Shown: one piece after another, positions 1 through 64,000 of the stretch
Layout: each line of letters opens with the position of its first letter
Numbering within the stretch: position 1 is the first letter of the stretch
Assembly: GCA_963769425.1 (NCBI GenBank)
Contig: CAVYLP010000003.1
Coordinates: forward strand, 288,001-352,000
From: Candidatus Bathyarchaeota archaeon
GTDB taxonomy: Archaea > Thermoproteota > Bathyarchaeia > TCS64
DNA: 64,000 nt
Reading direction: 5' to 3'
Notes under the pieces: generated by a model
What the model saw: the letters and a program-made list of their open reading frames with translations, nothing else
Told to the model about the DNA's origin: nothing
Databases searched by the model: none
Program-made: the position numbers and the translations under genes

Positions 1-85
1 CCACGTATGTCCCCAGCACCCCCTGGGCACCGTGGTATGGTGAGTCGATGAGGTAGACGGGGCCTAGAATCTGCTGGGTGAGCAT
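1..85 (-). CDS. N-terminus of probable MBL-fold metallo-hydrolase (runs off window)
   Basis: Manual translation MLTQQILGPVYLIDSPYHGAQGVLGTYV..., GGTGA SD upstream; resembles MBL-fold N-termini. Confidence 0.45.
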   Translation of the reverse strand, partial: MLTQQILGPVYLIDSPYHGAQGVLGTYV

Positions 86-110
86 ACTTCACCCATGCCT
101 CGTCGCGTTT

Positions 111-695
111 TTAATCCCTTCGAGTGTTGGACCAGGCGAAGGAGTTGACTATGGCGTTTAGGACGATGCTTGCGCCGATTATAATTATGAAGCCAGGGAG
201 CAGGGCGGAGCCACTTATGGACCCCTGCCCGTATAGCATGATCAAGTATGCTATGGCGAAGTTACCGAGGGCGCTGACCATGTTGCCGATTCCCCTCATC
301 ACCCGCCCGGAGGCCATCCTTAGCCCACCCTCGAGTATCCCCCAGGCGCCCATGATCACGAAGAAGAGGAAGATGGGCTGCGCCAGGATCAGTGGGAGCA
401 TGGTAGGGCCCGCGGTCCAGGTGCGGAACCAGGCAACGATCTCGTCCCAGACCCACGGGTACTGGAGGTACACCCACGCGATGGCAATGAGGAAGACGCC
501 GAACCCGACCCCGTTGAGGTAGTCGGGGCCGCGGTCGAGCCTCTCTACGCGATCCATGCGTCTCTCCCACCTGCGCTCCCACCGGCCCTCGAATGGCGGG
601 GTGGGGGGAACAGGCTCACCCATCTTGTGCCCGCACCTATCACAGAAAGCGGCGTCGTCGGGAAGCTCCTTACCACACTTCGGGCAGTAGATCAT
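111..695 (-). CDS. Zinc-ribbon domain membrane protein
   Basis: MIYCPKCG...FCDRCG zinc ribbon followed by ~4 hydrophobic helices; start placed at MIYC. Confidence 0.75.
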   Translation of the reverse strand: MIYCPKCGKELPDDAAFCDRCGHKMGEPVPPTPPFEGRWERRWERRMDRVERLDRGPDYLNGVGFGVFLIAIAWVYLQYPWVWDEIVAWFRTWTAGPTMLPLILAQPIFLFFVIMGAWGILEGGLRMASGRVMRGIGNMVSALGNFAIAYLIMLYGQGSISGSALLPGFIIIIGASIVLNAIVNSFAWSNTRRD

Positions 696-796
696 GCCAA
701 CCACTGAGATGCGAGGGTTTAGGGAGAGATATAAGGATAGGGAAAACCGTGCCAACCCATTTTAACCCGGCAAACCCACTAACCCCCTGAACAAAG

Positions 797-1741
797 ATGC
801 GCGTAGCCGTCACAGGGGGAGCGGGATACATAGGCTCCACGCTGATAAGGAATCTACTCGCCGAGAGGCACAGTGTCGCCTCCTTAGACAATCAAGCGAA
901 GGGGGACTACTGCCACCTACGCGACCTTAACGCAAAGAGCCTCACCTTAATCGAGGGGGATATAAGGAACGCCGGTGACCTCGACACGATCCTCAAAGGG
1001 GCCGACGCGGTGGTCCACATGGCGGCACTCTCCGACCTCGACGTCTGCAACGAAGACCCCGAGGAAGCGGTCTCTGTCAACATCTATGGCACCCACAAGG
1101 TGCTAGAAGCCGCCGAGCGAAACGGGGTTCGGAGGCTCATCTTCTGTAGCAGCGCGGCCATCTACGGCGTCCCCTCGAGCCTGCCCGTCACCGAGAGGCA
1201 CGCCCTCCACCCCCTCAACCTCTACGGCGTCACAAAGCTCGCGGGGGAGAAGCTCATCGACGCCCACCACGTGAACCATGGCCTTGAGACCGTCAACCTG
1301 AGGTTCGGAAACGTCTACGGCGTCGGACTCTACACGAGCTGGGTCGGCGTCATCCCCAAGTTCGTCGCCCTCGGCCTGGAGGGAAAGCCGCTCACAGTAT
1401 ACGGGGACGGCGAGAGCACCCGCGACTTCGTCCACGTCGAGGACATATCCAGGGCTATAACGTTGGGCCTGACGAAAGAGGGCATACGCAACGAGACCTT
1501 CAATATCGGCAGCGAGACCACTACGGTGAACAAGATAGCGAGCCTCGTCGCCTCGGAGATCGAGAAGGCCACTGGGAAGCGCCCAGAGGTCACCCACCTC
1601 CCCCCGCGACCCGGGGAGACCAAGGAGTTCAGCTACAACACATCCAAGATAGAGAGAGCCTTAGGATTCAAGCCCAAATGGAGACTCAGGGACGGTGTCA
1701 GGCAGATAATCGAGTACCGGTTGAAGAACCAGAAGCAGTGA
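797..1741 (+). CDS. NAD-dependent epimerase/dehydratase (GalE-like extended SDR)
   Basis: TGGAGYIG, YGVTK, GDGESTRDFVHV motifs. Confidence 0.9.
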   Translation: MRVAVTGGAGYIGSTLIRNLLAERHSVASLDNQAKGDYCHLRDLNAKSLTLIEGDIRNAGDLDTILKGADAVVHMAALSDLDVCNEDPEEAVSVNIYGTHKVLEAAERNGVRRLIFCSSAAIYGVPSSLPVTERHALHPLNLYGVTKLAGEKLIDAHHVNHGLETVNLRFGNVYGVGLYTSWVGVIPKFVALGLEGKPLTVYGDGESTRDFVHVEDISRAITLGLTKEGIRNETFNIGSETTTVNKIASLVASEIEKATGKRPEVTHLPPRPGETKEFSYNTSKIERALGFKPKWRLRDGVRQIIEYRLKNQKQ

Positions 1742-1750
1742 CGGCGGGGA

Positions 1751-1981
1751 CTACTCGAGGACCACCATCGTCAGAGTTGACCTGACGTGGTTGAGGCGCC
1801 TAACCTTGCTCGTTATGACGTCCTTGATCTCCTGCATCGTGGGGGCTTCCAGACGGACGACGAAGTCGTAGACCCCATAGACGCCATATACCTCCTTGAC
1901 CTCGGGTATCTCCTTCAGAGCCTTGCTGACATCGGTCCCCTCACCGAGATCAGTGTTGATCAAGACAAATGCAACGCTCAT
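1751..1981 (-). CDS. Stand-alone Lrp/AsnC ligand-binding (RAM) domain protein
   Basis: AFVLIN...VYGVYD...VRSTLTM; 76 aa with no HTH; paralog at 55413. Confidence 0.9.
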   Translation of the reverse strand: MSVAFVLINTDLGEGTDVSKALKEIPEVKEVYGVYGVYDFVVRLEAPTMQEIKDVITSKVRRLNHVRSTLTMVVLE

Positions 1982-2480
1982 GGATGAACCTCAAATGATC
2001 CCTCAACGGGAACTGATTTAACATTTTCTAGGGTTGAGACGTGCGGGAACATATTGTAAATACAGTCAGGCTATGATATTGCCATGTTCATGTTTCTAAC
2101 GATATAAAAGTAAGTCAAGACCATCAATCATCCAAAGCACCCTGAACCTAGACCCAATCCGACTGAATTTCCATCAGCCTTCTCCGGTAAGGTTGGTAAG
2201 TATGAATCGGCGCGTTTTTCAAGTCTCCCCCATGATGGTAGCATAGTATAAGCGTTTTACAGAATAGCTTAATGACTCCTCACCGGTCCTTTGCGATGAT
2301 TCATCTGAGATTGAGTTCACCCGTATGGGTATCGACTGGAGAAGTGGAGGTTCGTTGGGTGGAGTAACATGTTTGCTGGTTGGTCGCGTATGCCTCGCTG
2401 GTAGGAATAAGGAAAAACATCACTTTTTGCACCTGCCACTAGGAATCGAGACTCGTTACGCTAACCAACAGTTGGTCTGT

Positions 2481-2741
2481 GGTACACAGTAAGGGGGTAC
2501 AACGGTACCCGGTAGGAGGGTACTTGGTACCATGTAGGAGGGCACCGACGGTACCCAGTAGGGTGGTACCATGGTACCCTGTAGCGTGGAACCGGCGCAC
2601 GGGATCTGTGTAACATGGTACCATGTAGCAGGGAACTCGATACCACGTAGTATGGTATATGGTACCCTGTAGGGTGGTACGGGGGACCCATTAGGGGGGT
2701 ATAAGGTTTTTTCCACGTCTCGGTACCATGTAGCAGGGTAC
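2481..2741. repeat. Phased array of ~10 imperfect palindromic 20-mers, GGTACCmnGTAGnnkGGTAC, period ~22-23 bp
   Basis: Units start at 2481, 2504, 2526, 2550, 2573, 2617, 2639, 2661, 2683, 2722. Confidence 0.85.
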
Positions 2742-3197
2742 AGCGTGTTTTACGCCTCCTTTTGCTCTTCCTAGTGAAGATAAATCTTCGTTTGGAGGAG
2801 GACTGCTGAGACATTCAGGCTATGTGCGAGGCGGTCTGGGCCTCCTCTACTGGTGTCGTTCAAGATGGTTCTTTTCGCTCCCATGGCTAGTTGATGCCTT
2901 GCCTTGGGGCATGTAGAAAACTCATGGGATTTGCTCCTGCAGCAGGGAATATTGTGTGTAAGGATGGTGGTGAGCCGCTATGCTGGTATCCTTCTTTCTT
3001 CAGGGTAGGGGGTAGATGGATGGGGTATTCAACATGATTTCAAAGAGGAAACAGAAGCGTATACCGGCGACTTCTAATTTAACCTTGGAAAGTTGACTTT
3101 TACAGGTAAAAATCGGGGATTGTTCGTTTAGTGTCGAGAAACAATTCGACACAATTCTTAACCCAAACGCCGACGGAGGTCAACCTAGGCGTAGGGC

Positions 3198-4436
3198 TTG
3201 GGTCTGCATAGGGGAGTATCTATAGTCGGCGCGGGGATGACTAGATTTCACAACAGGCTCCACGTCGATAAGACGGGGAGGGAACTGTTCGTTGAGGCTG
3301 CACTCGACGCGGCTGGATCCGTTGACAATGGCTTCAGATTCAGAGACGCTGGAGCTCTCTTTGTCGGCAATTTCACGAGCGACGTCTTCGAGGGGCAGGC
3401 GCACACGGCCGCGGTGATGGCGGATTGGTTGGGCATTAACCCTACACCAGCTTATCGCATTGAGGACGCATGCGCGAGCTCGGGTGCTGCACTCAACCTC
3501 GGAGCCATTACAATCGCATCGGGGATGGCTGACGTCGTCATAGTCGGCGGCGTCGAGAAGATGAGTGGGCTCACCACAGATCAGGTCACGGACGCGCTCG
3601 CCCTCGCGGCTGACTCATCCTTCGAGACCTCCGTCGGCTTCACCTTCCCATCTATATACGCGGCGATAGCCTCGTCATACTTCAAGAAGTACAACGCCAC
3701 CTGGGACCAGCTTGCAGCTGTCACCATCAAAAACCACAAGAACGGTGTCCTCAACCCGAAGGCACAGTTCCAGTCAGACATTATTGCGACAGGAAAGAAG
3801 ATTGGAGAGAAGAGCGGCAGAAAATTTTCAGATGAGATGGAGTTCCTACGCTCGGATCTCAACCCCGTTATCGCCTCCCCGCTGAGGCTATTCGATTGTT
3901 GCCCTGTATCAGACGGCGCCGCCGTTGCGATCTTGGCAGCTGATGAGGTGTCGTGGAAGTATACGGATACGCCGGTTAAAATGATAGGGATGGGGCAGGC
4001 TAGCGACACAATCGCCCTGCACAGTAGGCCTGACTTCACCACCCTCAGGGCAGCCGTAAAAGCTTCAGAGGACGCCTACAAAATGGCGGGGGTTAAACCG
4101 AGGGCAATTCAAGTCGCTGACGTACACGACTGCTTCACCATAGCCGAGGTGGTCGCGACGGAGGACCTAGGATTTTTCCCCAAGGGACAAGGAGGAAAGG
4201 CGGTCGAGGAGGGCAGAACCGCAATAAACGGCGAGCTACCCATTAACCCAGACGGCGGCCTAAAAGCGAAGGGCCACCCCGTCGGCGCGACGGGCGTCGC
4301 CATGGCTCATGAAATGTTCAAGCAGCTACGCGGGCAGGCAGAACAACACCAAGTCAAGGGGGCCGAGTTGGGCCTCATCCACAACGTCGGAGCCGCGGGG
4401 GCGAGCGTCGCCGTCCAGATATACAGGAGGGGATGA
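3198..4436 (+). CDS. Acetyl-CoA acetyltransferase (archaeal SCP2-type thiolase)
   Basis: EDACASS, DCCPVSDGA, VHDCF, GGLKAKGHPVGATG motifs. Confidence 0.93.
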   Translation: MGLHRGVSIVGAGMTRFHNRLHVDKTGRELFVEAALDAAGSVDNGFRFRDAGALFVGNFTSDVFEGQAHTAAVMADWLGINPTPAYRIEDACASSGAALNLGAITIASGMADVVIVGGVEKMSGLTTDQVTDALALAADSSFETSVGFTFPSIYAAIASSYFKKYNATWDQLAAVTIKNHKNGVLNPKAQFQSDIIATGKKIGEKSGRKFSDEMEFLRSDLNPVIASPLRLFDCCPVSDGAAVAILAADEVSWKYTDTPVKMIGMGQASDTIALHSRPDFTTLRAAVKASEDAYKMAGVKPRAIQVADVHDCFTIAEVVATEDLGFFPKGQGGKAVEEGRTAINGELPINPDGGLKAKGHPVGATGVAMAHEMFKQLRGQAEQHQVKGAELGLIHNVGAAGASVAVQIYRRG

Positions 4437-4437
4437 G

Positions 4438-4827
4438 TTGAGCGAGTTCACCACGAAGGAGTTTAACGCATTCGTCGCCCAGGGCAAGCTCATGGGCAAC
4501 AGTTGCAAGACGTGCGGGGAGCTCCACCTTCCACCACGCCGGATATGCTCCAAATGCGGCTCCCAGCAACTTGAGTGGCACGAGTTCAAGGGCAAGGGTA
4601 CCCTTGAAGCGGTGACACTCAACAGGATGCCCTCCACCGCCTTCAAAGAGAGGTGCCCCTACGCAGTAGGAATCGTCAAGCTCGACGAGGGCCCATCAAT
4701 CTCCGGCCTAATGGTGGACAAAAATCCCGAAAAGTTGGCTGTTGGATCCAGAGCCGTCTTCACCGTCGTGAAGGACGGGGAGAAATCAATCCTCGCCTTC
4801 AAGACACTCAGGTCTGCTCGCCCGTGA
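4438..4827 (+). CDS. DUF35 Zn-ribbon/OB-fold thiolase partner
   Basis: CKTCG...PPRRICSKCGS, PYAVGIVKLDEG; directly after thiolase, TTG start. Confidence 0.9.
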   Translation: MSEFTTKEFNAFVAQGKLMGNSCKTCGELHLPPRRICSKCGSQQLEWHEFKGKGTLEAVTLNRMPSTAFKERCPYAVGIVKLDEGPSISGLMVDKNPEKLAVGSRAVFTVVKDGEKSILAFKTLRSARP

Positions 4828-6646
4828 AGGTGGGTTTCCGCTTCTCCTTGAAGGCTGAGACGCCCTCGCGGAAGTCCTTCGTCTCGAACAGTTTGGAGAA
4901 CTCCCCCGACTCGGCCTCGAGGTCTTCTTCCTCGACGTTTGGGTTCGTGAGCCTCTTCACTGCATCAATCACCGTAGGGGAGGCCGCGACCAGCTTAACC
5001 ACGAACTCGTCGACCTTAGCGTTGAACTCAGCAGCAGGGTAGACCTTGTCCACGAGTCCAATCTGCCTCGCCTCCTCAGCAGTCAGTGCCTCCCCAGTCA
5101 TGATGAGGAGCTTCGCCTTCTGTTTACCTACGAGCTTCGAGAGCATCTGCGTCCCACCCCAGCCTGGGATCACGCCGAGGTTCGCCTCGGGCTGCCCCAG
5201 CTTCGCCTTGTCACTGGCGACCCTGAAGTCGCACCAAGAGGCGAGCTCACATCCGCCGCCGAGGGCGAAGCCGTTTATCGCGGCAACCACCGGTTTCTTC
5301 GCCGCCTTGATCATCTTCATCGCCTTCTTACCCGCCCTCGTATAGACAAGGGCCTGAGCAGGCGTGAGCTTGCTTAACTCATCGATGTCCGCCCCGGCAG
5401 AGAAAGCGCGGTCCCCAGCGCCAGTGATGACGACGCATCGAATTGCCTTATCCGAGCCTGCCCTCTCGACGGCGTCGGCGACGGTGTTCAACATTTCCGT
5501 GGTTATGGAGTTGAGCTTCGAGGGGCGGTTGATCGTGATCTTTAGGACACCGTTCTTCGCCTCCGTGACGACAGGCTTCTCCTCCACAACACCCGCCTCT
5601 AGACGCGCCTTCAGCTCGAAGGGGCCCATCGGGAGATTGGCGCCCAGCTTAACGGCGAGGTCGATCGAGACAGGGTCCGCTATTCCCTCGGAGACGAGCC
5701 TCTCCGCCTCAGCGATGAACGGCTTAAGGAGGGTCGAGGGGTCGAAGCCCGCCGCCTGCTCTTCCCTGACCTCAGGCTTACCGTAGATGTAGAAGCCCTC
5801 CCCAGTCTTCCTGCCGAGCTTCCTCTCCTCGAAGAGCCTCCGGATCGGCTCCGCCGCCCTGTATCCAGCCCCAAGGTTCTCCTCGAAGACCCTGAGTATG
5901 TTATAGGTGATGTCGAGGCCGATGAGGTCTGCGAGCATGAAGGGGCCCATCGGCATCCCCGCCTTGTACTGCATCGCGGCGTCAACCTGCTCCTTAGTGT
6001 AACCCCTCTCGAGGAGCTTCGCCGACTCGTTCAGATAGGTGATGAGGACGCGGTTGACTATGAAGCCGGGGGCGTCCCTGCTGACCACGACGGGGGTCTT
6101 CCCGAGCCTCTCCGCCAGCGCCTTGATCGCCGCTATTGTTTCGGGCCTCGTCTTCGCCCCCGGGATGATCTCTACGAGCTTAAGGATCGTTGGCGGGTTG
6201 AAGAAGTGCATCCCCACGAATCTGCCCGGGTCGGAGACGACCGTCGACATCTCCGTGATGCTGAGGCTGCTAGTGTTCGTCGCTAGGATTGCGTCGCTGC
6301 GCGCGTTCCTGGAGACCTCCCCCCATACACTGTGCTTGACCTCCATCCTCTCCGGCACCGCCTCGACGACGACATCCGCATCCCTGACGGCGTCGGGTAG
6401 GCTGAGAGTCATCCCTATCCGCCCCATAATGGCGGGGACTTCCTCCTGCTTGAGGCGCCCCCTCTCGACGAGTCGAGCGAGGTTCTTCTCAATCCCCGCC
6501 TTAGCGTTGTCTAGGAAGCTCTGCTCCACGTCCCTGATGACGACACTTATCCCGGCCTGTGCCGCGATCTGTGCGATTCCATGCCCCATAACCCCGGCGC
6601 CGAGGACCGCGATCCTGCTGACCCCCTCAGGCTTCATATTAATCAA
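4808..6646 (-). CDS. 3-hydroxyacyl-CoA dehydrogenase / enoyl-CoA hydratase fusion
   Basis: GAGVMGHGIA, TNTSSL, GMHFFNP, PGFIVNR; C-terminal crotonase AFSAGAD, GGGCE, GQPE. Confidence 0.93.
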   Translation of the reverse strand: MINMKPEGVSRIAVLGAGVMGHGIAQIAAQAGISVVIRDVEQSFLDNAKAGIEKNLARLVERGRLKQEEVPAIMGRIGMTLSLPDAVRDADVVVEAVPERMEVKHSVWGEVSRNARSDAILATNTSSLSITEMSTVVSDPGRFVGMHFFNPPTILKLVEIIPGAKTRPETIAAIKALAERLGKTPVVVSRDAPGFIVNRVLITYLNESAKLLERGYTKEQVDAAMQYKAGMPMGPFMLADLIGLDITYNILRVFEENLGAGYRAAEPIRRLFEERKLGRKTGEGFYIYGKPEVREEQAAGFDPSTLLKPFIAEAERLVSEGIADPVSIDLAVKLGANLPMGPFELKARLEAGVVEEKPVVTEAKNGVLKITINRPSKLNSITTEMLNTVADAVERAGSDKAIRCVVITGAGDRAFSAGADIDELSKLTPAQALVYTRAGKKAMKMIKAAKKPVVAAINGFALGGGCELASWCDFRVASDKAKLGQPEANLGVIPGWGGTQMLSKLVGKQKAKLLIMTGEALTAEEARQIGLVDKVYPAAEFNAKVDEFVVKLVAASPTVIDAVKRLTNPNVEEEDLEAESGEFSKLFETKDFREGVSAFKEKRKPTFTGEQT

Positions 6647-6700
6647 GCAGTCTAGGGCTGATCACCTTAAAGCGTTTTCCGGGGACCCGAGGGGCGAAGG

Positions 6701-7774
6701 CTACCTGAATAAATGGAACCTGCTCCCGAACAGGAGCCCAACGAGGAACAGGACCACAATGCCGGTCAGACTCTGGATGATGAAGCTCTGCCTGTCACTC
6801 TGCGCCTTGGCTTCAAGCTGGGTGATGTTCTCCTGCTGGAGCTGATTCAGCTTCAGGACCTGGTCGAAGTCCTGCAGCAGGACGTTGTACTGCCCATTGA
6901 GGTTGGAGTAGTCCTGCTTCAGCTTGACATAGCTGTCAGCCGCTATCCCGGTGGAGTTCAGGTTCGTGTAGAGGAGGGCGACGAGCTTGGGCTGGTCGAA
7001 CTGGTAGTAGTTGAGGATTAGCTGGAGGGCGTTGACGTAGTCTCCTCGCGTCATCGTCGCGTTGATGCTGCCCACGATGTTGTTGAAGTAGTCTTTGCCG
7101 ATCTGCACCTGGGCGCTGTTGATGTTCTTCAGCTGCCCTATCTCGCTCTTTATGTCGAGGAACTTCCCCGCGAGGTACTCACGCTTTACGAAGTCCTGAA
7201 CATAGTAGTCGTTTCTCTGGGTCTTAATCATGACGCCCACCTGCAGCTGACGTCCTCCGTTCGCCTCGCGGTACGTCTGTACGAAGAGGTTGACCCTGAA
7301 GTAGAGCACCATGTCCTCGTCGGGCCTAACCCCGAATACCTCGTACCCCTTCGTGAGGTTGTAGGTGAAGACGTTGCTGAGTGTGCCGTTTATGGGCGGT
7401 ATCCTGAGGGAGTAGTAGTTGTCTATCTCCGTGTTGTTGAGGGACGTGATGTAGCTGATGGACTGCCCGTTGTAGAATATCCTCCCCTGCTTGCGCAGCT
7501 CGAAGGTAGTCTCCAGCGTGAAGTTGCCCGAGTACTTGACGTCTGGGATCGAGGCGTTTACGACCTGCCCCTCGTGAACGTCCACCCCGAGGTTCTGCAC
7601 TATAACCTGAAAAATACATCGGTCCCCCGAGGTAAGCTGGCTCAAGAATGGCTCGGGGGTGGTGATGACCGTGATCTTCGCCGGACTTGTAGGCGTATCG
7701 CTATGCACCAGCGTAGGGGTCATAGATAGCAGAACTATTAACAGTGTCAGGATGGCGAGCCTTTTTTGGGGCAT
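6701..7774 (-). CDS. Hypothetical surface protein (signal peptide, coiled coil, C-terminal TM anchor)
   Basis: Hydrophobic N-terminus, heptad Q/L-rich segment, C-terminal TM helix. Confidence 0.75.
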   Translation of the reverse strand: MPQKRLAILTLLIVLLSMTPTLVHSDTPTSPAKITVITTPEPFLSQLTSGDRCIFQVIVQNLGVDVHEGQVVNASIPDVKYSGNFTLETTFELRKQGRIFYNGQSISYITSLNNTEIDNYYSLRIPPINGTLSNVFTYNLTKGYEVFGVRPDEDMVLYFRVNLFVQTYREANGGRQLQVGVMIKTQRNDYYVQDFVKREYLAGKFLDIKSEIGQLKNINSAQVQIGKDYFNNIVGSINATMTRGDYVNALQLILNYYQFDQPKLVALLYTNLNSTGIAADSYVKLKQDYSNLNGQYNVLLQDFDQVLKLNQLQQENITQLEAKAQSDRQSFIIQSLTGIVVLFLVGLLFGSRFHLFR

Positions 7775-7903
7775 ACCAATATTCAGCGGATAGTGACTCT
7801 CTTAAAGGCTTGGTGGGGACCGTTCGTCGATTGTCGAAGTATTTTTCGACGTTCAACTGATAAGGATAAATGGGCGAAGAGCGTGGGGGGAGGCTGATTC
7901 AGG

Positions 7904-8692
7904 GTGACGAGGATAGCTGTCCTGGTCAAGGACATACCGGACCTAAACGAGGTGAAGATCGACGCGGCGACCCGCCGCCCACAGGTGGAGGGGGCGAAGA
8001 GGAGGCTAAACGACCTCGACAAGAGGGCGTTGGAGGCCGCCATAAGGCTCAAGGAGGCGGGCGGGGCCGAAGTGGTGACAGTCTCCGTAGGGGACGACAA
8101 GACCAGAACTTGTATCCTGGAGGCCCTCGCCATGGGCGCGGACGCCGCCTACCTAGTCTCCGACCCCACGCTGAGGGGCCTGGACGCGAACGCGACGAGC
8201 CGCGTGCTAGCGGCGGCCCTCACAAAGGCGGGTGCATTCGACGTGATCATCGCCGGCGAACTCGCCCTTGACGGAATGGGCTCACAGGTCGGGCCTCGCG
8301 TCGCGGAACTGCTGAACATTCCACAGGTCACCTACGCGAAGGAACTGAGGCTCGAGGCTGGAAAGTTCAGGGCGACCCGTGACCTCGAGGATATCGACGA
8401 GGTAGTGGAGGTGGAGCCCCCCTTCCTCGCCACCGTCGTCAGGGAGGTCAACGAGCCCCGCATCCCCAGCCTCATGAACATCATGAAGGCGAAGAAGAAG
8501 CCGCTGACGGAGTGGAACGCGGAGGCCCTCGGCGTCAAGACGGAGGACCTCAAGGCTTCGTCGAGGGTCGAGGTCAGTGACGTACAGGCCCCAGAGGTGA
8601 AGAGGAAACGCGTTGTGATCAAAGCGGAGAACGTTGAGGACGCTGTCGCGAAGCTCGTATCGGCCCTCACAGGGGACGGTGTCCTGGGGTGA
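7904..8692 (+). CDS. etfB: Electron transfer flavoprotein beta subunit
   Basis: ALAMGAD, DGMGSQVGP, NEPRIPSL motifs. Confidence 0.92.
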   Translation: MTRIAVLVKDIPDLNEVKIDAATRRPQVEGAKRRLNDLDKRALEAAIRLKEAGGAEVVTVSVGDDKTRTCILEALAMGADAAYLVSDPTLRGLDANATSRVLAAALTKAGAFDVIIAGELALDGMGSQVGPRVAELLNIPQVTYAKELRLEAGKFRATRDLEDIDEVVEVEPPFLATVVREVNEPRIPSLMNIMKAKKKPLTEWNAEALGVKTEDLKASSRVEVSDVQAPEVKRKRVVIKAENVEDAVAKLVSALTGDGVLG

Positions 8693-8697
8693 TAACC

Positions 8698-9612
8698 ATG
8701 AAGATGCTCGTCTACTCCGAGAACACCGAGCTATCCCTGCAGCTCCTCGGCAAGGCCCTCCAGCTATCGGTGGGAGGTGTCTCAGCGATGGCTGTTGGAT
8801 CGACTCAGGCCGAGGCTTTGGCCCAGTACGGGGTGAAGGTCTACGTCGTTAAGGATGGGGAGACGGACGTTGTGAAGGCGGCCCTACTGAAGGTGATAGC
8901 AAACGAGTCCCCCGACCTCGTCTTGGTCGGCTCGACGAAGAGGGGTAGGGAGCTCGCCCCAAGGGTCGCCGCGGCGCTGAACTCCGGATACTCCGGAGAC
9001 TGCTACGACATCCAGCCAACCGATGGCGGGTTCACGACGAAGCGGCTGACCTACGGTGGTGCAGTGGTCGCCACGGGCACCATCAGGGGTAAGCCAGCGA
9101 TCGTCGGAGTCCCAGCGAGGAGCTTTCAGAAGCCCGAGGCGCAGGGGACGCGTGGCGAGATAGTCGAGCTCGACGTCCCCGTGCCAGCGACCCGCATCAA
9201 GGTCGTCGAGACTAGGCAGAAGAGGACCAGCGACGCTGGGCTCGAGAACGCCAAGATCATAGTCTCCGCCGGCAGGGGCTTCAAGAAGAGGGAAGACCTC
9301 AGGCTCCTTGAGGACCTCGCCGCTGTGCTCGACGCAAAGATGGGGTGCAGCAGGCCCGTCTCCGCCGACCTTGGCTGGATGGACCAGTGGGTGGGGATAA
9401 GCGGGAAGAAGGTGGCGCCGCGCCTCTACGTTGCCTGTGGCATCTCGGGCACGATCCAGCACGCCGCTGGGATAAGGGACAGCCAAACCATCGTCAGCAT
9501 AAACATAGACGAGTCCGCGGGCATCCACGAGCTCAGTGACTACAGCATCGTGGGAGACATCTACACGGTCCTCCCGGCGCTGACGCGTGCCCTCCGGGAG
9601 AGGGCGGGGTAA
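8698..9612 (+). CDS. etfA: Electron transfer flavoprotein alpha subunit
   Basis: VSAGRG, GCSRPV, GISGTIQHAAGI motifs. Confidence 0.92.
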   Translation: MKMLVYSENTELSLQLLGKALQLSVGGVSAMAVGSTQAEALAQYGVKVYVVKDGETDVVKAALLKVIANESPDLVLVGSTKRGRELAPRVAAALNSGYSGDCYDIQPTDGGFTTKRLTYGGAVVATGTIRGKPAIVGVPARSFQKPEAQGTRGEIVELDVPVPATRIKVVETRQKRTSDAGLENAKIIVSAGRGFKKREDLRLLEDLAAVLDAKMGCSRPVSADLGWMDQWVGISGKKVAPRLYVACGISGTIQHAAGIRDSQTIVSINIDESAGIHELSDYSIVGDIYTVLPALTRALRERAG

Positions 9613-9647
9613 CTACCCTTTTCCCACCCGGCAACCATTCTCTACTC

Positions 9648-10427
9648 GTGCCACTCGACGAATCCGTCCATGCCTCGATTCGTGAAGCCGCCAGAATAAT
9701 CGCAAACTCCGATTATGTCACCGCCCTCACTGGAGCGGGGGTCTCCGTTGAGAGCGGCATACGCCCCTTCCGGGGCCCGGGCGGGCTCTGGACCGAGCGG
9801 GGGGAGCCGCCGATGGACGGCTACAGAAGGTTCGAGGAGGACCCGAAGCGGTACTGGGAGGAGATGCTTAGCCCCGCCAGGGAGAGCAGGTTCGGGGACA
9901 GCATCAGGGATGCCAAGCCGAACGCGGGCCACTACGCACTCGCCGAGATAGAGTCGATGGGCATACTAAGATCGCTAGTCACCCAGAACATCGACAACCT
10001 CCACACCGAGGCGGGGAGCAGGAATGTTCTCGAGATACACGGGAACAGGCTGAAGCTGAGGTGCGTCAGGTGCGGTGAGAGGTTCCCGAGGGGGGGATTC
10101 GACCTCTCCACTCTGCCTCCCCGCTGCCCGACCTGTGGGGGGATAGTCAAGGACGACGTCGTCATGTTCGGGGAGCCCATCCCGAGGGACGTCTCAGACG
10201 CGTGCCACACCGAGGCTGGTAAGAGTGACTGCATGATCGTCGCGGGGACCTCCGCGGTGGTCTACCCCGCCGCGAGCCTGCCACTCATAGTCAAGGAGAG
10301 GGGCGGCTCGATAATCGAGGTAAACCCGCTTGAGAGTGAGTTGAGTAGAATCAGCGACGTGATCATCAGGGCCCCGTCGGGTGAAGCCCTGCCCGCATTG
10401 GTTGAAGCCCTGAAAAGGTTAGGCTAG
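9648..10427 (+). CDS. cobB: Sir2-family NAD-dependent protein deacylase
   Basis: TGAGVS, TQNIDNLH, HGN, CxxC...CxxC, GTSAVVYPAA. Confidence 0.92.
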   Translation: MPLDESVHASIREAARIIANSDYVTALTGAGVSVESGIRPFRGPGGLWTERGEPPMDGYRRFEEDPKRYWEEMLSPARESRFGDSIRDAKPNAGHYALAEIESMGILRSLVTQNIDNLHTEAGSRNVLEIHGNRLKLRCVRCGERFPRGGFDLSTLPPRCPTCGGIVKDDVVMFGEPIPRDVSDACHTEAGKSDCMIVAGTSAVVYPAASLPLIVKERGGSIIEVNPLESELSRISDVIIRAPSGEALPALVEALKRLG

Positions 10428-11201
10428 CTTCTTCCGGGTCCAGTCGGCGACCTCCTTCCCCGTCGCGAACCAGACATCCCCCTTTTCCTCCATGTCGGTG
10501 AGGAGCTTCTCGAGCATGTCGAGGCGGCTTATCCTGCCTGTGGCCTGCGGGTGGCAGGTGAGGCCGAAGTAGCGACCGAGGCGGTAGATGCCCTCGAACT
10601 CGGGCTTCCACTCCTTGTACGCCTCCTCGGGGCTGCGCCTGTAGGTGTCGTACTGGGGCCAGTCATCGAGCATCCACTCGACGGGCAGCTCCACGAGGCC
10701 CGTTGGCTTGCCCCGCCACTCGAGCATGTAGGGCATGTCGTTGTCCATGAAGTCGCTGTCGTAGCTGAAGCCGAACTGCTTGATCCTCTCGATGGTGCGG
10801 TCGCTGATGAGCCAGTAGGGGGCGCGGAAGCCCTCTGGCTTCACGCCGAGCTTCTTGAGGGCTGCCAGGCTCCTCTCGAAGACGCCCTCCTCGATCTCCC
10901 AGCTGAGCTCGCCGAGGCGCTCATGGGTGTAACCATGGGCGCCGATCTCGTGGCCGTGCTTTATGATGTCCTTCACCGAGTCTGGGTACCTGTCCGCGGT
11001 CCAGCCGGGAACGAAGAAGGTCGCCTTGAGCTCGTGGCGGTCGAGCATCTCGAGGATGCGTGGGATCGCAACGTTCGGAGCGAAGCGTCCCCTGCTCTGG
11101 TTGACTATATCGAGGGGGGTGCGCCAGATGGTGGCGCTGTCCGAGTCGTAGTCGAAGCTGAGGTTCACACAGCACTTGTATCCCTTTGGCCAGAATCCCA
11201 T
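10419..11201 (-). CDS. Polysaccharide deacetylase family (CE4, PuuE-like) protein
   Basis: LSFDYD, ATFFVPG, HEIGAHGYTH, GFRAP, YDS motifs. Confidence 0.9.
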   Translation of the reverse strand: MGFWPKGYKCCVNLSFDYDSDSATIWRTPLDIVNQSRGRFAPNVAIPRILEMLDRHELKATFFVPGWTADRYPDSVKDIIKHGHEIGAHGYTHERLGELSWEIEEGVFERSLAALKKLGVKPEGFRAPYWLISDRTIERIKQFGFSYDSDFMDNDMPYMLEWRGKPTGLVELPVEWMLDDWPQYDTYRRSPEEAYKEWKPEFEGIYRLGRYFGLTCHPQATGRISRLDMLEKLLTDMEEKGDVWFATGKEVADWTRKKLA

Positions 11202-12974
11202 TCAGTTCACCGCTGAAGAAGGGGTTCGGATACGGTATAAGAGATGCGCTCCGCAGAAAAAACGTTGTACGCTCTGGAAAGGATGTGAATTTGTTACTGC
11301 TTGACCAGGCTCGGGCAAATCGGGGGAGAAGCGGAGGATCAGTCCGCCGAGGAGCCTCATTATCGCCGAGACTACGAGCACGTAGACTCCGAGCTGAATA
11401 CCCCACTCCATGTAGACTGAGCCTACACCTGTGATGCTCATCGAGGTCGTCCCCTGTATCGGGCTCGCGGCTATCTGGTTTGTCAACTGTATCACCTCGG
11501 GTGGGAGCTGCTGGGCCCCTCCCACGAACTGGGAGACGAACGCGGGCAGATTGCCTAGGAATAGTATCATGACGCCGTATATGATTGCGACGAAAACGAA
11601 GAAGAGGAGGCCGCTGACTACGTACTTCGAGCCCAGCTTCTTCACCTTCTTGACCCCAATCAGGTCAAGGATTGTGAGCACGACGCTGGCGGCAATTAGT
11701 ATGCCGAACGGGATACTAGCAGTGCCCAGAGGCTGGAAACCGTTGCTGGATAGCAGGTTAACGGCTATACCGTTTAGCCCATCGAGCTTGATAAGGTCGA
11801 CCGTGCCTCCCGTCGTCATCACTGAGGTCTGTATGTTGGCCCTGACAAGGTAGTATGGTAGGAACACAGCCCCGACTCCTACGAGGACGCCCAAGAACCC
11901 GATTATAACGCCTATGGCTGCGCGGCTCTTCATGACTGCTCCGAGCCTGAGCCCGCCCTGCCTGCTTAGGCGGGCTATGCCGATGAGCTTCCAGAGTGCC
12001 TGTACTCCGCTAATCCCGAGGAATATCCAGAGGAGGTTGGCCATCACTAGGTCGAGGTATAGCTGGTTCTGGTCGATCTGGGGCAGTGAGAAGGTCCACT
12101 GCGTTGCCTGAGCCCACCTGACTGCATTGTCCCCCTGTGCAGGGCCGAATGGGCCCGCGTTCCCGAGGGTGGCGTCCGAAATCTTAGCCCAGTCACCCCA
12201 GCGGCCCCCGAAGTCGAGCCACCCCTGGTCGGCTGGGTGGTTACCGGGCTCGCCGAGCGTGACTATGCTGTAGTCTGTGGACGCGATGGAAAAACCGTCC
12301 CCGCCGACATCATCATTTGCCACGCCGAGCTTGCCCTGATATGGGCGGTAGTAGTTGGCGTGGCTGCCCCTAGCGACATAGACGACAGGGTGGGTGACAT
12401 CTACCTTCTCAACGTCCGTCCACGCCGCGCGTTGCCCGGCGTCGTGCTGCGAGTAGGCCGTGTACATCGGGGAGCTGCCTGAGAGGACTATTGTGATGCC
12501 CTCCCAGTCCCCCTCGTGCTGGTTCATCGGGGCGTCGTTGTAAGCGTAGAAGAACCAGTACTGGAGCACCGTGTAGCCGCTCATCTGTACCTCGCGGGCG
12601 TAGACGGTGTACCCCAGACTACTCCTCACCTGCTGGTAGTTGGTGAGTATCTCGCTGAAGCCGCCGAGCTTGTTATCGAGGAAGTAAGCATTGGTCGTGT
12701 AGCCCGCGAGCATCGCGGACGTCGGGTTCGCATTTACGAGCGTTGGCCCATTCTGCTCCATAACCTTGAGTACGCCGTTTGTGATCGCGTAACTGGAATC
12801 GATGGGGTAGAAGTTCTCCCCCTTATTGAACCTGAGGACGGGTGCGAACTGGTTAACCAGACTGGAGCCTTGGGATGGCGCTTGGTACGCCGCGCTCGTG
12901 AAGATGGGTGAAAGGAGCATAAGTAGCGTCAGTGAGAGTGCGACGAGGGCGGGTTTCGATCGGATTCCACTCAT
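11202..12974 (-). CDS. Membrane protein with extracellular Vps62/DUF946-like domain
   Basis: Signal peptide; FAPVLRF, QYWFFYAYN, HEGDWE, YSQH, PVVYVARGSHANY; ~5 C-terminal TM helices. Confidence 0.7.
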   Translation of the reverse strand: MSGIRSKPALVALSLTLLMLLSPIFTSAAYQAPSQGSSLVNQFAPVLRFNKGENFYPIDSSYAITNGVLKVMEQNGPTLVNANPTSAMLAGYTTNAYFLDNKLGGFSEILTNYQQVRSSLGYTVYAREVQMSGYTVLQYWFFYAYNDAPMNQHEGDWEGITIVLSGSSPMYTAYSQHDAGQRAAWTDVEKVDVTHPVVYVARGSHANYYRPYQGKLGVANDDVGGDGFSIASTDYSIVTLGEPGNHPADQGWLDFGGRWGDWAKISDATLGNAGPFGPAQGDNAVRWAQATQWTFSLPQIDQNQLYLDLVMANLLWIFLGISGVQALWKLIGIARLSRQGGLRLGAVMKSRAAIGVIIGFLGVLVGVGAVFLPYYLVRANIQTSVMTTGGTVDLIKLDGLNGIAVNLLSSNGFQPLGTASIPFGILIAASVVLTILDLIGVKKVKKLGSKYVVSGLLFFVFVAIIYGVMILFLGNLPAFVSQFVGGAQQLPPEVIQLTNQIAASPIQGTTSMSITGVGSVYMEWGIQLGVYVLVVSAIMRLLGGLILRFSPDLPEPGQAVTNSHPFQSVQRFFCGAHLLYRIRTPSSAVN

Positions 12975-13036
12975 GGCTTAGGTGGGATGGGCTGCGGATA
13001 AGAGAATTTCCATGAAATCGGAGAACGAAAAAGGAG

Positions 13037-13743
13037 CTAAGCGACTACTACACGCGCGCCGTAGATCGCTGCGACCCTTTCGGCGACCTGCTTGATGGTC
13101 ATGGTCTCGCCCTTCATCAGGATGATGCCTGTGCCCTCCTCCAGGTAGCCGAGGAGGTTACGGGCGCATTGGCCCACCTCGACGAGAGTCACGGGCGTGT
13201 CCTCCGGGGGGCGTATCCGGACGACGCCGGTCTCCCTCGCAGCTTTGTTGAACCGTCGGGAAGAGGCGGCTATCGTTCGGGTCCTTCCCCTCCAGGTCGT
13301 AGATGTTTGGGAGCCTGATGGTCACCGCGTCGGGTAGAGCTTCGACGAGCTTCTCCGCCTCCTTCTTCGCCGAGGCGTAGGGGGACTGGAGCTGGCCGCA
13401 GCAGCTGCACCTGAAGCTGTCCGCAGCGAGTTGCGTGCTCGTGAAGATAAGGCGCTTCCCGTGTCTCCTGCACGAGTCAGCGACGTTCGCGGTACCCCTG
13501 ACTATGTGGTCCCAGTACTTCCACGGGTTCTGGATGCTCTCCCCTACTATGCAGGGGGAGGCGAGGTGATAAACCACGTCGGAGGTGGCGACTGCGGCGT
13601 CGATCCGCTGCGGCGTCCCTTATGTCGTCCCGGAGGTCGTGTCGCGATGTCGAAGCTAAGTGGCGGCGTGCCCTGCTGATCTCAACGACCTTAACAAGCT
13701 CTGAGCCGATGTAGCCGCTCCCACCTGTAACTAGGACTTTCAT
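13037..13743 (-). pseudogene. NAD-dependent epimerase, multiply frameshifted (possibly sequencing errors)
   Basis: MKVLVTGGSGYIGS, VYHLAS, YASAK and C-terminal TIKQVAERVA lie in different frames. Confidence 0.75.
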
Positions 13744-13758
13744 CAAGCAACCATCCAG

Positions 13759-14095
13759 CTAAGATACGGTCGAGCCGTTGGGGACTTCACGCTCGGTCGT
13801 GAGCAGGGCGAGTTTCCCGTCCTTCTCGGCGGTGAGTAGCATGCCGTTGCTCTCGTTGCCGAATATCTTCGCGGGCTTCAGGTTGCAGATGACGCAGATT
13901 ACCTTGCCCTTGATCTCGTCCGCCTTGTAGTACTCGACCGAGCCCGTGATTATCTGACGCGATGTGGTCCCCCATGTCGACCTGCAGCTTGTAGAGCTTG
14001 TCGCTGCCCGTGATCTGCTCTATCTCCTTGACGGTGCCGGTGCGGATGTCGAGGCGCTTGAACTCGCGTATGCTGACGATCTCTGACTCGGACAT
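13759..14095 (-). pseudogene. tRNA-binding domain protein (Trbp111/MetRS C-terminal-like), frameshifted
   Basis: EFKRLDIRTG...DKLYKLQVDMG, then NLKPAKIFGNESNGMLL in another frame. Confidence 0.8.
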
Positions 14096-14120
14096 GGCTC
14101 AGGATTCGCGTTTTCTCGTA

Positions 14121-14650
14121 TTAAGCCTTGACTGGGATGACGTAGAGGTAGACGTTGGCGTCGGGGTGCTTCTTCGTCGGCTCCCAGCCCTCGAAGGTGA
14201 AGCTGAAGGAGACGACGCGGGAACCCGGTTGTCAGCTCGGCCTCGAACTTCTCCCTGAGCCTATTGTTTATGGACTCACCCTGGTAGACGGTAACGACGG
14301 ATCGCCTCGGCGACGCTGTTCTTGAAGAAGTCGCCCCAGATGAAGCGTATCCGGTCGTGTACTGGGCTCCTCCGCGCCCTGAGTCTTGACCAAAGGACCC
14401 TTAAAGCGTCCGCCTCGACGCCGACTCCACGTGCGCCGCGCTCCGCGGCACCGATTACTATCCTGCCGTCCCCCGAGCCTAGGTCATAGAGCACATCCCC
14501 CTCTCCCACTTCAGCGATGGAGAGCATCTTCTCGACGACGTCTAGCGGCGTCGGAAGGAAGATGGCGCCTATGAAGATGGGCCAGACGAGCCAGAGGAGG
14601 AAGCCGAGGACGAGGAAGTAAGCGACTGGGAGTAGAATAGTGAAGTCCAC
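14121..14650 (-). pseudogene. Class I SAM-dependent methyltransferase with N-terminal TM, frameshifted
   Basis: FLPTP, YDLGSGDGR; C-terminal SFTFEGWEP in another frame. Confidence 0.8.
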
Positions 14651-14670
14651 GCATCCAAGCTGGACCCGAG

Positions 14671-15846
14671 CTAGTTAACTGTTCCCGAGAGGTAGCGGTC
14701 GGCGATCATGGCGTACATTCTGCTGACGGGTGGGAGCCACTCGAGCTTCACGTACTCGTTCGCCCCGTGCGCCTCCCCACGCTGGGGTCCTATATGGACG
14801 CAGGGTATCCCTTCCTCCCCCTGGAAGATGTTCGCGTTCGTTATCCCGTAAGCGTACTCGTAGAGAGGCGGGTGCCCCATCACATCCCTGTAGACGCTGT
14901 CGAGCGTCTTCATGATCAGCTCATCCCTGTTGCATGTGTAGGGCTCGTACCTCGGGGGCTTGACGCCTATCTCGACCTCAGACTTGAGGTGCAGGGAGTC
15001 TACGAGGCGCCTCATATCGCCGATGGCATACTGGATAGTCTCCCCTGGGACGAGTAGGCGGTTAACTTCGAATCGCGCCGACGCTGGTACGACCACGGAG
15101 TAGATATGGTACCCTCCCTCGAACTTCAGTGTACAGTAGGTTCCCTTGCCGAACTCGGGGTGGGGCTTGAGCTGTAGCTTGTCGAGGTTTGCGACAATCT
15201 TGGCGGCGTCCTCGACGGCGTTGACGCCAAGTTGGGGGCGGAAGCCGTGTGCGGCCTTCCCCTTCACCCTGATATCGTATAGGATCTTACCCGTGAGGCC
15301 GAGAGGTATCGGCTTCGTCTCATCCCCGCAGTAACTGTAGGCGAGGACGATGGCGTCTAGGCTCCTCCACCTCTCATCTCTCATCATCGCCCAAGCGCCG
15401 ACGTCGGTCGCCTCCTGGTCGACGACGAGGCTGAAGCTGAGCTCCCCGGGGAACTCGTTGCCGCTGTCTGCGATGGTGCGGAATGCGTCGAGGGTGCAGG
15501 CGATGCCGCTCTTCATGTCGCAGGCGCCGCGCCCGTAGATCTTCTTGTCCTTGATCACCGCCTTGAAAGGGTCAGTGCTCCAACCCTCCCCAGCGGGAAC
15601 AGTGTCGCTGTGCGCGTTATAGTTGAGCCTCTTCCCAGGTCTGACCCCCTTGAGCGTGGCGTAGAGGTTAGGCCTCTTCGTCTCGACATACTGAAGCTCG
15701 GTGTCGAAGCCGTAGGATTCGAGCTTCTCCTTCAAGTAGAGGCTCAGGGCTTCCTCCTCCCCAGTGACACTGGGGATGCCTATCATCTCCTCGGTGAGCC
15801 TGACGGCGTAGGAGGGGTCGAGTCGCCTGAGAACGTCCTCGAACAT
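14671..15846 (-). CDS. M20 (ArgE/DapE-like) amidohydrolase paralog 3, degenerate active site
   Basis: AHSDTV, GRGACDMK, but DQE for DEE and LAYS for LAEP. Confidence 0.88.
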   Translation of the reverse strand: MFEDVLRRLDPSYAVRLTEEMIGIPSVTGEEEALSLYLKEKLESYGFDTELQYVETKRPNLYATLKGVRPGKRLNYNAHSDTVPAGEGWSTDPFKAVIKDKKIYGRGACDMKSGIACTLDAFRTIADSGNEFPGELSFSLVVDQEATDVGAWAMMRDERWRSLDAIVLAYSYCGDETKPIPLGLTGKILYDIRVKGKAAHGFRPQLGVNAVEDAAKIVANLDKLQLKPHPEFGKGTYCTLKFEGGYHIYSVVVPASARFEVNRLLVPGETIQYAIGDMRRLVDSLHLKSEVEIGVKPPRYEPYTCNRDELIMKTLDSVYRDVMGHPPLYEYAYGITNANIFQGEEGIPCVHIGPQRGEAHGANEYVKLEWLPPVSRMYAMIADRYLSGTVN

Positions 15847-15887
15847 TCGAGGAGAAAGGGGGGAGACTGGGAAGATAAATTAGGCGT

Positions 15888-17050
15888 CTAGGCGAGGAAC
15901 TTCGCTACTATGATGGCGTAAGCCTTGCTCACCTTTGGTAGCCAATCGAGCTCGACATACTCGTTCCTCTGGTGTGTGCCGCCCGGCTTGGGGCCGAGGT
16001 GTATGCAGGGTATGCCGCCCTCCCCAGTGATGGTGTTCGCGTCTGTGATGCTCTTATGGTACCCGTATTCGGGAGTCGAGCCGAAGGCCTCCCTGTAGGC
16101 TTCATCGAAGACCTTGACGATGGGTTCAGTCTTCTTCATCTCGTAGCTGGCGTAGAGCGGCGGCTTCGTTTTGACCTCGACCGTGCTTCTGAGCTTGAGG
16201 CTCTTCACGAGGCGCTCCATATCTTTGACCGCGTATTCGACGGTCTCCCCTGGAACGAGCAGGCGGTTGACCTCTATTCGGCATGTCGCCGGGACGACGA
16301 CGCTGTAGACGGTGTAACCGCCCTCGATCTTAAGGGTGCTGTAGTTGCCCTTCCCGAAGTGGGGGTTCTCCTTGAACTTGAGGCCGGGGAGGTTGGCGAG
16401 GATGATCCCCGCCTCCTCGACTGCGTTCACACCCTCCTCGGGGCTGAAGCCGTGCGCCGCCTTGCCGTGGACGTAGATGTCATAGAGGACCTTCCCAGTG
16501 ATGCCGAGGGGGGTGCCGCGGCCCGGCTCAGCCGTCGTTGGCTCCCCGAGGACCACCGCGTCCACCTTGCCGTACTCGGTCTTCAGCATCGCCTTGGCCC
16601 CCTCGCCGAAGGCCTCCTCGTCTATGACCCCGGCGAAGCTGAGCTCCCCGCTGAATGGGTGGCCGGACTCGGCGAAGGCACGTAGCATGTTGAGTGTGCA
16701 GGCTATGCCCCCCTTCATATCGTTCGAGCCGAGGCCGTATAGCCTGTCCGCCCTTCTTAACGGCCTTGAAGGGATCGGTGTCCCAACCGACGACGACTGG
16801 GACGGTGTCCATGTGACCGCAGAAGTTGAGGCGCTTGCCCTTCGTCTTGCCCTTGAGCTTCGCGTAGACGTTCGGGCGCCCCGGCTCGACCTCGTTCAAG
16901 CTCCGTCTTGTATCCGAGCTTCGTGAGTTCGTCCTGCAGGTAGTGGGCGAGCTCCTTCTCGTCCTTGACGACTGAGGGGATGGCGACCATCTCCTCCAGC
17001 TTCTTGACGGCGTAGGCGTCGTCGAGCCTCTTCAGTAGATCCTCGTACAT
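15888..17050 (-). pseudogene. M20 amidohydrolase paralog 2 (two frameshifts)
   Basis: Three overlapping ORFs join into a full ArgE/DapE protein with GHMDTV, DMKGG, DEE, GEP, GTHQRNE. Confidence 0.85.
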
Positions 17051-17116
17051 AGGTGTCGCTGCATGGATCACCGCCTTCGGTTAAATGGTTTGCCCAGAGA
17101 AGCGGTGGAAAAGTGG

Positions 17117-18305
17117 TCAGTTGTTGAGGAAGGAGTCGGCGATTTTGACGTACATCCTGCTTATCTTAGGTAGCCAGGTGACGTCGACGTACTCGTTCTT
17201 CTCGTGTGTACCCCCGCCCTTCTTGGGATCGGAAACACCGCGGGTGGGGCCGAGGTGGAGGCAGGGAATCTTGCCGACGCCGGCGAAGGTGTTGGCGTCC
17301 GTAATCCCGTAGGCGTACTGGTAGACTGGCGCCTTCCCCATGACCTCACTGTAGACGGGGTCGAATGCCTTGATGATGGGGTCGTCCCTTGCCATGACGT
17401 ATGCCTCGTACTTCGGGGGTTTGATCTTCACCTCGACGCTGCTCTTCAGGTTGAGGCTCGCGACGAGGCGCTCCATGTCGGCGACGGCGGTCTCGGGCGT
17501 CTCACCGGGGACCAGTAGGCGGTTGACCTCGAACCTCGACGAGGCGGGGACGACGACGCTGTAGATGGTGTACCCACCCTCGAACTTTAGGGTCGAGTAG
17601 TTGCCCTTGTGGAAGTCGGGGTGGTCGAGAAAGCTTAGCTTGTCCAAGTTGGCGACTATCTTGGCAGCGTCCTCGACGGCGTTTATCCCGTGCTGGGGGC
17701 GGAAACCGTGCGCCGCTTTACCGTGGACGTGCACGTCATAGAGTATTTTGCCAGTGATGCCCAGAGGCATTGGCTTTGACTCGTCGCATGGGTATGGCTC
17801 CGCGAGGACTATGGCGTTGACCTTGGCGAAGTCGGTCTTCAGCATCGCCTTCGCGCCCTCACCCATCGCCTCCTCGTCGATCACGGCACTGAAGCTCAGC
17901 TCTCCCCTCAGCTTGTGCCCCGAATCCTGCAATGCCTTGAGCATCGTGAAAATGGAGGCGAACCCCGCCTTCATGTCGCAGCTGCCCAACCCGACGAGGT
18001 CGTTTCCCCTCCGCACCGGCTTGAAAGGGTCCGTCTCCCACCCCTCGACCACAGGGATGGTGTCGAGGTGGCCGTTGTAGTTGAGCCTCTTCCCGGGCTT
18101 GTCCCCCCTGAGGCGGGCGTAGACGTTCGGTCTCCCCGGCTCCACCATCTGAGTCTCGGTCTTTAGTGCCGAGTGACTCCAGCTCGGATTTGACGTACTC
18201 GGCGAGTTCCGCCTCCTTGCCAACGACTGAGTTGATCTTCACCATCTCTTCCAGTTTGTGGAGGGTGTAGGCGTCGTCTATGCGCTTCACGGCGTCGTCG
18301 ATCAT
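17117..18305 (-). pseudogene. M20 amidohydrolase paralog 1 (one frameshift near 18165)
   Basis: MIDDAVKRID N-terminus joins frame with GHLDTI, CDMK, DEE, AEP, GTHEKNE. Confidence 0.85.
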
Positions 18306-18377
18306 GGTTGTCGGAGGGTAATACCGTCTGATACTGGTATAAGACTTGAGAATTGCGTTAATTGGCGAGAACTTCGA

Positions 18378-18872
18378 TTAGTTGAAGATTATTGAGGAGT
18401 AGTCGCCTGAGGGGTAGACGATCCTGATTCGGGTGATGTTGCTTATCCAGACGTCGCCGTTCGTGTCGGGGATCACGAGGCGTGTTACCTCGGGGAGCGC
18501 GCTACCGTTCAACTGGTATGCCACTATTACGTTCACTCGTGTCGCCACGGTGTAGGTTATATGCGTCGAGTAGCCATCGCTGGCGTAGAACTCCACCGTG
18601 TCTGCCTGCTGGGTCGCCCCAGCCCTCTCAAGCAGGTACCCGAGCCTGACACCAGTCCAGTTGCCATTAGCAACGTAGTTGCCGATGCAATCAAGCTCGG
18701 CGTTGACGGTTGTACCCGGCATCGCGGTTAGTTCTGTGTAGCTGAAGTCGATTCGTGACTGCTCCACCCCCGGGTCAACGTTCTTGGTCTGTCCGTAGGT
18801 GCCGTACAGGAAGATCGACGCTAGCACGGCGATCACAAGGACCGTCGCCATGGCGATCATGCTTTTTCTCAT
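18378..18872 (-). CDS. Molybdopterin-binding oxidoreductase domain (sulfite oxidase/MsrP-like), membrane anchored
   Basis: LDC...WTGVRL..LL, ASDGYS, VAYQLNG, RLVIP motifs; N-terminal TM. Confidence 0.8.
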   Translation of the reverse strand: MRKSMIAMATVLVIAVLASIFLYGTYGQTKNVDPGVEQSRIDFSYTELTAMPGTTVNAELDCIGNYVANGNWTGVRLGYLLERAGATQQADTVEFYASDGYSTHITYTVATRVNVIVAYQLNGSALPEVTRLVIPDTNGDVWISNITRIRIVYPSGDYSSIIFN

Positions 18873-19019
18873 CCCGCATCATTTCCCAGTTTAAGACTGG
18901 GTCGACGGCGCCGGATATCAACCATTACACGGGAATAAATGCAGATTGGGCATATCCGAGCCACTGGTTCCCAGCTAAGTATCATATACTGGGTCTGGCT
19001 GAGTTCTGGAGGATCCGAC

Positions 19020-20051
19020 TTGAAACTGGTCACTTTTAAGATACACACCGAGTGCAGGCTCGGTGCAGTCGTGAAGGAGGGCATAGTCGACCTCAACTCC
19101 GCCTACACCACCTACCTGAAGGAGGGTGGCGAGGCGTTCCCCAAGCGAGTAGCTTCAGCTCTCATACCGCCGGATATGGTGGGTTTCCTTGAGGGCGGGG
19201 AGAAGGCGAAGAAGGAGGCGGAGAAGGTCCTAAAGTGGGTGGCAAAGAAGAAGGACGCCGTGGGTGTCGAGGGCGAGAAGCTCGTCCTAGGCGACGAGGC
19301 TCGCATACAGGCGCCCATCCAGTACCCGGGCAAGATCTACTGCACCGCTGTCAACTACTACGACCACGCCACTGAGCGCATGGCGAAGGACCCCGAAGCA
19401 CGGAAGAAGGAGATCGCACGCATGAAGAGCCTAAACCTCAAGGTCGCCGACTGCTTCCAGAAGCAGCCCAGCCTCATCATAGGCACAGGCGCGCCCATCA
19501 TCAAGCCGAAAGTCTCCAAGCAGCTCGACTACGAGAACGAGCTCGCTCTCGTAATCGGTAAGAAGTGCAAGGACGTCAAGCCAGAGGACGCCTACTCCTG
19601 CATCGCCGGCTACACCATCCTAATCGACGTGAGCTTCCGCGACCAGGGCTTCCCACAGGACGTCGACTTCCGCCTCTATAAGGGCGACATCAACTGGACG
19701 AAGGGCAAGGGGATGGACAACGCCGCCCCCATGGGCCCCGCCATAGTCACCGCCGACGAGATACCCGACCCCTACAAGGTACCGCTGAAGCTTGTGACCC
19801 GCGTCAACGGCAAGACGCGCCAGGATGGCACGGTCGAGAACATGATCATAAAGATCCCCGACCTCGTCAGCTACATGAGCAGGGGGACCACCCTCAACCC
19901 CGGCGACATCATAGCCACGGGCACCTGCGCCGGCGTCGCGGCGAGCTGGGGCCCAGAGGGCTTCCTCAACGTCGGCGACGTTCTAGAGTGCGAGATACAG
20001 CCCATCGGCGTGATGAAGCACACCGTCGTCGAGGACAAGGGTCCCGTCTAA
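19020..20051 (+). CDS. Fumarylacetoacetate hydrolase family protein
   Basis: KIYCTAVNY..H, LDYENEL, WTKGKG, PGDIIATGT; TTG start after GGAGG. Confidence 0.9.
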   Translation: MKLVTFKIHTECRLGAVVKEGIVDLNSAYTTYLKEGGEAFPKRVASALIPPDMVGFLEGGEKAKKEAEKVLKWVAKKKDAVGVEGEKLVLGDEARIQAPIQYPGKIYCTAVNYYDHATERMAKDPEARKKEIARMKSLNLKVADCFQKQPSLIIGTGAPIIKPKVSKQLDYENELALVIGKKCKDVKPEDAYSCIAGYTILIDVSFRDQGFPQDVDFRLYKGDINWTKGKGMDNAAPMGPAIVTADEIPDPYKVPLKLVTRVNGKTRQDGTVENMIIKIPDLVSYMSRGTTLNPGDIIATGTCAGVAASWGPEGFLNVGDVLECEIQPIGVMKHTVVEDKGPV

Positions 20052-20091
20052 AAAAAACTTACCACCCCTTTTGGGGCAGCTTCTTTTCAGA

Positions 20092-20931
20092 TCAGTTGAG
20101 GTAGATGCCTTTGACTATGTAGTCGGAGGTGTCGAATTTGAAGTTGTTTCGGGCGAGTTCCTTACCGATCTTCGTGGCAGTCGCCTCGTGGTAGCAGTTG
20201 AGCTGTGGAACGCCCCTCTCCGCCGCCTTCCATTGAGCGAAGCGCAGGCAGGCGTCAGGGTCCCCACCCCAAACCCCCACATGCATCGCCTGCTCCGGCA
20301 TAAAGCGTGCGCCGATGGCCACGACGCTGCCCGTCTTTTGGTCCCTGTGGACCATTCCCCGCTTCGCCATGTCCGCGCAGAGGGTTGGGCTGAGCCTGTA
20401 GAAGGTGCGGTTCATCACGAGCCAGCCCATCCAGTCGCCCTCGAGCGGCATGAGGAGGTCCGTGGCCTCCTTCGGGTCGGGGACTGGCACGAACCCGCCC
20501 CTCTCACCAGTGCCGGCGTGGACGGGGAGCGTCGCACCCTTGAAGGTACCCTGGAGGGTGAGACCGTACCTGTCCGCGAGGCCACTGCTCACAACATTGT
20601 CGATACCGGTGTACATCCTCATCGCCCTTACCCCCTGTGCGCGGGCGAGCTCGAACCAGTGCTCATAGAGGGCCTTGCCTAGACCGAGCCCCTGCTTCTC
20701 GGGGATGACGCGTAGCGTCTCCAGCCACGCGGAGCCGTCCGGTACGATCGTGTACTTACCGCACGCGGCGATCTCGCCGTCGAGCTCCACGACGCTGAAC
20801 TCACCGACCCTATCGTTCACGAACATGTCGAAGACATATGGCAGATACCTGAGGTTGGGCGTTGACTTGGACTCTACCCAAAGCGCCTTCTCACGGTCCT
20901 CCGGCCTAGCTCTGCGCACTACGATTTTCAT
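20092..20931 (-). CDS. GNAT family N-acetyltransferase
   Basis: WLETLRVIPEKQGLGLGKAL (motif A). Confidence 0.85.
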   Translation of the reverse strand: MKIVVRRARPEDREKALWVESKSTPNLRYLPYVFDMFVNDRVGEFSVVELDGEIAACGKYTIVPDGSAWLETLRVIPEKQGLGLGKALYEHWFELARAQGVRAMRMYTGIDNVVSSGLADRYGLTLQGTFKGATLPVHAGTGERGGFVPVPDPKEATDLLMPLEGDWMGWLVMNRTFYRLSPTLCADMAKRGMVHRDQKTGSVVAIGARFMPEQAMHVGVWGGDPDACLRFAQWKAAERGVPQLNCYHEATATKIGKELARNNFKFDTSDYIVKGIYLN

Positions 20932-21039
20932 TGAGTCACCAGTTGAGATGAGTCGATACGAGAATATGGGTGTAAAACGCTTCCGATTCGAAGTTGCCAC
21001 TAGGGAGAAAAAACCATTATCTATGATGGCGTAAGTTGG

Positions 21040-22809
21040 CTAGCCCTCGACCGACTTCTCGATCTGCTTGAGCTGCGATCTGTACATGTCGAGGAGCTCG
21101 GAGACCGTAGTCGCCTCCTCCGCGGACTTGTCCTCGCGCCACCTCTGGAAGCGGGGGAACCTCACCGCGAGGCCCGCGCCCTTCCTTATGGCGTCGAAGC
21201 CCGCTGTGTGTATGGGGCTCAGCGTCAGCTCGTCGCCCAGAACCTCCATCACTCTCTCGGGGGCGAACCAGATGTCCGCCTTGAGGAGGCTGTCGACTAG
21301 GGGGTGCTTACCCTCGTGGCGCAGGGGCTCCAGTTCCTTCGGCAGTTTCGCCAGTACCTCGTCTGTGAAGCCGGAGCCAACCTTGCAGACTGTGCGGTAT
21401 ATGTCGGTCTCCTTGTCGTATGCAGCTCCGAGGAGCGCGCCGTAGCTCCCCGCCCTCCTACCCATCCCATGGAACGCGCCCACCACGACGAGGTCGACGG
21501 GATCCGACATCTTGCTCTGGTAACTCCTCTTGAGCTTCACCCAGAGCCAGCTCCTCGCCCCTGCCCTGTAGACGGACTCGTCCGCGAGGCTCTTACACAC
21601 GAGCCCCTCCGTCCCGTCGGCTATCGCCTGCTCGAAGAACCTCTCAATCTCCTTCGGATCATCCGTCTCGATCGACTCAACCCGGTGGAAGTTATCGGTC
21701 TCGTCAATGATCTCCTCCAGCTTCTTCTTTCGCACAGGATAGGGGTCGAGTGTGTAGTCCTTGCCGTCGGCGTAGAGGCAATCGAAGAGGAAGATGGTAA
21801 CGGGGAGCTTCTCCATCATCTCCTCAATCTTGTACTTGCGGCGACGCTGCATGAGGGTCTGGAAGGGGTGCATCTCCCCGGTGTTCGGATCGGTGGCGAC
21901 GACCTCCCCCTCCACGATGGCGGTCTTCGCCTTGATGTGATCCTTCGCCATCTTAACCGCGTCCGGGTACATGTGGGTGATGTTCTCCAGCCTCCGGCTG
22001 AAGAGCTGAACCTTCTCCCCCTCCTTGTGGATTTGGAGCCTCTCCCCGTCGAGCTTGTACTCGGCAGATAGCTTCCCGAGCTTCTCAACGATCTCCTCGG
22101 CGGAGCCCAAGCGCTGGGCCGCCATCGCCATTATGGGCTTCCCGACGGTGATCTGGAAGTGCTCTATCGCCTCAATCCCCTTCCCCGCGAGGGTCTCAGC
22201 GACGTCCCCAAGGTCGCTGCTCAGGTAGTAGGCCCTCTCAAGCGCCTCGCGGGCGTCCTTCGAGCCGGTCCTCGCGATGGCGAGGGCGTCGAGTATCGTC
22301 ATGTCGCCTACGCCGAGGCGGAGCGCCCCGACCACTGTTCGGGCGAGGTACCTTGCCGCAGTGGGGGTCACGTTGACCATGAGCTTGACGAGGCGGTCCA
22401 CCTTCCTTACCGAGCTGCCCTGCCCCGACTCGTTAGCGATAGCATCAAGGGTGTTGTAGACCTCCGAGGCGGTTGGCTGTTTCCCCCCGAAGCTCTTCAC
22501 CTTCTTCCCCCTCAGAGCCGCCTCCGCCGCGTGGCCGATGTCCCCAGTCTCAGCTATAAGCTGCTCCACCTTCGCCTTCGGAAGCCCCGTCGCCTTGACG
22601 ATGGCCTCGACGACGCTCTTCTCCGCCATCCCGATCTCGGGTTCGCCCGTCCAATCCGGGTGAATCTTGCCCTGAGTGAGGTAGATGACCTCAGCCATCT
22701 CGTCGGGTTCAGCCTTCTTGAGAAGCTCCGCGAGGATGGCGGTCATCTCGAGCCGCTTCGTCGTTGCCTCAAGCTTGACGTAGGTCTCCACGAGGGTATC
22801 GTAGAGCAT
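21040..22809 (-). CDS. lig: ATP-dependent DNA ligase
   Basis: EYKLDGER, EGEVV, EGLVCK, WVKLK, DLVVVG, LAVRFPRF. Confidence 0.97.
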   Translation of the reverse strand: MLYDTLVETYVKLEATTKRLEMTAILAELLKKAEPDEMAEVIYLTQGKIHPDWTGEPEIGMAEKSVVEAIVKATGLPKAKVEQLIAETGDIGHAAEAALRGKKVKSFGGKQPTASEVYNTLDAIANESGQGSSVRKVDRLVKLMVNVTPTAARYLARTVVGALRLGVGDMTILDALAIARTGSKDAREALERAYYLSSDLGDVAETLAGKGIEAIEHFQITVGKPIMAMAAQRLGSAEEIVEKLGKLSAEYKLDGERLQIHKEGEKVQLFSRRLENITHMYPDAVKMAKDHIKAKTAIVEGEVVATDPNTGEMHPFQTLMQRRRKYKIEEMMEKLPVTIFLFDCLYADGKDYTLDPYPVRKKKLEEIIDETDNFHRVESIETDDPKEIERFFEQAIADGTEGLVCKSLADESVYRAGARSWLWVKLKRSYQSKMSDPVDLVVVGAFHGMGRRAGSYGALLGAAYDKETDIYRTVCKVGSGFTDEVLAKLPKELEPLRHEGKHPLVDSLLKADIWFAPERVMEVLGDELTLSPIHTAGFDAIRKGAGLAVRFPRFQRWREDKSAEEATTVSELLDMYRSQLKQIEKSVEG

Positions 22810-22855
22810 TGTTATCGGTGAATTGATTGGCGGAGGCGATTAAAACCCTGCGCCT

Positions 22856-23677
22856 TTAGACGGTGTAGGCTTGGGCGCTGCGCTTCCCTATCGATTCGTA
22901 CTCCTCGAAGGCGTCGATGAGGCAGTACTCCCCCGCCCTCTCAGTGAAGAGGGAGAAGACGTACTCACTCCCCTTCTCCGCCTCGATCATCGTTAGGAGG
23001 TTCGGCGGGAAGAAGTTGATCGACAGCTTGTCCCAGATCATCTCGAGCTTCGGCGCCTCCGCGTAGCGCAGCGCCACGAAGCTCCTGAAATGGGTAACCA
23101 TGTCGACGTAGTGGGCCGCGTTCAGGTTGGCGAGCTCGGGCACGGTCTTTATGCAGTCGGTGCCGTCTTTGTCCTTGATGAAGGCGAGCGCCTTCGCAAG
23201 CTTGTCTCTGTGCTCCCTGAGCATGTGGTCACGCGTCAGCCTCTGTAGCCTGTCCCCACCCACCCAGTCGTCCGCGTGGAGCACCTCGTGCACCGCCGTG
23301 TAGAGGGAGAGCGTCGAGGCGAGCTCCGGTATCTCCATCGGCTTGTCGCTGAAGGGGAGGTCCCTGTCGAGGATTATCGTGGATGGCGGGGTGAAGCAGC
23401 CGAAGTCCATCCCATACTGGCAGCCCCTGATCATCTCAAGCGAGTCGGCGAGGCAGTCCCCCTCCCCGAGCCGATCACGCGTCTCGATGATGTGCGGGCC
23501 GAGGGGGAGATTCAACTCAAGCTGGGCCTCCCGTATCAACTCGACGGAGCCCACGACGAGCCTTCGCACGTCCTCGTGCGTGAGCCGCCTACGCTCGAGA
23601 TACATCTTCGGAAGACACTCAGCCCCCTTTAAAAGCACATTGGTGTAATTACTGTATAGATACGAGTACTTTGCCAC
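22856..23677 (-). CDS. Conserved-looking hypothetical protein with HExxH motif
   Basis: AVHEVLHAD; coding-like codon usage; true start may be ~23605. Confidence 0.7.
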   Translation of the reverse strand: MAKYSYLYSNYTNVLLKGAECLPKMYLERRRLTHEDVRRLVVGSVELIREAQLELNLPLGPHIIETRDRLGEGDCLADSLEMIRGCQYGMDFGCFTPPSTIILDRDLPFSDKPMEIPELASTLSLYTAVHEVLHADDWVGGDRLQRLTRDHMLREHRDKLAKALAFIKDKDGTDCIKTVPELANLNAAHYVDMVTHFRSFVALRYAEAPKLEMIWDKLSINFFPPNLLTMIEAEKGSEYVFSLFTERAGEYCLIDAFEEYESIGKRSAQAYTV

Positions 23678-23753
23678 ATCTGGAATAGCTCACCTTTTCC
23701 GGTCGAAAACCCTTTAGACACCTCCCCGCACCCTCTACGCTCAGTGAACCAGC

Positions 23754-24677
23754 ATGAAGTACGGAGCCCAGACGGAGTACGGGAAGCTTAGGAAGGTGCT
23801 CATGCACCGCCCGACGGAGGAGAACAAGCGCATTACGCCGGGTAACAAGGACGCCTACCTCTTCAGGGACGTCGTCTATTGGAAGGAGTTCCAGCACGAG
23901 CACGACGTATTCACCGACCTCCTCAGGGACGAGGGGGTCGAGGTACTGATGCTCACGGACCAGCTCGACGAGCACCACGCCCACATAGCCGAGACGCTCC
24001 CCAACCTCGTCTACACGCGCGACGTCTGCATGGTGAGCAACCTAGGTGCCCACGCGCTGAGGATGACCTATGCGGCCCGGCAGGTGGAGCCACTCCTCAT
24101 GGAGATGGCGATGAAGAAGCTCGGCATCCCGATCGCGCAGAGCATACAACCACCCGCCCTCGTCGAGGGCGGAGACTTCGTCTGGCTCAACAAGGAGACC
24201 CCAATGATGGGCTTCGTAACTCGCAGCAACGAGGCCGGCGTCATGGCGGTGAAGGACAAGCTCCTCGGCGGCGGTGCCGTGAAGGAGTTCGTCGCAGTCC
24301 CGCTGCCCAGCTGGCGCGTCCACCTAGACGGTGCAGTCATGGTGATGAGCCCCGACATCGCCCTCTTCCACGAGGCGAGCCTCGGACTCTTCCCGGCCTA
24401 CGTCTACAATGAGGAGGGTGTAAGGCTCCAGTACCTACGCGACTACCTCGAGGAGAAAGGCGTTGAAATCATAGAGGGAAACGACACGGAGACCCGCGTC
24501 TTCGGAGCCAACATAATCGGCCTCGGAAACCACAAGTGCGTCAGCTATGAGTGGAACGAGCGCCTCATCGAGATACTCGACGACAGGGGCTTCGACGTCC
24601 TCACCATACCCGGGAGCCAGCTCAGCATCGGAGGCGGCGGCCCCCACTGCATGACCTGCCCAATTCTCAGAGATTAG
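23754..24677 (+). CDS. Arginine deiminase/amidinotransferase (pentein) family protein
   Basis: LVYTRD, VEGGD, HLDG, GGGGPHCMTCP. Confidence 0.9.
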   Translation: MKYGAQTEYGKLRKVLMHRPTEENKRITPGNKDAYLFRDVVYWKEFQHEHDVFTDLLRDEGVEVLMLTDQLDEHHAHIAETLPNLVYTRDVCMVSNLGAHALRMTYAARQVEPLLMEMAMKKLGIPIAQSIQPPALVEGGDFVWLNKETPMMGFVTRSNEAGVMAVKDKLLGGGAVKEFVAVPLPSWRVHLDGAVMVMSPDIALFHEASLGLFPAYVYNEEGVRLQYLRDYLEEKGVEIIEGNDTETRVFGANIIGLGNHKCVSYEWNERLIEILDDRGFDVLTIPGSQLSIGGGGPHCMTCPILRD

Positions 24678-24835
24678 ATACATTCGTAAAAATATTGAGA
24701 CTTTCTTGGGCAGATTAATGAACTCATACGATTCTCCACCCAAGCCAAGTTAGTGATCAGCATCTCTCGAGCCAGTTATTATGCTGCAATATCAATGGTC
24801 TAAGATCTAAGATGCTCTGTTTTTAAAAGAGGGGG

Positions 24836-25390
24836 TTACGTCGTTAGGCTCCGCGTTACGAAGAAAAACGTTATCGCCACAGCCACTATATCTACTATTA
24901 TCGCCCAGATAGCCCAGTCAGCATAGACTAAGACCGTGACATTTTTCGTGAAACTACCCACTTGAATATTGTATTGAATGCTGGAGATGGGATTCATATA
25001 GGGATTTGGGGCCACCGCATATTGAGCAGTACTTGGGATTGTATTGAACTTCGCGAACGGGTTTGTGATTAACACAGATGCACCTGGGAGGGTGACGTTC
25101 GCCGCCACGATCTTAGAGATATCGTTCGCCTTCATGTCTACATTGATTAAGCTAAGCGTCGTCCCGTTGACGACGACAGGGATCGCCATCGACTCGGCCT
25201 GAGTAGTAGTCTTATTCACTACTATGTTGAAACGGCAGTTTCCATAGAGTGGTGAGCTCGAGTCTACAACGGCTGGGATGTTTACACTCTGGACGTTTAT
25301 TGTTGCATTAGCCACGGGAAAAACGAGGGTGGCTAAAAATGCAGCGATGATTACAAGCTGGAACAACTTCATTTTTTTAACTACAGACAT
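24836..25390 (-). CDS. Hypothetical protein with signal peptide and C-terminal TM anchor
   Basis: Hydrophobic termini around a beta-rich core. Confidence 0.7.
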   Translation of the reverse strand: MSVVKKMKLFQLVIIAAFLATLVFPVANATINVQSVNIPAVVDSSSPLYGNCRFNIVVNKTTTQAESMAIPVVVNGTTLSLINVDMKANDISKIVAANVTLPGASVLITNPFAKFNTIPSTAQYAVAPNPYMNPISSIQYNIQVGSFTKNVTVLVYADWAIWAIIVDIVAVAITFFFVTRSLTT

Positions 25391-25394
25391 TCCC

Positions 25395-25502
25395 CTATCA
25401 ACGACCATACACACTATCATAGGCGTTGCCAGATTTAACCTTCGTTATCCTGAACCCAACTTTAGGTTCTATCAACGACCATACACACTATCAGAGGCGT
25501 TG
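25395..25502. repeat. Two 34-bp direct repeats (1 mismatch) separated by 40 bp
   Basis: CTATCAACGACCATACACACTATCA(T/G)AGGCGTTG at 25395-25428 and 25469-25502. Confidence 0.9.
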
Positions 25503-25665
25503 GAAGCGCACCTTATCAACCTGAACGCTGGAACAATTCAACCACATTCTTTTTAAACTCGATTTAGTTCTGGTTGTCAAGTTTAGTTAAAAATCCCAAT
25601 CCTACACCCTAAGGGACTATAACTCACATTAAGGAGGGAGAGAAATAAATAGCCGAGGGGGGGTT

Positions 25666-26121
25666 TCGACGTCTGAACAATATGAAAAAGGATGGGAATA
25701 TTTCAAGGAAGGAACGAAATCTAGGGAAAAGGCCAAGCTCCTCCTGAATAGCACTGATTACGCCGGGAGCGTACGCGCCTCCCAGAGCGCCATCGATCTC
25801 TATATAAAAAGCGCGTATCTCCTCCAAGGAAAGGAGCCGCCGAGAAACCTCTCCCCCAACTCAGACTTTAAGGAGATCGTGAAGAAGATCAAGGAGACCC
25901 CGACACAGGACCCAAACCTCTCCAAGCAGGTAACCGCCGTGTCGAAGAGGTTCCAGGGGATACACGTGAAGAGCATGTATGGGGCGGTGGGGAAGAAGAC
26001 TTCACAGCTCTTCGATAAAAGTGACGCCTACGAGTACTATCATCTCGCAAACGACTTGGGGCTGCTGATAGTCGCAATCGACTCAGTGTATGGCGGCCGT
26101 TCCAACCGACCCTCGAGCTAG
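25666..26121 (+). CDS. HEPN-domain protein lacking a canonical start codon
   Basis: Frame extends upstream of 25879: AKLLLNSTDYAGSVRASQSAIDLYIKSAYLLQGKEPPRNL; no ATG/GTG/TTG between stop at 25630 and 25879. Confidence 0.6.
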   Translation, partial: STSEQYEKGWEYFKEGTKSREKAKLLLNSTDYAGSVRASQSAIDLYIKSAYLLQGKEPPRNLSPNSDFKEIVKKIKETPTQDPNLSKQVTAVSKRFQGIHVKSMYGAVGKKTSQLFDKSDAYEYYHLANDLGLLIVAIDSVYGGRSNRPSS

Positions 26122-26170
26122 AAGCATTTCAGCGATTAGGTTTAAGAGACGGTATCCCGCACCACCCCAT

Positions 26171-26228
26171 GGCTTCGACTAGCCTCCGTTTAGGCGAAGC
26201 CCTTAGGGATGACCCCCTCATCCCTAAG
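26171..26228. other. Two adjacent strong hairpins
   Basis: GGCTTCG/CGAAGCC (26171-26201) and 11-bp CTTAGGGATGA/TCATCCCTAAG (26202-26228). Confidence 0.7.
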
Positions 26229-26291
26229 TTTTCCTCACCAACCCCGGGTCAGGTATATAATCAATCATTCAACTGGATCAACCGGAGAAGT

Positions 26292-26714
26292 ATGGAAACC
26301 AATATTCTGCTCGCGTTCGATGGCTCGGATCAGTCTCTGAAGGCGCTCGACGAGGCGATAAGGGTAGCCAAGGGGCTGAAGGCGAAGCTGATAGTGCTCC
26401 ACGTCTACTGGGAGGAGGGGGCGGACGCATATATAGACCCAAAGAGGATCACGACGGAGGACGTCGACATCGACGCCCAGAAGATGTATGGGAAGATGGA
26501 GGAGAGGCTCAAGAAGGAGGGGGTAACGTACGAGCTCAAGTCGGAGAGGAGCACCGACGCCCCACTCACCATCACTGAGACCGCCGAGAAGATGAACTGC
26601 GAGATGATCGTCATCGGCAACAGGGGCGTCGGGAGGCTGAGGGGCTTCCTCCTCGGCTCCGTCGCGGAGAAGGTCGTCTCCACATCGAAGCGCAGCGTCC
26701 TCATAGTCAAGTGA
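26292..26714 (+). CDS. Universal stress protein (UspA family)
   Basis: ILLAFDGS, IVIGNRG, LLGSVAEKV. Confidence 0.92.
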   Translation: METNILLAFDGSDQSLKALDEAIRVAKGLKAKLIVLHVYWEEGADAYIDPKRITTEDVDIDAQKMYGKMEERLKKEGVTYELKSERSTDAPLTITETAEKMNCEMIVIGNRGVGRLRGFLLGSVAEKVVSTSKRSVLIVK

Positions 26715-26754
26715 GGCACCCGAAGACTCATGAGACGCGGCGACACCATCATCG

Positions 26755-27210
26755 GTGATGTCCCTAGAATCCTACCTCGAGCAGAACGGAGTCTGGCACA
26801 GGTTCGTCGAGAAGCAGGAGACGGTCCACACCGCCGACGCCTCCAAGGCGACCGGAATAGACCTTCATAAGATTACTAAGAATCTCGTCTCCGTGACGGA
26901 TACGGGCGAGCACGTGGTCCTCATCGTCCCGGGTGATAGGAGGGTCAACCTAAAGGAGGCTGCCAAGGCGCTTGGAGCGAAGAACGTCCGCCTCATGCCC
27001 TTCGACCAATCCGAGCCCATAAGCGGGTACCCACCCGGCGGGACACCGAGCCTCGGCTACAAGACAAAGATGAGGGTTTTACTTGACAAGGAGCTTGAGG
27101 GCTTCGATACATTTTACTGCGGGGGTGGGAGCAGGGACAGGCTCCTTGAGGTTAAATCGGTGGATGTTATCAGGCTAAACGGGGCCATCGTTGCGCCGAT
27201 AAGCTCCTAG
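26755..27210 (+). CDS. YbaK/EbsC aminoacyl-tRNA editing protein
   Basis: ITKNLV, SGYPPGG, YCGGG. Confidence 0.88.
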   Translation: MMSLESYLEQNGVWHRFVEKQETVHTADASKATGIDLHKITKNLVSVTDTGEHVVLIVPGDRRVNLKEAAKALGAKNVRLMPFDQSEPISGYPPGGTPSLGYKTKMRVLLDKELEGFDTFYCGGGSRDRLLEVKSVDVIRLNGAIVAPISS

Positions 27211-28020
27211 AGGCGTAGGCCACAGGGAGCTGGCTTACCGTCGAGGTACACTGCGCCGTTCTCGAGGGAGAACCTGCCCTCGGCGATCATCTCGACGGTC
27301 AACGGGTAGATCACCCAGTCACCCTCCTGTTTGAGGCGGTCCTGGTGCTCCTCGACAACTGCTTTGAGTAGCTCCTTGTCCTCCCTGAGCTTATCCAACG
27401 TGATCCCTTCGGGGAGCATGATGGGGACTGGCTTGGAGACGACCAGTATCTCACCGTTGTCAACCTTCTCCCTCACCACGTGGGTCGTAGAGCGTATCTC
27501 CTGCTCCCCTGCAAGTATGGCGTCCCTTACCGTGTGCACCCCCACGTACCTCCGCTCCCCGTTAAGGGTAACCGTCAGGTCCGCCGGGTGGACGTTTATT
27601 ATCTTCCCATCGTAGCGGTCGAGGAGGGGCCTCGTTGTTATGCTCATGTACCCGGCTAGGGCGATGAGATCGATTTTGTGCCTCTCGATGTGCCGCGACA
27701 ACCAGTTTATCGAAGTCGGGGCGCAGGCTTAGGTCCTTCTTCGACGAGTGACCGCAGGAGGCGTAGAAGTCCATGATGTCGACGCACTCGTAGGCTATCC
27801 CGTACTCCTTCGCGATGTCGAGAGCTCTGCACGCCTTCTTCCCTTCCTTATCCACTGTCTCATCCTTGACGTCCGTGAAGATTAACTCTACACGGTACCC
27901 CGCCTTGGGCCGCTGGCTTCGCTCTATGATCCTCCGGGCGTTGGTTCCGGAGCCGGACATGAAGCAGACGACCCTCATTAGCTGTCCCGCGGCGGGGGCG
28001 TAGATGGGTGTGGGGGCCAT
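27207..28020 (-). pseudogene. purN: Phosphoribosylglycinamide formyltransferase-like (PurN), one frameshift ~27700
   Basis: FMSGSGTNA in the upstream frame; ALAGYM, INVHPADL, VDNG in the downstream frame. Confidence 0.8.
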
Positions 28021-28140
28021 GCTGATAGGTTCCCGGGTCCGAAAATAAATGTGCTTGGTCACTTTCGGCGGCCCCTCTCCCCGCGGATGCTGCGGCTCGC
28101 TTATAACCCGATGAAGGGGGTTTTATGTGCGAGGATAGAA

Positions 28141-28296
28141 TTGGCTCAAGACATTGTGGTAGACATCCACGACGGCGAGGAGTCTAGTGATGACTCCCCG
28201 TTAGCGGTGTGCAAGGGCTGCGGGAAGCTCGTCCCTCGGACGAACCTCTGTCTCTACTGCGGCTCACCTATACTCTATGGGAAACACCCTTCCTAA
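28141..28296 (+). CDS. Small zinc-finger protein
   Basis: CKGCG...CLYCG. Confidence 0.55.
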   Translation: MAQDIVVDIHDGEESSDDSPLAVCKGCGKLVPRTNLCLYCGSPILYGKHPS

Positions 28297-28335
28297 CCGT
28301 TTTAACCGCCTGGCACCCCTTTCTCTTCGACCATT

Positions 28336-29181
28336 ATGGCGAATAAACCAGATCGCGTTTTCATCTCCATCGACATGGAGGGTATATCCAGCGTCGTCGA
28401 CTGGACCCACGTCGACATGAACCACCCCGAGTACGCCTACTATCGAAAAATGATGGCGGGTGACCTGAACGCCGCCATCGACGGCGCACTAGCCGCGGGG
28501 GCGAAGGAGATCGTGGTGAGCGACGCTCACGGCGGGATGAGGAACCTCATACCCGAGGACGTAAACGAGGCCGCGTACCTCATCAGGGGTAGCCCGAAGC
28601 CGGACAGCATGATGGAGGGCATCGATGACGGCCACTACGATGCGGCCCTCTTCGTCGGCTACCACTCCATGGTCGGCACCGAGAACGGGATACTCGCTCA
28701 CACGATCGCGGGGAGCACAGTCGACGGCGTGGTGATAAACGGGCGTGAGACGGGTGAGTTCGGGATGAACGCCGCCCTCGCGGGCTGGCACGGCGTCCCA
28801 GCCGTCTTCCTCGCGGGGGACTACGCCGCATGCGCCGAGGCGGAGAGCTTCGTCCCCGGAATCACCACGGCCCCCATCAAGTGGGCGGTCGGCAGGTACT
28901 CCGCCAAGTGTCTCCACCCCAACAAGAGCCGAGCCCTCATCAGACAGAAGGCGAAGGAGGCCCTGGAGGACATTGGTAAGGTGAACGCCTACTGGGTGAA
29001 CGAGCCCGTCGAGGTCAAGATGAGGTGGGCGACTCCCACGATGGCGGACGTCGTCAGCGTGCTCCCATACATGGAGCGCATCGACGGGAAGACGACGAGC
29101 TGCACCTTCGACGACTACCCGAGCGCCCTACGCGGGCTGCGCGCCTCCATCACCATGGCTGGCACCGCCGAGAAGCGGTAA
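28336..29181 (+). CDS. dppA: M55 D-aminopeptidase (DppA family)
   Basis: ISIDMEG, DAHG, GYH, HTI, GEFGMN. Confidence 0.92.
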   Translation: MANKPDRVFISIDMEGISSVVDWTHVDMNHPEYAYYRKMMAGDLNAAIDGALAAGAKEIVVSDAHGGMRNLIPEDVNEAAYLIRGSPKPDSMMEGIDDGHYDAALFVGYHSMVGTENGILAHTIAGSTVDGVVINGRETGEFGMNAALAGWHGVPAVFLAGDYAACAEAESFVPGITTAPIKWAVGRYSAKCLHPNKSRALIRQKAKEALEDIGKVNAYWVNEPVEVKMRWATPTMADVVSVLPYMERIDGKTTSCTFDDYPSALRGLRASITMAGTAEKR

Positions 29182-29318
29182 ACCCCAGCCAGCGTTTGCG
29201 CGCGCGCTCGGAACTAATAAAGCAGTTTCATACTGATGTAGTTGTTATGAGAGAAAAGGAACGCGCGCGCAGGCATTCTCCAGTTCGCGCGATTGTTCAG
29301 TGTTTATGGATCTTGGGT

Positions 29319-29917
29319 CTTAGGTCGTGTCATAACGTATCGGGATCACTCAAAAGAACTGGACCAATAGAATCATAAGTCAAGATCTTCTTATCCCGCA
29401 CTCCATCGAATCTATAAATATCACTCAGGTTCTAGGTATTCTAATTATTAAGAAAATGAGCTTAGCGCACAAGCTCGGATAACCACTTCTTCATTACATT
29501 ATTTCTTTCGAGGCGCTCAAGCTCCTGTCTCACCGCTCTCGCTCTTTCCTCTATAGATCTAAGCCGGTTGATCATTTCAACGTTGGAATCGTTACCGCTC
29601 AACCCTCTCCCCCGTAGAAAAGATCAGATTTTTTCTTAATACACCTTAAGCACACATTGTTAGTTCAGATCAGTAGTCATTGAATACGGTTTTTGTTAAA
29701 TTTAACACATTCATGGGTTGATTTTCGTTATTACTTCTTAAATATATTCAATAATGGCTGTGAAACATCTAGCGATTTTTGGGTTCAAGTGCCCTGTAAA
29801 AATGACCTCTTCCTGTTAATCATCTTCCAATTTTCGCCGCATTGCTAACTGTTAGCAAACGGAGGTTCACGTGAATGATCGATGTAGGGCCTTAGGTCGT
29901 GTCATAACGTATCGGGA
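29319..29917. repeat. 27-bp direct repeat pair (probable mobile-element end or att site)
   Basis: CTTAGGTCGTGTCATAACGTATCGGGA at 29319-29345 and 29891-29917. Confidence 0.85.
29462..29602 (-). CDS. Small coiled-coil protein (46 aa)
   Basis: Manual translation MSGNDSNVEMINRLRSIEERARAVRQELERLERNNVMKKWLSELVR; G-rich SD before TTG. Confidence 0.45.
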   Translation of the reverse strand: MSGNDSNVEMINRLRSIEERARAVRQELERLERNNVMKKWLSELVR

Positions 29918-30540
29918 CCCGCGCGCGTATAAATAAATTAAAGTACTGTTCTCATGGATAATTAAAATCATTAATGTAAAAATAAAATTCATATTAAATA
30001 TTTATCTTTGTATAATGCAATTCCCGTTTCTAGCGGTATCAACAAGAATTTCCCAATGTAGGTCTCTAAAAAATTCATATCTTGGCTCGTCGCGCCATTC
30101 TCTTGACATCACTAAAAATTGCGTAGTTACTTTTTCGAAGGCTGCGCTATAATGACTGTCATGATGGGGAGTCTCCACCAGAAAATAAGGAACATTTCCA
30201 AATGTGCACGCGCAAAACAGTTACCCGAAATCTCACCAGCGTCCCGAAGAGACCACTTCACCATCTTTGTTAAGGCATTTCCTGATGCCTTAGACTACCT
30301 CATATCAACTTTCGCCCACAGACACAACCAAGTAAAAGGCTGAGAATCTCGCACCGTGAGCGTCTGAGCAAGCTGGTAAGAACGAAGGGACTTGAATCTA
30401 TATGGGTTCAGGTCCGTAAACTATTCGGAAAAGCCTCGGTTCCTGAAGCATCTATCAACTATTTGGACAATAAAAAATGGTAACTCATTTAGGAATATTT
30501 TTTTATTGGCACTATGTGACATCTATAAATCAGGCGTTAT

Positions 30541-31899
30541 TTACTTGGAGTTGAGAGCTTTAGCAAGCTTCACAGCTATTGCGGCCACGTCTTCCGCGGA
30601 TTCGCCTACGATAGTCACCATCGCCTCTTTACCCCAGTCTCCAACGTGGTAGATCGCGTCGGGGACTTTACCCGCCCTCCTGACTGCCTGCTCCGCGCCC
30701 CAGAATGTTGTTCCACCTTCACGGTTCTTTATTTCCGGTGGCTCCTGTCTTCGGTCGTAAAATGATACAGTGAGGCTCATCTCCTCGAGTTTTTTGATGA
30801 TGTCTTCTCCGTATCTAAGGTTTATTGCAGCTCTCTTAGAGTCCTCGAACGACTTTACTGCAAGTATTGTTCGGGCCACGTGGCTCGAAGCGCCGAATCG
30901 TGGGCAGCCAGTCGCCTTCACTCCATGGCTCATCCTCACTATTCGTCCCTCGATCGCGGCAATGTCCTTGATTCCAGTGGCGTAGGGGAGTGCCATACCG
31001 ATGTTCATCTGAACCTCAGCGACGAGGTCCCTCACCTCTGGACAGCTTTCCAGCATTAAGACGGCGTTTTGTAAGTTTTCTAGGACTTTGTATCTCTCTG
31101 CGTCGTTGAACAGCTTAGCTGCTGGGTTGAGTGGTCCGCTCCCTTTCCCGATTCTGAGACTGTATTTTATCGAGGTGTTGACGAAGTCCTTGGCCTCTGT
31201 TACCGATTCGGTTATCGTCTTACCCTTTGCTAATCCTGCTGCAATTGCTGAGGCGAAGCTACACCCTGTACCGTGTGTATCCTTTGTTTGGTGTCTTTCA
31301 CCAACAAGGAGGGAGAACTCCCCGTCGTGCAAGAGGATGTCGACTGCTTTATCTGTCTCGAATATGTGGCCGCCCTTCACAAGTACTGATTTCGGGCCCA
31401 TAGACTGGATTTTCTCGGCGGCTTTCTTACCGTCTTCAATAGTTGTTACTCTTACACCGGAGATTGCCTCGGCTTCCATGGCATTCGGGGTCACTACAGT
31501 CGCGAGTGGGAAGATCCTCTTGATGAGCGTCTCCTTAGCCTCCGGTAGGAGAAGTGGAGTGTTGCTCTTTGAGATCATCACCGGGTCTACGACGATGGGG
31601 CATTGTAGTTTCTCTAGTTCGTCGGCGACTGCGCCGATTATTTCGGAGGTGTGAAGCATTCCTGTCTTGACCGCATCTACGCCGATGTCGTCCACGACTG
31701 CTCTGATCTGGGCTTTGATTGAGTCGATTGGCAGGTCGTATACCGACCTTACTTCGACAGTGTTCTGGGCGGTCACCGATGTAATCGCTGACATTCCGTA
31801 CACCCCAAGGGCCATCATGGTCTTGAGGTCCTCCTGTATTCCGGCGCCGCCGCTCGAATCCGAGCCGGCGATCGTCAAGCATCTATATACTTTTCTCAT
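30541..31899 (-). CDS. thiD: Bifunctional HMP/HMP-P kinase and thiamine-phosphate synthase (ThiD-ThiN)
   Basis: IAGSDSSGGAGIQ, VKTGML, THGTGC; C-terminal ThiN FGASSHVAR, GDWGKE. Confidence 0.93.
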   Translation of the reverse strand: MRKVYRCLTIAGSDSSGGAGIQEDLKTMMALGVYGMSAITSVTAQNTVEVRSVYDLPIDSIKAQIRAVVDDIGVDAVKTGMLHTSEIIGAVADELEKLQCPIVVDPVMISKSNTPLLLPEAKETLIKRIFPLATVVTPNAMEAEAISGVRVTTIEDGKKAAEKIQSMGPKSVLVKGGHIFETDKAVDILLHDGEFSLLVGERHQTKDTHGTGCSFASAIAAGLAKGKTITESVTEAKDFVNTSIKYSLRIGKGSGPLNPAAKLFNDAERYKVLENLQNAVLMLESCPEVRDLVAEVQMNIGMALPYATGIKDIAAIEGRIVRMSHGVKATGCPRFGASSHVARTILAVKSFEDSKRAAINLRYGEDIIKKLEEMSLTVSFYDRRQEPPEIKNREGGTTFWGAEQAVRRAGKVPDAIYHVGDWGKEAMVTIVGESAEDVAAIAVKLAKALNSK

Positions 31900-31978
31900 G
31901 GCTTCACATCCTCTTCGTAGCAGGTCGATTCGTCTTTCCTTAAAACCTTGACTGATGCGTGGATTAGGTAAGGGTTTG

Positions 31979-32536
31979 TCATAGTTGTATCACCATATCC
32001 ATTTTCTCTGCGAGGCTTAGAACCAGCTTCTTCTCACGAGTTGATAAGCCGGTCCCAAGGTCGTTTTTAAGTCTCTCCCCGAGGTATGCATTCACTACTG
32101 CTGTTTCAGCTTTGGAGATTGTGGCTCTGAGAGTGTCTAACTCCCCTTTCTGCAAGTACATTGAGGCATCGTTTATGAACAGCACTTTGGTAGATACTTG
32201 GTTGAACTCCTCGAGAACTTTTTCTATCCTGACTCTGTTAGAGTCCGCTATTGATAGGAGTTCGTCCGGGTTCTTAGCAGTAAGTCTCGGGGCCTTAATG
32301 CCCAGAGGGATTAGTTGTCGGACTCCCTTGACCGGCTTCTCCAGCAGTCTGCCTCCAATTGAACCGTTTTCGGTCAAGACCTTACCAGGAGCCATATCTA
32401 TTAGTGTAATCTCCTCGTTTCCTCTTTCAAGTGCCTCGTTGAGGAGTTTCCTCGTAAGGGTAGTTTTCCCGGACCCGACCTCGCCTGTGATCAGGATACG
32501 TCTCCCGTGGACGGTGTCAAACGAAGTACTTGTCAA
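31979..32536 (-). CDS. Small P-loop NTPase in the thiamine operon
   Basis: ITGEVGSGKT Walker A, LFIND Walker B. Confidence 0.8.
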   Translation of the reverse strand: MTSTSFDTVHGRRILITGEVGSGKTTLTRKLLNEALERGNEEITLIDMAPGKVLTENGSIGGRLLEKPVKGVRQLIPLGIKAPRLTAKNPDELLSIADSNRVRIEKVLEEFNQVSTKVLFINDASMYLQKGELDTLRATISKAETAVVNAYLGERLKNDLGTGLSTREKKLVLSLAEKMDMVIQL

Positions 32537-33101
32537 GGCCCGATCTTCTCAGCAGTTTTATGATCATGAGTCCCAAGATTGAGCCGGGAATGCAGCTGGC
32601 GGCGAAGGCTATCCAGAAGAAGTAGAGTGTAGCTGATCCACCTATGAGGGGCGACACAATCAGCGCGCTTACAGTGGCGCCTATCACTACCGTTCCGAGT
32701 GGCTCCGCCAACGCAGCGTAGTCCGTCTTCCTAAGGTATCTGTAGACGATCCCGACTATCAATCCTCCAAAGACGCTTCCAGGGTACGCGTAGATTGTGC
32801 CAACGCCAAGGCCAACACGGATCGTCGCCGTCATAAACGCCATCACAACGGCGTACCATGGACCAAGAAGTATACCGGCTATGGCGTTTATCATATGCTG
32901 TGACGGAGCCACCTTCGTCACACCAATGGGGATGCTAAGTGATCCCAAGACAACGCTTAGAGCCGTAAGAACGGCGGCGAGTGCCAGCTTTCTGGTGGTA
33001 GATTGTTTAGGCCCCGCATTTGCGGTTGGTTCTTTAACTAAGTTCATTAAAAAGTTGACTAATTCCAACTTCTTACTGATTGGACTCGATCTGTTTTCCA
33101 T
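32517..33101 (-). CDS. thiW: ECF-type thiazole transporter S component ThiW
   Basis: PSQHMINAIAGILLGPWY, AYPGSVFG, EPLGT. Confidence 0.9.
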   Translation of the reverse strand: MENRSSPISKKLELVNFLMNLVKEPTANAGPKQSTTRKLALAAVLTALSVVLGSLSIPIGVTKVAPSQHMINAIAGILLGPWYAVVMAFMTATIRVGLGVGTIYAYPGSVFGGLIVGIVYRYLRKTDYAALAEPLGTVVIGATVSALIVSPLIGGSATLYFFWIAFAASCIPGSILGLMIIKLLRRSGLDKYFV

Positions 33102-33103
33102 TC

Positions 33104-33190
33104 TTCTTCCTCCGCCGGTATTATCCGGATCAGGTTCTAAGGGTCGACGTTTACCGTCCTCTCAGCCGGGATGATTCCCAGCTCCCCTTC
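33104..33190 (-). ncRNA. TPP riboswitch (THI element)
   Basis: Minus strand GGGGAGC...GCTGAGAGG...ACCCTTAGAACCTGATCCGGATAATACCGGCGGAGGAAG directly upstream of thiW ATG. Confidence 0.88.
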
Positions 33191-33251
33191 CACCTTGAAC
33201 CACACGCGGTATTAGATAAGAATTACTAAAAAGTGGATAGTGCTGGTTTAG

Positions 33252-34274
33252 CTATTTTATCCTTCTCGAAAGACGCCTCGCGATCTCGGAGGCTGTCTGA
33301 GCTACTTCGATTGGGTTTGTCCCGAAGATGAAGATCATCGGCTCCTTACCGATGCCTCCGAGATCATAGATAACGGTCGGCGGTTCTTTGCTTGTTGAGT
33401 GTGCTTTCCTGATTCCCCAAGGTATTGTCATTCCCTCGGTTGTTCTCACGTCTGGTGGCTCGTCTCTCCTGTCGAAGTGGGAGACAACGAGTCCAAGTTC
33501 TTCACATATATTTACGGCTTCGGCGTCGTACTTTAGACTCAGAGAGGATCGTAGTGTGGGCTGGAGGGACATCATAGTGAGTGTTGCCCGGGCGACGTGT
33601 GATGACCCGCCGAACTCGGGTGGTCTGGAGGATCGTGGGTACCCTCCTATCGGGTGTATCCTGCCAGGGATCCCTACGATGTCTTCTATGCTGTCTGCGT
33701 TGTGCTTTCCGTAGGTTATATTCATACCAATTTCAGGTATTAATGAGGCTAGTTCCCTGCAGCCCTCTATTATTCTGACGGCTTGCCTCACCCCATCTAT
33801 TATCTCTGCGTCTTCACGTGATCTCTGCTTGAACTTGGAGTAGTCCTCTATGCAGACAACGCAGTTGATTGGCAGTTCCCCGTAACCGTCGCGGTGGATT
33901 GCACAGATCGGTCCAGTGTTCCTCAGTTCTATGCATAATCCACAGACTCTTCTGATTGCTTCTGTTTCGGTGAGTCTGCTGCTCATCCAGTCCTCTGAAA
34001 GGTTCTTTGCAAGTTCATCTATCTTGGTGACTCCTCTTAGCTCAGATCTGGTTCGTGGTTGGCTGTGTAGGTAGCTTGAGACCGCTGGCTGGGTCACGCC
34101 GACGATCTTTGCGGCTTGTAGTTGGCTAACCCCTCGGTTGACAACTAGTTCCTCCACGAGGGCTTTCCTCATGAGTGGTAGCAGCTGCTCGGTGACGATC
34201 TCGCAGGGTAGTCTCAGCCTAACCTCGTCTCGTGAGGACCTCTTCGACTTCTCCAGCCCATCCATGGCGTTCAA
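33252..34274 (-). CDS. thiR: ThiR-type regulator (HTH + Cys-rich linker + ThiN-like sensor domain)
   Basis: PCE..., SQLQAAKIVGVTQPAVSSY HTH; FGGSSHVAR, GKEPMI. Confidence 0.85.
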   Translation of the reverse strand: MNAMDGLEKSKRSSRDEVRLRLPCEIVTEQLLPLMRKALVEELVVNRGVSQLQAAKIVGVTQPAVSSYLHSQPRTRSELRGVTKIDELAKNLSEDWMSSRLTETEAIRRVCGLCIELRNTGPICAIHRDGYGELPINCVVCIEDYSKFKQRSREDAEIIDGVRQAVRIIEGCRELASLIPEIGMNITYGKHNADSIEDIVGIPGRIHPIGGYPRSSRPPEFGGSSHVARATLTMMSLQPTLRSSLSLKYDAEAVNICEELGLVVSHFDRRDEPPDVRTTEGMTIPWGIRKAHSTSKEPPTVIYDLGGIGKEPMIFIFGTNPIEVAQTASEIARRLSRRIK

Positions 34275-34283
34275 TAAACGATG

Positions 34284-34300
34284 CTATAAGCTGCTTATAG
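34284..34300. promoter_or_regulatory. Palindrome CTATAAG-N3-CTTATAG, candidate ThiR operator
   Basis: Perfect inverted repeat ~10 bp upstream of thiR; same motif at 36753. Confidence 0.65.
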
Positions 34301-34310
34301 TGCTTCGTTT

Positions 34311-35087
34311 TTATCTGACGAGTTCCTCGACATCTTCCCACCACTTTTTTCGGGTTCCAACTTGGCTCCTCTTCTCCCAGTTAGTCGACTTTGGTTCAGA
34401 ATCGATCCTTGAGACTATTTCTCTGACCTTCGTTTTCAGCTCCGCAGGTTGTTCTATCTGGGTTTGCGGATCCTTTTCGACAAGTTTTGCTAGATTCTGA
34501 TTTGCGTCGAACCAGAAGCCCCAGTCGTCGGCTAGAACTGATGCTATCCTTGTGGTGTTTATTGATTCAGATGCATCCGTGTTAGTGAGGGGATGTTCTA
34601 GTATGAGTACTCGGAGGTCCGTCAGGTCCTTCTCCTCCAGGTTGTGTATCTGAAGCTTGGACAAGATCAAGTCGGCAATAGTTAGCGTTGGGTAGTCTAA
34701 CTCGATTCTAGGTGGCGCTCCTTCCGGTCTGAGGTTTATCAGGTGGTTGAAGTGTAGGTTTTCGAAGAAGATGTCCACCGTGTATTTGCCCTCTGGGTGG
34801 CGGAACATGAAGCGTGACTCGCCAAAGTATGCCATCACGTATCGGTCGGCGATGTAGCCTGCATCGGTGAATAGTTTGTTCACCCTGACTCTGTCCGACT
34901 TGTAGGTCACCATATCGACGTCCTTCAGCACGTTTATTCCACGTTTTGGAGTACCTAGTCGATTGGTGTGGTTGTGGAGTTCGACGGCTGCGCCGCCAGT
35001 GAGCCTCAGCGGGATCTGCCTCCGCTTCGCCTCCTCGACTAGTCTAAAGGCGTCGTCGAGGATTGACTTGGAATCAGGGCTCGGCAT
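34311..35087 (-). CDS. Pol-beta-like nucleotidyltransferase-fold protein
   Basis: LTGGAAV and KDVDMV, later VDIF, KLQI...KD motifs. Confidence 0.7.
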   Translation of the reverse strand: MPSPDSKSILDDAFRLVEEAKRRQIPLRLTGGAAVELHNHTNRLGTPKRGINVLKDVDMVTYKSDRVRVNKLFTDAGYIADRYVMAYFGESRFMFRHPEGKYTVDIFFENLHFNHLINLRPEGAPPRIELDYPTLTIADLILSKLQIHNLEEKDLTDLRVLILEHPLTNTDASESINTTRIASVLADDWGFWFDANQNLAKLVEKDPQTQIEQPAELKTKVREIVSRIDSEPKSTNWEKRSQVGTRKKWWEDVEELVR

Positions 35088-35097
35088 TTAACAAAAC

Positions 35098-36714
35098 CTA
35101 TACTGGGGGTATCTCTTTGAACGCGAGTTCTATATCGACTCCTTGTCGGGCTCTGATGTATCGTATTATCCAGTAGATAACAAAACCCACTATGATCATG
35201 CCGAAGTTGAGGAAGAGGGCATAGGGCGTCGAGATTCCGAATTGGGGGTTAGCGATGAATATGTAAGCGATTGCTACAACGAAGGATGCCTCAATTACTC
35301 CGAAGATCGTTATCAATGGGATCCCGAATAGCTCGCGCTTGATGGGTGATGCCTCGTAGATGTCCCTCCTCCTGTAGGGTAGGAGAGCTGCTGTTATTCC
35401 CGGGAGGAACATGCAGCTGAACGCGGGGCCGATTATAGTGGAGAATAGGAAGGTCCAGAAGGCATCCGGGAAGATGGCGACAACCACGAGGAAGGCTTCG
35501 CTGATCAGGAATATTGCGAGGTTCGTGTAGGTCGGCGTGTGGAACCTAGGACTCACATCTGAGAGCTTACCCGGCATCAGTCTGTCCATTGACCAGGCGA
35601 ATATGTTGCGACTGATTTGGAGATAGATGACGACGGTGTAGATTAGTGTACCCGCGAGGGCCATTCCGAGGACGGCGAGGGCAGCGAGTATCGGGTTCTG
35701 TGTGACGAGTCCGAGGAATGCGGTTATCATCTCCAACGCGTTGCTCCACGGCAACCCCTGGGGGTTGTACGTTGCAAGGTAGCTGACCGAGGTCAGGAAG
35801 TTGTACCCGATCGTCTTGAATGCGTAGTAGAAGAGGAGTCCGAGGAAGAGCAGGTTGAATAACCCTGCGCCGGCCATGGATATGAGGTTCCGCTTTACGG
35901 AGCCGGCCTCCTTCACCTCGCCTGCTATGTATGCTGAGTAGAACGTCCACCAGACCGCGTTAGTTGCCAGGGCCAGCAGGGGCCAGTCAAACGTGAATTT
36001 AGGTGTTGTATATCCTCCCTGGTTGGCCGCGTCTATGATGGCTTGATATGGGTTCGCAGTTGTTCCGAATTGGCCACCGTAGCTGTGCATGAATGAGTTG
36101 AAGATTCCGACGAATCCCTGATTGCCAACCAGTGCCATTGAGAGGAGGGCTACGGCTATGCCGACTATCATGATGAGCCAGATCGCGTTGTTTACGATCA
36201 GCATCCTCTTTGTGCCAGATAAGGCGAGAAGCGTGAAGATGACGTTCAGGACAGAGCCGACGAGGAAGGACACGAGGGGGGTCATTAGCGCCAGTCCTAT
36301 GTTGATGATGCCTTGGTTTCCCAGTAAGTATCCGATTATATGGAGGCCGGGGCCGAGTCCGTAGAAGCTAATAAGGTAGAAGTTGAACGCGAGGAAGAAT
36401 GTCTGCCAGAAGACGAGGCTGAAGTTGAAGCCGAACCCGAGTGATGGGTGGAGCACCCTACTGTTGAAGACGTAGTCGCCACCTGACCGTGGGAACGTTG
36501 AAACTAGCATGGCGTAGACTATCGCGATCGAGAAGGCAAGGAGCACCAGCGGTAGTGCGGAGAGGATGTCTCCGCCGCTTGTGAATGTGACGGCGAATGC
36601 GTAGTTTCCAAGCACTCCGGCGAATGAGCTCGCGGATGAGTTATAGATGAATGTGTCTAGGAGGGATGCCTGGCGGATGAGTCCCGAGGTCTTTCTCGAG
36701 AAGGGACTGGACAT
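35098..36714 (-). CDS. APC family permease
   Basis: FSRKTSGLIR, PRSGGDYVF, AGEVK, FAWSMDRLMP, FKEIPP; 12+ TM helices. Confidence 0.9.
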   Translation of the reverse strand: MSSPFSRKTSGLIRQASLLDTFIYNSSASSFAGVLGNYAFAVTFTSGGDILSALPLVLLAFSIAIVYAMLVSTFPRSGGDYVFNSRVLHPSLGFGFNFSLVFWQTFFLAFNFYLISFYGLGPGLHIIGYLLGNQGIINIGLALMTPLVSFLVGSVLNVIFTLLALSGTKRMLIVNNAIWLIMIVGIAVALLSMALVGNQGFVGIFNSFMHSYGGQFGTTANPYQAIIDAANQGGYTTPKFTFDWPLLALATNAVWWTFYSAYIAGEVKEAGSVKRNLISMAGAGLFNLLFLGLLFYYAFKTIGYNFLTSVSYLATYNPQGLPWSNALEMITAFLGLVTQNPILAALAVLGMALAGTLIYTVVIYLQISRNIFAWSMDRLMPGKLSDVSPRFHTPTYTNLAIFLISEAFLVVVAIFPDAFWTFLFSTIIGPAFSCMFLPGITAALLPYRRRDIYEASPIKRELFGIPLITIFGVIEASFVVAIAYIFIANPQFGISTPYALFLNFGMIIVGFVIYWIIRYIRARQGVDIELAFKEIPPV

Positions 36715-36752
36715 TGGGTTATTGGGTCAACGGTTGTAGTTATAAGTAATTA

Positions 36753-36767
36753 TATAAGTGACTTATA
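36753..36767. promoter_or_regulatory. Palindrome TATAAG-TGA-CTTATA in divergent promoter, candidate ThiR operator
   Basis: Matches the 34284 palindrome; extra half-site TATAAG at 36741. Confidence 0.6.
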
Positions 36768-36780
36768 ATGAGCTGAGGTT

Positions 36781-37731
36781 GTGGCTAGAACCAGACTCTA
36801 CTTCGCGACGGATATACATGGCTCAGAGGCTTGTTTCCTAAAATTCCTCAACGCCTCGAGGGTCTACAAGGCCGATGTGATGGTTCTGGCGGGTGACCTC
36901 AGTGGGAAACTCCTCATACCGATTGTTGAGCGTGGGGATGGGTCTTATGACTCGACATTCATGGGAGTCCGCCGGGTCGTCGCTGGTGAGGAGTTGGCTG
37001 AACTTGAACAACTCATTAGTAGAGTTGGATCTTATCCATATGTTGTCAGCAAGTCTGAGTATAACGAACTGCTACACAGACCCGATCAGGTAAGTGAAAT
37101 CTTCCAGGGCTTGATGAGGGAGAGACTTGAGAAGTGGGTCTCTCTAGCGGAGGAGAGGTTGAGGGGAGCCTCAGCGGAGTATTACATCTCAGGGGGAAAC
37201 GACGACTTCCCATGGGTGGATGAAGTGCTGAGGAAGTCCCGAACCTTCGTCGATGGGGAGGGGAGCGTGATCCGGGTCATGGGAGGGCATGAAATGATCA
37301 CGTGTGGGTGGTCAAATCCTACACCTTGGGGAACGCCGAGGGAGACAAGTGAGGAAGATTTAGCTGAGAGGATATCACGCATTGCGTCCATGGTTGAGGC
37401 GATGGATGGATGCATCTTCAATCTTCATGCTCCGCCATTTAGCTCCGATTTAGATAATTGTCAGAGGCTGAATGACGAGCTCAAGCCAATATTTGTGGGT
37501 GGTCAGCCAGAATATTTTAGCGCAGGCAGCGAAGCTGTTCGCGGGTGCATCGATCGATTCAAGCCGATGCTTGGTCTTCATGGTCACATCCATGAGTCAA
37601 AGGGTATGATGTCGATTGGGCGAACCATGTGCGTTAATCCCGGGAGCGAATACGCGGAGACTATTTTAAGGGGCGTAATTCTTGATATCGAGTCTAACCG
37701 TGTGAAGAGTCACGTCTTTACTTCGGGATGA
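36781..37731 (+). CDS. Icc-like calcineurin-type metallophosphoesterase
   Basis: TDIHGS, AGDL, GGNDD, HAPP, HGHIHE, NPGS. Confidence 0.9.
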   Translation: MARTRLYFATDIHGSEACFLKFLNASRVYKADVMVLAGDLSGKLLIPIVERGDGSYDSTFMGVRRVVAGEELAELEQLISRVGSYPYVVSKSEYNELLHRPDQVSEIFQGLMRERLEKWVSLAEERLRGASAEYYISGGNDDFPWVDEVLRKSRTFVDGEGSVIRVMGGHEMITCGWSNPTPWGTPRETSEEDLAERISRIASMVEAMDGCIFNLHAPPFSSDLDNCQRLNDELKPIFVGGQPEYFSAGSEAVRGCIDRFKPMLGLHGHIHESKGMMSIGRTMCVNPGSEYAETILRGVILDIESNRVKSHVFTSG

Positions 37732-37747
37732 GGCTACGCGTAAGCGG

Positions 37748-38410
37748 TTGGAGGATAGGCTTCATAGAAGCGAGGTGGTCGCAGCGGTGGAGCAGATGGG
37801 TGCGACGGTTGCTCATAATCTTCGCGGTCCGCTGGGTCAGGTTGTTCAGGCTGTGAACATGATCAAGCAGGACCCCAGTTTGACTCCTCGGATGCTTCAG
37901 ATTATTGAGGAGAACTCGGTGAGGTCGTTGAAGATGATTGCTGATTGGAGGTCGAGCACTCGGGAGATTGTACCACAGCCGACGAAGACCTCTCTTCGTG
38001 ACTTGGTTAGGAGCGTGCTTGAAGGTTTGCCAGTCCCAATTAACGTGGATGCTCATACTTCTATTGGAGATGATCTTGACTCTCTATTGATTGATCAGAT
38101 GATCATGCACAGAGTGCTGGACAACTTGGTGAAGAACTCGGTCGAGGCGATGCCGAACGGTGGGAAGCTGGTGGTCAGCGCGGTGAAGGAGACTGATGAC
38201 CTAGTAATCAGGGTTGCTGATACCGTTGTAGGTATACCCGAGGAGTCAAGGGAGCATATCTTCTCCCCTCTGTATACTACTAAGACGGGTGGAATGGGGC
38301 TAGGGCTAACTTACTGCAGGAGGGTTATTGAGGCGATGGGTGGCTCAATCAACTTCGAATCCGAAGTTGGCGTTGGCACCACCTTCACAGTGATGCTGCC
38401 TCTGCAATAA
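37748..38410 (+). pseudogene. 5'-truncated sensor histidine kinase (HisKA + HATPase only)
   Basis: AHNLRGPL, NLVKNSVEAM, GMGLGL; G1 box degenerate (DTVVG); no sensor domain. Confidence 0.75.
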
Positions 38411-38500
38411 GTAAACCCACTTCTAGTTTAAACCGACCAGATCAACCTGATCCTTGTGGATTAACGGAATGAGGATGCTTTGCGCATGTGAGTATAAAGT

Positions 38501-38765
38501 CTACTTCTCGTCGTATTCTGGATTACTAAAAAACGATTCCTCTGCTTCCTCCGTCAAAAAATAGATGCAGTGCTTACTATCCCAAGATCGAATAAACATG
38601 CGATCATCCTCCGCTGAACGCGGTTTAATAACAAAATATTTCTTGCCTACCTCCTCTTCGAAAAAGATGTCCCAATAATGTTGCGTCCATCCGCTTTCGA
38701 ATGAAGAATGCTGGAAATAGATTTTTTTTAAATTCAGATTTACAAATTTCCTCTTCGTTATTCAT
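38501..38765 (-). pseudogene. Small hypothetical protein frameshifted in an A8 tract
   Basis: MNNEEEICKSEFKK then IYFQHSSFESGWTQHYWDIFFEEE...EK* in the next frame. Confidence 0.4.
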
Positions 38766-38959
38766 ATCGATCACACTTCATCCATCCCCTAACAATTTTA
38801 ACCTAAATTAATTTGATATCAGCATTTCAACGTCTTTATATGATATAGAGAAATCACCCCAAACGGGACTGGATATTCATGGTGTCAATTTTAGCGTGTT
38901 TTCATTCAATTATTGGGATATATAAACCACGGATCCTTCAGCGTTCAATGGTGATTTGA

Positions 38960-39352
38960 ATGGGAATGGAGGAGAAGGAGAAGAAGATCGGCTTCATAAT
39001 CGACGCGCTGGAGCAGCACATACCCCTGCTAATCCACAAGATAATCGACGAGTTCTACTCACCAGAGTCGGCGGGCAAGATCGGGAAGGGCCTGGCGGAG
39101 TTCTACAAGGCTCTCCGCGACGGAGGCGTTCCCGAAGGCGCAGCGGTGGAGATGGTGAAGGACTACGCCTCGAACCTGACCTTTAAGGGAATGGGGCACA
39201 TGTATCGCCCAATGTCCCCAATGGGTGGGATGATGGGGGGTCACATGATGGGTGGTCCCATGGGTATGAATCCCATGATGATGAAGAAGTACATGAAGAA
39301 GATGTGGCATGAGGGTAAAGAGGAAGAGCCAGAGGAAGAAGGAGAAGCATAA
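38960..39352 (+). CDS. Hypothetical protein with Met/Gly-rich low-complexity tail
   Basis: GKGLAEFYKALRDGGVPE helical core; MGGMMGGHMMGGPMGM; GGTGA SD. Confidence 0.75.
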   Translation: MGMEEKEKKIGFIIDALEQHIPLLIHKIIDEFYSPESAGKIGKGLAEFYKALRDGGVPEGAAVEMVKDYASNLTFKGMGHMYRPMSPMGGMMGGHMMGGPMGMNPMMMKKYMKKMWHEGKEEEPEEEGEA

Positions 39353-39487
39353 TCCAAACCCTCAACGATCTATTTTTTAGAAACAATTCACTCGAAAAAT
39401 TCTCCAAGGGAAAATCACGACTTTACGCCTCGCATGCTATTGTGGTCTGCCGGCGGGTGCTGGAGTACTGCAAGCCCACGACGCGCG

Positions 39488-40751
39488 CTGCCTTGTCCCT
39501 AAATTGATATCCAAAACAAGACCCCAACCAAACACCCCACAGAACCCACTCATAAACCAAAAACCACTACAGAAAAACCTCCCCCAGCGAACAAAACACC
39601 AAACCACAGCCCAACAAACAAGAACACAAGCAGGAAACAACCTAGGAACCCCACTCACCACTAGACCACACTAGCCTCACACGTTGAAGAACGTCGGAGA
39701 CACAGCCTTCTCCGGCCGACCCAGACACTCAGCGGCCTCCCTCACCAGCACGTGACAGAGAAGACTCAGCAACGCATACACCGACACATTTGATAAACGC
39801 CTCACGTTATTCACCGTCAAGCCATACTGTGTCTTCAGGTAGCTGAACACCGACTCCACGAGAGGCCTCTTATGATACTCCCCAACCAACTCGGCGGGAC
39901 CGTGAGTTCTGAACCTCCTATCCACCCTCAACACACCCTCACCCCTCTCCCTCGACATGTAGGGTATAGCCGAAGCCCCGACCATGGCTCTCAGCGCCTT
40001 ACCACTATACTGGCTGTCCGCCACCAGGCTCCGCAGCCGAGCCCCAACCCTACCCAGAACACTACGGGTCCTCTCCACAAGAGTCGGTGCGTGTTTCTTC
40101 TCGTTGTCGTTAGCCGGAGCCAGTAAGGTGGCGAGGGGCAGCATGGTTCTGTGGTCCACAGCTACGTGGAGCTTGTACCCTAGATCGTAGCCTCTTCCGT
40201 TCCTCCCCACAAGCGCGTCCGGGTCTGAGTACGCGACTCGGCTGTCGTCGGGATGTCTTATGCTCCTAGCCTTGATGAAGCTCGCGTCCAGGAGCGCGTC
40301 TACCTCGGTGGCTCTGCTCCGCCTCAGCAACTTGATGACCTTCTCCTCGATGATCAGCTGAAGCGTCTCCGCTCCGACTCGTTTTGTGAAGCGGCTGATG
40401 ACTGACCTGGGGTAGCCTCTCTCATTCTTCTTTATTAGGCAGAGTCTCCTGAGGCGCCGGTCGACGTCCAGGATCCGGGTGAGCTCCCGGAGGCTGCGGA
40501 TGCCCTTCAACCTCATGATGAGTAGGGCTCTGAAGATGCCGAGTGGGTTCCTCGGCTTCCTGCCGGGTCCGGTGGTGTGGTAGCAGCCGATGAGCTGCTG
40601 CTGGGCAATGCTTAAGTCGACGTTTCTGAAGAGTGTTTCAAGGGTCTCGTGTTCGTCCTGTCCTATGGATTGGAACTCCTCTGGTTCCCGCCATGGGTGA
40701 CGAGACCCTTACTGTCAAGATAAGTTTATCTCTAATTTAGGGACAGGGCAG
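39488..40751 (-). mobile_element. DDE insertion sequence (IS5/IS1182-like), 18-bp TIRs, 7-bp TSD ACGCGCG
   Basis: TIRs CTGCCYTGTCCCTAAATT at 39488-39505 and 40734-40751; ACGCGCG at 39481-39487 and again on the right once the IS110 is removed. Confidence 0.9.
39677..40694 (-). CDS. DDE transposase (DDE_Tnp_1-like)
   Basis: LLDASFI, GYKLH, VADSQY, RPLVESVFSYLK; frame open to ~40708 but the ATG near 40694 is out of frame. Confidence 0.85.
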
Positions 40752-40794
40752 ACGGTATGAGAAACGTTTTCAGGAATAGACCGTGAGGGTGTCG

Positions 40795-40923
40795 CGGGTG
40801 GCCTAGGCCCGCCGCGCGCTTGGTCCCGATGAGACCCCTAGGGCAGACTGGGCCAGACCCGAGCGGCTACCCGACTGGTCCGAGGAGAGACCCGATAGGA
40901 GCGTGCCGCCCGCAGGCCACCCG
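40795..40923 (+). ncRNA. Putative bridge/seek RNA of the IS110 element
   Basis: 10-bp basal stem (40795-40804/40914-40923) enclosing two internal-loop hairpins whose loops match target and donor flanks. Confidence 0.8.
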
Positions 40924-40934
40924 AGGTGACACCC

Positions 40935-42011
40935 GTGAAATACGTTGGAATAGACGTCCATAAAAAGATGTGTCAGGCAGCCGTCCTCGACGAGGACGGG
41001 ACCCTACTCGATGAACAGCGATTCCCCAACGACCCCGAGGGAATCGAGGAGTTCGCCGGAAAGCTAACCACCTTCCGCGTCGAGATCAGAGCGGTGGTTG
41101 AGTCAACTGGGAACCTCTGGATCCAGATCCATGACAGGCTCGAGACACACGGATTCGACGTGGCCCTATCAAACCCATCAAAGACAAGGCTCATCGCCGA
41201 GGCGAAGGTGAAGACCGACAAGGTCGACGCCAGGACCCTCGCGGGGCTGCTCAGAGCAGACATGCTGCCGACCTGCTACGTGCCCGGGGAGGAGCTCCGG
41301 AGCCGACGTGAGCTCCTGAGGCACCGGCTGAATCTGGTTAAGGTCCGCACCGCTGTCAGGAACAGGATCCATGGGCTGCTCGACAAGCATGGCCTCAGGA
41401 TGCCGGAGGTGACCCACTTCAGCAAGGGCAACGTGGAGTGGCTGAAGGGGCTCAGCCTCGGCTTCATGGATGACGCCATACTGCGCAGCGACCTCGCGCT
41501 CCTCGAGACGGTGGACACTCAGGTCAATGTGATCGAGGAGAAGATCGCTGTTCTGGCTGCTGAGGATCCTAGGGTGCGGCTGCTGATGACGATGACTGGC
41601 GTCGGCTACTTCACCGCGATGATGGTGGTCTCGGAGGTCGGGGACATCGGTCGCTTCCGCGGTGAGAAGGAGTTCGCGTCGTGGATGGGGTTGGCTCCGT
41701 CGGTGCGTCAGTCGGGGGAGAAGACGAGGATGGGTGGTGTCTCTGGTCCCGGTAACAAGAGGCTGCAGTGGGCGTTGGTGGAGTCGGCTCAGACCGCGGT
41801 CAGGCACGATGCTCGGCTCGGTGGATTGTATGAGAGGCTGTCTAGGAGGAAGGGATCGGGGTGCGCTGTAGTGGCTGTTGCGCATGAGATGGCTCGGATT
41901 ATGTATTTCATGTTGGTGAGGGGTGAGGCTTATCGGGGTGAGGATAGGGGGTTGACGGAGAGAAAGCTTAAGAACCTGGGTAAGAGAGCGTTTGATGGCC
42001 TGCGGAACTGA
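40935..42011 (+). CDS. IS110-family DEDD recombinase/transposase
   Basis: GIDVHK, VESTG, KTDKVDA (DEDD); GLAPSVRQSG catalytic Ser; GAGGTGA SD before GTG 40935. Confidence 0.95.
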   Translation: MKYVGIDVHKKMCQAAVLDEDGTLLDEQRFPNDPEGIEEFAGKLTTFRVEIRAVVESTGNLWIQIHDRLETHGFDVALSNPSKTRLIAEAKVKTDKVDARTLAGLLRADMLPTCYVPGEELRSRRELLRHRLNLVKVRTAVRNRIHGLLDKHGLRMPEVTHFSKGNVEWLKGLSLGFMDDAILRSDLALLETVDTQVNVIEEKIAVLAAEDPRVRLLMTMTGVGYFTAMMVVSEVGDIGRFRGEKEFASWMGLAPSVRQSGEKTRMGGVSGPGNKRLQWALVESAQTAVRHDARLGGLYERLSRRKGSGCAVVAVAHEMARIMYFMLVRGEAYRGEDRGLTERKLKNLGKRAFDGLRN

Positions 42012-42250
42012 GTGGGTGCTGCCCGGGCACCGTGTGCTCTGAAAACGTTCTCATAGGAGCGCGCGAAGAACACGGGCATTATGAGAATAATCCGGAGCAT
42101 GAGGTTGAGACGAGGCAACTGATGAATAAACTGATTGCTATGCCGGCTTCGGATTTATTCGAAATCACAACCAAGTGACTTATTGGCAATTCTAAGTCAA
42201 ATAAGTAATTCGAATTCGAACGTTTTAATGAGATCGATGCACGTGAGCAC

Positions 42251-42934
42251 TCAAGTTGAAGCGCGCTCAACTCTAAGGATGGATGCGAGGAGGTTCTGAC
42301 ATCGTTCTGTGTTGAAGAAGTTGCATGTGCATTGGTGTGCAAGTTCAATTGAGGCCTCCAGTATGGTGAGGTGTCCCGTTCTCACCTCGCGTGTCATGTG
42401 GGCGACCAGGTATGGGGAGACCATGTGGTGGCCGCACATGGAGGTTATCTCGAGGATGCTTGTGTCCGGGAGTAGCTCTAGTCGTCCGTGGGTCCCAGCC
42501 GACATGTTGACGGTGTGTGGTTCGATCCCGGCTGCCTCGCAGGCTGACCTGACACTTCCGAATAATCCGCTGACGACGACGCTTATCCCAAGCTCAGCCT
42601 CCTTAAGCTCTGCGACGACGGCGTCCACATCCTTCTCGTCGGAGTAGACTGCGCTTCCCCATTTGATGTCTCTGAGGTCTCCGATCTCCACGAGTGTGCT
42701 GTACGGTAGCTTGCCCGAGTTGCGGGTTTCCTCCCAGCCTCTGACGTATCTGTATCGTGTCGTCTTGTCTGCCTCCATTCTTCTGCAGGATAGGCAGACT
42801 GGGTTGTGTGCGGCTAGTATCTTCATGTAGCGCTCGTGTTTTCTCGGGTCGATGAGGCGGGTGTCAGTGTTGAATACAATCCAGTCGTGCAGGAGGGACT
42901 CCGCTGTGCCCAGTCGGTGGTTGCTGTGGGTCAT
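42251..42934 (-). CDS. Hypothetical Cys-motif protein, partner of the adjacent 4Fe-4S protein
   Basis: MTHSNHR, GISVVVSGL, SMCGH, CTCNFFN; start overlaps the upstream stop. Confidence 0.75.
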   Translation of the reverse strand: MTHSNHRLGTAESLLHDWIVFNTDTRLIDPRKHERYMKILAAHNPVCLSCRRMEADKTTRYRYVRGWEETRNSGKLPYSTLVEIGDLRDIKWGSAVYSDEKDVDAVVAELKEAELGISVVVSGLFGSVRSACEAAGIEPHTVNMSAGTHGRLELLPDTSILEITSMCGHHMVSPYLVAHMTREVRTGHLTILEASIELAHQCTCNFFNTERCQNLLASILRVERAST

Positions 42935-43656
42935 GACTGCTGCCTCCCGAGGCCGATGTTTGTTTTGCCGTTTGGGCGGACCTCGATCCCTGAGGCGTTG
43001 AGGATGGGTTGGACCTCTGGTACGCCGTCTCGGCATCGTGATATGATGTCGAGGGTGAAGACGGTATCGACGTCCCTCGCCGCTTCCATGATAGTCGAGT
43101 ATATCTCTGGGGTTCTTTCCAGTGGTGCTTTGCATTCGACTATGCAGCTTAGGACACGTTCACCTCTCACTGAGGGATCTTTCAGGGCCCCGGTTCTGGT
43201 GTCGATGAGGTCAGTCCAGGGGCTTTCGGATTCGAAGCTGACGCCGAGGCTCGCGAGTCGAATGCTCACCTTCTCAGCATCGGCAAGTGATGAGCCTACT
43301 CCGGGGCGTCCCAGCTCGACTCCGATTCCTACCTCCCCCTCCCTGAAGCGGTTTGTGACGTCGTTTGTCTTCATCTCCTGTGTTCCTCGACCCGGCATCA
43401 TGGTCTTTGGGAAGACGGCGATAGGGTCGCTCCACATCGCTCTCAGTATTCTTGGCCAGATTAGCTCAGGTTGGATGTGGGCATCTGTGGGGCAGACAGC
43501 GGACTTTTTGCACTCGCCGCACTCCACGCATCTGTCCTGGTCGATGTTGGCGACGAGCGGTGTTCTTCGGAGGCTGTGTGTGAGACTGATGGCGGCGACG
43601 GTACAGTAGGGTAGACATCTGCCGCATCCGGTGCACTTCTCCGCGTCGATCTTCAT
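42931..43656 (-). CDS. 4Fe-4S dicluster domain protein
   Basis: CTGCGRCLPYC, CVECGEC...CP; GRGTQEMKTNDVT. Confidence 0.85.
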   Translation of the reverse strand: MKIDAEKCTGCGRCLPYCTVAAISLTHSLRRTPLVANIDQDRCVECGECKKSAVCPTDAHIQPELIWPRILRAMWSDPIAVFPKTMMPGRGTQEMKTNDVTNRFREGEVGIGVELGRPGVGSSLADAEKVSIRLASLGVSFESESPWTDLIDTRTGALKDPSVRGERVLSCIVECKAPLERTPEIYSTIMEAARDVDTVFTLDIISRCRDGVPEVQPILNASGIEVRPNGKTNIGLGRQQS

Positions 43657-43821
43657 TAGCTAGATGTTGTCTTTAATGGTGATATAATATAGTGTGCGTT
43701 CTTAAGCTTCAGAAGTTGAGGGTAGTCCTGGTTGGATCATCATCGCGAGTGCGCACGTGCATTCGTGCGCCTGTGTGCGATTCCATTCAAGTTTTTAATT
43801 AAGCAAATCTAAAAATCCAAT

Positions 43822-45012
43822 ATGGAAAATTATGATTACCTCATTATTGGCGGGGGGATGACAAGCGATTCAGCCGTTCAGGGTATCCGTGAGCTTGACA
43901 GCCATGGGAGAATCGGCATCATATCCTCGGAGCCTGACCCGCCCTATGATCGCCCTCCACTCAGCAAGGACCTGTGGAATGGTAAAAAGGACCTTAAGGA
44001 CATATGGAGAAAGACCAGCGATAGAGGTGTTGATCTATATCTCAAATGTATTGCACAGAGAGTGGATCCTAGTAACAAGCTAGTTTATGATGATGAAGGA
44101 AAAGCTTACCATTATGAGAAGCTGCTGCTTGCCACTGGGGGTAACCCACGTCGGCTATCCTGGGACACTTCGGGCGTCATTTACTTCCGAACTGTTGAAA
44201 CATACCGAAGATTGAGAAAGTTAGCCGATGATAACACCGATTTCTGCGTGATTGGCGGAGGTTTCATAGGTAGCGAGATCGCGGCGGCGCTGACCATGAA
44301 TCATAGAAATGTCACGATGATCCTTCAAGGCAGCGGCATATGCAGACACGTGTTCCCGGAGAGCCTTTCACAGTTTGTCACATCCTTCTATAGAGAAAAG
44401 GGTGTAAAGATACTATCCGGTGAAAGCCTATCTTCTATAGAAAAGAATGGGAACGGCTTTCGTATTCGAACCATCGGGGGACTCGACCTCAGATTTGACG
44501 TGGTTGTTGCGGGTATCGGGATTACTCCAAATACTGAGCTGGCGCTGAATGCGGGTCTGAAAGTTGAGAATGGTATCGTCGTGGATAGGTATCTCAGGAC
44601 GTCAAATTACGATATTTTTGCTGCCGGTGATGTCGCAAACTTCGAGAGCTCGTATTTGGATATGCGGATGCGGGTGGAGCATGAGGACAACGCTAACACC
44701 ATGGGGATGAGAGCTGGTAGGAATATGGTGGGTGAGAATGTTGCATATGATTATCAGCCGTTTTTCTACTCGGATATGTTTGAGTTGGGGTACGAGGCCA
44801 TAGGTGTTCTGGATTCCAAGCTTCAAACCGTTGTGGACTGGGGTGAAGAGTTCCGAAAAGGGGTGATATACTATTTGGATGAAGGCAGGATCAGGGGTGT
44901 CCTGCTTTGGAACATCTTCAAGCAGGTAGATAACGCCCGTGAGTTGATAGCCCAAAAGAAAAGGTATAGGTCGGAAGACTTGATTGGTTTATTGCCTAAA
45001 CTCAAGAAATAG
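43822..45012 (+). CDS. FAD/NAD(P)-dependent oxidoreductase (ferredoxin reductase/AIF-like)
   Basis: PYDRPPLSK, LATG, GGGFIGSE, FAAGD, PFFYSD. Confidence 0.9.
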   Translation: MENYDYLIIGGGMTSDSAVQGIRELDSHGRIGIISSEPDPPYDRPPLSKDLWNGKKDLKDIWRKTSDRGVDLYLKCIAQRVDPSNKLVYDDEGKAYHYEKLLLATGGNPRRLSWDTSGVIYFRTVETYRRLRKLADDNTDFCVIGGGFIGSEIAAALTMNHRNVTMILQGSGICRHVFPESLSQFVTSFYREKGVKILSGESLSSIEKNGNGFRIRTIGGLDLRFDVVVAGIGITPNTELALNAGLKVENGIVVDRYLRTSNYDIFAAGDVANFESSYLDMRMRVEHEDNANTMGMRAGRNMVGENVAYDYQPFFYSDMFELGYEAIGVLDSKLQTVVDWGEEFRKGVIYYLDEGRIRGVLLWNIFKQVDNARELIAQKKRYRSEDLIGLLPKLKK

Positions 45013-45051
45013 AAATATTGTGATGAAGCCCCCGCGCGCGCTCGGTAAAGA

Positions 45052-45975
45052 TCAGCGGTAGTTCACTGTGGATCGAAGGAAGGTATATTCCTTGAAGTTT
45101 CTACGCCCAATTATGTTTCCGGTGGGAGCGTTTGCGGAATGGTAGCCACTGCCTTCGAGAGAAATTGGCCTACGCTCGCCCTCAGCATTCAGAGAATCAA
45201 TAAACACAGGAGAAATAGTTACTCTAAACTCGTCCACGAGTTTATCCAGAAAGAACTCATGAGATGTCCTAGGTCCACCCTCAAGGTCAGCTAAATCTAC
45301 CCTATAGTTAACCTTCAGCCTTCTCATTAACTCGTTAACGTCCACCTGGCTATCACCAAGGATCTCGAAGATGCAGGTGTCTAATGGGTTGTAGCGAGGT
45401 GAAAGCTTCTCAGCCTCGACCATCATAGCTCTGTAGCCCTTCTTTGATGTGGCTATGATCGTTCTAGGTTCATTGATGTTGAAGATGGGATACTTCAGTT
45501 CATCGGAGTTGAACCCATTCCGCGTTAGCAGTACCCTGATCGGAGGCAGCTCCTTTCCCAGTTCACTTTTCCGGTATTCATTCATATCTCTGTATGGGAC
45601 ATTGAAGGTTGCGTTTTGCTCGACGCGTAGGATGTTTGCTCCAGCGATTATAGCGTCTGACACAGTCCATCCGAAGCATAGGCACCTGCGGTCTGCGTCT
45701 GATCCTTCCGCCTCGGGTAGTTTTCCTTTCATGTTGCCTAGGGAGATTCCTCTTCCCCCCATGCCTACGCTGCTGTCGATGTTCTTATGTTCTAAGAAGG
45801 AGACGATTCCAGTCAGGCTCATTACGTAGATGTTCCATACGTAAGGTCTTTCTTTTGGTAGCTTGGCTTCATCTATTCGATAGAATTCCTTCAACTCATC
45901 TAATGGAATAGGGTCTTCGCTGAATGATTTGTTTATGGTGATCATGAAGTATCTAAATGAATACTTGAAACCCAT
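45052..45975 (-). CDS. RibD C-terminal/DHFR-like reductase domain protein
   Basis: RPYV...MSLTG, DAIIAGA, EGGP, VDEFRVTISP. Confidence 0.7.
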   Translation of the reverse strand: MGFKYSFRYFMITINKSFSEDPIPLDELKEFYRIDEAKLPKERPYVWNIYVMSLTGIVSFLEHKNIDSSVGMGGRGISLGNMKGKLPEAEGSDADRRCLCFGWTVSDAIIAGANILRVEQNATFNVPYRDMNEYRKSELGKELPPIRVLLTRNGFNSDELKYPIFNINEPRTIIATSKKGYRAMMVEAEKLSPRYNPLDTCIFEILGDSQVDVNELMRRLKVNYRVDLADLEGGPRTSHEFFLDKLVDEFRVTISPVFIDSLNAEGERRPISLEGSGYHSANAPTGNIIGRRNFKEYTFLRSTVNYR

Positions 45976-46537
45976 GAATTTACGTTTTAAATGATCGCGC
46001 TAAATGCAACCTTCTTTTCATCGGTGAGTAACAATACGACCTCCTATCGCTTAAATCGCACTTATAATGCGGGCGCAGGCATACATTTCTTGAACTCTAG
46101 AATCCGGGATATGTATAATTCAACGAGTATGTAATAAAGCTCGTTGACAGCTATTAGTAACCAAAGGCGGTTTCGAGAAACTCACAAACTCTCCTATCCT
46201 TTCTCGGTAAAAAAAGTGCTCGTACCGTTCTGAAACAATATCCGGATTTGTTAATCGATGAGGCAGGAGCAACATTATGGAGTGACACGGCATCCCAAGT
46301 TGCTTACGCCCAGGCAAAAAGGGATTTACAGGATTGTGCAAATAGAGGTTCATTTAGAGCTAAGGAGGTACTCTTGCTATCTACAAGAGCCGAAGCCAAT
46401 GGTTCCTTCGCTTTTCTTCGCTCACACCTGAGGGCGCGGCTTACAGCAGACTCGAAGCAAAGGCCGAATTTCGAATTAGAGAAGAGATTTATATTGAATG
46501 AGATGGAAAAATGAAATGAAGAGTCTTCGCACGTGCA

Positions 46538-47839
46538 TCATTTTTCGATGCTGCGAGGGTCACGTATCTTGAAATATGCGTAAACGGCAACCGGCACCAT
46601 ACCAGCCGCCATGATAAGAAAGGGTAGTTGGGGATTCGCCTCGTACAGGGTTCCTCCAATTATCTGAGCCACGGCTAAGGGTACGAAGAGGAGGGCGCCT
46701 CCACCCCATATGTTCCCCTGTATGTCGATGAAGAAGCTCCCACTACCCACAGTAGACGTGACGCGACCCCGCCGGTTCTTCGGCGTATAATCAGCGAGCA
46801 GCGACTGAAACCCGGGAAGGAGGAAGGAGTTGAACACGGCGACGACGGCCGCGAAGGCTAAAAGGGCGTAGCCGCCCTGCAGAAAAAGGAACAAGATGGG
46901 AAATAGAGGCGTTATCGCCAGTAAAGGCACGAGCAGCTTTTTCCGCCCGACCCTGTCCATGAGCCTGCCAGCCGGCACCGCCAGGAGCATATTCACTCCC
47001 CCCTGAAGGGCTGATGTTAACCCCCAGAAGATAACGCTCACGCCAATGAACGTGGTCGCGTAGACCACCCAGTAAGAGGAAGCCAGACCTATGAAGAAAA
47101 TCTGCATGAGTTGTAGGATCGTCAGAGCCTTAACCTCGGGTGGCATCCACCTGATCGTCTCCACGAAGCTAACGTAGCCGTCCCTTAGAAAGCCCGCGAA
47201 GTCGCGGTAGTTGATCCTCTGAACCTGAGAAGAGTCCAAGGTCTCCTTCAGTGTAAAGATCCTCAGGAACGCCACGACTATACCTGCTATGAACCCCGCG
47301 AGGTAGATGAGGTTCATCGCTGGAATGATCCCCATCCTCTGCACCAGGTAGCCGCCGATGAACGGCGAGAACACACCCATCGCGGCTGGTATGCTGAGGG
47401 CGATTGCGAAGCCCTGTCCCCTCTTCCCCACCGGCATAGAGTCAGCCATGAGGACGGTGAGGATCGGCGAATAGAATAGGACGAGGTTCTGGAAGAAGCT
47501 GGCGAAGGCCAATGTCTGCCAATTGGGGGCATACGCATATGGCAGGAAGCTGAACGCGTAGACGAAGGTAGCAAGGCAGACGAGTCTCACCCGTCCCTGC
47601 TTGTCGGCGATGTAGCCACCTAACGGATAGAGGAAAATACCCGCTAGGGCTCCCGCGGACTTCACTATCCCGATGTCGACGGGAGATCCTCCGAGCTTCC
47701 CAATGTAGAGGGGGAGGTAGGTCGTCGGGATGTTTGTTGTGAATTGCCATATACAGCTGCAGACTGTTAGCCAGAGGAGGTTCCCACGAAGGAGACCTAT
47801 ACCAAATTCCTTCTTCGCGGTTACTATTTCCCCTTCCAT
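46538..47839 (-). CDS. MFS transporter
   Basis: GGYIADKQGR and GRLMDRVGRK motif A; 12 TM. Confidence 0.9.
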   Translation of the reverse strand: MEGEIVTAKKEFGIGLLRGNLLWLTVCSCIWQFTTNIPTTYLPLYIGKLGGSPVDIGIVKSAGALAGIFLYPLGGYIADKQGRVRLVCLATFVYAFSFLPYAYAPNWQTLAFASFFQNLVLFYSPILTVLMADSMPVGKRGQGFAIALSIPAAMGVFSPFIGGYLVQRMGIIPAMNLIYLAGFIAGIVVAFLRIFTLKETLDSSQVQRINYRDFAGFLRDGYVSFVETIRWMPPEVKALTILQLMQIFFIGLASSYWVVYATTFIGVSVIFWGLTSALQGGVNMLLAVPAGRLMDRVGRKKLLVPLLAITPLFPILFLFLQGGYALLAFAAVVAVFNSFLLPGFQSLLADYTPKNRRGRVTSTVGSGSFFIDIQGNIWGGGALLFVPLAVAQIIGGTLYEANPQLPFLIMAAGMVPVAVYAYFKIRDPRSIEK

Positions 47840-48002
47840 CAATCCGCCTTCGTTTGCCTCTAAGGCGCGCATCGACTATTTTAAAACGATGTGCTTGACG
47901 TCACCTAATTTATCAATCAACCAAGAAAGGCCCGCACGCGTATTCAAACACATAAGGCCGTAAGAAACAAATCACGGCCAGCACCCCCCTTCCACAAATG
48001 AG

Positions 48003-48227
48003 GTGAACCGAGTGATAATATCCCCCTACACAATAGTCGGCATCCTTCTTATCTTACTGGGAGCAGTCTTCATCGCCGTTCCATACCTCGGCGGATCAAT
48101 CGATCTCAACAAGATACCTTGGTACATCTTATGGGTGTACAGAAGCGACGGGTTCACCTTCGCAACCAGCCCCATACTCCTAATAATATCTCTGGCATCC
48201 CTCATCCTGGCTTATCTACGACACTAA
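48003..48227 (+). CDS. Small 2-TM membrane protein (DUF2905-like)
   Basis: Two TM helices with FTFATSPILL between. Confidence 0.55.
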   Translation: MNRVIISPYTIVGILLILLGAVFIAVPYLGGSIDLNKIPWYILWVYRSDGFTFATSPILLIISLASLILAYLRH

Positions 48228-48546
48228 ACTTTAAACAAATGTCTCCCCCGGATTCTCAGAGAAACAGATCCGAAGTGAGCAAGACGCACAGCCACACACA
48301 ATTTAAGGAACCAAAACGCGCGGAGCCAGCCCGAGGTGAGAGATTACAGCTACCCGTAGAAGTAGGAAGCTTTCACGAACAGCTGCTGATCCTCCAGAAA
48401 TCACCCCATGAGAAATAGTGCATCATTTCTAATTTTTAATTACTATAATGTGATAACCATCAACACAAACTAAGAATTCGCGTACGCAAAGTGCCCCTCG
48501 CGAAGGATATTAATTATACGCTAAAGCACTTCATCATGGCGTTTCT

Positions 48547-49995
48547 ATGGAAGAGGAAAATTGGTCAAATTCCATACTCCCAATTCAAGAACATGACGCA
48601 GTGGTTGTGGGTATGGGTATGGCTGGTTTAGTAGCAGCGAATCGACTGAATGAATTAGGAGTCGACGTCTTAATCATAGATAAACAGCCAGATGGTTGGT
48701 GGATAGGCGGGGACGCCATCATAGCAGGTCAAGCTATCCACATATGTGGTCAAAGCCTAATGATGGAAGAGGACCAACTCTTAGAAATAATAAATAGACA
48801 CACAGGCTCCAAGGCAATCCCCGAGCTAAGTACTGCTTTGGTTAAAAACAGCCACCGAGCCATGGATTGGTTGATCGAGAAAGGCGTAGAATTTGAGGAA
48901 CCGCCAGGGCAGGAGAGAATAGTTAAGCCAAAAAAACCAGTTAGCGGGCCATGGGCATTAATCAAACCTGGCGCAATCTATGACTCCTCTAAATATGGCG
49001 GCTACAAGTCGATGAAGCTTCTCGAGTCGCACCTTAAGAAAAAAGGCGTAAAAATTCTATACGAAACTAAAGCTGAAAAGTTGCTGATTGATTCTAAGGG
49101 TGAAATCGTAGGAGTTTCGGCGAAGGGTAGGGACGGATTATTCAAGATCAAGGCCAGGGCTACGATACTTTGTACGGGGGGATTCCAGAGAAACAAGGAG
49201 ATGCTGTTGAGGTACATTGGTCCTCACGTAGACCAGGTGCCAGTGTTCAGTGAACCTGGAGCCACTGGAGACGGTATTTTAATGGCTTTAGAGGTGGGGG
49301 CAGCGACCAGATCCATGAATTACATGTCCTTCAACGCTTGGCCAGAAGCAGCTTGTACGAATGAGGATATTCAGTACCTAAACATCAATACCATTGGTGT
49401 GGAGGGTATTATTGTTAACAAGAACGGTGAGAGGTTCTGCGACGAATCATTGGGATGTAATATGTATGGCAGCGTTATGGCCAAGCTTTCATTAGACACT
49501 GTTGGATTAATGGTCATCGATGAGGAGATATATCGGCAGAAAGTGAAATCGGAGGTCGACTCTATCTCAGAATTTAAGGGAACAGTTTATTCTGCTAACA
49601 CAGTTGAGGAACTTGCTGAAAAGGCGGGTGTAAACCCATTTCTTGCTACTACTGTTGGCGAGTTCAATGAGGCAGTGGATGAGGGTAAGTGTTTGAAATT
49701 AAGGATCCCCAAGGCCGCGAACGTGAATAAAATAGCGTCGCCGCCTTTCTATGGTATCCCATTTACCTTGGGTCAGGTATCCACTCATGGTGGACTTCTT
49801 GTGAACGCGAAAGGTGAGGTTCTGGATAGAGACTTGAAAACGATTCCAGGGTTGTATGCTGCTGGCGCAGTTATGCAAGGAAGTCTTAGCGGTGGAAGTG
49901 AGAATAGGTACGCTTCCTATGTTGGCCATCTAGCTACCTGTTTAGTCTTTGGCATTTTAAGCGCCGAAAACGTGTGTGAGCGGTTAAAGATATGA
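48547..49995 (+). CDS. FAD-binding flavoprotein (fumarate reductase/TcuA/KstD-like)
   Basis: VVGMGMAG, LCTGGF, TGDG, VNKNGERF, THGGL, IPGLYAAG. Confidence 0.88.
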   Translation: MEEENWSNSILPIQEHDAVVVGMGMAGLVAANRLNELGVDVLIIDKQPDGWWIGGDAIIAGQAIHICGQSLMMEEDQLLEIINRHTGSKAIPELSTALVKNSHRAMDWLIEKGVEFEEPPGQERIVKPKKPVSGPWALIKPGAIYDSSKYGGYKSMKLLESHLKKKGVKILYETKAEKLLIDSKGEIVGVSAKGRDGLFKIKARATILCTGGFQRNKEMLLRYIGPHVDQVPVFSEPGATGDGILMALEVGAATRSMNYMSFNAWPEAACTNEDIQYLNINTIGVEGIIVNKNGERFCDESLGCNMYGSVMAKLSLDTVGLMVIDEEIYRQKVKSEVDSISEFKGTVYSANTVEELAEKAGVNPFLATTVGEFNEAVDEGKCLKLRIPKAANVNKIASPPFYGIPFTLGQVSTHGGLLVNAKGEVLDRDLKTIPGLYAAGAVMQGSLSGGSENRYASYVGHLATCLVFGILSAENVCERLKI

Positions 49996-50225
49996 GAATA
50001 AAAGTGAAGGTGCTAACTAGTCACGTGCACATATCGCGCGCACATTTTTTTTAGCCAGAGCCTACGGATTCAGAAACAAGACAACAATACGCGTGAAATT
50101 CTTAATCTAGAATTTTTAGGTTATTGAAAGCTCCTTGATGGCCTCACCTTCGCTCGGCAAATGTGTTTTCTTGAAGATTTATGCGATGGTCGGGCGATGT
50201 CAAGAGTCTTGTAGGACGCGCGCGC

Positions 50226-50746
50226 CTGCCGGGGCTCAAGGTGGCGGCCTCAATGGCGTTTGGTTTCCTCCTCGTCTTCGTCGTCGTTGGCATCGTCCCC
50301 TTGCTGCTCCTATACGAGTTCCTCAAATGGGTCTGGGTTCTGGAGCCGACGATCGGCGTCATTCTGATAGTCCTGGGTTTGTTGGCGGGTTGAACGAGAG
50401 CAATGGAGCGATTACCTAGCATCGCCTTTGATGACAAGCAAGCGTGTCATTCCTATGCTATGGAGTGGTGTACGGGTTCGCCTCGCTGGGGTGCAGCCTC
50501 TCGATTTTCCTGCTAGTGGTCCTCCAAGGCGCAGTCGCGACCGAGATAGGCGAAATATTCACCCTCTTCGCCGCATATAGCGCGGGTGCCGCCGTCCTCA
50601 TCGTACCGTTCACAATCTCGCTCTCCCTCGCCATGGGGCTCATACACGAACAACTCGTCAAAATCCTGCTCCACACCAAGAAAATAAACGGACTCGTCCT
50701 CATCCTAGCCGGGGCCTACATGCTCTACGCGGGGCTAACTCGTTAG
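50226..50746 (+). pseudogene. Cytochrome c biogenesis CcdA-like remnant (5'-truncated, internal stop and frameshift)
   Basis: GFLLVF..., YGFASLGCSL, NGLVLILAGAY fragments. Confidence 0.65.
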
Positions 50747-50778
50747 TTTTATCACCTATGCTGCCCCAAGGTGAGGCA

Positions 50779-52071
50779 ATGGGGAAGCGGATAGTACTCG
50801 TGGGGGCGGGGAGCGCCGTCTTCGGCTACGACTCCGTCCTCGACGCCGTCAACCTCCCCGGGCTAAAGGGCTCGAACCTCGTCCTCCACGACATCGACGA
50901 GGCGCGCTTAGCCTCGATGACTAGCCTAGCCCTGATGATGAACGAGGAGACTGGGGCTAACCTGGAGATAGAGGAGACGATGGATAGGGAGGAGGCCTTG
51001 GACGGCGCGGACTTCGTGGTTCTCAGCATCGCGCTGGAAAGGATGCGGCGCTGGAGGATGGACTGGGAGATTCCATTCAAGCACGGGATCAAGCAGGTGA
51101 TCGGGGAGAACGGCGGCCCCGGCGGCCTCTTCCACACGATGCGGATGGTCCCGCCCGTGCTCAAGGTCTGCCACGACATGGAGCTATACTGCCCCGACGC
51201 TCTCCTGCTCAACTACACGAACCCAGTCCCAAGGGTCTGCCTCGCCATAAACAGATACACGAGTATAAGGTCCGTGGGGCTCTGCCACGAGGTGGAGCAG
51301 CAGATGAGACGCCTCGCCCCAATAATCGGCGTCCCCACCCTACTCCTCGACGCCACAAGCGCTGGCCTCAACCACTTCAGCTGGTTCACCGAGCTCAGCC
51401 TGAAGAACGGCGACGATGCCTATCCCCTCCTCGACAAGGGGCTGAGGAACGTGAAGGGCTTCCAGCCACTTTGCAGGGCTCTCTACAGAAAGTTCGGCCT
51501 CTACCCTAGCACGGATGATAATCATGCTGGGGAGTACCTCGCCTACGCGTGGGAGTCATGCCATCCCGAAGACAGGGGGCTAAACTGGATCGACCGGATG
51601 GAGACCGAGGGGGAGGAGGCGTGGGTCAAGATGACCCGCCTCAAGGAAGGAAGGGACAAGCTCGACGCGAAGGGCAAGCTATCCGGCGAGGGGGCCATGA
51701 GGATCATTGAGGGGATCATCACCAACTCGGGCCACACGGAAATGCAGGTGAACCTCCCCAACGAGGGGCAGTTATCAAATCTGCTCCCCGACGCCGTCGT
51801 CGAGACCCCCGCCGTCGTCAACAGGAGCGGCGTCCACCCCATACACGTCGGCTTCCTACCACCTGGCCTCGCGGCTATCTGCAACATTCAGATCTTAGTA
51901 CAGGGGTTAGTCGTGGACGCGGCGGTAAACGGCGATGTGAAGAAGGCGATGCAGGCTATGCTCGCCGACCCCGTCGTGCAAGACAACTTAGCGGCGGAGA
52001 AGGCCTTCAGGGAACTGTTCGCTGCCCACAGGGACCTGCTCCCGCAGTTCGCCCAAGAACTCAATAGCTAG
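50779..52071 (+). CDS. Glycoside hydrolase family 4 (alpha-galactosidase-like)
   Basis: VGAGSAVF, GENGGPGG, LNYTNP, GLCHE, AGLNH. Confidence 0.9.
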   Translation: MGKRIVLVGAGSAVFGYDSVLDAVNLPGLKGSNLVLHDIDEARLASMTSLALMMNEETGANLEIEETMDREEALDGADFVVLSIALERMRRWRMDWEIPFKHGIKQVIGENGGPGGLFHTMRMVPPVLKVCHDMELYCPDALLLNYTNPVPRVCLAINRYTSIRSVGLCHEVEQQMRRLAPIIGVPTLLLDATSAGLNHFSWFTELSLKNGDDAYPLLDKGLRNVKGFQPLCRALYRKFGLYPSTDDNHAGEYLAYAWESCHPEDRGLNWIDRMETEGEEAWVKMTRLKEGRDKLDAKGKLSGEGAMRIIEGIITNSGHTEMQVNLPNEGQLSNLLPDAVVETPAVVNRSGVHPIHVGFLPPGLAAICNIQILVQGLVVDAAVNGDVKKAMQAMLADPVVQDNLAAEKAFRELFAAHRDLLPQFAQELNS

Positions 52072-52151
52072 TCCCCGTATCTTAAGGTTCACAGACTCCA
52101 ACTAGACAAGTCTTTTACGGATAAGCCCCGTATTCTTCAGCGGTCACCGAT

Positions 52152-53024
52152 TTGTCGGGAATGGATACGATGGTTCAACTAAGGGAGGGCGGAGGGTTAA
52201 GGAAGCCCACCGGCCTGCCCAAGATAGACTACCACTGCCACATCAGTATAACCGAGTACACGGACCCCGCACACCCAACGATAATCTCGGTCAGCGTCGA
52301 GGAGTTCCTCGCCGACCTCGACGAGGCGGGGATAGAGAAGGCCGTCGTCCTCAGCGACATGCGCACGACGCCGCAGCAAGTCGCCGCTTTCGTCAAGCAG
52401 GCGCCGGATAGGCTCATGGGCTTCGGATACGTCAACCCAATCCTCCGCGGCGCTGCGAAGGAGCTACGGAGGCAGCGTGAGGAACTCGGGCTGTTCGGCC
52501 TGAAGCTCTACCCGTGCACGGACAGTTACAGCCCCGACGACCCCAACGCCTTCGAGGTCTACGACGTGGCGCAGGAGCTAAGCATGCCTGTACTCATCCA
52601 CCATGCGGGGATGCCAGAGGCACACGACCTCCTCACCCACACCGACCCAGCCCAGATAGATGTCGTCGCAAAGAATTTCCCTAAGATGAGGATGATCCTC
52701 GCACACCTCGGCTACCCACGCGTCGACGAGACCCTATATGTCCTGAGGAAGCACAAGAACGTCTACGCTGACATCAGTTGGCCCTACGGAAATATCAACC
52801 ACCCGAGCTATCTCTGGCTCCTCTGGAGGGACCTACTCACAGCATTGAACATGGGGGTACTGCAGAAGTTGGTCTTCGGCACCGACTACCCGGGCATCAG
52901 ACAGAAGCCCTACCTCGACATGCTCATGTCGGTTAACCGGTACGCGCCCCATAGAGATCTCCAGATCCCAGCGGAGAGGCTATGGGCGATGCTGGACGAG
53001 AACGTCCAGCCCCTGCTTCCCTAG
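52152..53024 (+). CDS. Amidohydrolase_2 family protein
   Basis: IDYHCH, GLKLYP, IHHAG, LAHLG, FGTDYP. Confidence 0.88.
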   Translation: MSGMDTMVQLREGGGLRKPTGLPKIDYHCHISITEYTDPAHPTIISVSVEEFLADLDEAGIEKAVVLSDMRTTPQQVAAFVKQAPDRLMGFGYVNPILRGAAKELRRQREELGLFGLKLYPCTDSYSPDDPNAFEVYDVAQELSMPVLIHHAGMPEAHDLLTHTDPAQIDVVAKNFPKMRMILAHLGYPRVDETLYVLRKHKNVYADISWPYGNINHPSYLWLLWRDLLTALNMGVLQKLVFGTDYPGIRQKPYLDMLMSVNRYAPHRDLQIPAERLWAMLDENVQPLLP

Positions 53025-54541
53025 ACGAGCCTCATCTTCCCGTCGACTGCGTCCTCAACCACGTAAGGTATGTAAGGGATGAGGTCCTGAGCCTCTATGT
53101 GGTACCCCTTATCTGAGTAGACGGCGTCTCCGGCCGCCCCGTTTATGAAGGCCCCCGCGCACGCAGCCTGCATCGGAGAAGAGCCTTGGGCGATATAACC
53201 CGCTGTTATACCAGAAAGCACATCACCTGTCCCGCCCACCGTCATCCCCGGGTTCCCCGTCCAGTTAAAGCGGGTGTGGATTCCATCGCTAACTACATCG
53301 ACTGACCCTTTGAGGAGAATGACCGAGCCGAGCCTTTTCGCCTCCTCTTCGACGATTATTCCCTTCTCTCTCCAATCCCCCTCGGCCTTCCGGCCGGTGA
53401 GCACTTCGAACTCTCTACTGTGGGGTGTGAAGACGGCCGGCACCTTGAGCCTACGTCTCCTCTCACCGAAGGCCTTGAGGCCGTCGGCGTCTACGAGCAT
53501 GGGTAGCGACCTCGCCTCGGCTGCTTTGATGAGCTTGAGCGTCGCATTTTTTGTCTCCTCGTGGAGGCCGAGGCCGGGTCCGAGGGCGACGGCGTCAACT
53601 TTTTCGAGGAAGGGCTCGAGCTGAGTGAGGTTCTTCGAAGTTAGCCTCTCGCCCTTTAGCTTCACGACTATCATGCTGGGCGAGGATGCGGCGACGGCCT
53701 CGGCTGCGGTCTCCGGGACGGCAGTGTAGACGAGGTCCACTCCGGTGGCCTGTGCCCCCATCGAGGTCAGAGCGGGGGCGCCGTGGTAGGTCTCACTCCC
53801 GCCGACGACGAGTAACCTCCCGAACATCCCCTTGTGGCTCTCCGCGTCACGTCTCCGGTGGACAAGGAGGACGTCGCCGGGTCCCGTGAAGAGCTCCGCC
53901 TCCGGGGGTAGCCCAAGCCTCACAACAATAAGCTTGCCCAGTTGCGGCGGCTTCCCCTTGAATCCGATCTTCGGTTTGTGGAACGTGACCGTGACGTCTG
54001 CTTCGACGCACTCCTCCGGGGCCTCGCCTGTGTCGACGACAAGCCCGGTGGGAGTGTCGACGGATACCGTGTATGCAGGGGAGGCATTTATAGCGCGTAT
54101 CATGGCGACGTTGACAGGACTCAGTCCTCCACGGTACGTGTAGCCGATCAGGGCGTCCACGATGGCATCCGCCTCGATGGGTCTCACTTGCGAGGAGTCA
54201 TCGACGACCTGGAGAGAGAGGCCCCCGCCCATGAGTTGGGCGACCTCGTAGTTGTGACGCGTCTCATCGGAGCGGATCGAGCTCGGGCACCCGACCAGCG
54301 CCGCTTCGACCTTGTAGCCTCTCCCCGCAAGGTGACGTGCGGCGACGAAGCCATCTCCCCCGTTCCCGCCGAGGCCACAGGCGACGAAAACCCGACTACC
54401 GGGTTTCACCTTCGCGGCGACAGCGTCCGCAACAGCGCCCCCAGCGCTTTCCATAAGCAGAAGGTTCGAGACGCCAAGGTAGTTCGCGTTGTACTCAGCG
54501 GCCTGTATCTCACGCATCGTCAGGTAGTCGTCGAGGATCAT
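53021..54541 (-). CDS. nnr: Bifunctional NAD(P)HX epimerase/dehydratase
   Basis: LMESAG, GGNGGDG; HKGMFG, GPGLG, VDADG, TPH..EF, GGTGDVLSG. Confidence 0.93.
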   Translation of the reverse strand: MILDDYLTMREIQAAEYNANYLGVSNLLLMESAGGAVADAVAAKVKPGSRVFVACGLGGNGGDGFVAARHLAGRGYKVEAALVGCPSSIRSDETRHNYEVAQLMGGGLSLQVVDDSSQVRPIEADAIVDALIGYTYRGGLSPVNVAMIRAINASPAYTVSVDTPTGLVVDTGEAPEECVEADVTVTFHKPKIGFKGKPPQLGKLIVVRLGLPPEAELFTGPGDVLLVHRRRDAESHKGMFGRLLVVGGSETYHGAPALTSMGAQATGVDLVYTAVPETAAEAVAASSPSMIVVKLKGERLTSKNLTQLEPFLEKVDAVALGPGLGLHEETKNATLKLIKAAEARSLPMLVDADGLKAFGERRRRLKVPAVFTPHSREFEVLTGRKAEGDWREKGIIVEEEAKRLGSVILLKGSVDVVSDGIHTRFNWTGNPGMTVGGTGDVLSGITAGYIAQGSSPMQAACAGAFINGAAGDAVYSDKGYHIEAQDLIPYIPYVVEDAVDGKMRLV

Positions 54542-54581
54542 AGCAGCTCTGATCCTCCTATGATTCTTGAGGTTTTAAGAC

Positions 54582-55319
54582 TCACGGGTGTGCTGCGAGG
54601 TCGGCGACAGATGAGAGGCGGTGAACGCCTCGGGTTTTCTCCACATTAGCTGGTCCCACGATTATAGAGGAAGGAAAACCGGCTGCCTCCGCAGCCTCAG
54701 CATCCACTGACTGATCCCCGACGTAGACCGCTTCCGACGGACTGAATCCAGCTTTCTTACATGCTACGAGGAGGAGGTCCGGCGAGGGCTTAGGATTAAG
54801 GGTGTCCTCCGAGCCGGCCACGACCCCAAACAAGTCTCTGATCTTCAGTATCTTGAGCAGCTCCTCGGTGATGACGGTTGACCCATTCGTGGCTATTCCG
54901 AGTGAGAATCCGGCCTCCCTGACTCGACGTAAACCCGCCTCTGTTCCGGGGAATAATCGGGGGGTGTAATCCCTCATCTGGATTGTGTCAGCGTCGGTAT
55001 ATGCTAACTCGGCCAGTTTCCTAGCCTCGTGCCAACCATGCCCAATAGTGTAGATAGCTGCCGCAGCGATGGCCATGTCCTCCCTCCGCGCGGCCTTCGC
55101 GATCGCGCCTGTCATGTCGATGACCTTCTTCTTCGGGTCGTATCCACCGAGCGGCGCCCAGACCTCAGCGGCGGCGCGGCCCGCCCTCGCGACGAGGGCA
55201 TCGAACCGAAGGGCCGCGAGGCTCTTGTATCGGTCCGCATCGTCCACAAGCGTTCCGTCAACATCGAACAGAACTAGCTTGACCCTGAGCTCATCACCAT
55301 CGACCACAAGCGCCAGCAT
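54582..55319 (-). CDS. HAD-family hydrolase
   Basis: FDVDGTL, IATN, KPSP, VGD. Confidence 0.88.
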   Translation of the reverse strand: MLALVVDGDELRVKLVLFDVDGTLVDDADRYKSLAALRFDALVARAGRAAAEVWAPLGGYDPKKKVIDMTGAIAKAARREDMAIAAAAIYTIGHGWHEARKLAELAYTDADTIQMRDYTPRLFPGTEAGLRRVREAGFSLGIATNGSTVITEELLKILKIRDLFGVVAGSEDTLNPKPSPDLLLVACKKAGFSPSEAVYVGDQSVDAEAAEAAGFPSSIIVGPANVEKTRGVHRLSSVADLAAHP

Positions 55320-55412
55320 ATGTCAACCACTCGTCCAAGGACTTGCTGATCTAGCTCACAACTGGTAACTTTTAAGTACCTTCGTCCCTAAGCTGTATCT
55401 GGGAACACAGTA

Positions 55413-55640
55413 ATGGCAACGGCATTCGTGTTGATAAACGCGGAGATCGGCGCGGAGACCGAGGTGCTGAAGGGGCTCAAGGACATCAAAGAGGTCAGAG
55501 AAGCCCACATGGTCTACGGAGTCTACGACATCATCGCACGCATCGAGACAGACACGATGCAGGAGCTCAAAGACATCATAAGCTGGAAGATCAGGCGCCT
55601 CGACAAGGTGCGCAGCACGCTGACGATGATTGTGGTCTGA
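55413..55640 (+). CDS. Stand-alone Lrp/AsnC ligand-binding domain protein
   Basis: AFVLIN...VYGVYD...VRSTLTMIV. Confidence 0.9.
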   Translation: MATAFVLINAEIGAETEVLKGLKDIKEVREAHMVYGVYDIIARIETDTMQELKDIISWKIRRLDKVRSTLTMIVV

Positions 55641-55841
55641 TACAATACACGACGATTAACATTTTTATGTTAACCCATTCACTTAATTAGGGTATTTCTA
55701 CTCGGTGGGTGTTCTCCCTTAGGCGATGTATATATGAATAAAACTAATATAATGGGACTAATTGTTTCAATTTAGTCGAACATCCCCATAAAAACCGAAT
55801 AAGCTATTAAACCTCGGTGTGGAATTTATCCTGAATAGATA

Positions 55842-56192
55842 ATGGCTAAGGAAATAGTGTCTGGAAACCTCGAGGGTCAGAAATTAAGATTACAAGTCTA
55901 TAAACATGAAGATTTGAGTCCGATCTATGCAGATGGTGCATTCATAAAACCCGCTAATGGAAGAGCTCTCATTCTAGACTTTTTTTCAGGCGAATACCCT
56001 TACGTCGATCAGACCGGGAGGTTAAAAGCAGATGGAACGGGGGATGCAATTGTAAATGAAGTTCCAGAAGAATTTATCTATATTAGAACGATCCATTCAT
56101 CAATAGTGTTAACACTTGAAAATGCAGAAGTATTAAAAAATCAATTAGAAGAAAATATAAAGGCTTTAAAAGCACAAATTAAGGTTGATTAA
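55842..56192 (+). CDS. DUF3467-like small protein
   Basis: PIYADGA...LILDF...SIVLTLENAEVLKNQLEENI pattern; AT-rich. Confidence 0.55.
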   Translation: MAKEIVSGNLEGQKLRLQVYKHEDLSPIYADGAFIKPANGRALILDFFSGEYPYVDQTGRLKADGTGDAIVNEVPEEFIYIRTIHSSIVLTLENAEVLKNQLEENIKALKAQIKVD

Positions 56193-56194
56193 AA

Positions 56195-56545
56195 TTGGAA
56201 CAATTTATATCTTTAGATAATCAGCGTGGAGTAGAAGTTCCTACTAAGATTCCGAAACCATATACATTTGATGAGAAGTTAAGCGTTTTTCAAAAAGTTG
56301 TAATTGAGAACATGGTTAATCCGAATTTATCTCAGCAAACATATTTCAACATAAAATTAATTACTTTAAGACCAGAGTTCTTTAATAAAAACTTGATAAT
56401 GCCGGTGCAAAATGCAATAAAAGGGCTGGAAAGTGAAGATATTCTTAACATGGTTCAATGTGTTTCAATTAAATCATTAAAATCATTAGTTGAAAAGGAT
56501 AATGACATTTATTCGGAAGAGGATGTTAAGGCAAGATATGTATGA
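56195..56545 (+). CDS. Probable antitoxin
   Basis: Acidic C-terminus DNDIYSEEDV; overlaps the toxin start (ATGA). Confidence 0.55.
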   Translation: MEQFISLDNQRGVEVPTKIPKPYTFDEKLSVFQKVVIENMVNPNLSQQTYFNIKLITLRPEFFNKNLIMPVQNAIKGLESEDILNMVQCVSIKSLKSLVEKDNDIYSEEDVKARYV

Positions 56546-56877
56546 AAGGAGATATTATATTACTACAGTTTCCATATACGGATGATCTAAGTAAATATAA
56601 AATAAGACCTTCGTTAGTTTTATATGATAATGGACTTGATGTTACTGCTGCTTATATTAGTTCAAAAGAAGAAAAATATGATCCAAAATGTCATTTATTA
56701 ATCGAACAAACTCATGCAGAATATCCAATGACTGGTTTAAAAGAAGATTCCATTATTAGGCTTGATAAAATATTTACCTTGGATCATTCTTACATTAAAG
56801 GGTGGAGGGGTAAGCTAGGAACATCTATAAAAACAGAGTTTAATAGACTTTTTTCCCACTTGTATTACATACCCTAA
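56542..56877 (+). CDS. PemK/MazF family endoribonuclease toxin
   Basis: MKGDIILLQFPYTD...KIRPSLV, TGLKEDSIIRLDKIFT. Confidence 0.88.
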   Translation: MKGDIILLQFPYTDDLSKYKIRPSLVLYDNGLDVTAAYISSKEEKYDPKCHLLIEQTHAEYPMTGLKEDSIIRLDKIFTLDHSYIKGWRGKLGTSIKTEFNRLFSHLYYIP

Positions 56878-57158
56878 ATCAATCTAATTGCATTATCTTT
56901 AATATATTCACCTCCAGCTCGTTTACAGATTGAACAAAAGCCTACTCTTTTGTTTGCTTCGTTGTGCTTGTCTTACTGGCTTTTAATTGATGCTGGGCTT
57001 CTGTCCTTGAGTGCTGCTATCTTACCCATCGAGATCTTGTCGTTGAGGTAGAGCTTCAGGATCTCAACATGCTCCTCATCTCCGATGGTATTGAAGGCTC
57101 CCCTCTCCTCACAATACTTGAGCTCCCTAGTCTTGATGATTTTATCCAGTTGCTTCAA
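56874..57158 (-). pseudogene. HTH + CxxC protein with premature stop
   Basis: SMGKIAALKDRSPASIKSQ* continues in frame DKHNEANKRVGFCSICKR. Confidence 0.55.
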
Positions 57159-57258
57159 AAGACATGTGCTGAAAAACTACCATGAATAGCATAATCTAGT
57201 GATCCCTTCTTTGGCCCTCTGCGTGTTTTGCTATTGATCAAGGTCTAGTTCTCGTAGC

Positions 57259-57520
57259 TCATCTGTTTTCATCTTCTAGGGGCGCGTCGGGTTTTGGCGT
57301 AGCCACGTCGGTTATGAATAATGGAAGTAGGCTATCGATCGCTTTCTCTTTCTCAGTGTAGGCTACCTTATCAGCCCACTCTAGGAGGACGTTAACAAGG
57401 CTCCGGTATGGTTGAGTTACTCCCCTGATCTTTATCTCAAGAACCTCATGGAGTAGCGTCTCCATGGCGTCCTCTGGATCCTTATCATAGACTAGGATTA
57501 GTACAATTGATATGATAGTC
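57259..57520 (-). pseudogene. 5'-truncated hypothetical protein remnant
   Basis: ILVYDKDPEDAMETLLHEVLE...; frame continues upstream of the Met with no start. Confidence 0.4.
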
Positions 57521-57564
57521 GTCTAAAACCGCTACTTTTCAGCTGGCCTTTTTAGGTCGGCTTC

Positions 57565-58047
57565 TTAGAGCTTAAAACTCATTTTAAGACCCATTACTTC
57601 ATCGTTCTCCATTACTAGGCGTTCTTTCCCGAAGCTCCAGCGGGGGAAATGGCTGAGGACATCCATACCTAGTAGACTGAAGACGAGTTCCTTGGGGAGG
57701 GGCGCATAGTTGGGCCCCGGGGGGAGGACGGCGAGGTTCTCCATCGGGAATGTCACGTAAGCGCGCTTGTTATCCAAGAGACCAACCTGGACGGGGAGAA
57801 CTACCTCCGCATTATGGATGACCTTGAGGTTAACGGGACCATTAGCAGTTACTATGGTCTTCGTGACTGTTTGGAGGTCTCCATGCTCGATTCTGAGCCT
57901 CATGACGTCATCGGGTAGTATGCATGAGTTACTGCATCCTGTGTCTACGAGGAAGGTGATGGGTTGGTTGATGTGATTCGGCGAATACCTGATATACCCC
58001 TCGACTCGGGCTTGCTTTAGCTTGTCTATGCGCCCTATGAGTCTCAT
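57565..58047 (-). CDS. Retropepsin-like (clan AA) aspartic protease
   Basis: FLVDTG and LLGMDVL motifs. Confidence 0.82.
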   Translation of the reverse strand: MRLIGRIDKLKQARVEGYIRYSPNHINQPITFLVDTGCSNSCILPDDVMRLRIEHGDLQTVTKTIVTANGPVNLKVIHNAEVVLPVQVGLLDNKRAYVTFPMENLAVLPPGPNYAPLPKELVFSLLGMDVLSHFPRWSFGKERLVMENDEVMGLKMSFKL

Positions 58048-58546
58048 AGCACCCGTAAATTTATTACTAACAACCTTATAGAACTTTTTATTATCACAAT
58101 ACCAGATTATAATGAAAAACACCATATGTATGATATATAATATCTCATCTAATGATCCGCTCAGTATCATTGTGCGAAAATTTCATCACAGAACTCATCA
58201 AATGGACTTTTTCACAAGATCATCTCTTCAAATCCAGATAAACTATCATTAATTACTCCCTAAAGATTAACCTACATAAAGACTATAATATTAAAAATGA
58301 ATTCTCAGGTAAAACACTCAAACCACATTAAACCTAGGCTAAATTAGTCGCGGCAATATTAATTTTAGGAATATCTGCAGGTTATATGTATTTTAACAAA
58401 CAGACTCAATCGGTGAACACGGGTCAAGAAGGGAACTCGTTGCTCAATTTTTAGAGGAGTTTCATAAGATGAGGGGCTTACAAGTTACATTATTTGAAAA
58501 AGATATGGTTTAAAAGAGCTTCAATCATCAATCGAAGCGAACCCTG

Positions 58547-59863
58547 TTGCTGCTCCACATCGGAATCGATGACACCGACTCCCCCGAGGGCGGCTGCACG
58601 ACCTATATCGCTGCGCTCTTAGTAGAGCAGCTAGAGGATATGGGGTGTAGGTTTATCGATTACCCGAACCTTCTGAGGCTAAACCCCAACGCGCCCTGGA
58701 AGACGAGGGGAAACGGGGCGATCTGTCTCCGCTTGGAGGCCCCCGAGGGAAGGGAATCCGAGATCAAAAAAGCAGTCATAGATGTGGTCGAGGCAAACGC
58801 TGAGTTTCGGTGTGATAACACGAACCCTGGCGTCGTCTTCCACGTTGGCGAAGTCCCAGCCGAGTTGAAGGAATTCTACATAGATGTCGTCCAAACTATA
58901 GTCCATCTCGAGGACGCGGAGCGTCTGATTACTGAATACTCCGCGTCCGCGGTGGCGTGGAAGAATAGGAGGGGTCTCATCGGCGCGCTGGCCGCGGTCG
59001 GGGGCACGTTAGAGGGGGATCACACGTATGAGCTGCTCACCTACAGGGTGGCGGAAAACAGAGGCACAACGAGAGTTATTGACGGCGACTCGGTGAGGAG
59101 AATCGAGGCGACCAAAGGAGACACGTTCAATAGCGTTGACCCCGAGACGGGGCAAGTGCTTATCGCCCCCCGTGGCCCAGACCCGGTTCTCTATGGCGTA
59201 AGGGGGGAGACCAGTTCATCAGTCCTCTCGGCTATGAGGGGGATAATCGTCGGGGAACCTGTCGAGAGGTGGGTTATCTTCCGAACCAACCAGGGTACCG
59301 ACGCTCACCTTGCACGAGCATACCGGATATCTGAGCTAAAGCCACGCTACCCATCCATCGTTACGGGCATCGTCGAGGGAGGATGCAGGATCATCGAGGG
59401 GGGCCACGTCATCTTCACCATAGGGGATGGCTCCGGGAGCCTGGATTGCGCGGCCTATGAGCCATCCGGGGGCTTCAGGGAAGTGTCCATGAGGCTCAGG
59501 GCCGGTGACGAGATCAGGGTGGCTGGCGGCGTCAGGGAGACCGTTTTTGGGATCACGCTCAATTTAGAGAGGCTTGAGGTCCTGACCATGGAATCCGAGC
59601 AGAGGTTTGTTAATCCCCGCTGCCCAGAGTGCGGGGGACCCACAGAGTCCATGGGGAAGGGGCAAGGGCTCCGGTGCAAGATGTGTGGCTACAGGGGAGC
59701 TGATCTGGTGAGGGTATCCCAGGAGGTTCCGCGGGAGATCAAGCCGGGGCTCTACCTCCCACCACCCAGGGCAGAGAGACATCTTACCAAGCCCCTGAAG
59801 AGGTATGGTAAAGAAAAGAAGGGAGTCACGACCCGAATCGAGGCCCCCTGGCACGGAGAGTAA
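58547..59863 (+). CDS. tiaS: tRNA(Ile2) 2-agmatinylcytidine synthetase
   Basis: IGIDDTDS, GGCTT, PWKTRGNG, TNQGTD, CPECG...CKMCG, RHLTKP. Confidence 0.95.
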   Translation: MLLHIGIDDTDSPEGGCTTYIAALLVEQLEDMGCRFIDYPNLLRLNPNAPWKTRGNGAICLRLEAPEGRESEIKKAVIDVVEANAEFRCDNTNPGVVFHVGEVPAELKEFYIDVVQTIVHLEDAERLITEYSASAVAWKNRRGLIGALAAVGGTLEGDHTYELLTYRVAENRGTTRVIDGDSVRRIEATKGDTFNSVDPETGQVLIAPRGPDPVLYGVRGETSSSVLSAMRGIIVGEPVERWVIFRTNQGTDAHLARAYRISELKPRYPSIVTGIVEGGCRIIEGGHVIFTIGDGSGSLDCAAYEPSGGFREVSMRLRAGDEIRVAGGVRETVFGITLNLERLEVLTMESEQRFVNPRCPECGGPTESMGKGQGLRCKMCGYRGADLVRVSQEVPREIKPGLYLPPPRAERHLTKPLKRYGKEKKGVTTRIEAPWHGE

Positions 59864-59973
59864 TTATACTTCTTATGGTGTCGCGACCATGCTCGACGAT
59901 TATCATGAAAATTGAACTAAGACGCATTACATTCTGGATCAGGCTTTAATTTTCCAGAACCTTCTCCACCTAT

Positions 59974-60141
59974 ATGCAGAAACCAAAGTGCCCAAAATGC
60001 GGCTCCGAGGACCTCGAAGACGACATGATAACCATATACGGGATCTGGGGGGAGCTCGTGGACACGGAGCAAGTTAAGAAGTGTAAGAGGTGCGGGGAAG
60101 TGATCAGGGAGGGTGAGAAGCATGAAGACGAGTCTACCTAA
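59974..60141 (+). CDS. Small CPxCG zinc-finger protein (55 aa)
   Basis: Manual translation MQKPKCPKCGSEDL...KCKRCGEV... Confidence 0.6.
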   Translation: MQKPKCPKCGSEDLEDDMITIYGIWGELVDTEQVKKCKRCGEVIREGEKHEDEST

Positions 60142-60225
60142 GGAGAGGTACAGCCAGGCCGGACCGATAGCGCCAACCGTGATGGTTACCTGCGTTGAAT
60201 TATCTGGGAAGGCGAATATAATCAG
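60122..60225 (+). pseudogene. N-terminal fragment of a flavin reductase paralog
   Basis: QAGPIAPTVMVTC...GKANII mirrors the N-terminus of the 60345 gene, then diverges. Confidence 0.7.
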
Positions 60226-60344
60226 ATTCTGTTTTTATAGATTCCGAAAATCACTTTTCAGATATAATTTGTATCCAAAAGATCAGGCATCTAGATTCGG
60301 CTTCTGAGCTAATATTTTTAATCTGTTAGATCCACGAACATCTC

Positions 60345-60878
60345 ATGTCCAAGGTTGAGTTGCGTAAGGATAAGATGCTGCAGGCTGGACCTGCAGGGAA
60401 CATCGTAATGGTAACGTGTTGCGATAAAAACGGTCGAGCAAACATCATCACGGCTGGCATGTATATGCCAATCAGTAGCAACCCGCCTCAAGTATGCATA
60501 GGCATCGCGCCTGAGAGATATAGCCACAACTTGATTCTAGAACAGGGAGAGTTTGTAGTCAACTCACCAAGTATTACGTTGAAAGAGAAGATGCATTTAT
60601 GCGGAATCAAGTCGGGGAGAGACATTGACAAGTTCAAGGAGTTCGGGTTGACTCCGATCCCCGCGAGAAAGGTCAGGCCTCCACTAATCAAGGAGTGCTT
60701 TGGACATATCGAGTGTGAAGTAGTCAACCGCGTTATCTGCGGCGACCATACGCTCTTTGTTGGACAGGTTGTATCAGCCACAGCAGACAAGGAAGTGTTA
60801 GATGGCGGGAACCTTGATGTTTTGAAGGCTCAGCCGATAATTCAGAAGAATCACTTGTATTATACGATAAAGTCTTAA
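60345..60878 (+). CDS. Flavin reductase-like (flavoredoxin) protein
   Basis: GEFVVN, CGIKSGRDIDKF, PPLIKEC, GDHTLFVG. Confidence 0.9.
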   Translation: MSKVELRKDKMLQAGPAGNIVMVTCCDKNGRANIITAGMYMPISSNPPQVCIGIAPERYSHNLILEQGEFVVNSPSITLKEKMHLCGIKSGRDIDKFKEFGLTPIPARKVRPPLIKECFGHIECEVVNRVICGDHTLFVGQVVSATADKEVLDGGNLDVLKAQPIIQKNHLYYTIKS

Positions 60879-60974
60879 CAGTTCATTAAAATGGGGTAAA
60901 AAGGCAGGAAGTTGGGTACCAACCCGCAATCCTGTGCAAATACTCGCGAACACTTATGGGTAGAGCAGGAAAAA

Positions 60975-61199
60975 TTACCCCTCATATTCATCAGGCAACT
61001 GTCTGGAAAGGTCACCGATATCGTCATTTGGACCATAACTTCTCGCATGGAATTGTAATGGTCTTGATCTCTCAACAATGTGACCACATGAGGGACATCT
61101 CCACCTCATCGTGTCCTCTCCAGTCCAATTGATTCCTACAAATATCCGATTTTCTTGATGCGACCACGTAGTTTTACATTGCCTGCAGATGACCTTCAT
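60975..61199 (-). CDS. Small zinc-ribbon protein
   Basis: CRQC...CPSCG. Confidence 0.55.
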   Translation of the reverse strand: MKVICRQCKTTWSHQENRIFVGINWTGEDTMRWRCPSCGHIVERSRPLQFHARSYGPNDDIGDLSRQLPDEYEG

Positions 61200-61316
61200 C
61201 TAATCACAGTTATAGTTAGTATGATGTGATAATAAGATTTCTCTACTTTACCTAAAAATACATCTCTCGGATACAAGAGTTGGAAAAACTTGATGAAGAG
61301 TAAATAATTATGCGCG

Positions 61317-61821
61317 CCGCCTCGTCTCTTTATTGATTAATACCGGTTCTAAACGGTCATAACCCTCATCTTCATGGCTGAGAGGACTCCCTGAACGTCC
61401 TCCCTGAGGCTCACTTCCCCCCGCTTGCCACGATGTTTCCCCATAAGTGGTAACCACTAATAAGGTGTTTCCACGTGGACACCCTTCACACCGATGAATG
61501 AACACATCCAAACCGGGTTACGCCTCCGATTGAACGGCGTCCACTCAACCCGCCTCTATTCACATCGTTCAATGAACCGCGATCCACGCCCTTCAATGGG
61601 TGTTGAAGGCACACGGAATGCAACGGTTTTCAATAGATATTCAACGGTTTTCAACGCGTTTCAGATGGTTCCGGCGACGCGTCCCCGACGACTCCGCTAT
61701 ATATAGCTGAATATATGGAACAGGATCTCGATGAAAGAAGGGTCCATTTTAGTGTCTTATTTAGCGTAATTGTGTTTAGGATAATTTTAGACCGTCTATT
61801 ATCAATCTAGGGACAAGGCAG
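61317..61821. mobile_element. MITE-like or deleted relative of the 39488 IS
   Basis: ATCAATCTAGGGACAAGGCAG (61801-61821) matches the IS end 20/21; degenerate opposite TIR at 61317-61337 (16/21); CG-repeat flanks. Confidence 0.6.
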
Positions 61822-61881
61822 CGCGCACTCGAAGGACTCTATTTATTTGCACGGGTTTCACCATGTTACCTCATAGCATCC

Positions 61882-62484
61882 ATGTTGGGTCTCTCAAGCA
61901 TCTGGCGTGCTCTCAAACGGGCGAGACCGGCGATCCTCTCGATCGCCGTTTTATACGTTCTGTCTCTCCTCGTCGGCGCCGTCATGGTGCAGACCGGGTA
62001 CCAGCCGTCGCTGGCATACAGGGATTACATCGTCTCTAGAGCCCAGAGCGACCCGACGCTGATAGCGTTGAACAGCGGCGACAGGCTCGGCGCGGCGTTG
62101 AGGGACTTTTACGGGAACCTTGTCCTCGGGGCTGTGCCGAATACCCTCGGCGGACTCGGCGTCGTCTTCCCTTACCCCCTCGTTGCGTATCAGGGTTGGA
62201 TCGGTGGCATAGTCTCGGTGAACAGCGCCCACGTCAGCAGGCTGGCCACTTTCTCTGGAGGCTTTTACTACCTCGCGACCCTCGTGCTCCAACTCGTGCC
62301 CTACTCCCTGGCTGCGGGCGCCGGGGTCAATCTCGGGTTATCTCTTTGGCGTAAACAAACGTATTACGAGGGGGAGCGCTGGCTTGGTTTCCCGAGGGAG
62401 GCCGTGCTAGATGTTCTTAGGATATACGCGCTAGTCGTCCCCCTGTTCCTGGTCGCCTCCCTCTGGGAGTTCCTAGCAGTGTAA
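61882..62484 (+). CDS. SpoIIM-like membrane protein
   Basis: Multi-TM; C-terminal LFLVASLWE. Confidence 0.7.
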   Translation: MLGLSSIWRALKRARPAILSIAVLYVLSLLVGAVMVQTGYQPSLAYRDYIVSRAQSDPTLIALNSGDRLGAALRDFYGNLVLGAVPNTLGGLGVVFPYPLVAYQGWIGGIVSVNSAHVSRLATFSGGFYYLATLVLQLVPYSLAAGAGVNLGLSLWRKQTYYEGERWLGFPREAVLDVLRIYALVVPLFLVASLWEFLAV

Positions 62485-62514
62485 AAATAAGGCACGAAAA
62501 AGGGGTTAGTTGCG

Positions 62515-62882
62515 CATCAGGGAGCAGGGAGAGTTCGTCGTCAATTCTCCCGGCATTGGGATTTGCGGATAAGATGCACGTCTGCGGGGTGAAGTCGGGG
62601 AAGGACGTCGATAAGTGGAGGGAAGCAGGGCCGACGCCATTCCCGCGCAAGAAGGTGAGGCCGCTACTCATCGAAGAGTGCTAAGGGCACATCGAGTGTG
62701 AGGTCGTGAACATGGTTACCTGCGGAGACCACACACTTTTTGTTGGGGAAGTTGTGGCCGCTAGAATAGACGAAGACTGTCTAAAGGCTGGTAAGCAAGA
62801 CCTCGAGAAGGCTAAGCCTATGGCCAAGAAGAACTGGGATTACCACACTCTGAGAAAACAGCCTCTCACCAACCTCAAATAA
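62515..62882 (+). pseudogene. C-terminal fragment of a flavin reductase paralog with internal stop
   Basis: EQGEFVVNSP...KMHVCGVKSGKDVDK...EEC*GHIECEV...GDHTLFVG. Confidence 0.75.
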
Positions 62883-62901
62883 GCAGAAACCCCGTCTAAC
62901 C

Positions 62902-63786
62902 TTGATCGAATTGGGTAACCCATTCTTTATCGTAGACGTCTTCGCGGAAGCGAAGCTGGAGGGCAACCAGCTGGCTGTGGTCGTCGAGGGGGAGGGTTGG
63001 TCGACGGAGAAGATGCAGAGGTTCGCTAAGGAGATGAACTTCAGCGAGTCGACCTTCATCACCGGGTCGGATCTAGTTAAGAGGGTCTTCAAGGTCCGAA
63101 TCTTTACACCCGTTGGGGAGCTCCCGTTCGCGGGTCACCCGACACTAGGCACAGCCTACGTGGCGGCTAAGGAGTTATTGAAGAGAGACGTATCCGACCT
63201 CACCCTGGACATGAAGGCGGGGATGATACCTGTAACGTTCCAGATGGCTTCAGACGGGCAGCCGCTTCTGTGGATGAAGCAGCTCAACCCTGAGTTCGGG
63301 GCTACCCATAAAGCGGAGGACATCGCCCCCCTGTTCCACCTAAACACCAATGACATTGATACTCGATTCCCCATCCAAGAGGTCTCCACGGGGGTCTGGT
63401 TCTACATGGTCCCGCTCAAGACCCGGGAGGCGCTGAAGAGGATCAAGCTCGAGGCCGAGAAGTTCAAGGCGTACTCGTCAGACAAGAAAGCGAAGTGGCC
63501 TCTCCTATTCTGCGCCGAACCCGAGGCGAAGGGCAATCACCTGAAGGCGCGGATGGTCACCGACTGGACGGAGGACCCGGCGACGGGAAGCGCCAACGGG
63601 TGTCTCGCCGGGTACCTCGTGAAGCATAGGTACTTCGGCACATCGAAGATCGATATCCGCGTCGAGCAAGGCGCCGAGATAGGCCGCCCAAGCTTGCTCT
63701 ACCTCAGGGCTGAGGAGGTGAAGGGGGGCGTAGACGTCAGGGTCGGGGGTAAAGTTGCGATGGTCACCCGGGGAGAATTAGTTTAA
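62902..63786 (+). CDS. PhzF family isomerase/epimerase
   Basis: VDVF...GNQLAV, NFSESTF, ELPFAGHPTLG, EDPATGS. Confidence 0.92.
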   Translation: MIELGNPFFIVDVFAEAKLEGNQLAVVVEGEGWSTEKMQRFAKEMNFSESTFITGSDLVKRVFKVRIFTPVGELPFAGHPTLGTAYVAAKELLKRDVSDLTLDMKAGMIPVTFQMASDGQPLLWMKQLNPEFGATHKAEDIAPLFHLNTNDIDTRFPIQEVSTGVWFYMVPLKTREALKRIKLEAEKFKAYSSDKKAKWPLLFCAEPEAKGNHLKARMVTDWTEDPATGSANGCLAGYLVKHRYFGTSKIDIRVEQGAEIGRPSLLYLRAEEVKGGVDVRVGGKVAMVTRGELV

Positions 63787-63810
63787 CAGCTGACTATCTC
63801 ATAATTCTGA

Positions 63811-63999
63811 TTAATACCAGCCGAGTGTTCCTTCACGCTTTGAGCGGTTGACTCCCCACCAGAAGACTTTGTACCCTAGGGGGAGGATGACGATGGCGAA
63901 GACCGTTCCTTTTAGGAATTCTATTATGATCGTTGGATCAGTCATCGAGGGGTTGGTTAGCATCGCGACCCTCCAGAGGTGGTAGACCCAAGTCTGGGG
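63811..63999 (-). CDS. C-terminus of probable ABC-2 type permease (runs off window)
   Basis: PQTW...TM helix...RSKREGTLGWY*. Confidence 0.55.
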   Translation of the reverse strand, partial: PQTWVYHLWRVAMLTNPSMTDPTIIIEFLKGTVFAIVILPLGYKVFWWGVNRSKREGTLGWY

Positions 64000-64000
64000 T

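Follow-up and report, generated by a model that had tools for sequence, protein, structure and literature searches.

This locus raises the question of why short alternating tracts lie at several of its gene-block junctions, and whether insertion sequences (IS) are behind them. The first-pass annotation of the window (the whole 64-kb stretch of DNA that was analyzed) had proposed that an IS family prefers purine-pyrimidine (RY) alternating sites and that an island was assembled block by block at such tracts. All 17 tract strings that it quoted were present at the coordinates given for them; the list mixes three things, namely (CG)n runs, the CACGTGCA motif and generic RY runs. The reading that we prefer, at a probability of roughly 0.55, is that an IS5-superfamily element and its MITEs insert preferentially into (CG)n runs, the frequency of the runs lying outside this explanation.

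The source genome is a metagenome-assembled genome (MAG; 91% complete, 4.9% contamination). Under a crude gene mask (greedy ORFs of at least 80 aa), the intergenic share of positions 29197-62517 is 8005 bp, and RY counts in the window were compared with 200 dinucleotide shuffles. Intergenic RY runs of at least 8 nt numbered 32 in this region, against 21.3±4.4 in the shuffles (32 was reached in 2 of 200), and runs of at least 10 nt numbered 12, against 4.7±2.2 (reached in 1 of 200). No excess was seen in the coding DNA of the same region (53 versus 60.5 expected) or in the intergenic DNA of positions 1-29196 (8 versus 6.9). Genome-wide, intergenic RY runs of at least 8, 10 and 12 nt numbered 992, 284 and 83 against 868, 185 and 38.8 expected, and runs with a (CG)3 core made up the bulk of this excess (99 versus 37, 48 versus 12 and 21 versus 3.4). 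Generic RY runs are weakly enriched, whereas the (CG)n subset is clearly over expectation. Pure CG runs of at least 8 nt numbered 41 in the intergenic DNA of the whole genome, against 3.5±1.8 under an order-1 and 8.5±3.0 under an order-3 Markov model; those in coding DNA numbered 47, with no excess over the 84.5 or 44 expected. By the same comparison AT runs gave 41 versus 11.8/19.8, AC/GT runs 13 versus 7.1/9.3 and AG/CT runs 15 versus 23.2/16.6, so that CG showed the strongest enrichment, equaled by no other dinucleotide repeat. Within the window, CG runs of at least 7 nt numbered nine in a 21-kb island, two in positions 1-29181 and none in 50226-64000.

The IS5-superfamily element lies at 39488..40751 on the minus strand, with its transposase at 39677-40516 and inverted repeats (IRs) CTGCCTTGTCCCTAAAT / ATTTAGGGACAGGGCAG at 39488-39508 and 40734-40751. 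The transposase matched Pfam DDE_Tnp_1 (PF01609) at 68.4 bits (cut-off 23, E 9.1e-19), and the curated IS5/IS1182 models all scored under their cut-offs (NF033551, 75.2 bits against 270; NF033581, 51.1 against 140; NF033580, 44.1 against 110). A further copy was found at C3:52075-53338, partial ones on C4 and C2, and the element occurs in 11 of 17 congeners; it is specific to Bathyarchaeia. Its left flank is CGCGCG (39482..39487). On the right, an IS110-family element (40752..42058, plus strand; NF033542 at 270.3 bits, cut-off 140; PF01548 and PF02371, DEDD_Tnp_IS110 and Transposase_20) sits exactly between the IS5-like right IR and the CGCG flank, GCGCGCG at 42059..42065. The same junction recurs at C4:252648, L014 and L018, making four loci in all; the use of one precise junction is shared with IS110 elements whose insertion sites are the termini of other repeats. 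The IS110 element is a passenger and not the cause of the tract association. A MITE with the IS5-like IR lies at 61318..61820, between GCGCGC flanks at 61312-61317 and 61821-61826; it is about 500 bp long, carries no transposase gene and has CTGYCTTGTCCC at its ends in common with the IS5-like element. About 12 full or partial copies of it, at 81-92% identity, were found; those at C6:89664-90169, C6:853724-854233 and some 10 further places are 86-92% identical.

All clear IS and MITE ends of this genome were preceded by (G)CGCG. Among other Bathyarchaeia MAGs, GCGCG was present at 33 of the 36 ends counted (21 loci), with transposase identity down to 44%. What the family prefers is (G)CGCG(C), not RY alternation in general. 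When the neighbors of intergenic CG runs were scored by an IR-like motif, 10 of 175 runs adjoined it, against 0.39 expected; an nhmmer profile of the IR placed a recognizable IS or MITE end at 6 of the 85 runs of at least 7 nt. Since only 10 of the 175 adjoin an IS-like end, "scar", as the first-pass annotation called the tracts, is a presumption for the remainder.

Two unoccupied sites were found. At one (G012:C52), an orthologous ORF (80% identity) is followed by 136 nt, CGCGCGCGCG and then ATAACACGTGCAT; at the occupied site in the window, the ORF is followed by 129 nt, CGCGCG, the IS5-like element, the IS110 element, GCGCGCG and then AAGAACACGGGCAT. The flanks of this empty site align for only about 13 nt past the tract, and the match of a peat-metagenome contig begins at window position 42064. 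The other is C6:1003708, where the preceding 776 bp match the left flank of the C3:52075 IS at 100% identity and run into AAT-GCGCGCGCGC; the occupied C3 site reads AAT-GCGCG directly followed by the IS. Both unoccupied sites hold a 10-nt (CG)5 tract exactly at the IS position, which suggests that the IS targets such tracts; because the tract is there without the IS, it is at least sometimes the target and not a scar. No direct repeat was found beyond the CG run at IS or MITE ends of this genome or the other Bathyarchaeia MAGs, so any duplication would be CG or CGCG only. The 7-bp target duplication ACGCGCG that had been proposed was not seen, the two flanks having only CGCGCG in common. Tracts measured 10 nt when unoccupied and 11-13 nt when occupied, with GCGCG and CGCGC as flanks.

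From these observations, the transposase would cut inside (G)CGCG(C) and leave each copy with GCGCG on its left and CGCGC on its right. We infer a palindromic target duplication of 2 or 4 bp, resembling that of Escherichia coli IS5 at CTAG. The elements would collect in intergenic, mostly accessory DNA, because genes contain few (CG)n runs and the gaps between genes many. Recombination between copies, or adjacent deletions made by the transposase, would then join unrelated DNA at tracts, and such joining would account for three features: the (CG)5 tracts at the borders of the island, the truncation of the CcdA and His-kinase genes at CGCG, and the position of the end of a duplicated 4.9-kb segment at a tract or IS. 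IS5 duplicates a tetranucleotide on insertion, and this was CTAG in 15 of the 24 insertions listed (PMC5493358). The element resembles the IS5 group in its putative short palindromic tetranucleotide target, as well as in its DDE_Tnp_1 transposase with a DUF772-like N-terminus, length of about 1.2 kb and terminal inverted repeats. It differs in a transposase below every NCBIfam IS5/IS1182 cut-off, in the use of CGCG within a longer (CG)n run instead of CTAG, and in its host range, Bathyarchaeia. IS630/Tc1-mariner elements target TA and PIF/Harbinger elements TWA; they too have a fixed short palindromic target at every copy and MITEs with the same inverted repeats, but their transposases are unrelated or distant and their targets are AT-rich, whereas the target here is GC-rich.

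The island itself (29182..50225) is a strain-specific mosaic of thiamine genes, a permease, a His-kinase fragment, the IS pair and a redox/MFS block. It is absent from seven loci of six congeners, where the sequence matching window position 29181 lies 2-930 bp from that of 50343-50782, and its GC content of 0.46-0.54 is below that of the DNA on its left side (about 0.6). The only repeats at its ends are the (CG)5 tracts; no att-type direct repeats were found there, and the 64-kb window holds no tRNA and no integrase domain in its 43 ORFs. The left junction carries a (GC)5 tract (29198..29207) 16 nt past the stop codon of a Peptidase_M55 gene. Past the corresponding stop codon the relatives lack such a tract; the exception is G011, whose tract is spaced differently from the stop and lies in a short spacer between M55 and GH4 genes, with no trx-ccdA pair there. 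The right junction carries a (CG)4.5 tract (50217..50225); at the position matching 50226, CGCG is missing from the CcdA genes of G003, G015 and G006, which are intact. Judged by these homologues, neither junction tract is native to its flanking gene (CcdA, or the region downstream of M55). No IS remnant was found at either joint; that the joints were made by IS5-like elements or MITEs is what we infer.

Further tracts lie inside the island: (CG)4.5 at 29262..29270, 54 nt in; (CG)4 at 29920..29927, immediately following the second of two copies of a 40-bp direct repeat (29306-29345, 29878-29917); (CG)4.5 at 45033..45041, between convergent genes; and CGCGCGC at 50035..50041, 27-40 nt past the stop codon of an FAD_binding_2 gene, with a CACGTGCAC motif and a T7 run next to it. 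At 37735..37742, TACGCGTA forms the joint between a metallophosphoesterase gene (stop at 37731) and a His-kinase fragment (37748..38410, plus strand) that retains the C-terminal 220 aa only. The fragment matched Pfam HATPase_c, and HisKA weakly; its NCBIfam matches covered the last ~220 positions of kinase models of 460-616 residues. Alignments with G006:C312 and G012:C62 stop at 37734, their next bases being without CGCG, and a G002 His-kinase homologue aligns from 37738.

Homologue alignments and profile matches confirmed that the three pseudogenes named in the first-pass annotation (His kinase, CcdA and flavin reductase) are truncated where it had placed the breaks. The CcdA/DsbD-like pseudogene (50226..50746, plus strand), at whose first base DNA homology restarts, has lost its first ~41 codons and contains one in-frame stop and one frameshift, as judged by eye against the 217-aa G003 protein. 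The flavin-reductase orthologue is interrupted: its 5' part lies at 60113..60224 and its 3' part, with a frameshift and a stop, at 62515..62683 (both plus strand), the junction falling between TGCG and CAT. The 2.29-kb insertion between them (60225..62514) contains a paralogous flavin reductase (60345-60878), the MITE and a SpoIIM-like ORF; it displaces 83-93 bp of the orthologue and is absent in G002, G008, G006:C10 and G009:C5. A strain-specific 1.87-kb insertion (55639..57511) with a PemK/MazF cassette has an ~18-bp imperfect direct repeat at its ends and no CG tract. Only some junctions bear out the proposal that tracts mark module borders: the two outer island joints (29198-29207 and 50217-50225), the IS pair, each end of the MITE and position 37735 do so, and 62511 does so weakly; at least four junction ends (55638/55639, 57511/57512, 60224/60225 and 46019) have no tract.

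Elsewhere in the genome, the end of the duplicated 4.9-kb segment (C3:47191-52075 and C6:1008587-1003708) coincides exactly with a tract or IS. Together with the (CG)5 boundaries of the strain-specific mosaic, this speaks for assembly of the island at tracts, as had been suggested. At a locus of G002 (G002:C33), a solo IR with CGCGCGC lies at a joint that is occupied in the present genome by 4.4 kb of other sequence. Neither end of a 1-kb insertion on C6 carries a tract.

A different order of events, doubtful but the best placed of the alternatives, is that elements make the tracts: GCGCG would be carried or duplicated by the element, and its loss through flank recombination or excision would leave a (CG)3-5 footprint. 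Solo tracts would then mark the places of lost elements, as the first-pass annotation had suggested. The tracts at 29198, 50217 and 37735, not native to the flanking genes, would fit this. A MITE on C6 has taken the place of 383 bp in a gene that G008 has intact, with GCGCG kept at both MITE ends and no CGCG at either joint in G008; these ends fit element-borne GCGCG as well as target duplication. Tracts are also 2-3 times denser on C1-C4 than on C6 and absent from C5, they populate mosaic regions that have next to no synteny, and even-length CG runs of at least 8 nt were in GC phase in 22 cases against 7 in CG phase (our own count from the list), as a G/CGCG/C target predicts. However, the 10-nt tract is already present at both IS-less sites, IR remnants are missing from the flanks of solo tracts other than the 10 of 175, and no allelic series linking filled, footprint and never-filled sites turned up. 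Counts of CGCGCGCG in 18 congeners range from 1 to 429 and do not follow IR counts, and five genomes without an IR match still have 41-148 copies. A broader version, which we regard as rather speculative, combines targeting with tract formation: the (CG)n tracts would form a self-renewing address system in which insertion and loss of IS5-like elements and MITEs lengthen or plant tracts. If so, tracts would recruit more insertions and act as joints for swapped gene blocks, and accessory DNA of these Bathyarchaeia would consist of cassettes with (CG)n borders, Z-DNA formation being a possible aid.

Z-DNA-forming (CG)n tracts are hotspots of genetic instability. It is conceivable, but unlikely, that the runs are fragile or recombinogenic through Z-DNA under supercoiling or 8-10-nt microhomology, that rearrangements would occur there with no IS involved, and that the IS merely has the same preference. 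As at such hotspots, alternating CG runs lie here at deletion or insertion joints; the runs are 8-12 nt long, and their Z-DNA potential is read from the sequence of (CG)4-6 alone. The position of the island joints and the C6/C3 segment edge at tracts, the lack of IS remnants at the island joints, the G011 tract and two tracts, C6:201706 and C6:51801, that lie at homology breakpoints without an IS are all in keeping with fragility. Microhomology joining, on the other hand, needs native tracts, whereas the junction tracts are native to neither partner, and an IS is present at the C3 edge. An IS with a sequence-specific preference, as in our preferred reading, explains the association without invoking Z-DNA.

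Slightly more improbable still is that the tracts are protein-binding or transcription-related elements whose proximity to junctions is coincidental. One tract on C6, CCCGCGCGCGGG, is a conserved palindrome in a promoter-like position: it precedes an ATG (C6:390070) by 37 nt and is kept in G002, G015 and G017 and 2 nt shorter in G008 (no alignment was obtained in G006). Tracts also favor 3' ends (16 of 68 within 30 nt, against 2 of 56 for 5' ends) and convergent gaps, which hold 34% of tracts and 21% of intergenic bp. Against this explanation, no flanking motif common to the tracts was found, only one of six C6 tracts tested is conserved in place, and relatives show no conservation of the tracts that follow the M55 gene. 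At 0.11 CG runs of at least 8 nt per kb of intergenic DNA, the probability of meeting one at both island ends by chance is very small. Chance and composition, with RY strings picked from AT-rich spacers, are a very remote explanation: mixed RY runs of at least 8 nt are at expectation (790 versus 757), several listed strings are just 7-9 nt and runs with (TA)n reflect TATA-like promoters, but mixed runs exceed expectation at 10 nt or more (212 versus 151) and 12 nt or more (56 versus 30), CG runs are 5-12 times over it, the IS flanks and unoccupied sites are specific, and for the (CG)n subset the CG-run, dinucleotide-repeat and genome-wide RY-run counts refute chance.

Mixed tracts such as CACGTGCAT either form a local motif of their own or arose by chance. 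The CACGTGCA motif occurs at 43754..43761 (plus strand), 42238-42245 (minus strand), 46530-46537 and 50022-50029. There are 31 copies in the genome, seven of them intergenic, and four of these seven lie within 42.2-50.0 kb of the window, a clustering in one block that would suit a binding or transcription-related role.

Bathyarchaeia are abundant uncultured archaea of sediment and peat; nearly all knowledge of their genome dynamics comes from metagenome-assembled genomes (MAGs). The MAG analyzed here comprises 2.55 Mb in six contigs (C1–C6; 91% complete, 4.9% contamination). Its closest congeners are G002, G006, G017, and G008, at 82–83% DNA identity across the genes they share with it. GC content was about 0.60 up to 24 kb into the window and, further along, 0.40–0.60 and mostly lower; archaeal markers in the window included TiaS and ThiN. 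The first-pass annotation had read purine–pyrimidine (RY)-alternating tracts in AT-rich spacers as scars of an insertion sequence (IS), and all 17 strings that it quoted were located exactly at their coordinates. A crude intergenic mask (greedy ORFs of ≥80 aa removed) left 8005 bp of 29197–62517, where 32 RY runs of ≥8 were counted compared with 21.3 ± 4.4 in 200 dinucleotide-preserving shuffles, two of which reached 32; for runs of ≥10 the count was 12 compared with 4.7 ± 2.2. The excess was absent in coding DNA of the same region (53 vs. 60.5 expected) and in intergenic DNA of 1–29196 (8 vs. 6.9). Genome-wide, intergenic RY runs numbered 992 vs. 868 expected (≥8), 284 vs. 185 (≥10), and 83 vs. 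38.8 (≥12).

Splitting these runs by content revealed that the excess was carried by runs with a (CG)3 core (99 vs. 37 for ≥8, 48 vs. 12 for ≥10, and 21 vs. 3.4 for ≥12), whereas mixed runs were at expectation for ≥8 (790 vs. 757) and in mild excess for ≥10 (212 vs. 151). Pure CG runs of ≥8 were found 41 times in intergenic DNA, which makes up 15% of the genome, while Markov models predicted 3.5 ± 1.8 (order 1) or 8.5 ± 3.0 (order 3); the 47 coding runs compared with 84.5 (order 1) or 44 (order 3). CGCGCG (2.8-fold) and GCGCGC (2.1-fold) were the most intergenic-biased hexamers with five or six G/C, whereas other GC palindromes had a bias of 0.4- to 0.8-fold. General microsatellite slippage was ruled out because AT, AC/GT, and AG/CT repeats showed no enrichment comparable to that of CG runs. 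These results establish (CG)n tracts as a genuine intergenic feature that is specific to CG. They are strongly non-random, while the wider RY class first put forward is only modestly enriched.

The window carries an IS5-like element at 39488–40751, bounded by the inverted repeats (IRs) CTGCCTTGTCCCTAAAT and ATTTAGGGACAGGGCAG. Its transposase ORF (39677–40516, minus strand, 279 aa; DDE_Tnp_1 domain) scored under every NCBIfam IS5/IS1182 cut-off, and the protein is therefore a divergent member of the IS5/IS1182 superfamily; the relatives found by search were from Bathyarchaeia/Bathyarchaeota MAGs. A second full copy, 80% identical, is located at C3:52075–53338, and the genome also harbors partial copies and a family of MITEs of about 500 bp with the same inverted repeats. 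Because one MITE occupies 61318–61820, the tracts listed at 61310 and 61821 are the two flanks of a single element. A second IS subfamily, with a transposase identity of only 44% and a different repeat, CTAGCCTGTT, is likewise flanked by CGCG. A MITE-like repeat of about 130 bp with the CTAGCCTGTT IR was observed at C6:30987–31119 (588–720 of locus L105), bounded by CGCGCGC and GCGCGC, as well as at C3:76499–76600 and in the congeners G002, G006, G008, and G015.

An IS110-family element (40752–42058; NF033542, 270 bits) lies exactly between the right IR of the IS5-like element and the flanking DNA, that is, between the last base of the IR and the CGCG flank. The same junction was found in four loci (40752–42058, C4:252648, and loci L014 and L018 in relatives' MAGs), which suggests that the end of the IS5-like element is itself the target of the IS110-family element. 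To the left of the pair stands (A)CGCGCG, and to its right GCGCGCG. In peat metagenome runs, sequencing depth over the two elements was tens to hundreds of times above that of 42064–46019, as expected for elements present in many copies in the community.

Comparison of insertion sites showed that this Bathyarchaeia IS5-superfamily element and its MITEs insert into (CG)n tracts. Every clear IS or MITE end of this genome was preceded by (G)CGCG. In our own count of 21 loci from other Bathyarchaeia MAGs, CGCG stood directly outside the repeat at 33 of 36 ends, the exceptions being TGCG (twice) and GCAG (once), and flank positions from −6 outward were variable. No direct repeat was detected outside the CG run at the ends examined, so that any target duplication must be CG or CGCG; a 7-bp duplication ACGCGCG, as first proposed, is thus without support. 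The proposed preference for RY-alternating sites survives as a preference for CGCG within (CG)n tracts, not for RY sequence in general.

The CGCG flanks could be either the insertion target or a part of the element, and two unoccupied sites, each with a 10-nt (CG)5 tract where the other copy has the IS, argue in favor of the target. At the first, in congener G012 (contig C52), an orthologue of ORF 38960–39352 (80% identity) is followed by 136 nt, CGCGCGCGCG, and ATAACACGTGCAT; in the window the ORF is followed by 129 nt, CGCGCG, both IS elements, GCGCGCG, and AAGAACACGGGCAT. Next to the tract, 11 of 13 positions agree. Global alignment of the flanks further out was no better than shuffles (z 1.2 and 0.1), so that orthology at this site rests solely on these 13 nt and the upstream ORF. 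The second site is within the genome itself: C3:47191–52075 and C6:1008587–1003708 are 97% identical, with 100% identity over the last 776 bp, and this recent duplicated segment ends exactly at the tract or the IS. Beyond it, C6 continues with AAT-GCGCGCGCGC-AGATTG and C3 with AAT-GCGCG, the IS, CGCGCG-ATAAGAC, and then unrelated DNA. One case is of opposite sign: the MITE at C6:89669–90164 has GCGCG at both ends and stands in place of 383 bp of a gene that is intact in G008, yet neither joint carries CGCG in G008. A search of five congeners for unoccupied counterparts of two G016 IS copies gave no syntenic match to their flanks. The metagenome read check drew on contigs of four runs covering 6–14% of words. 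No contigs skipping the IS were present in the covered parts, and the IR-to-IR joint (39505 to 40747) of a single contig, with 24 letters on the short side, was too weak. On balance, the two unoccupied sites favor CGCG as the insertion target.

The duplication, about 6.8 kb in all (C3:45281–52075 and C6:1003708–1011169), has a gradient of identity, which falls from 100% over the 776 bp beside the tract or IS to 97% over 4.9 kb and to 88% at greater distance. The suggested cause is recent conversion or recombination at the IS end, with mis-binning or an assembly artefact as the alternative.

The nearest mechanistic model for a CGCG-targeting element is IS5 of E. coli, which duplicates CTAG-like tetranucleotides (PMC5493358). 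Literature outside subscription journals and ISfinder yielded nothing on a CGCG-targeting IS or on an excess of (CG)n tracts, and searches on Bathyarchaeota IS and MITEs, or on a link between Z-DNA and IS targets, likewise yielded nothing on CGCG targeting. The main text of a 2026 archaeal IS survey does not contain the terms "Bathyarchae", "target site", "TSD", or "CGCG". Targeting of GC-rich tracts would be an uncommon form of target choice for an IS. Such a preference would account for the places at which accessory DNA has been joined in Bathyarchaeia genomes, and intergenic (CG)n of ≥8 nt would serve as a simple marker of rearrangement-prone sites and assembly breakpoints.

We then compared the region 29182–50225 with relatives. 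In G002, G017, G006 (contig C49), and G011, the stop of the Peptidase_M55 gene (29181 in the window) lies 2–80 bp from sequence matching 50623–50782. In G003, G015, and G006 (contig C319), the two are separated by 800–930 bp with genes for a thioredoxin-like and a complete CcdA/DsbD-like protein. This short spacing indicates that 29182–50225 is specific to this genome among those compared. At the left joint, GCGCGCGCGC begins 16 nt past the M55 stop, and nothing like it is present there in relatives. At the right joint, the last base of ACGCGCGCGC is 50225, and homology to CcdA restarts at 50226, in a gene with about 41 codons missing, one stop, and one frameshift; the intact CcdA genes of relatives have no CGCG at this position. 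Within the island, 31148–37734 is syntenic in G006 (contig C312) and 33252–37734 in G012 (contig C62), and both alignments end at 37734, directly before TACGCGTA and a His-kinase fragment, the 220-aa C-terminal part. No DNA match within the genus was found for 42068–46500. Contigs about 97% identical to 42064–46019 were present in three peat metagenome runs (X1–X3); one starts matching at 42064, inside a tract, and two depart from the window sequence at 46019, a point without a tract. These comparisons show a mosaic island specific to this strain; CGCG-containing tracts that are foreign to the genes joined there lie at its outer joints and at one inner joint or more. The joints may have been made by IS5-like elements or MITEs, through recombination between copies, adjacent deletion, and later loss of the element. 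A TPP riboswitch (Rfam RF00059, 61.6 bits) was observed at 33090–33198 (minus strand), upstream of a ThiW-like transporter gene in the thiamine block of the island. A 40-bp direct repeat (29306–29345 and 29878–29917, 90% identical, 572 bp apart) lies in the initial 1.3 kb of the island, where ORFs are few, and its second copy directly adjoins the CGCGCGCG tract at 29920; the repeat has no other copy in the genome and belongs to no repeat family.

The first-pass annotation had three pseudogenes (His kinase, CcdA, and flavin reductase) beginning at tracts, and all three are cut as described. Its broader claim that tracts mark junctions holds for the outer island joints and at least one inner joint, and fails at 46019, at the left joint at 60225, and at 55639–57511. 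The segment 60225–62514 interrupts a flavin-reductase orthologue that is intact in G002, G008, G006, and G009; its right joint lies in TGCG|CAT, and its left joint has no tract. The strain-specific insertion at 55639–57511 (1.87 kb) contains a PemK/MazF-like toxin ORF (56542–56877) and two uncharacterized 116-aa ORFs. It is flanked by an imperfect direct repeat of about 18 bp, without a CG tract; a 75-aa Lrp/AsnC-like ORF has its 3′ end duplicated in this repeat. The insertion looks like a site-specific integration unrelated to CG tracts.

Genome-wide, the IS elements account for only part of the tracts. A motif resembling the IR adjoined 10 of 175 intergenic CG runs of ≥6 (0.39 expected). With an nhmmer profile of the repeat, element ends were found beside 6 of the 85 runs of ≥7 and beside 2 of the 41 of ≥8. 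Tract density per kb of spacer was 0.27–0.39 on C1–C4, 0.13 on C6, and zero on C5. Two tract-rich 19-kb regions had almost no synteny to five congeners; in one of them, ACGCGCACGCA is present at one joint and GCGCGCGCG at a distance of 48 nt from another, and other joints have none. Six C6 tracts of ≥8 were checked for conservation in five congeners: two coincide with breakpoints of homology, one has a decayed MITE end 80 nt away, one is in DNA where the second-subfamily MITE alone matches, one had no match in the five, and the sixth, the palindrome CCCGCGCGCGGG, is conserved and precedes an ATG by 37 nt. Tracts preferred 3′ ends of genes, with 16 of 68 within 30 nt compared with 2 of 56 at 5′ ends, and also convergent spacers, which contain 34% of tracts but 21% of bp. 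No flanking motif was common to the tracts. ATGA[AG][AG], found 8–20 nt upstream of many listed tracts, was absent genome-wide (5-mer test, 170 flanks) and is treated as a coincidence of the window; a composite of (CG)n plus CACGTG occurred at 1 of 175 tracts (1.0 expected). Raw CGCGCGCG counts in 18 congeners (1 to 429) had no clear relation to IR counts. If the elements do make tracts, intergenic sequence would here be shaped by transposon footprints, a rarity among prokaryotes.

G001 and G010 (1.6–1.8 Mb) had a single CGCGCGCG each, compared with 41–429 in other congeners, which could reflect very different GC content or site avoidance. The palindrome CCCGCGCGCGGG (C6:390070; 1271–1278 of locus L102) is closely followed by a TTTAAT box. 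It is a candidate operator, with an identical sequence in G002, G015, and G017 and a form shorter by 2 nt in G008.

Among the other listed strings, those at 47933, 48479, 38481, and 30202 may be promoter-region sequence or chance. The strings at 42237, 43749, 46528, and 50022 have CACGTGCA in common, giving four sites in 7.8 kb (42238–42245 on the minus strand, 43754–43761, 46530–46537, and 50022–50029). CACGTGCA, mostly as CACGTGCAT, half of the palindrome ATGCACGTGCAT, has 31 copies in the genome, and four of its seven intergenic copies are within 42238–50029. It had no genome-wide association with CG runs. Three of the four sites are just past gene 3′ ends and one is in a divergent promoter, all around a Fer4/Pyr_redox_2/MFS/FAD_binding_2 block, of which CACGTGCA is a local motif.

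Follow-up and report, generated by a model that had tools for sequence, protein, structure and literature searches.

IS4321 and IS5075 are IS1111/IS110 members with a fixed target within another transposable element. Their insertion into Tn21 inverted repeats is named in the title of reference 1 in PMC11187229 (Siddiquee et al. 2024), and the paper itself reports RNA guidance in IS110/IS1111 elements, describes how the guides have been reprogrammed in nature and includes members aimed at other transposons, such as ISEc21, which targets IS3-family transposase genes. It gives an upstream non-coding region for only a few IS1111-type elements, e.g. ISMtsp17. The element compared with these systems here lies in the window, by which we mean the whole stretch of 64,000 nucleotides that was analysed.

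We assign positions 40752-42057 of the window, with a probability of about 0.87, to an intact insertion sequence of the IS110/IS1111 family in a Bathyarchaeia archaeon; the transposase is most likely RNA-guided (Table 1). The transposase matched PF01548 (1.1e-29, residues 7-154) and PF02371 (2.2e-24, residues 218-302), and scored 270 bits with NF033542, the model named 'IS110 family RNA-guided transposase', which has a cut-off of 140. Similar proteins among the solved transposases are those of ISCro4 (5.8e-18) and IS621 (4e-15), with which the motifs GIDV, ES/AT, KTDxVDA and SG align, and the GL-P----SG motif reads GLAPSVRQSG at residue 255. As in IS110 elements, there is no duplication of its own, and a short core (AG) is present at both window junctions. 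The traits shared with the IS1111 group are subterminal inverted repeats, reading TATGAGAA(A)CGTTTTCA at 40756-72 with the complement at 42039-55 and kept in relatives, and a guide order in the predicted RNA in which the match to the top strand comes first, 5' of that to the bottom strand. The long non-coding region, however, sits upstream and not downstream of the transposase gene, with 174 nt before the gene (40752-40925) versus 46 nt after it (42012-42057), and the guide order of IS621 is reversed. An IS110-family element of archaeal origin had already been proposed in the first-pass annotation of this DNA; the domain and model matches bear out the family, and all 18 related loci with named genomes belong to Bathyarchaeia or Bathyarchaeota MAGs.

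Table 1. Features of the element, its host insertion sequence and their junctions, in window positions.
Feature	Position	Strand	Remarks
Host element, IS5-like DDE IS, 1264 bp	39488..40751	-	PF01609 DDE_Tnp_1
Terminal inverted repeats of host IS	39488-39505 and 40734-40751		Read from sequence
Open frame of host DDE transposase, 343 codons	39677..40705	-	
CGCGCG, left copy beside host IS	39482..39487		Target-derived duplication; length 4 to 6 bp
CGCGCG, right copy; right target (RT) of DEDD element	42060..42065		Would pair with 5'-side guide of target loop
Left-junction core AG	40750..40751	+	Final two bases of host inverted repeat
IS110/IS1111-family DEDD element	40752..42057	+	ACGGTATG...CTCATAGG
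Right-junction core AG	42058..42059	+	
Left subterminal inverted repeat	40756..40772	+	TATGAGAAACGTTTTCA; conserved in relatives' alignment A1
Right subterminal inverted repeat	42039..42055	+	CTGAAAACGTTCTCATA
Predicted bridge/seek RNA body	40787..40933	+	
Basal stem of predicted RNA	40787-40803 with 40914-40933		Covers GTG start codon
Predicted target-binding loop	40806..40854	+	Outer stem 40806-10/40850-54, inner stem 40822-25/40833-36
Predicted 5'-side target guide, CGCGCG+CT	40813..40820	+	Reverse complement of core AG + RT; would pair with top strand
Predicted 3'-side target guide, AGGGC+AG+AC	40840..40848	+	Five host-tip bases, core, element's first two bases
Predicted donor-binding loop	40863..40909	+	Outer stem 40863-67/40905-09, inner stem 40877-80/40889-92
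Predicted 5'-side donor guide, TACC..CT	40868..40876	+	Opposite left-end GGTA + core
Predicted 3'-side donor guide, ATAGG+AG+CG	40895..40903	+	Right end, core, RT's first two bases
DEDD transposase gene, 361 aa, GTG start	40926..42011	+	

The element adjoins a second insertion sequence, hereafter the host, whose previously noted span and inverted repeats were verified; the repeats read CTGCC(T/C)TGTCCCTAAATT and are 18 bp long with one mismatch. The host transposase matched PF01609 at 9.1e-19 and stayed below the cut-off of every NCBIfam IS model. The IS1182 model gave 90.5 bits (cut-off 270) and the best IS5 model, NF033581, gave 68.9 bits (cut-off 140); since this curated IS5 model was not passed, we call the host IS5-like only. 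Its reading frame has its earliest canonical start codon only at 40516, and the alignments with homologues begin at residue 1 or 15 of this frame. Four more copies, full or partial, are present in the same genome.

Two strings link the non-coding region of the DEDD element to its junctions: AGGGCAGAC is present twice in the window, as the candidate guide at 40840-48 and on the host tip side at 40745-53, and ATAGGAGCG likewise, at 40895-903 and at the right end of the element (42053-61). TACC at 40868-71 faces GGTA at 40754-57 at the left end. In the mechanism that we propose, an RNA of ~150 nt from the 5' non-coding region would guide the DEDD transposase. The left target plus core would be the terminal seven bases of an inverted repeat that an IS5-like IS shares with its MITE relatives, and the right target CGCGC(G), always beside a host element. 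Because the host tip and the host-adjoining CGCGC(G) would both be needed, the address would be confined to the ends of host copies. The DEDD element would be a parasite of a parasite, sitting on host IS/MITE ends. The joined ends of the excised element would be read by the donor loop, with TACC..CT on its 5' side and ATAGG-AG-CG on its 3' side, and recombination would occur at the AG core common to target and donor. The two bases that follow each 3'-side guide would match the other DNA partner, AC belonging to the element and CG to the target.

These predictions were compared with 63 distinct elements from Bathyarchaeia genomes and metagenomes. Matches occurred in 30 of 101 related genomes, and a relative was encoded by 206 of 219 metagenome candidates, the best 80 of these 206 being retained. 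Left flanks agreed with their own guides at a mean of 3.98 of 5 bases (perfectly in 29/63) versus 2.15 of 5 for non-self guides, and 0 of 10000 permutations reached the observed sum. Right flanks were compared with the reverse complement of the 5'-side guide; with their own guide they agreed at 5.29 of 6 bases in the 51 elements with usable right ends (12/63 were left out, their ends being unusable) versus 4.31 of 6 for non-self guides; here, too, 0 of 10000 permutations reached the observed value. Five guide classes other than CGCGCG matched their flanks at 8/8, 8/8, 8/8, 7/8 and 7/8 positions, the fourth falling to 6/8 in one of its three members. Left-flank classes unlike the host repeat also exist, e.g. 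...TAAG and ...GTAG, each changing with the guide. In six of the 63 elements no more than 1-2 of the 5 bases on the left side agree with the element's own guide, several (L075, L097, L102, L120) carry the guide of one tip class beside the flank of the other, and the right flanks of L105 and L130 disagree with their own guides. On the donor side, the first 7 bases of the 3'-side guide equal the right end plus core in 50/53 elements, and the 5'-side guide covaries only partly. The handshake of IS621 is found in both loops: the 3'-side target guide ends in the same two bases with which the element begins in 56/63 (AC/AC in 50, AA/AA in 6), and the last two of the 3'-side donor guide equal the first two of the right target in 42/53.

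The stem positions also hold across the 63 relatives, where 98.5% of cells pair, compared with 31-48% in controls with the partner shifted by 1-3 columns. The basal stem comprises 8 conserved pairs and is longer in the window. The stems are conserved to such a degree that structural covariation is thin, with both-sided changes in four stem pairs (18 cells); L093 carries one compensatory change in the inner stem of the target loop, from GGTC/GACC to GATC/GATC. RNAalifold offered an alternative for hairpin 1, pairing TTGGTCCA with TGGGCCAG. We kept the two-stem internal-loop model because it resembles hairpin 2 and because of the compensatory change in L093. The single-sequence fold of the predicted RNA was no stabler than shuffles (z = -0.30), and an Rfam scan of 39300-42300 with E up to 1 matched no family. 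With guides that covary with flanks and ends, and with conserved stems, the region is consistent with the two-strand RNA loops of IS110 elements. Several proposals of the first-pass annotation hold up in this comparison. Its basal stem and two GGTC/GACC hairpins are kept in the 63 relatives, its guide, end and flank strings all occur where it placed them, with matches exceeding chance, and its bipartite RNA-like region gains support from the covariation of the putative guides with target and donor. The check that it had proposed, covariation between loops and flanks across homologues, gave a positive result for both target-loop guides.

Anatomy, family membership and covariation were demonstrated here. 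By homology, we infer that the reading would be done by RNA rather than by the DNA itself, that a circle intermediate would form and that the DEDD element would be active. A transposase that recognises the host inverted repeat by itself, with the non-coding matches as by-products that guide nothing, is very improbable. In its favour, none of the listed sequencing runs is recorded as RNA, and a DNA-binding protein could also recognise the 42/63 targets that lie in one IS/MITE family. Against it, the non-coding region is 75% identical apart from two variable patches, which are exactly the two guide positions. These patches change with the flanks, also in the five right-flank classes and in the left classes unrelated to the host. 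The matching family model, NF033542, carries RNA guidance in its name, and RNA dependence has been experimentally demonstrated for IS621, ISEc11 and ISEc21.

AG stands directly left of the element in 63/63 flanks and forms the core in 62/63 guides; by these alignments the shared core is AG and not the CG annotated before, and AC represents the first two bases of the element. In the earlier register, the element spans 40755-42059, has a CG core and entered a 7-bp ACGCGCG duplication of the host. This register is scarcely tenable. Removal of 40755-42061 does leave the host IS between two perfect copies of ACGCGCG, as the first-pass annotation stated, but the solution is not unique, deletion of 40752-42059 restoring CGCGCG equally. 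The main clade has CG after the right end and before GTATG, whereas the L039/L041/L042 group has T, C or A after ...GGAGC and a left junction reading GAC-A-GGTATG, so that a CG core is not kept there. AG is constant at both junctions, and where the guide ends in AA instead of AC (6 elements), the dinucleotide after the left AG has changed likewise, which fits bases of the element and not of the target.

Other host copies point the same way. Unoccupied host tips in the window genome continue directly into CGCGC without AC: among 17 such tips, chosen by eye, CGCGC or a similar string came next and AC never did, and the 7-bp repeat is absent from other host copies. The loose scan for host tips (2 mismatches) returned 204 matches, mostly due to chance, of which 19 were kept by eye, a subjective choice based on an A/T-rich subterminal box before the tip; a tighter scan demanded CGCG after the tip and cannot alone reveal what follows tips. 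The flanking repeat of the host is CGCGCG, or GCGC plus one base, and not the ACGCGCG annotated before. At the far tip the host flanks have the form N-GCGC-G, at the near tip C-GCGC-N, a pattern compatible with a 4-bp GCGC duplication and a one-base-longer end, or with a 6-bp CGCGCG. When the window flanks were joined with a single CGCGCG, an open frame homologous to G012:C17 was restored. Among relatives in the genus, only the right flank of the window locus has a homologue (again G012:C17), and no empty allele was found, left and right flanks never occurring together on one relative's contig. A search for the window flanks as repeats elsewhere in the window genome found none, and a near-perfect target at C6 near 46783 of this genome is unoccupied. 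Within 1.5 kb upstream, an inverted partner of the host tip was matched in 9/63 loci, the window included; some matches are weak (3 mismatches), and that of L143 adjoins a flank without a host-type tip.

With the core at AG, the circle junction would read ...CTCATAGG-AG-ACGGTATGAG... or, with the first bases of the element set off, ...CATAGGAG-AC-GGTATG.... This differs by one base from the previously predicted ATAGGAG-CG-GTATGAG, because the core is AG and not CG. Neither a circle junction nor an empty site, nor any other informative joint, was found in the public contigs of four DNA sequencing runs.

As first annotated, the target combines the tip of another IS or MITE inverted repeat, on its left, with a (CG)n-type flank on its right. 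The suggestion that every copy might adjoin this repeat with a CG core stands in part: in 42/63 elements the neighbour is the same IS/MITE inverted repeat, with either of two tip variants, the GGGACAAGCCAG-type tip in 27/63 and the TCTAAACAGCCTAG-type tip in 15/63, all with AG in place of CG. A DDE homologue lies immediately upstream at 13 loci, in either orientation, and both host ends are therefore used. Host partners comprise the full DDE IS, MITE-like elements of 170-490 bp and short remnants, and 47 of 49 right flanks are distinct. Guide classes switch at least 22 times on the tree of 52 transposases, a FastTree that is poorly resolved, with 22/49 forks open. In 7 phylogenetically independent pairs the flank tracks the guide in ~5 and the opposite direction never occurs; the sign tests gave median p values of 0.06 and 0.125 and did not reach 0.05. 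The window genome holds a second copy (C4:252651-253671), 98.9% identical and abutting the same tip of a host fragment. This fragment has 72-88% identity per 50-column window (over 40121-40520) but 96% over the final 230 bp of the host, so that the independence of the two copies is likely, not proven. Taken over all loci, there were many independent insertions. That the pairing arose once and the composite then spread by duplication or recombination, without repeated targeted insertion, has almost no chance of being correct, as the 96% identity next to 72-88% in the rest of the host would suit it, but the distinct right flanks, the varied host partners, the two orientations of the DDE gene relative to the DEDD element and the two tip variants, each with matching guides, do not.

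Repeated insertion at host tips invites a wider reading, which as a whole we regard as doubtful. The DEDD element would be an obligate parasite of one Bathyarchaeia IS5-like IS/MITE family, engaged in an arms race between guide and tip, splitting the tip and drawing a promoter from a host box. At least two forms of the host tip are present (...GCCAG and ...CCTAG), between which the guides may have switched repeatedly in such a race. Insertion may split the last base of the host from its repeat. The A/T-rich host box AATTTA, 12-17 bases from the junction, may serve as an archaeal TATA-type promoter for RNA and transposase, in which case the chosen target would also supply expression. In the bacterial counterpart, a promoter created at the circle junction drives expression.

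Our literature search found no paper on bridge or seek RNAs of Bathyarchaeia, nor one on an archaeal IS110-type element aimed at IS ends; archaeal elements may be among those listed in the supplements of Durrant 2024 and Siddiquee 2024. The novelty claimed at first was too high, RNA guidance and the targeting of one IS by another having been published for bacteria, and with IS621, ISEc11, ISEc21 and IS4321/IS5075 described there we regard the present element as an archaeal member of a known mechanism. The concept itself, published in 2024, is unchanged. What the locus adds is that the bridge/seek-RNA mechanism would, as far as the logic of the sequences goes, operate in a class of uncultured archaea. 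One lineage yields 63 natural sets of guide, target and donor, with handshake positions and at least 22 guide-class switches, and documents the natural reprogramming of guides in an unusually readable form. The layout, with mirrored guide order and the RNA gene upstream, had been noted before but not studied, and the split address, of host tip and host-generated flank, is a clean case of a mobile element living on another. For tool builders there are recombinase/RNA pairs here that are distant both thermally and in phylogeny and whose cognate sites are known.

Compared with the seekRNA elements of the IS1111 group (ISEc11, ISPa11, ISKpn4), as described in PMC11187229, the Bathyarchaeia element has in common the DEDD transposase with its GL-P----SG motif, subterminal inverted repeats with short asymmetric extensions, an RNA in which the bottom-strand match follows 3' of the top-strand match, and natural reprogramming among relatives. 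It differs in its archaeal host, in the position of the non-coding region upstream of the transposase gene, in a transposase of 361 aa versus 330-350, and in extensions past the repeats of 4 and 2 bases plus a 2-base core, versus 7 (or 6) and 3. With the bridge RNA systems of IS621 and ISCro4 (Durrant et al. 2024, PMC11208160; Hiraizumi et al. 2024, PMC11208158) it would share two internal loops for target and donor, one guide per DNA strand in each loop with core-pairing bases at the guide 3' end, a core within all four pairings, the 2-base handshake extension matching the other DNA partner and an RNA upstream of the gene. The core AG is CT on the other strand, which is the IS621 core. The guide order is opposite to that of IS621, so that target and donor would be read in mirror orientation relative to the gene; the protein similarity is only remote (E 4e-15 to 6e-18). 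IS4321/IS5075 and ISEc21 are likewise IS1111/IS110 members with a fixed target inside another transposable element. In contrast to these, the address of the Bathyarchaeia element would be split between the host tip plus core and a host-generated or host-selected flank, insertions occur at either host end and at MITE derivatives, the guides follow two tip variants, and the setting is archaeal.

From the comparison of related loci, we conclude that the DEDD element, an insertion sequence of the IS110/IS1111 family, is most likely aimed by a predicted guide RNA at the end of another insertion sequence, the host IS. The first-pass annotation had proposed this, and its core interpretation is supported by covariation between guides and flanks and by the host tips, the ends of host inverted repeats, in the left flanks of related copies. 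The sequence strings that it listed were all found in place when the window was re-read; its junction register was not correct, and its claim of novelty was overstated. The 361-aa DEDD protein passes the NF033542 model 'IS110 family RNA-guided transposase' (270 bits, cut-off 140) and has remote similarity to the solved ISCro4 and IS621 transposases, while guide RNA and element activity are predictions from sequence. No curated NCBIfam IS model was passed by the host IS transposase, and the host IS is therefore named IS5-like only. Its 18-bp inverted repeats read CTGCC(T/C)TGTCCCTAAATT.

Coordinates of the two insertion sequences and the predicted RNA hairpins (window positions)
Feature	Position	Strand	Pfam domains
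DEDD element, ~1.3 kb, 361-aa protein	40752-42057, directly after host IS	+	PF01548 + PF02371
Host IS, 1264-bp DDE insertion sequence	39488-40751	transposase on minus strand	PF01609
Hairpin 1, target-binding loop	40806-40854		
Hairpin 2, donor-binding loop	40863-40909		

Matches to the DEDD element were present in 30 of 101 related genomes, and in a metagenome scan 206 of 219 candidates proved to be relatives, from which the best 80 were retained. A left-end motif scan gave 111 matches spanning left and right ends; removal of duplicates left 63 distinct 5' non-coding regions with flanks. All 18 loci carrying record titles derive from Candidatus Bathyarchaeia or Bathyarchaeota MAGs. Since 47 of 49 right flanks are distinct, the related elements represent many separate insertions. 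The window occupies C3:288001-352000 of a genome of 6 contigs, where a second copy (C4:252651-253671, 98.9% identical, 3' end truncated) adjoins a host fragment at the same tip; the body of this fragment shows only 72-88% identity per 50-column window. Over the final 230 bp of the host the two copies reach 96% identity, so that independence of these two insertions is likely, not proven. At locus L081, two DEDD left ends lie in opposite orientation within 2.3 kb, and in a public contig (run X2) the right end, AG and CGCGCG are joined straight to sequence aligning from window position 41414 inside the transposase gene, suggestive of a relative's nested or truncated copy.

Both guides of the target-binding loop covary with the flanks. 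Agreement between the five bases preceding the core and the 3'-side guide of the same element averages 3.98/5 (perfect in 29 of 63) versus 2.15/5 for non-self pairs, and the observed sum was reached by 0 of 10000 permutations. For the right target, tested on 51 right ends with 12 left out, the first six bases agree with the reverse-complemented 5'-side guide of the same element at 5.29/6 versus 4.31 for non-self pairs, again reached by 0 of 10000 permutations. Right targets are mostly CGCGCG; the five remaining classes carry the information, and they agree with their guides at 8/8, 8/8, 8/8, 7/8 (6/8 in one of three members) and 7/8. Two elements, L105 and L130, have a right flank that does not match their own guide. 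The donor loop tracks the ends of its own element: in 50 of 53 cases its opening seven bases are those of the right end plus core, the variants ATAGGAG, ATAGAAG and ATGGAAG among them, and in 42 of 53 its closing two bases are those with which the target begins. For the donor guide on the 5' side (TACC...), covariation is only partial.

Guide class changed at least 22 times on a FastTree phylogeny of 52 full-length transposases, and in seven independent pairs the flank followed the guide about five times and opposed it in none, for which the sign test does not reach 0.05. The guide-flank code is imperfect. The left match is only 1-2 of 5 in six of the 63 elements, and in L075, L097, L102, L120 and L090 the guide belongs to one of the two host-tip classes (...GCCAG or ...CCTAG) and the flank beside it to the other. 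Such mismatches could reflect mismatch-tolerant insertion, or guide exchange after insertion by recombination between copies.

The first-pass annotation had placed a CG core at the junctions and a 7-bp duplication, ACGCGCG, around the host IS. Instead, AG directly precedes the element in 63/63 cases, occupies the matching guide position in 62/63, and follows ...CATAGG at the right end regardless of the sequence behind it. Behind the left AG, the next two bases (AC in the window) are identical to the last two of the guide in 56 of 63 and change to AA in a diverged clade of six elements together with those guide bases; they belong to the DEDD element. From a scan of the window genome for host tips, the 19 matches that carry an A/T-rich subterminal box were chosen by eye; two are occupied and 17 unoccupied. 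The unoccupied tips continue straight into CGCGC-like sequence (CGCGC in 11 of 17), never AC, which speaks against the 7-bp duplication. Together, the invariant AG, the AC/AA covariation and the unoccupied tips argue for an element at 40752-42057, with core AG at 40750-51 and 42058-59 and a right target beginning at 42060. Only two host tips in this genome carry AGGGCAG, both occupied; every tip that differs by one base (AAGGCAG) is empty. Near 46783 of C6 (minus strand), an exact match to the window's left guide plus core, with 5/6 of the right target, is yet unoccupied.

The expectation that every copy adjoins a host terminal repeat held in part, with the core being AG: among the 63 left flanks, the GGGACAAGCCAG-type tip forms the end of 27 and the TCTAAACAGCCTAG-type tip that of 15, but 21 have other sequence, several of these being degenerate forms of the two types. 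Both types share the subterminal context ...ACCATTT...AATTT and occur beside DDE homologues. Such a homologue lies just upstream in 13 loci, with its N-terminus near the element in nine and its C-terminus in four, so both host ends are used. At other loci the host is either MITE-like, measuring 170-490 bp, or just a short remnant. The diverged clade (...TAAG before AA, ...GTAG before AT) has other targets, again matching its own guides.

That the target address exists only after host insertion is supported by the interrupted reading frame. The right flank (42062-42178) contains the final ~38 codons of an ORF that has a homologue in a related genome (G012:C17:22624-22739, locus L158; 79% over 116 nt). 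Joining the left flank (39437-39487), one CGCGCG and the right flank restores an open frame with the homologue's ...EEH... motif, which indicates that the (CG)3 is target-derived. Host tip flanks read N-GCGC-G at the far tip and C-GCGC-N at the near tip, which fits either a 6-bp CGCGCG or a GCGC duplication of 4 bp with a host end that is longer by one base. Behind the DEDD right end at L113 stand AG, CGCGCG and then a second host element's tip in inverted orientation; a single CG site is therefore common to two host copies there, which have the DEDD element between them. The insertion point of the host IS lies in the 3' end of a small ORF, and the gene upstream of about 39355 is apparently missing or degenerate. 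The 45-base stretch left of the host IS (39437-39482) has 83-85% matches at a single place each in G002, G007, G011 and G012, and no further copy in the window genome.

The host transposase frame is open over 343 codons (minus strand, start region 40516-40705), and homologues align from its first residues. It lacks ATG, GTG or TTG upstream of 40516, and the sole nearby ATG (40694) is in a different frame, with a stop after 18 codons. This layout, preserved in other copies within the window genome, suggests a non-canonical start or programmed frameshift. Truncated host IS fragments are edged by (CG)n at the break, with GCGCGCG before the C4 fragment (at 251990-252000) and CGCGCGC after the C2 fragment (at 120275-120290); deletions or nested insertions of this family may tend toward (CG)n sites.

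The 63 aligned non-coding regions have a mean identity of 75%; the variable patches map to two sites within hairpin 1 and to the terminal loops. In the tested structure, a basal stem and two hairpins, in each of which an internal loop separates the outer stem from a GGTC/GACC inner stem, 98.5% of cells pair versus 31-48% with partners slid as a control. Both sides changed in just four pairs, so that support comes from conservation more than from covariation. RNAalifold proposed a different pairing for hairpin 1; the internal-loop model is preferred for its parallel with hairpin 2 and for the compensatory inner-stem change in L093.

Archaeal IS110-type recombinases are known, with 662 in one survey, and targeting of mobile elements has precedents: ISEc21 targets IS3-family transposase genes (Siddiquee et al. 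2024, PMC11187229), and a reference title therein names Tn21 repeats as the target of IS4321/IS5075. In the literature, supplementary tables aside, we found no paper on guide RNAs of Bathyarchaeia IS110-type elements or on archaeal IS-end targeting. What is new here is an archaeal instance of an already known kind of element, and the value of this lineage lies in its rich natural covariation record and uncommon layout. IS1111-type elements have subterminal inverted repeats, a non-coding region usually downstream and upstream in a few, and a top-strand match 5' of the bottom-strand match, the opposite of the order in IS110-type ISEc21 (Siddiquee et al. 2024, PMC11187229). The DEDD element resembles them in its 17-bp subterminal repeats, GL-P----SG motif and guide order, but differs from their usual form in its upstream RNA region. 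In IS621, the bottom strand is paired by the 5' sides of the loops over 8-9 nt and the top strand by their 3' sides over 4-7 nt, and every pairing takes in the CT core (Durrant et al. 2024, PMC11208160). After strand exchange, the two handshake bases that follow the 3'-side guides become paired to the other DNA (Hiraizumi et al. 2024, PMC11208158). The DEDD element follows the same loop logic seen from the other DNA strand, including the core, where AG reads CT, and the handshake positions.
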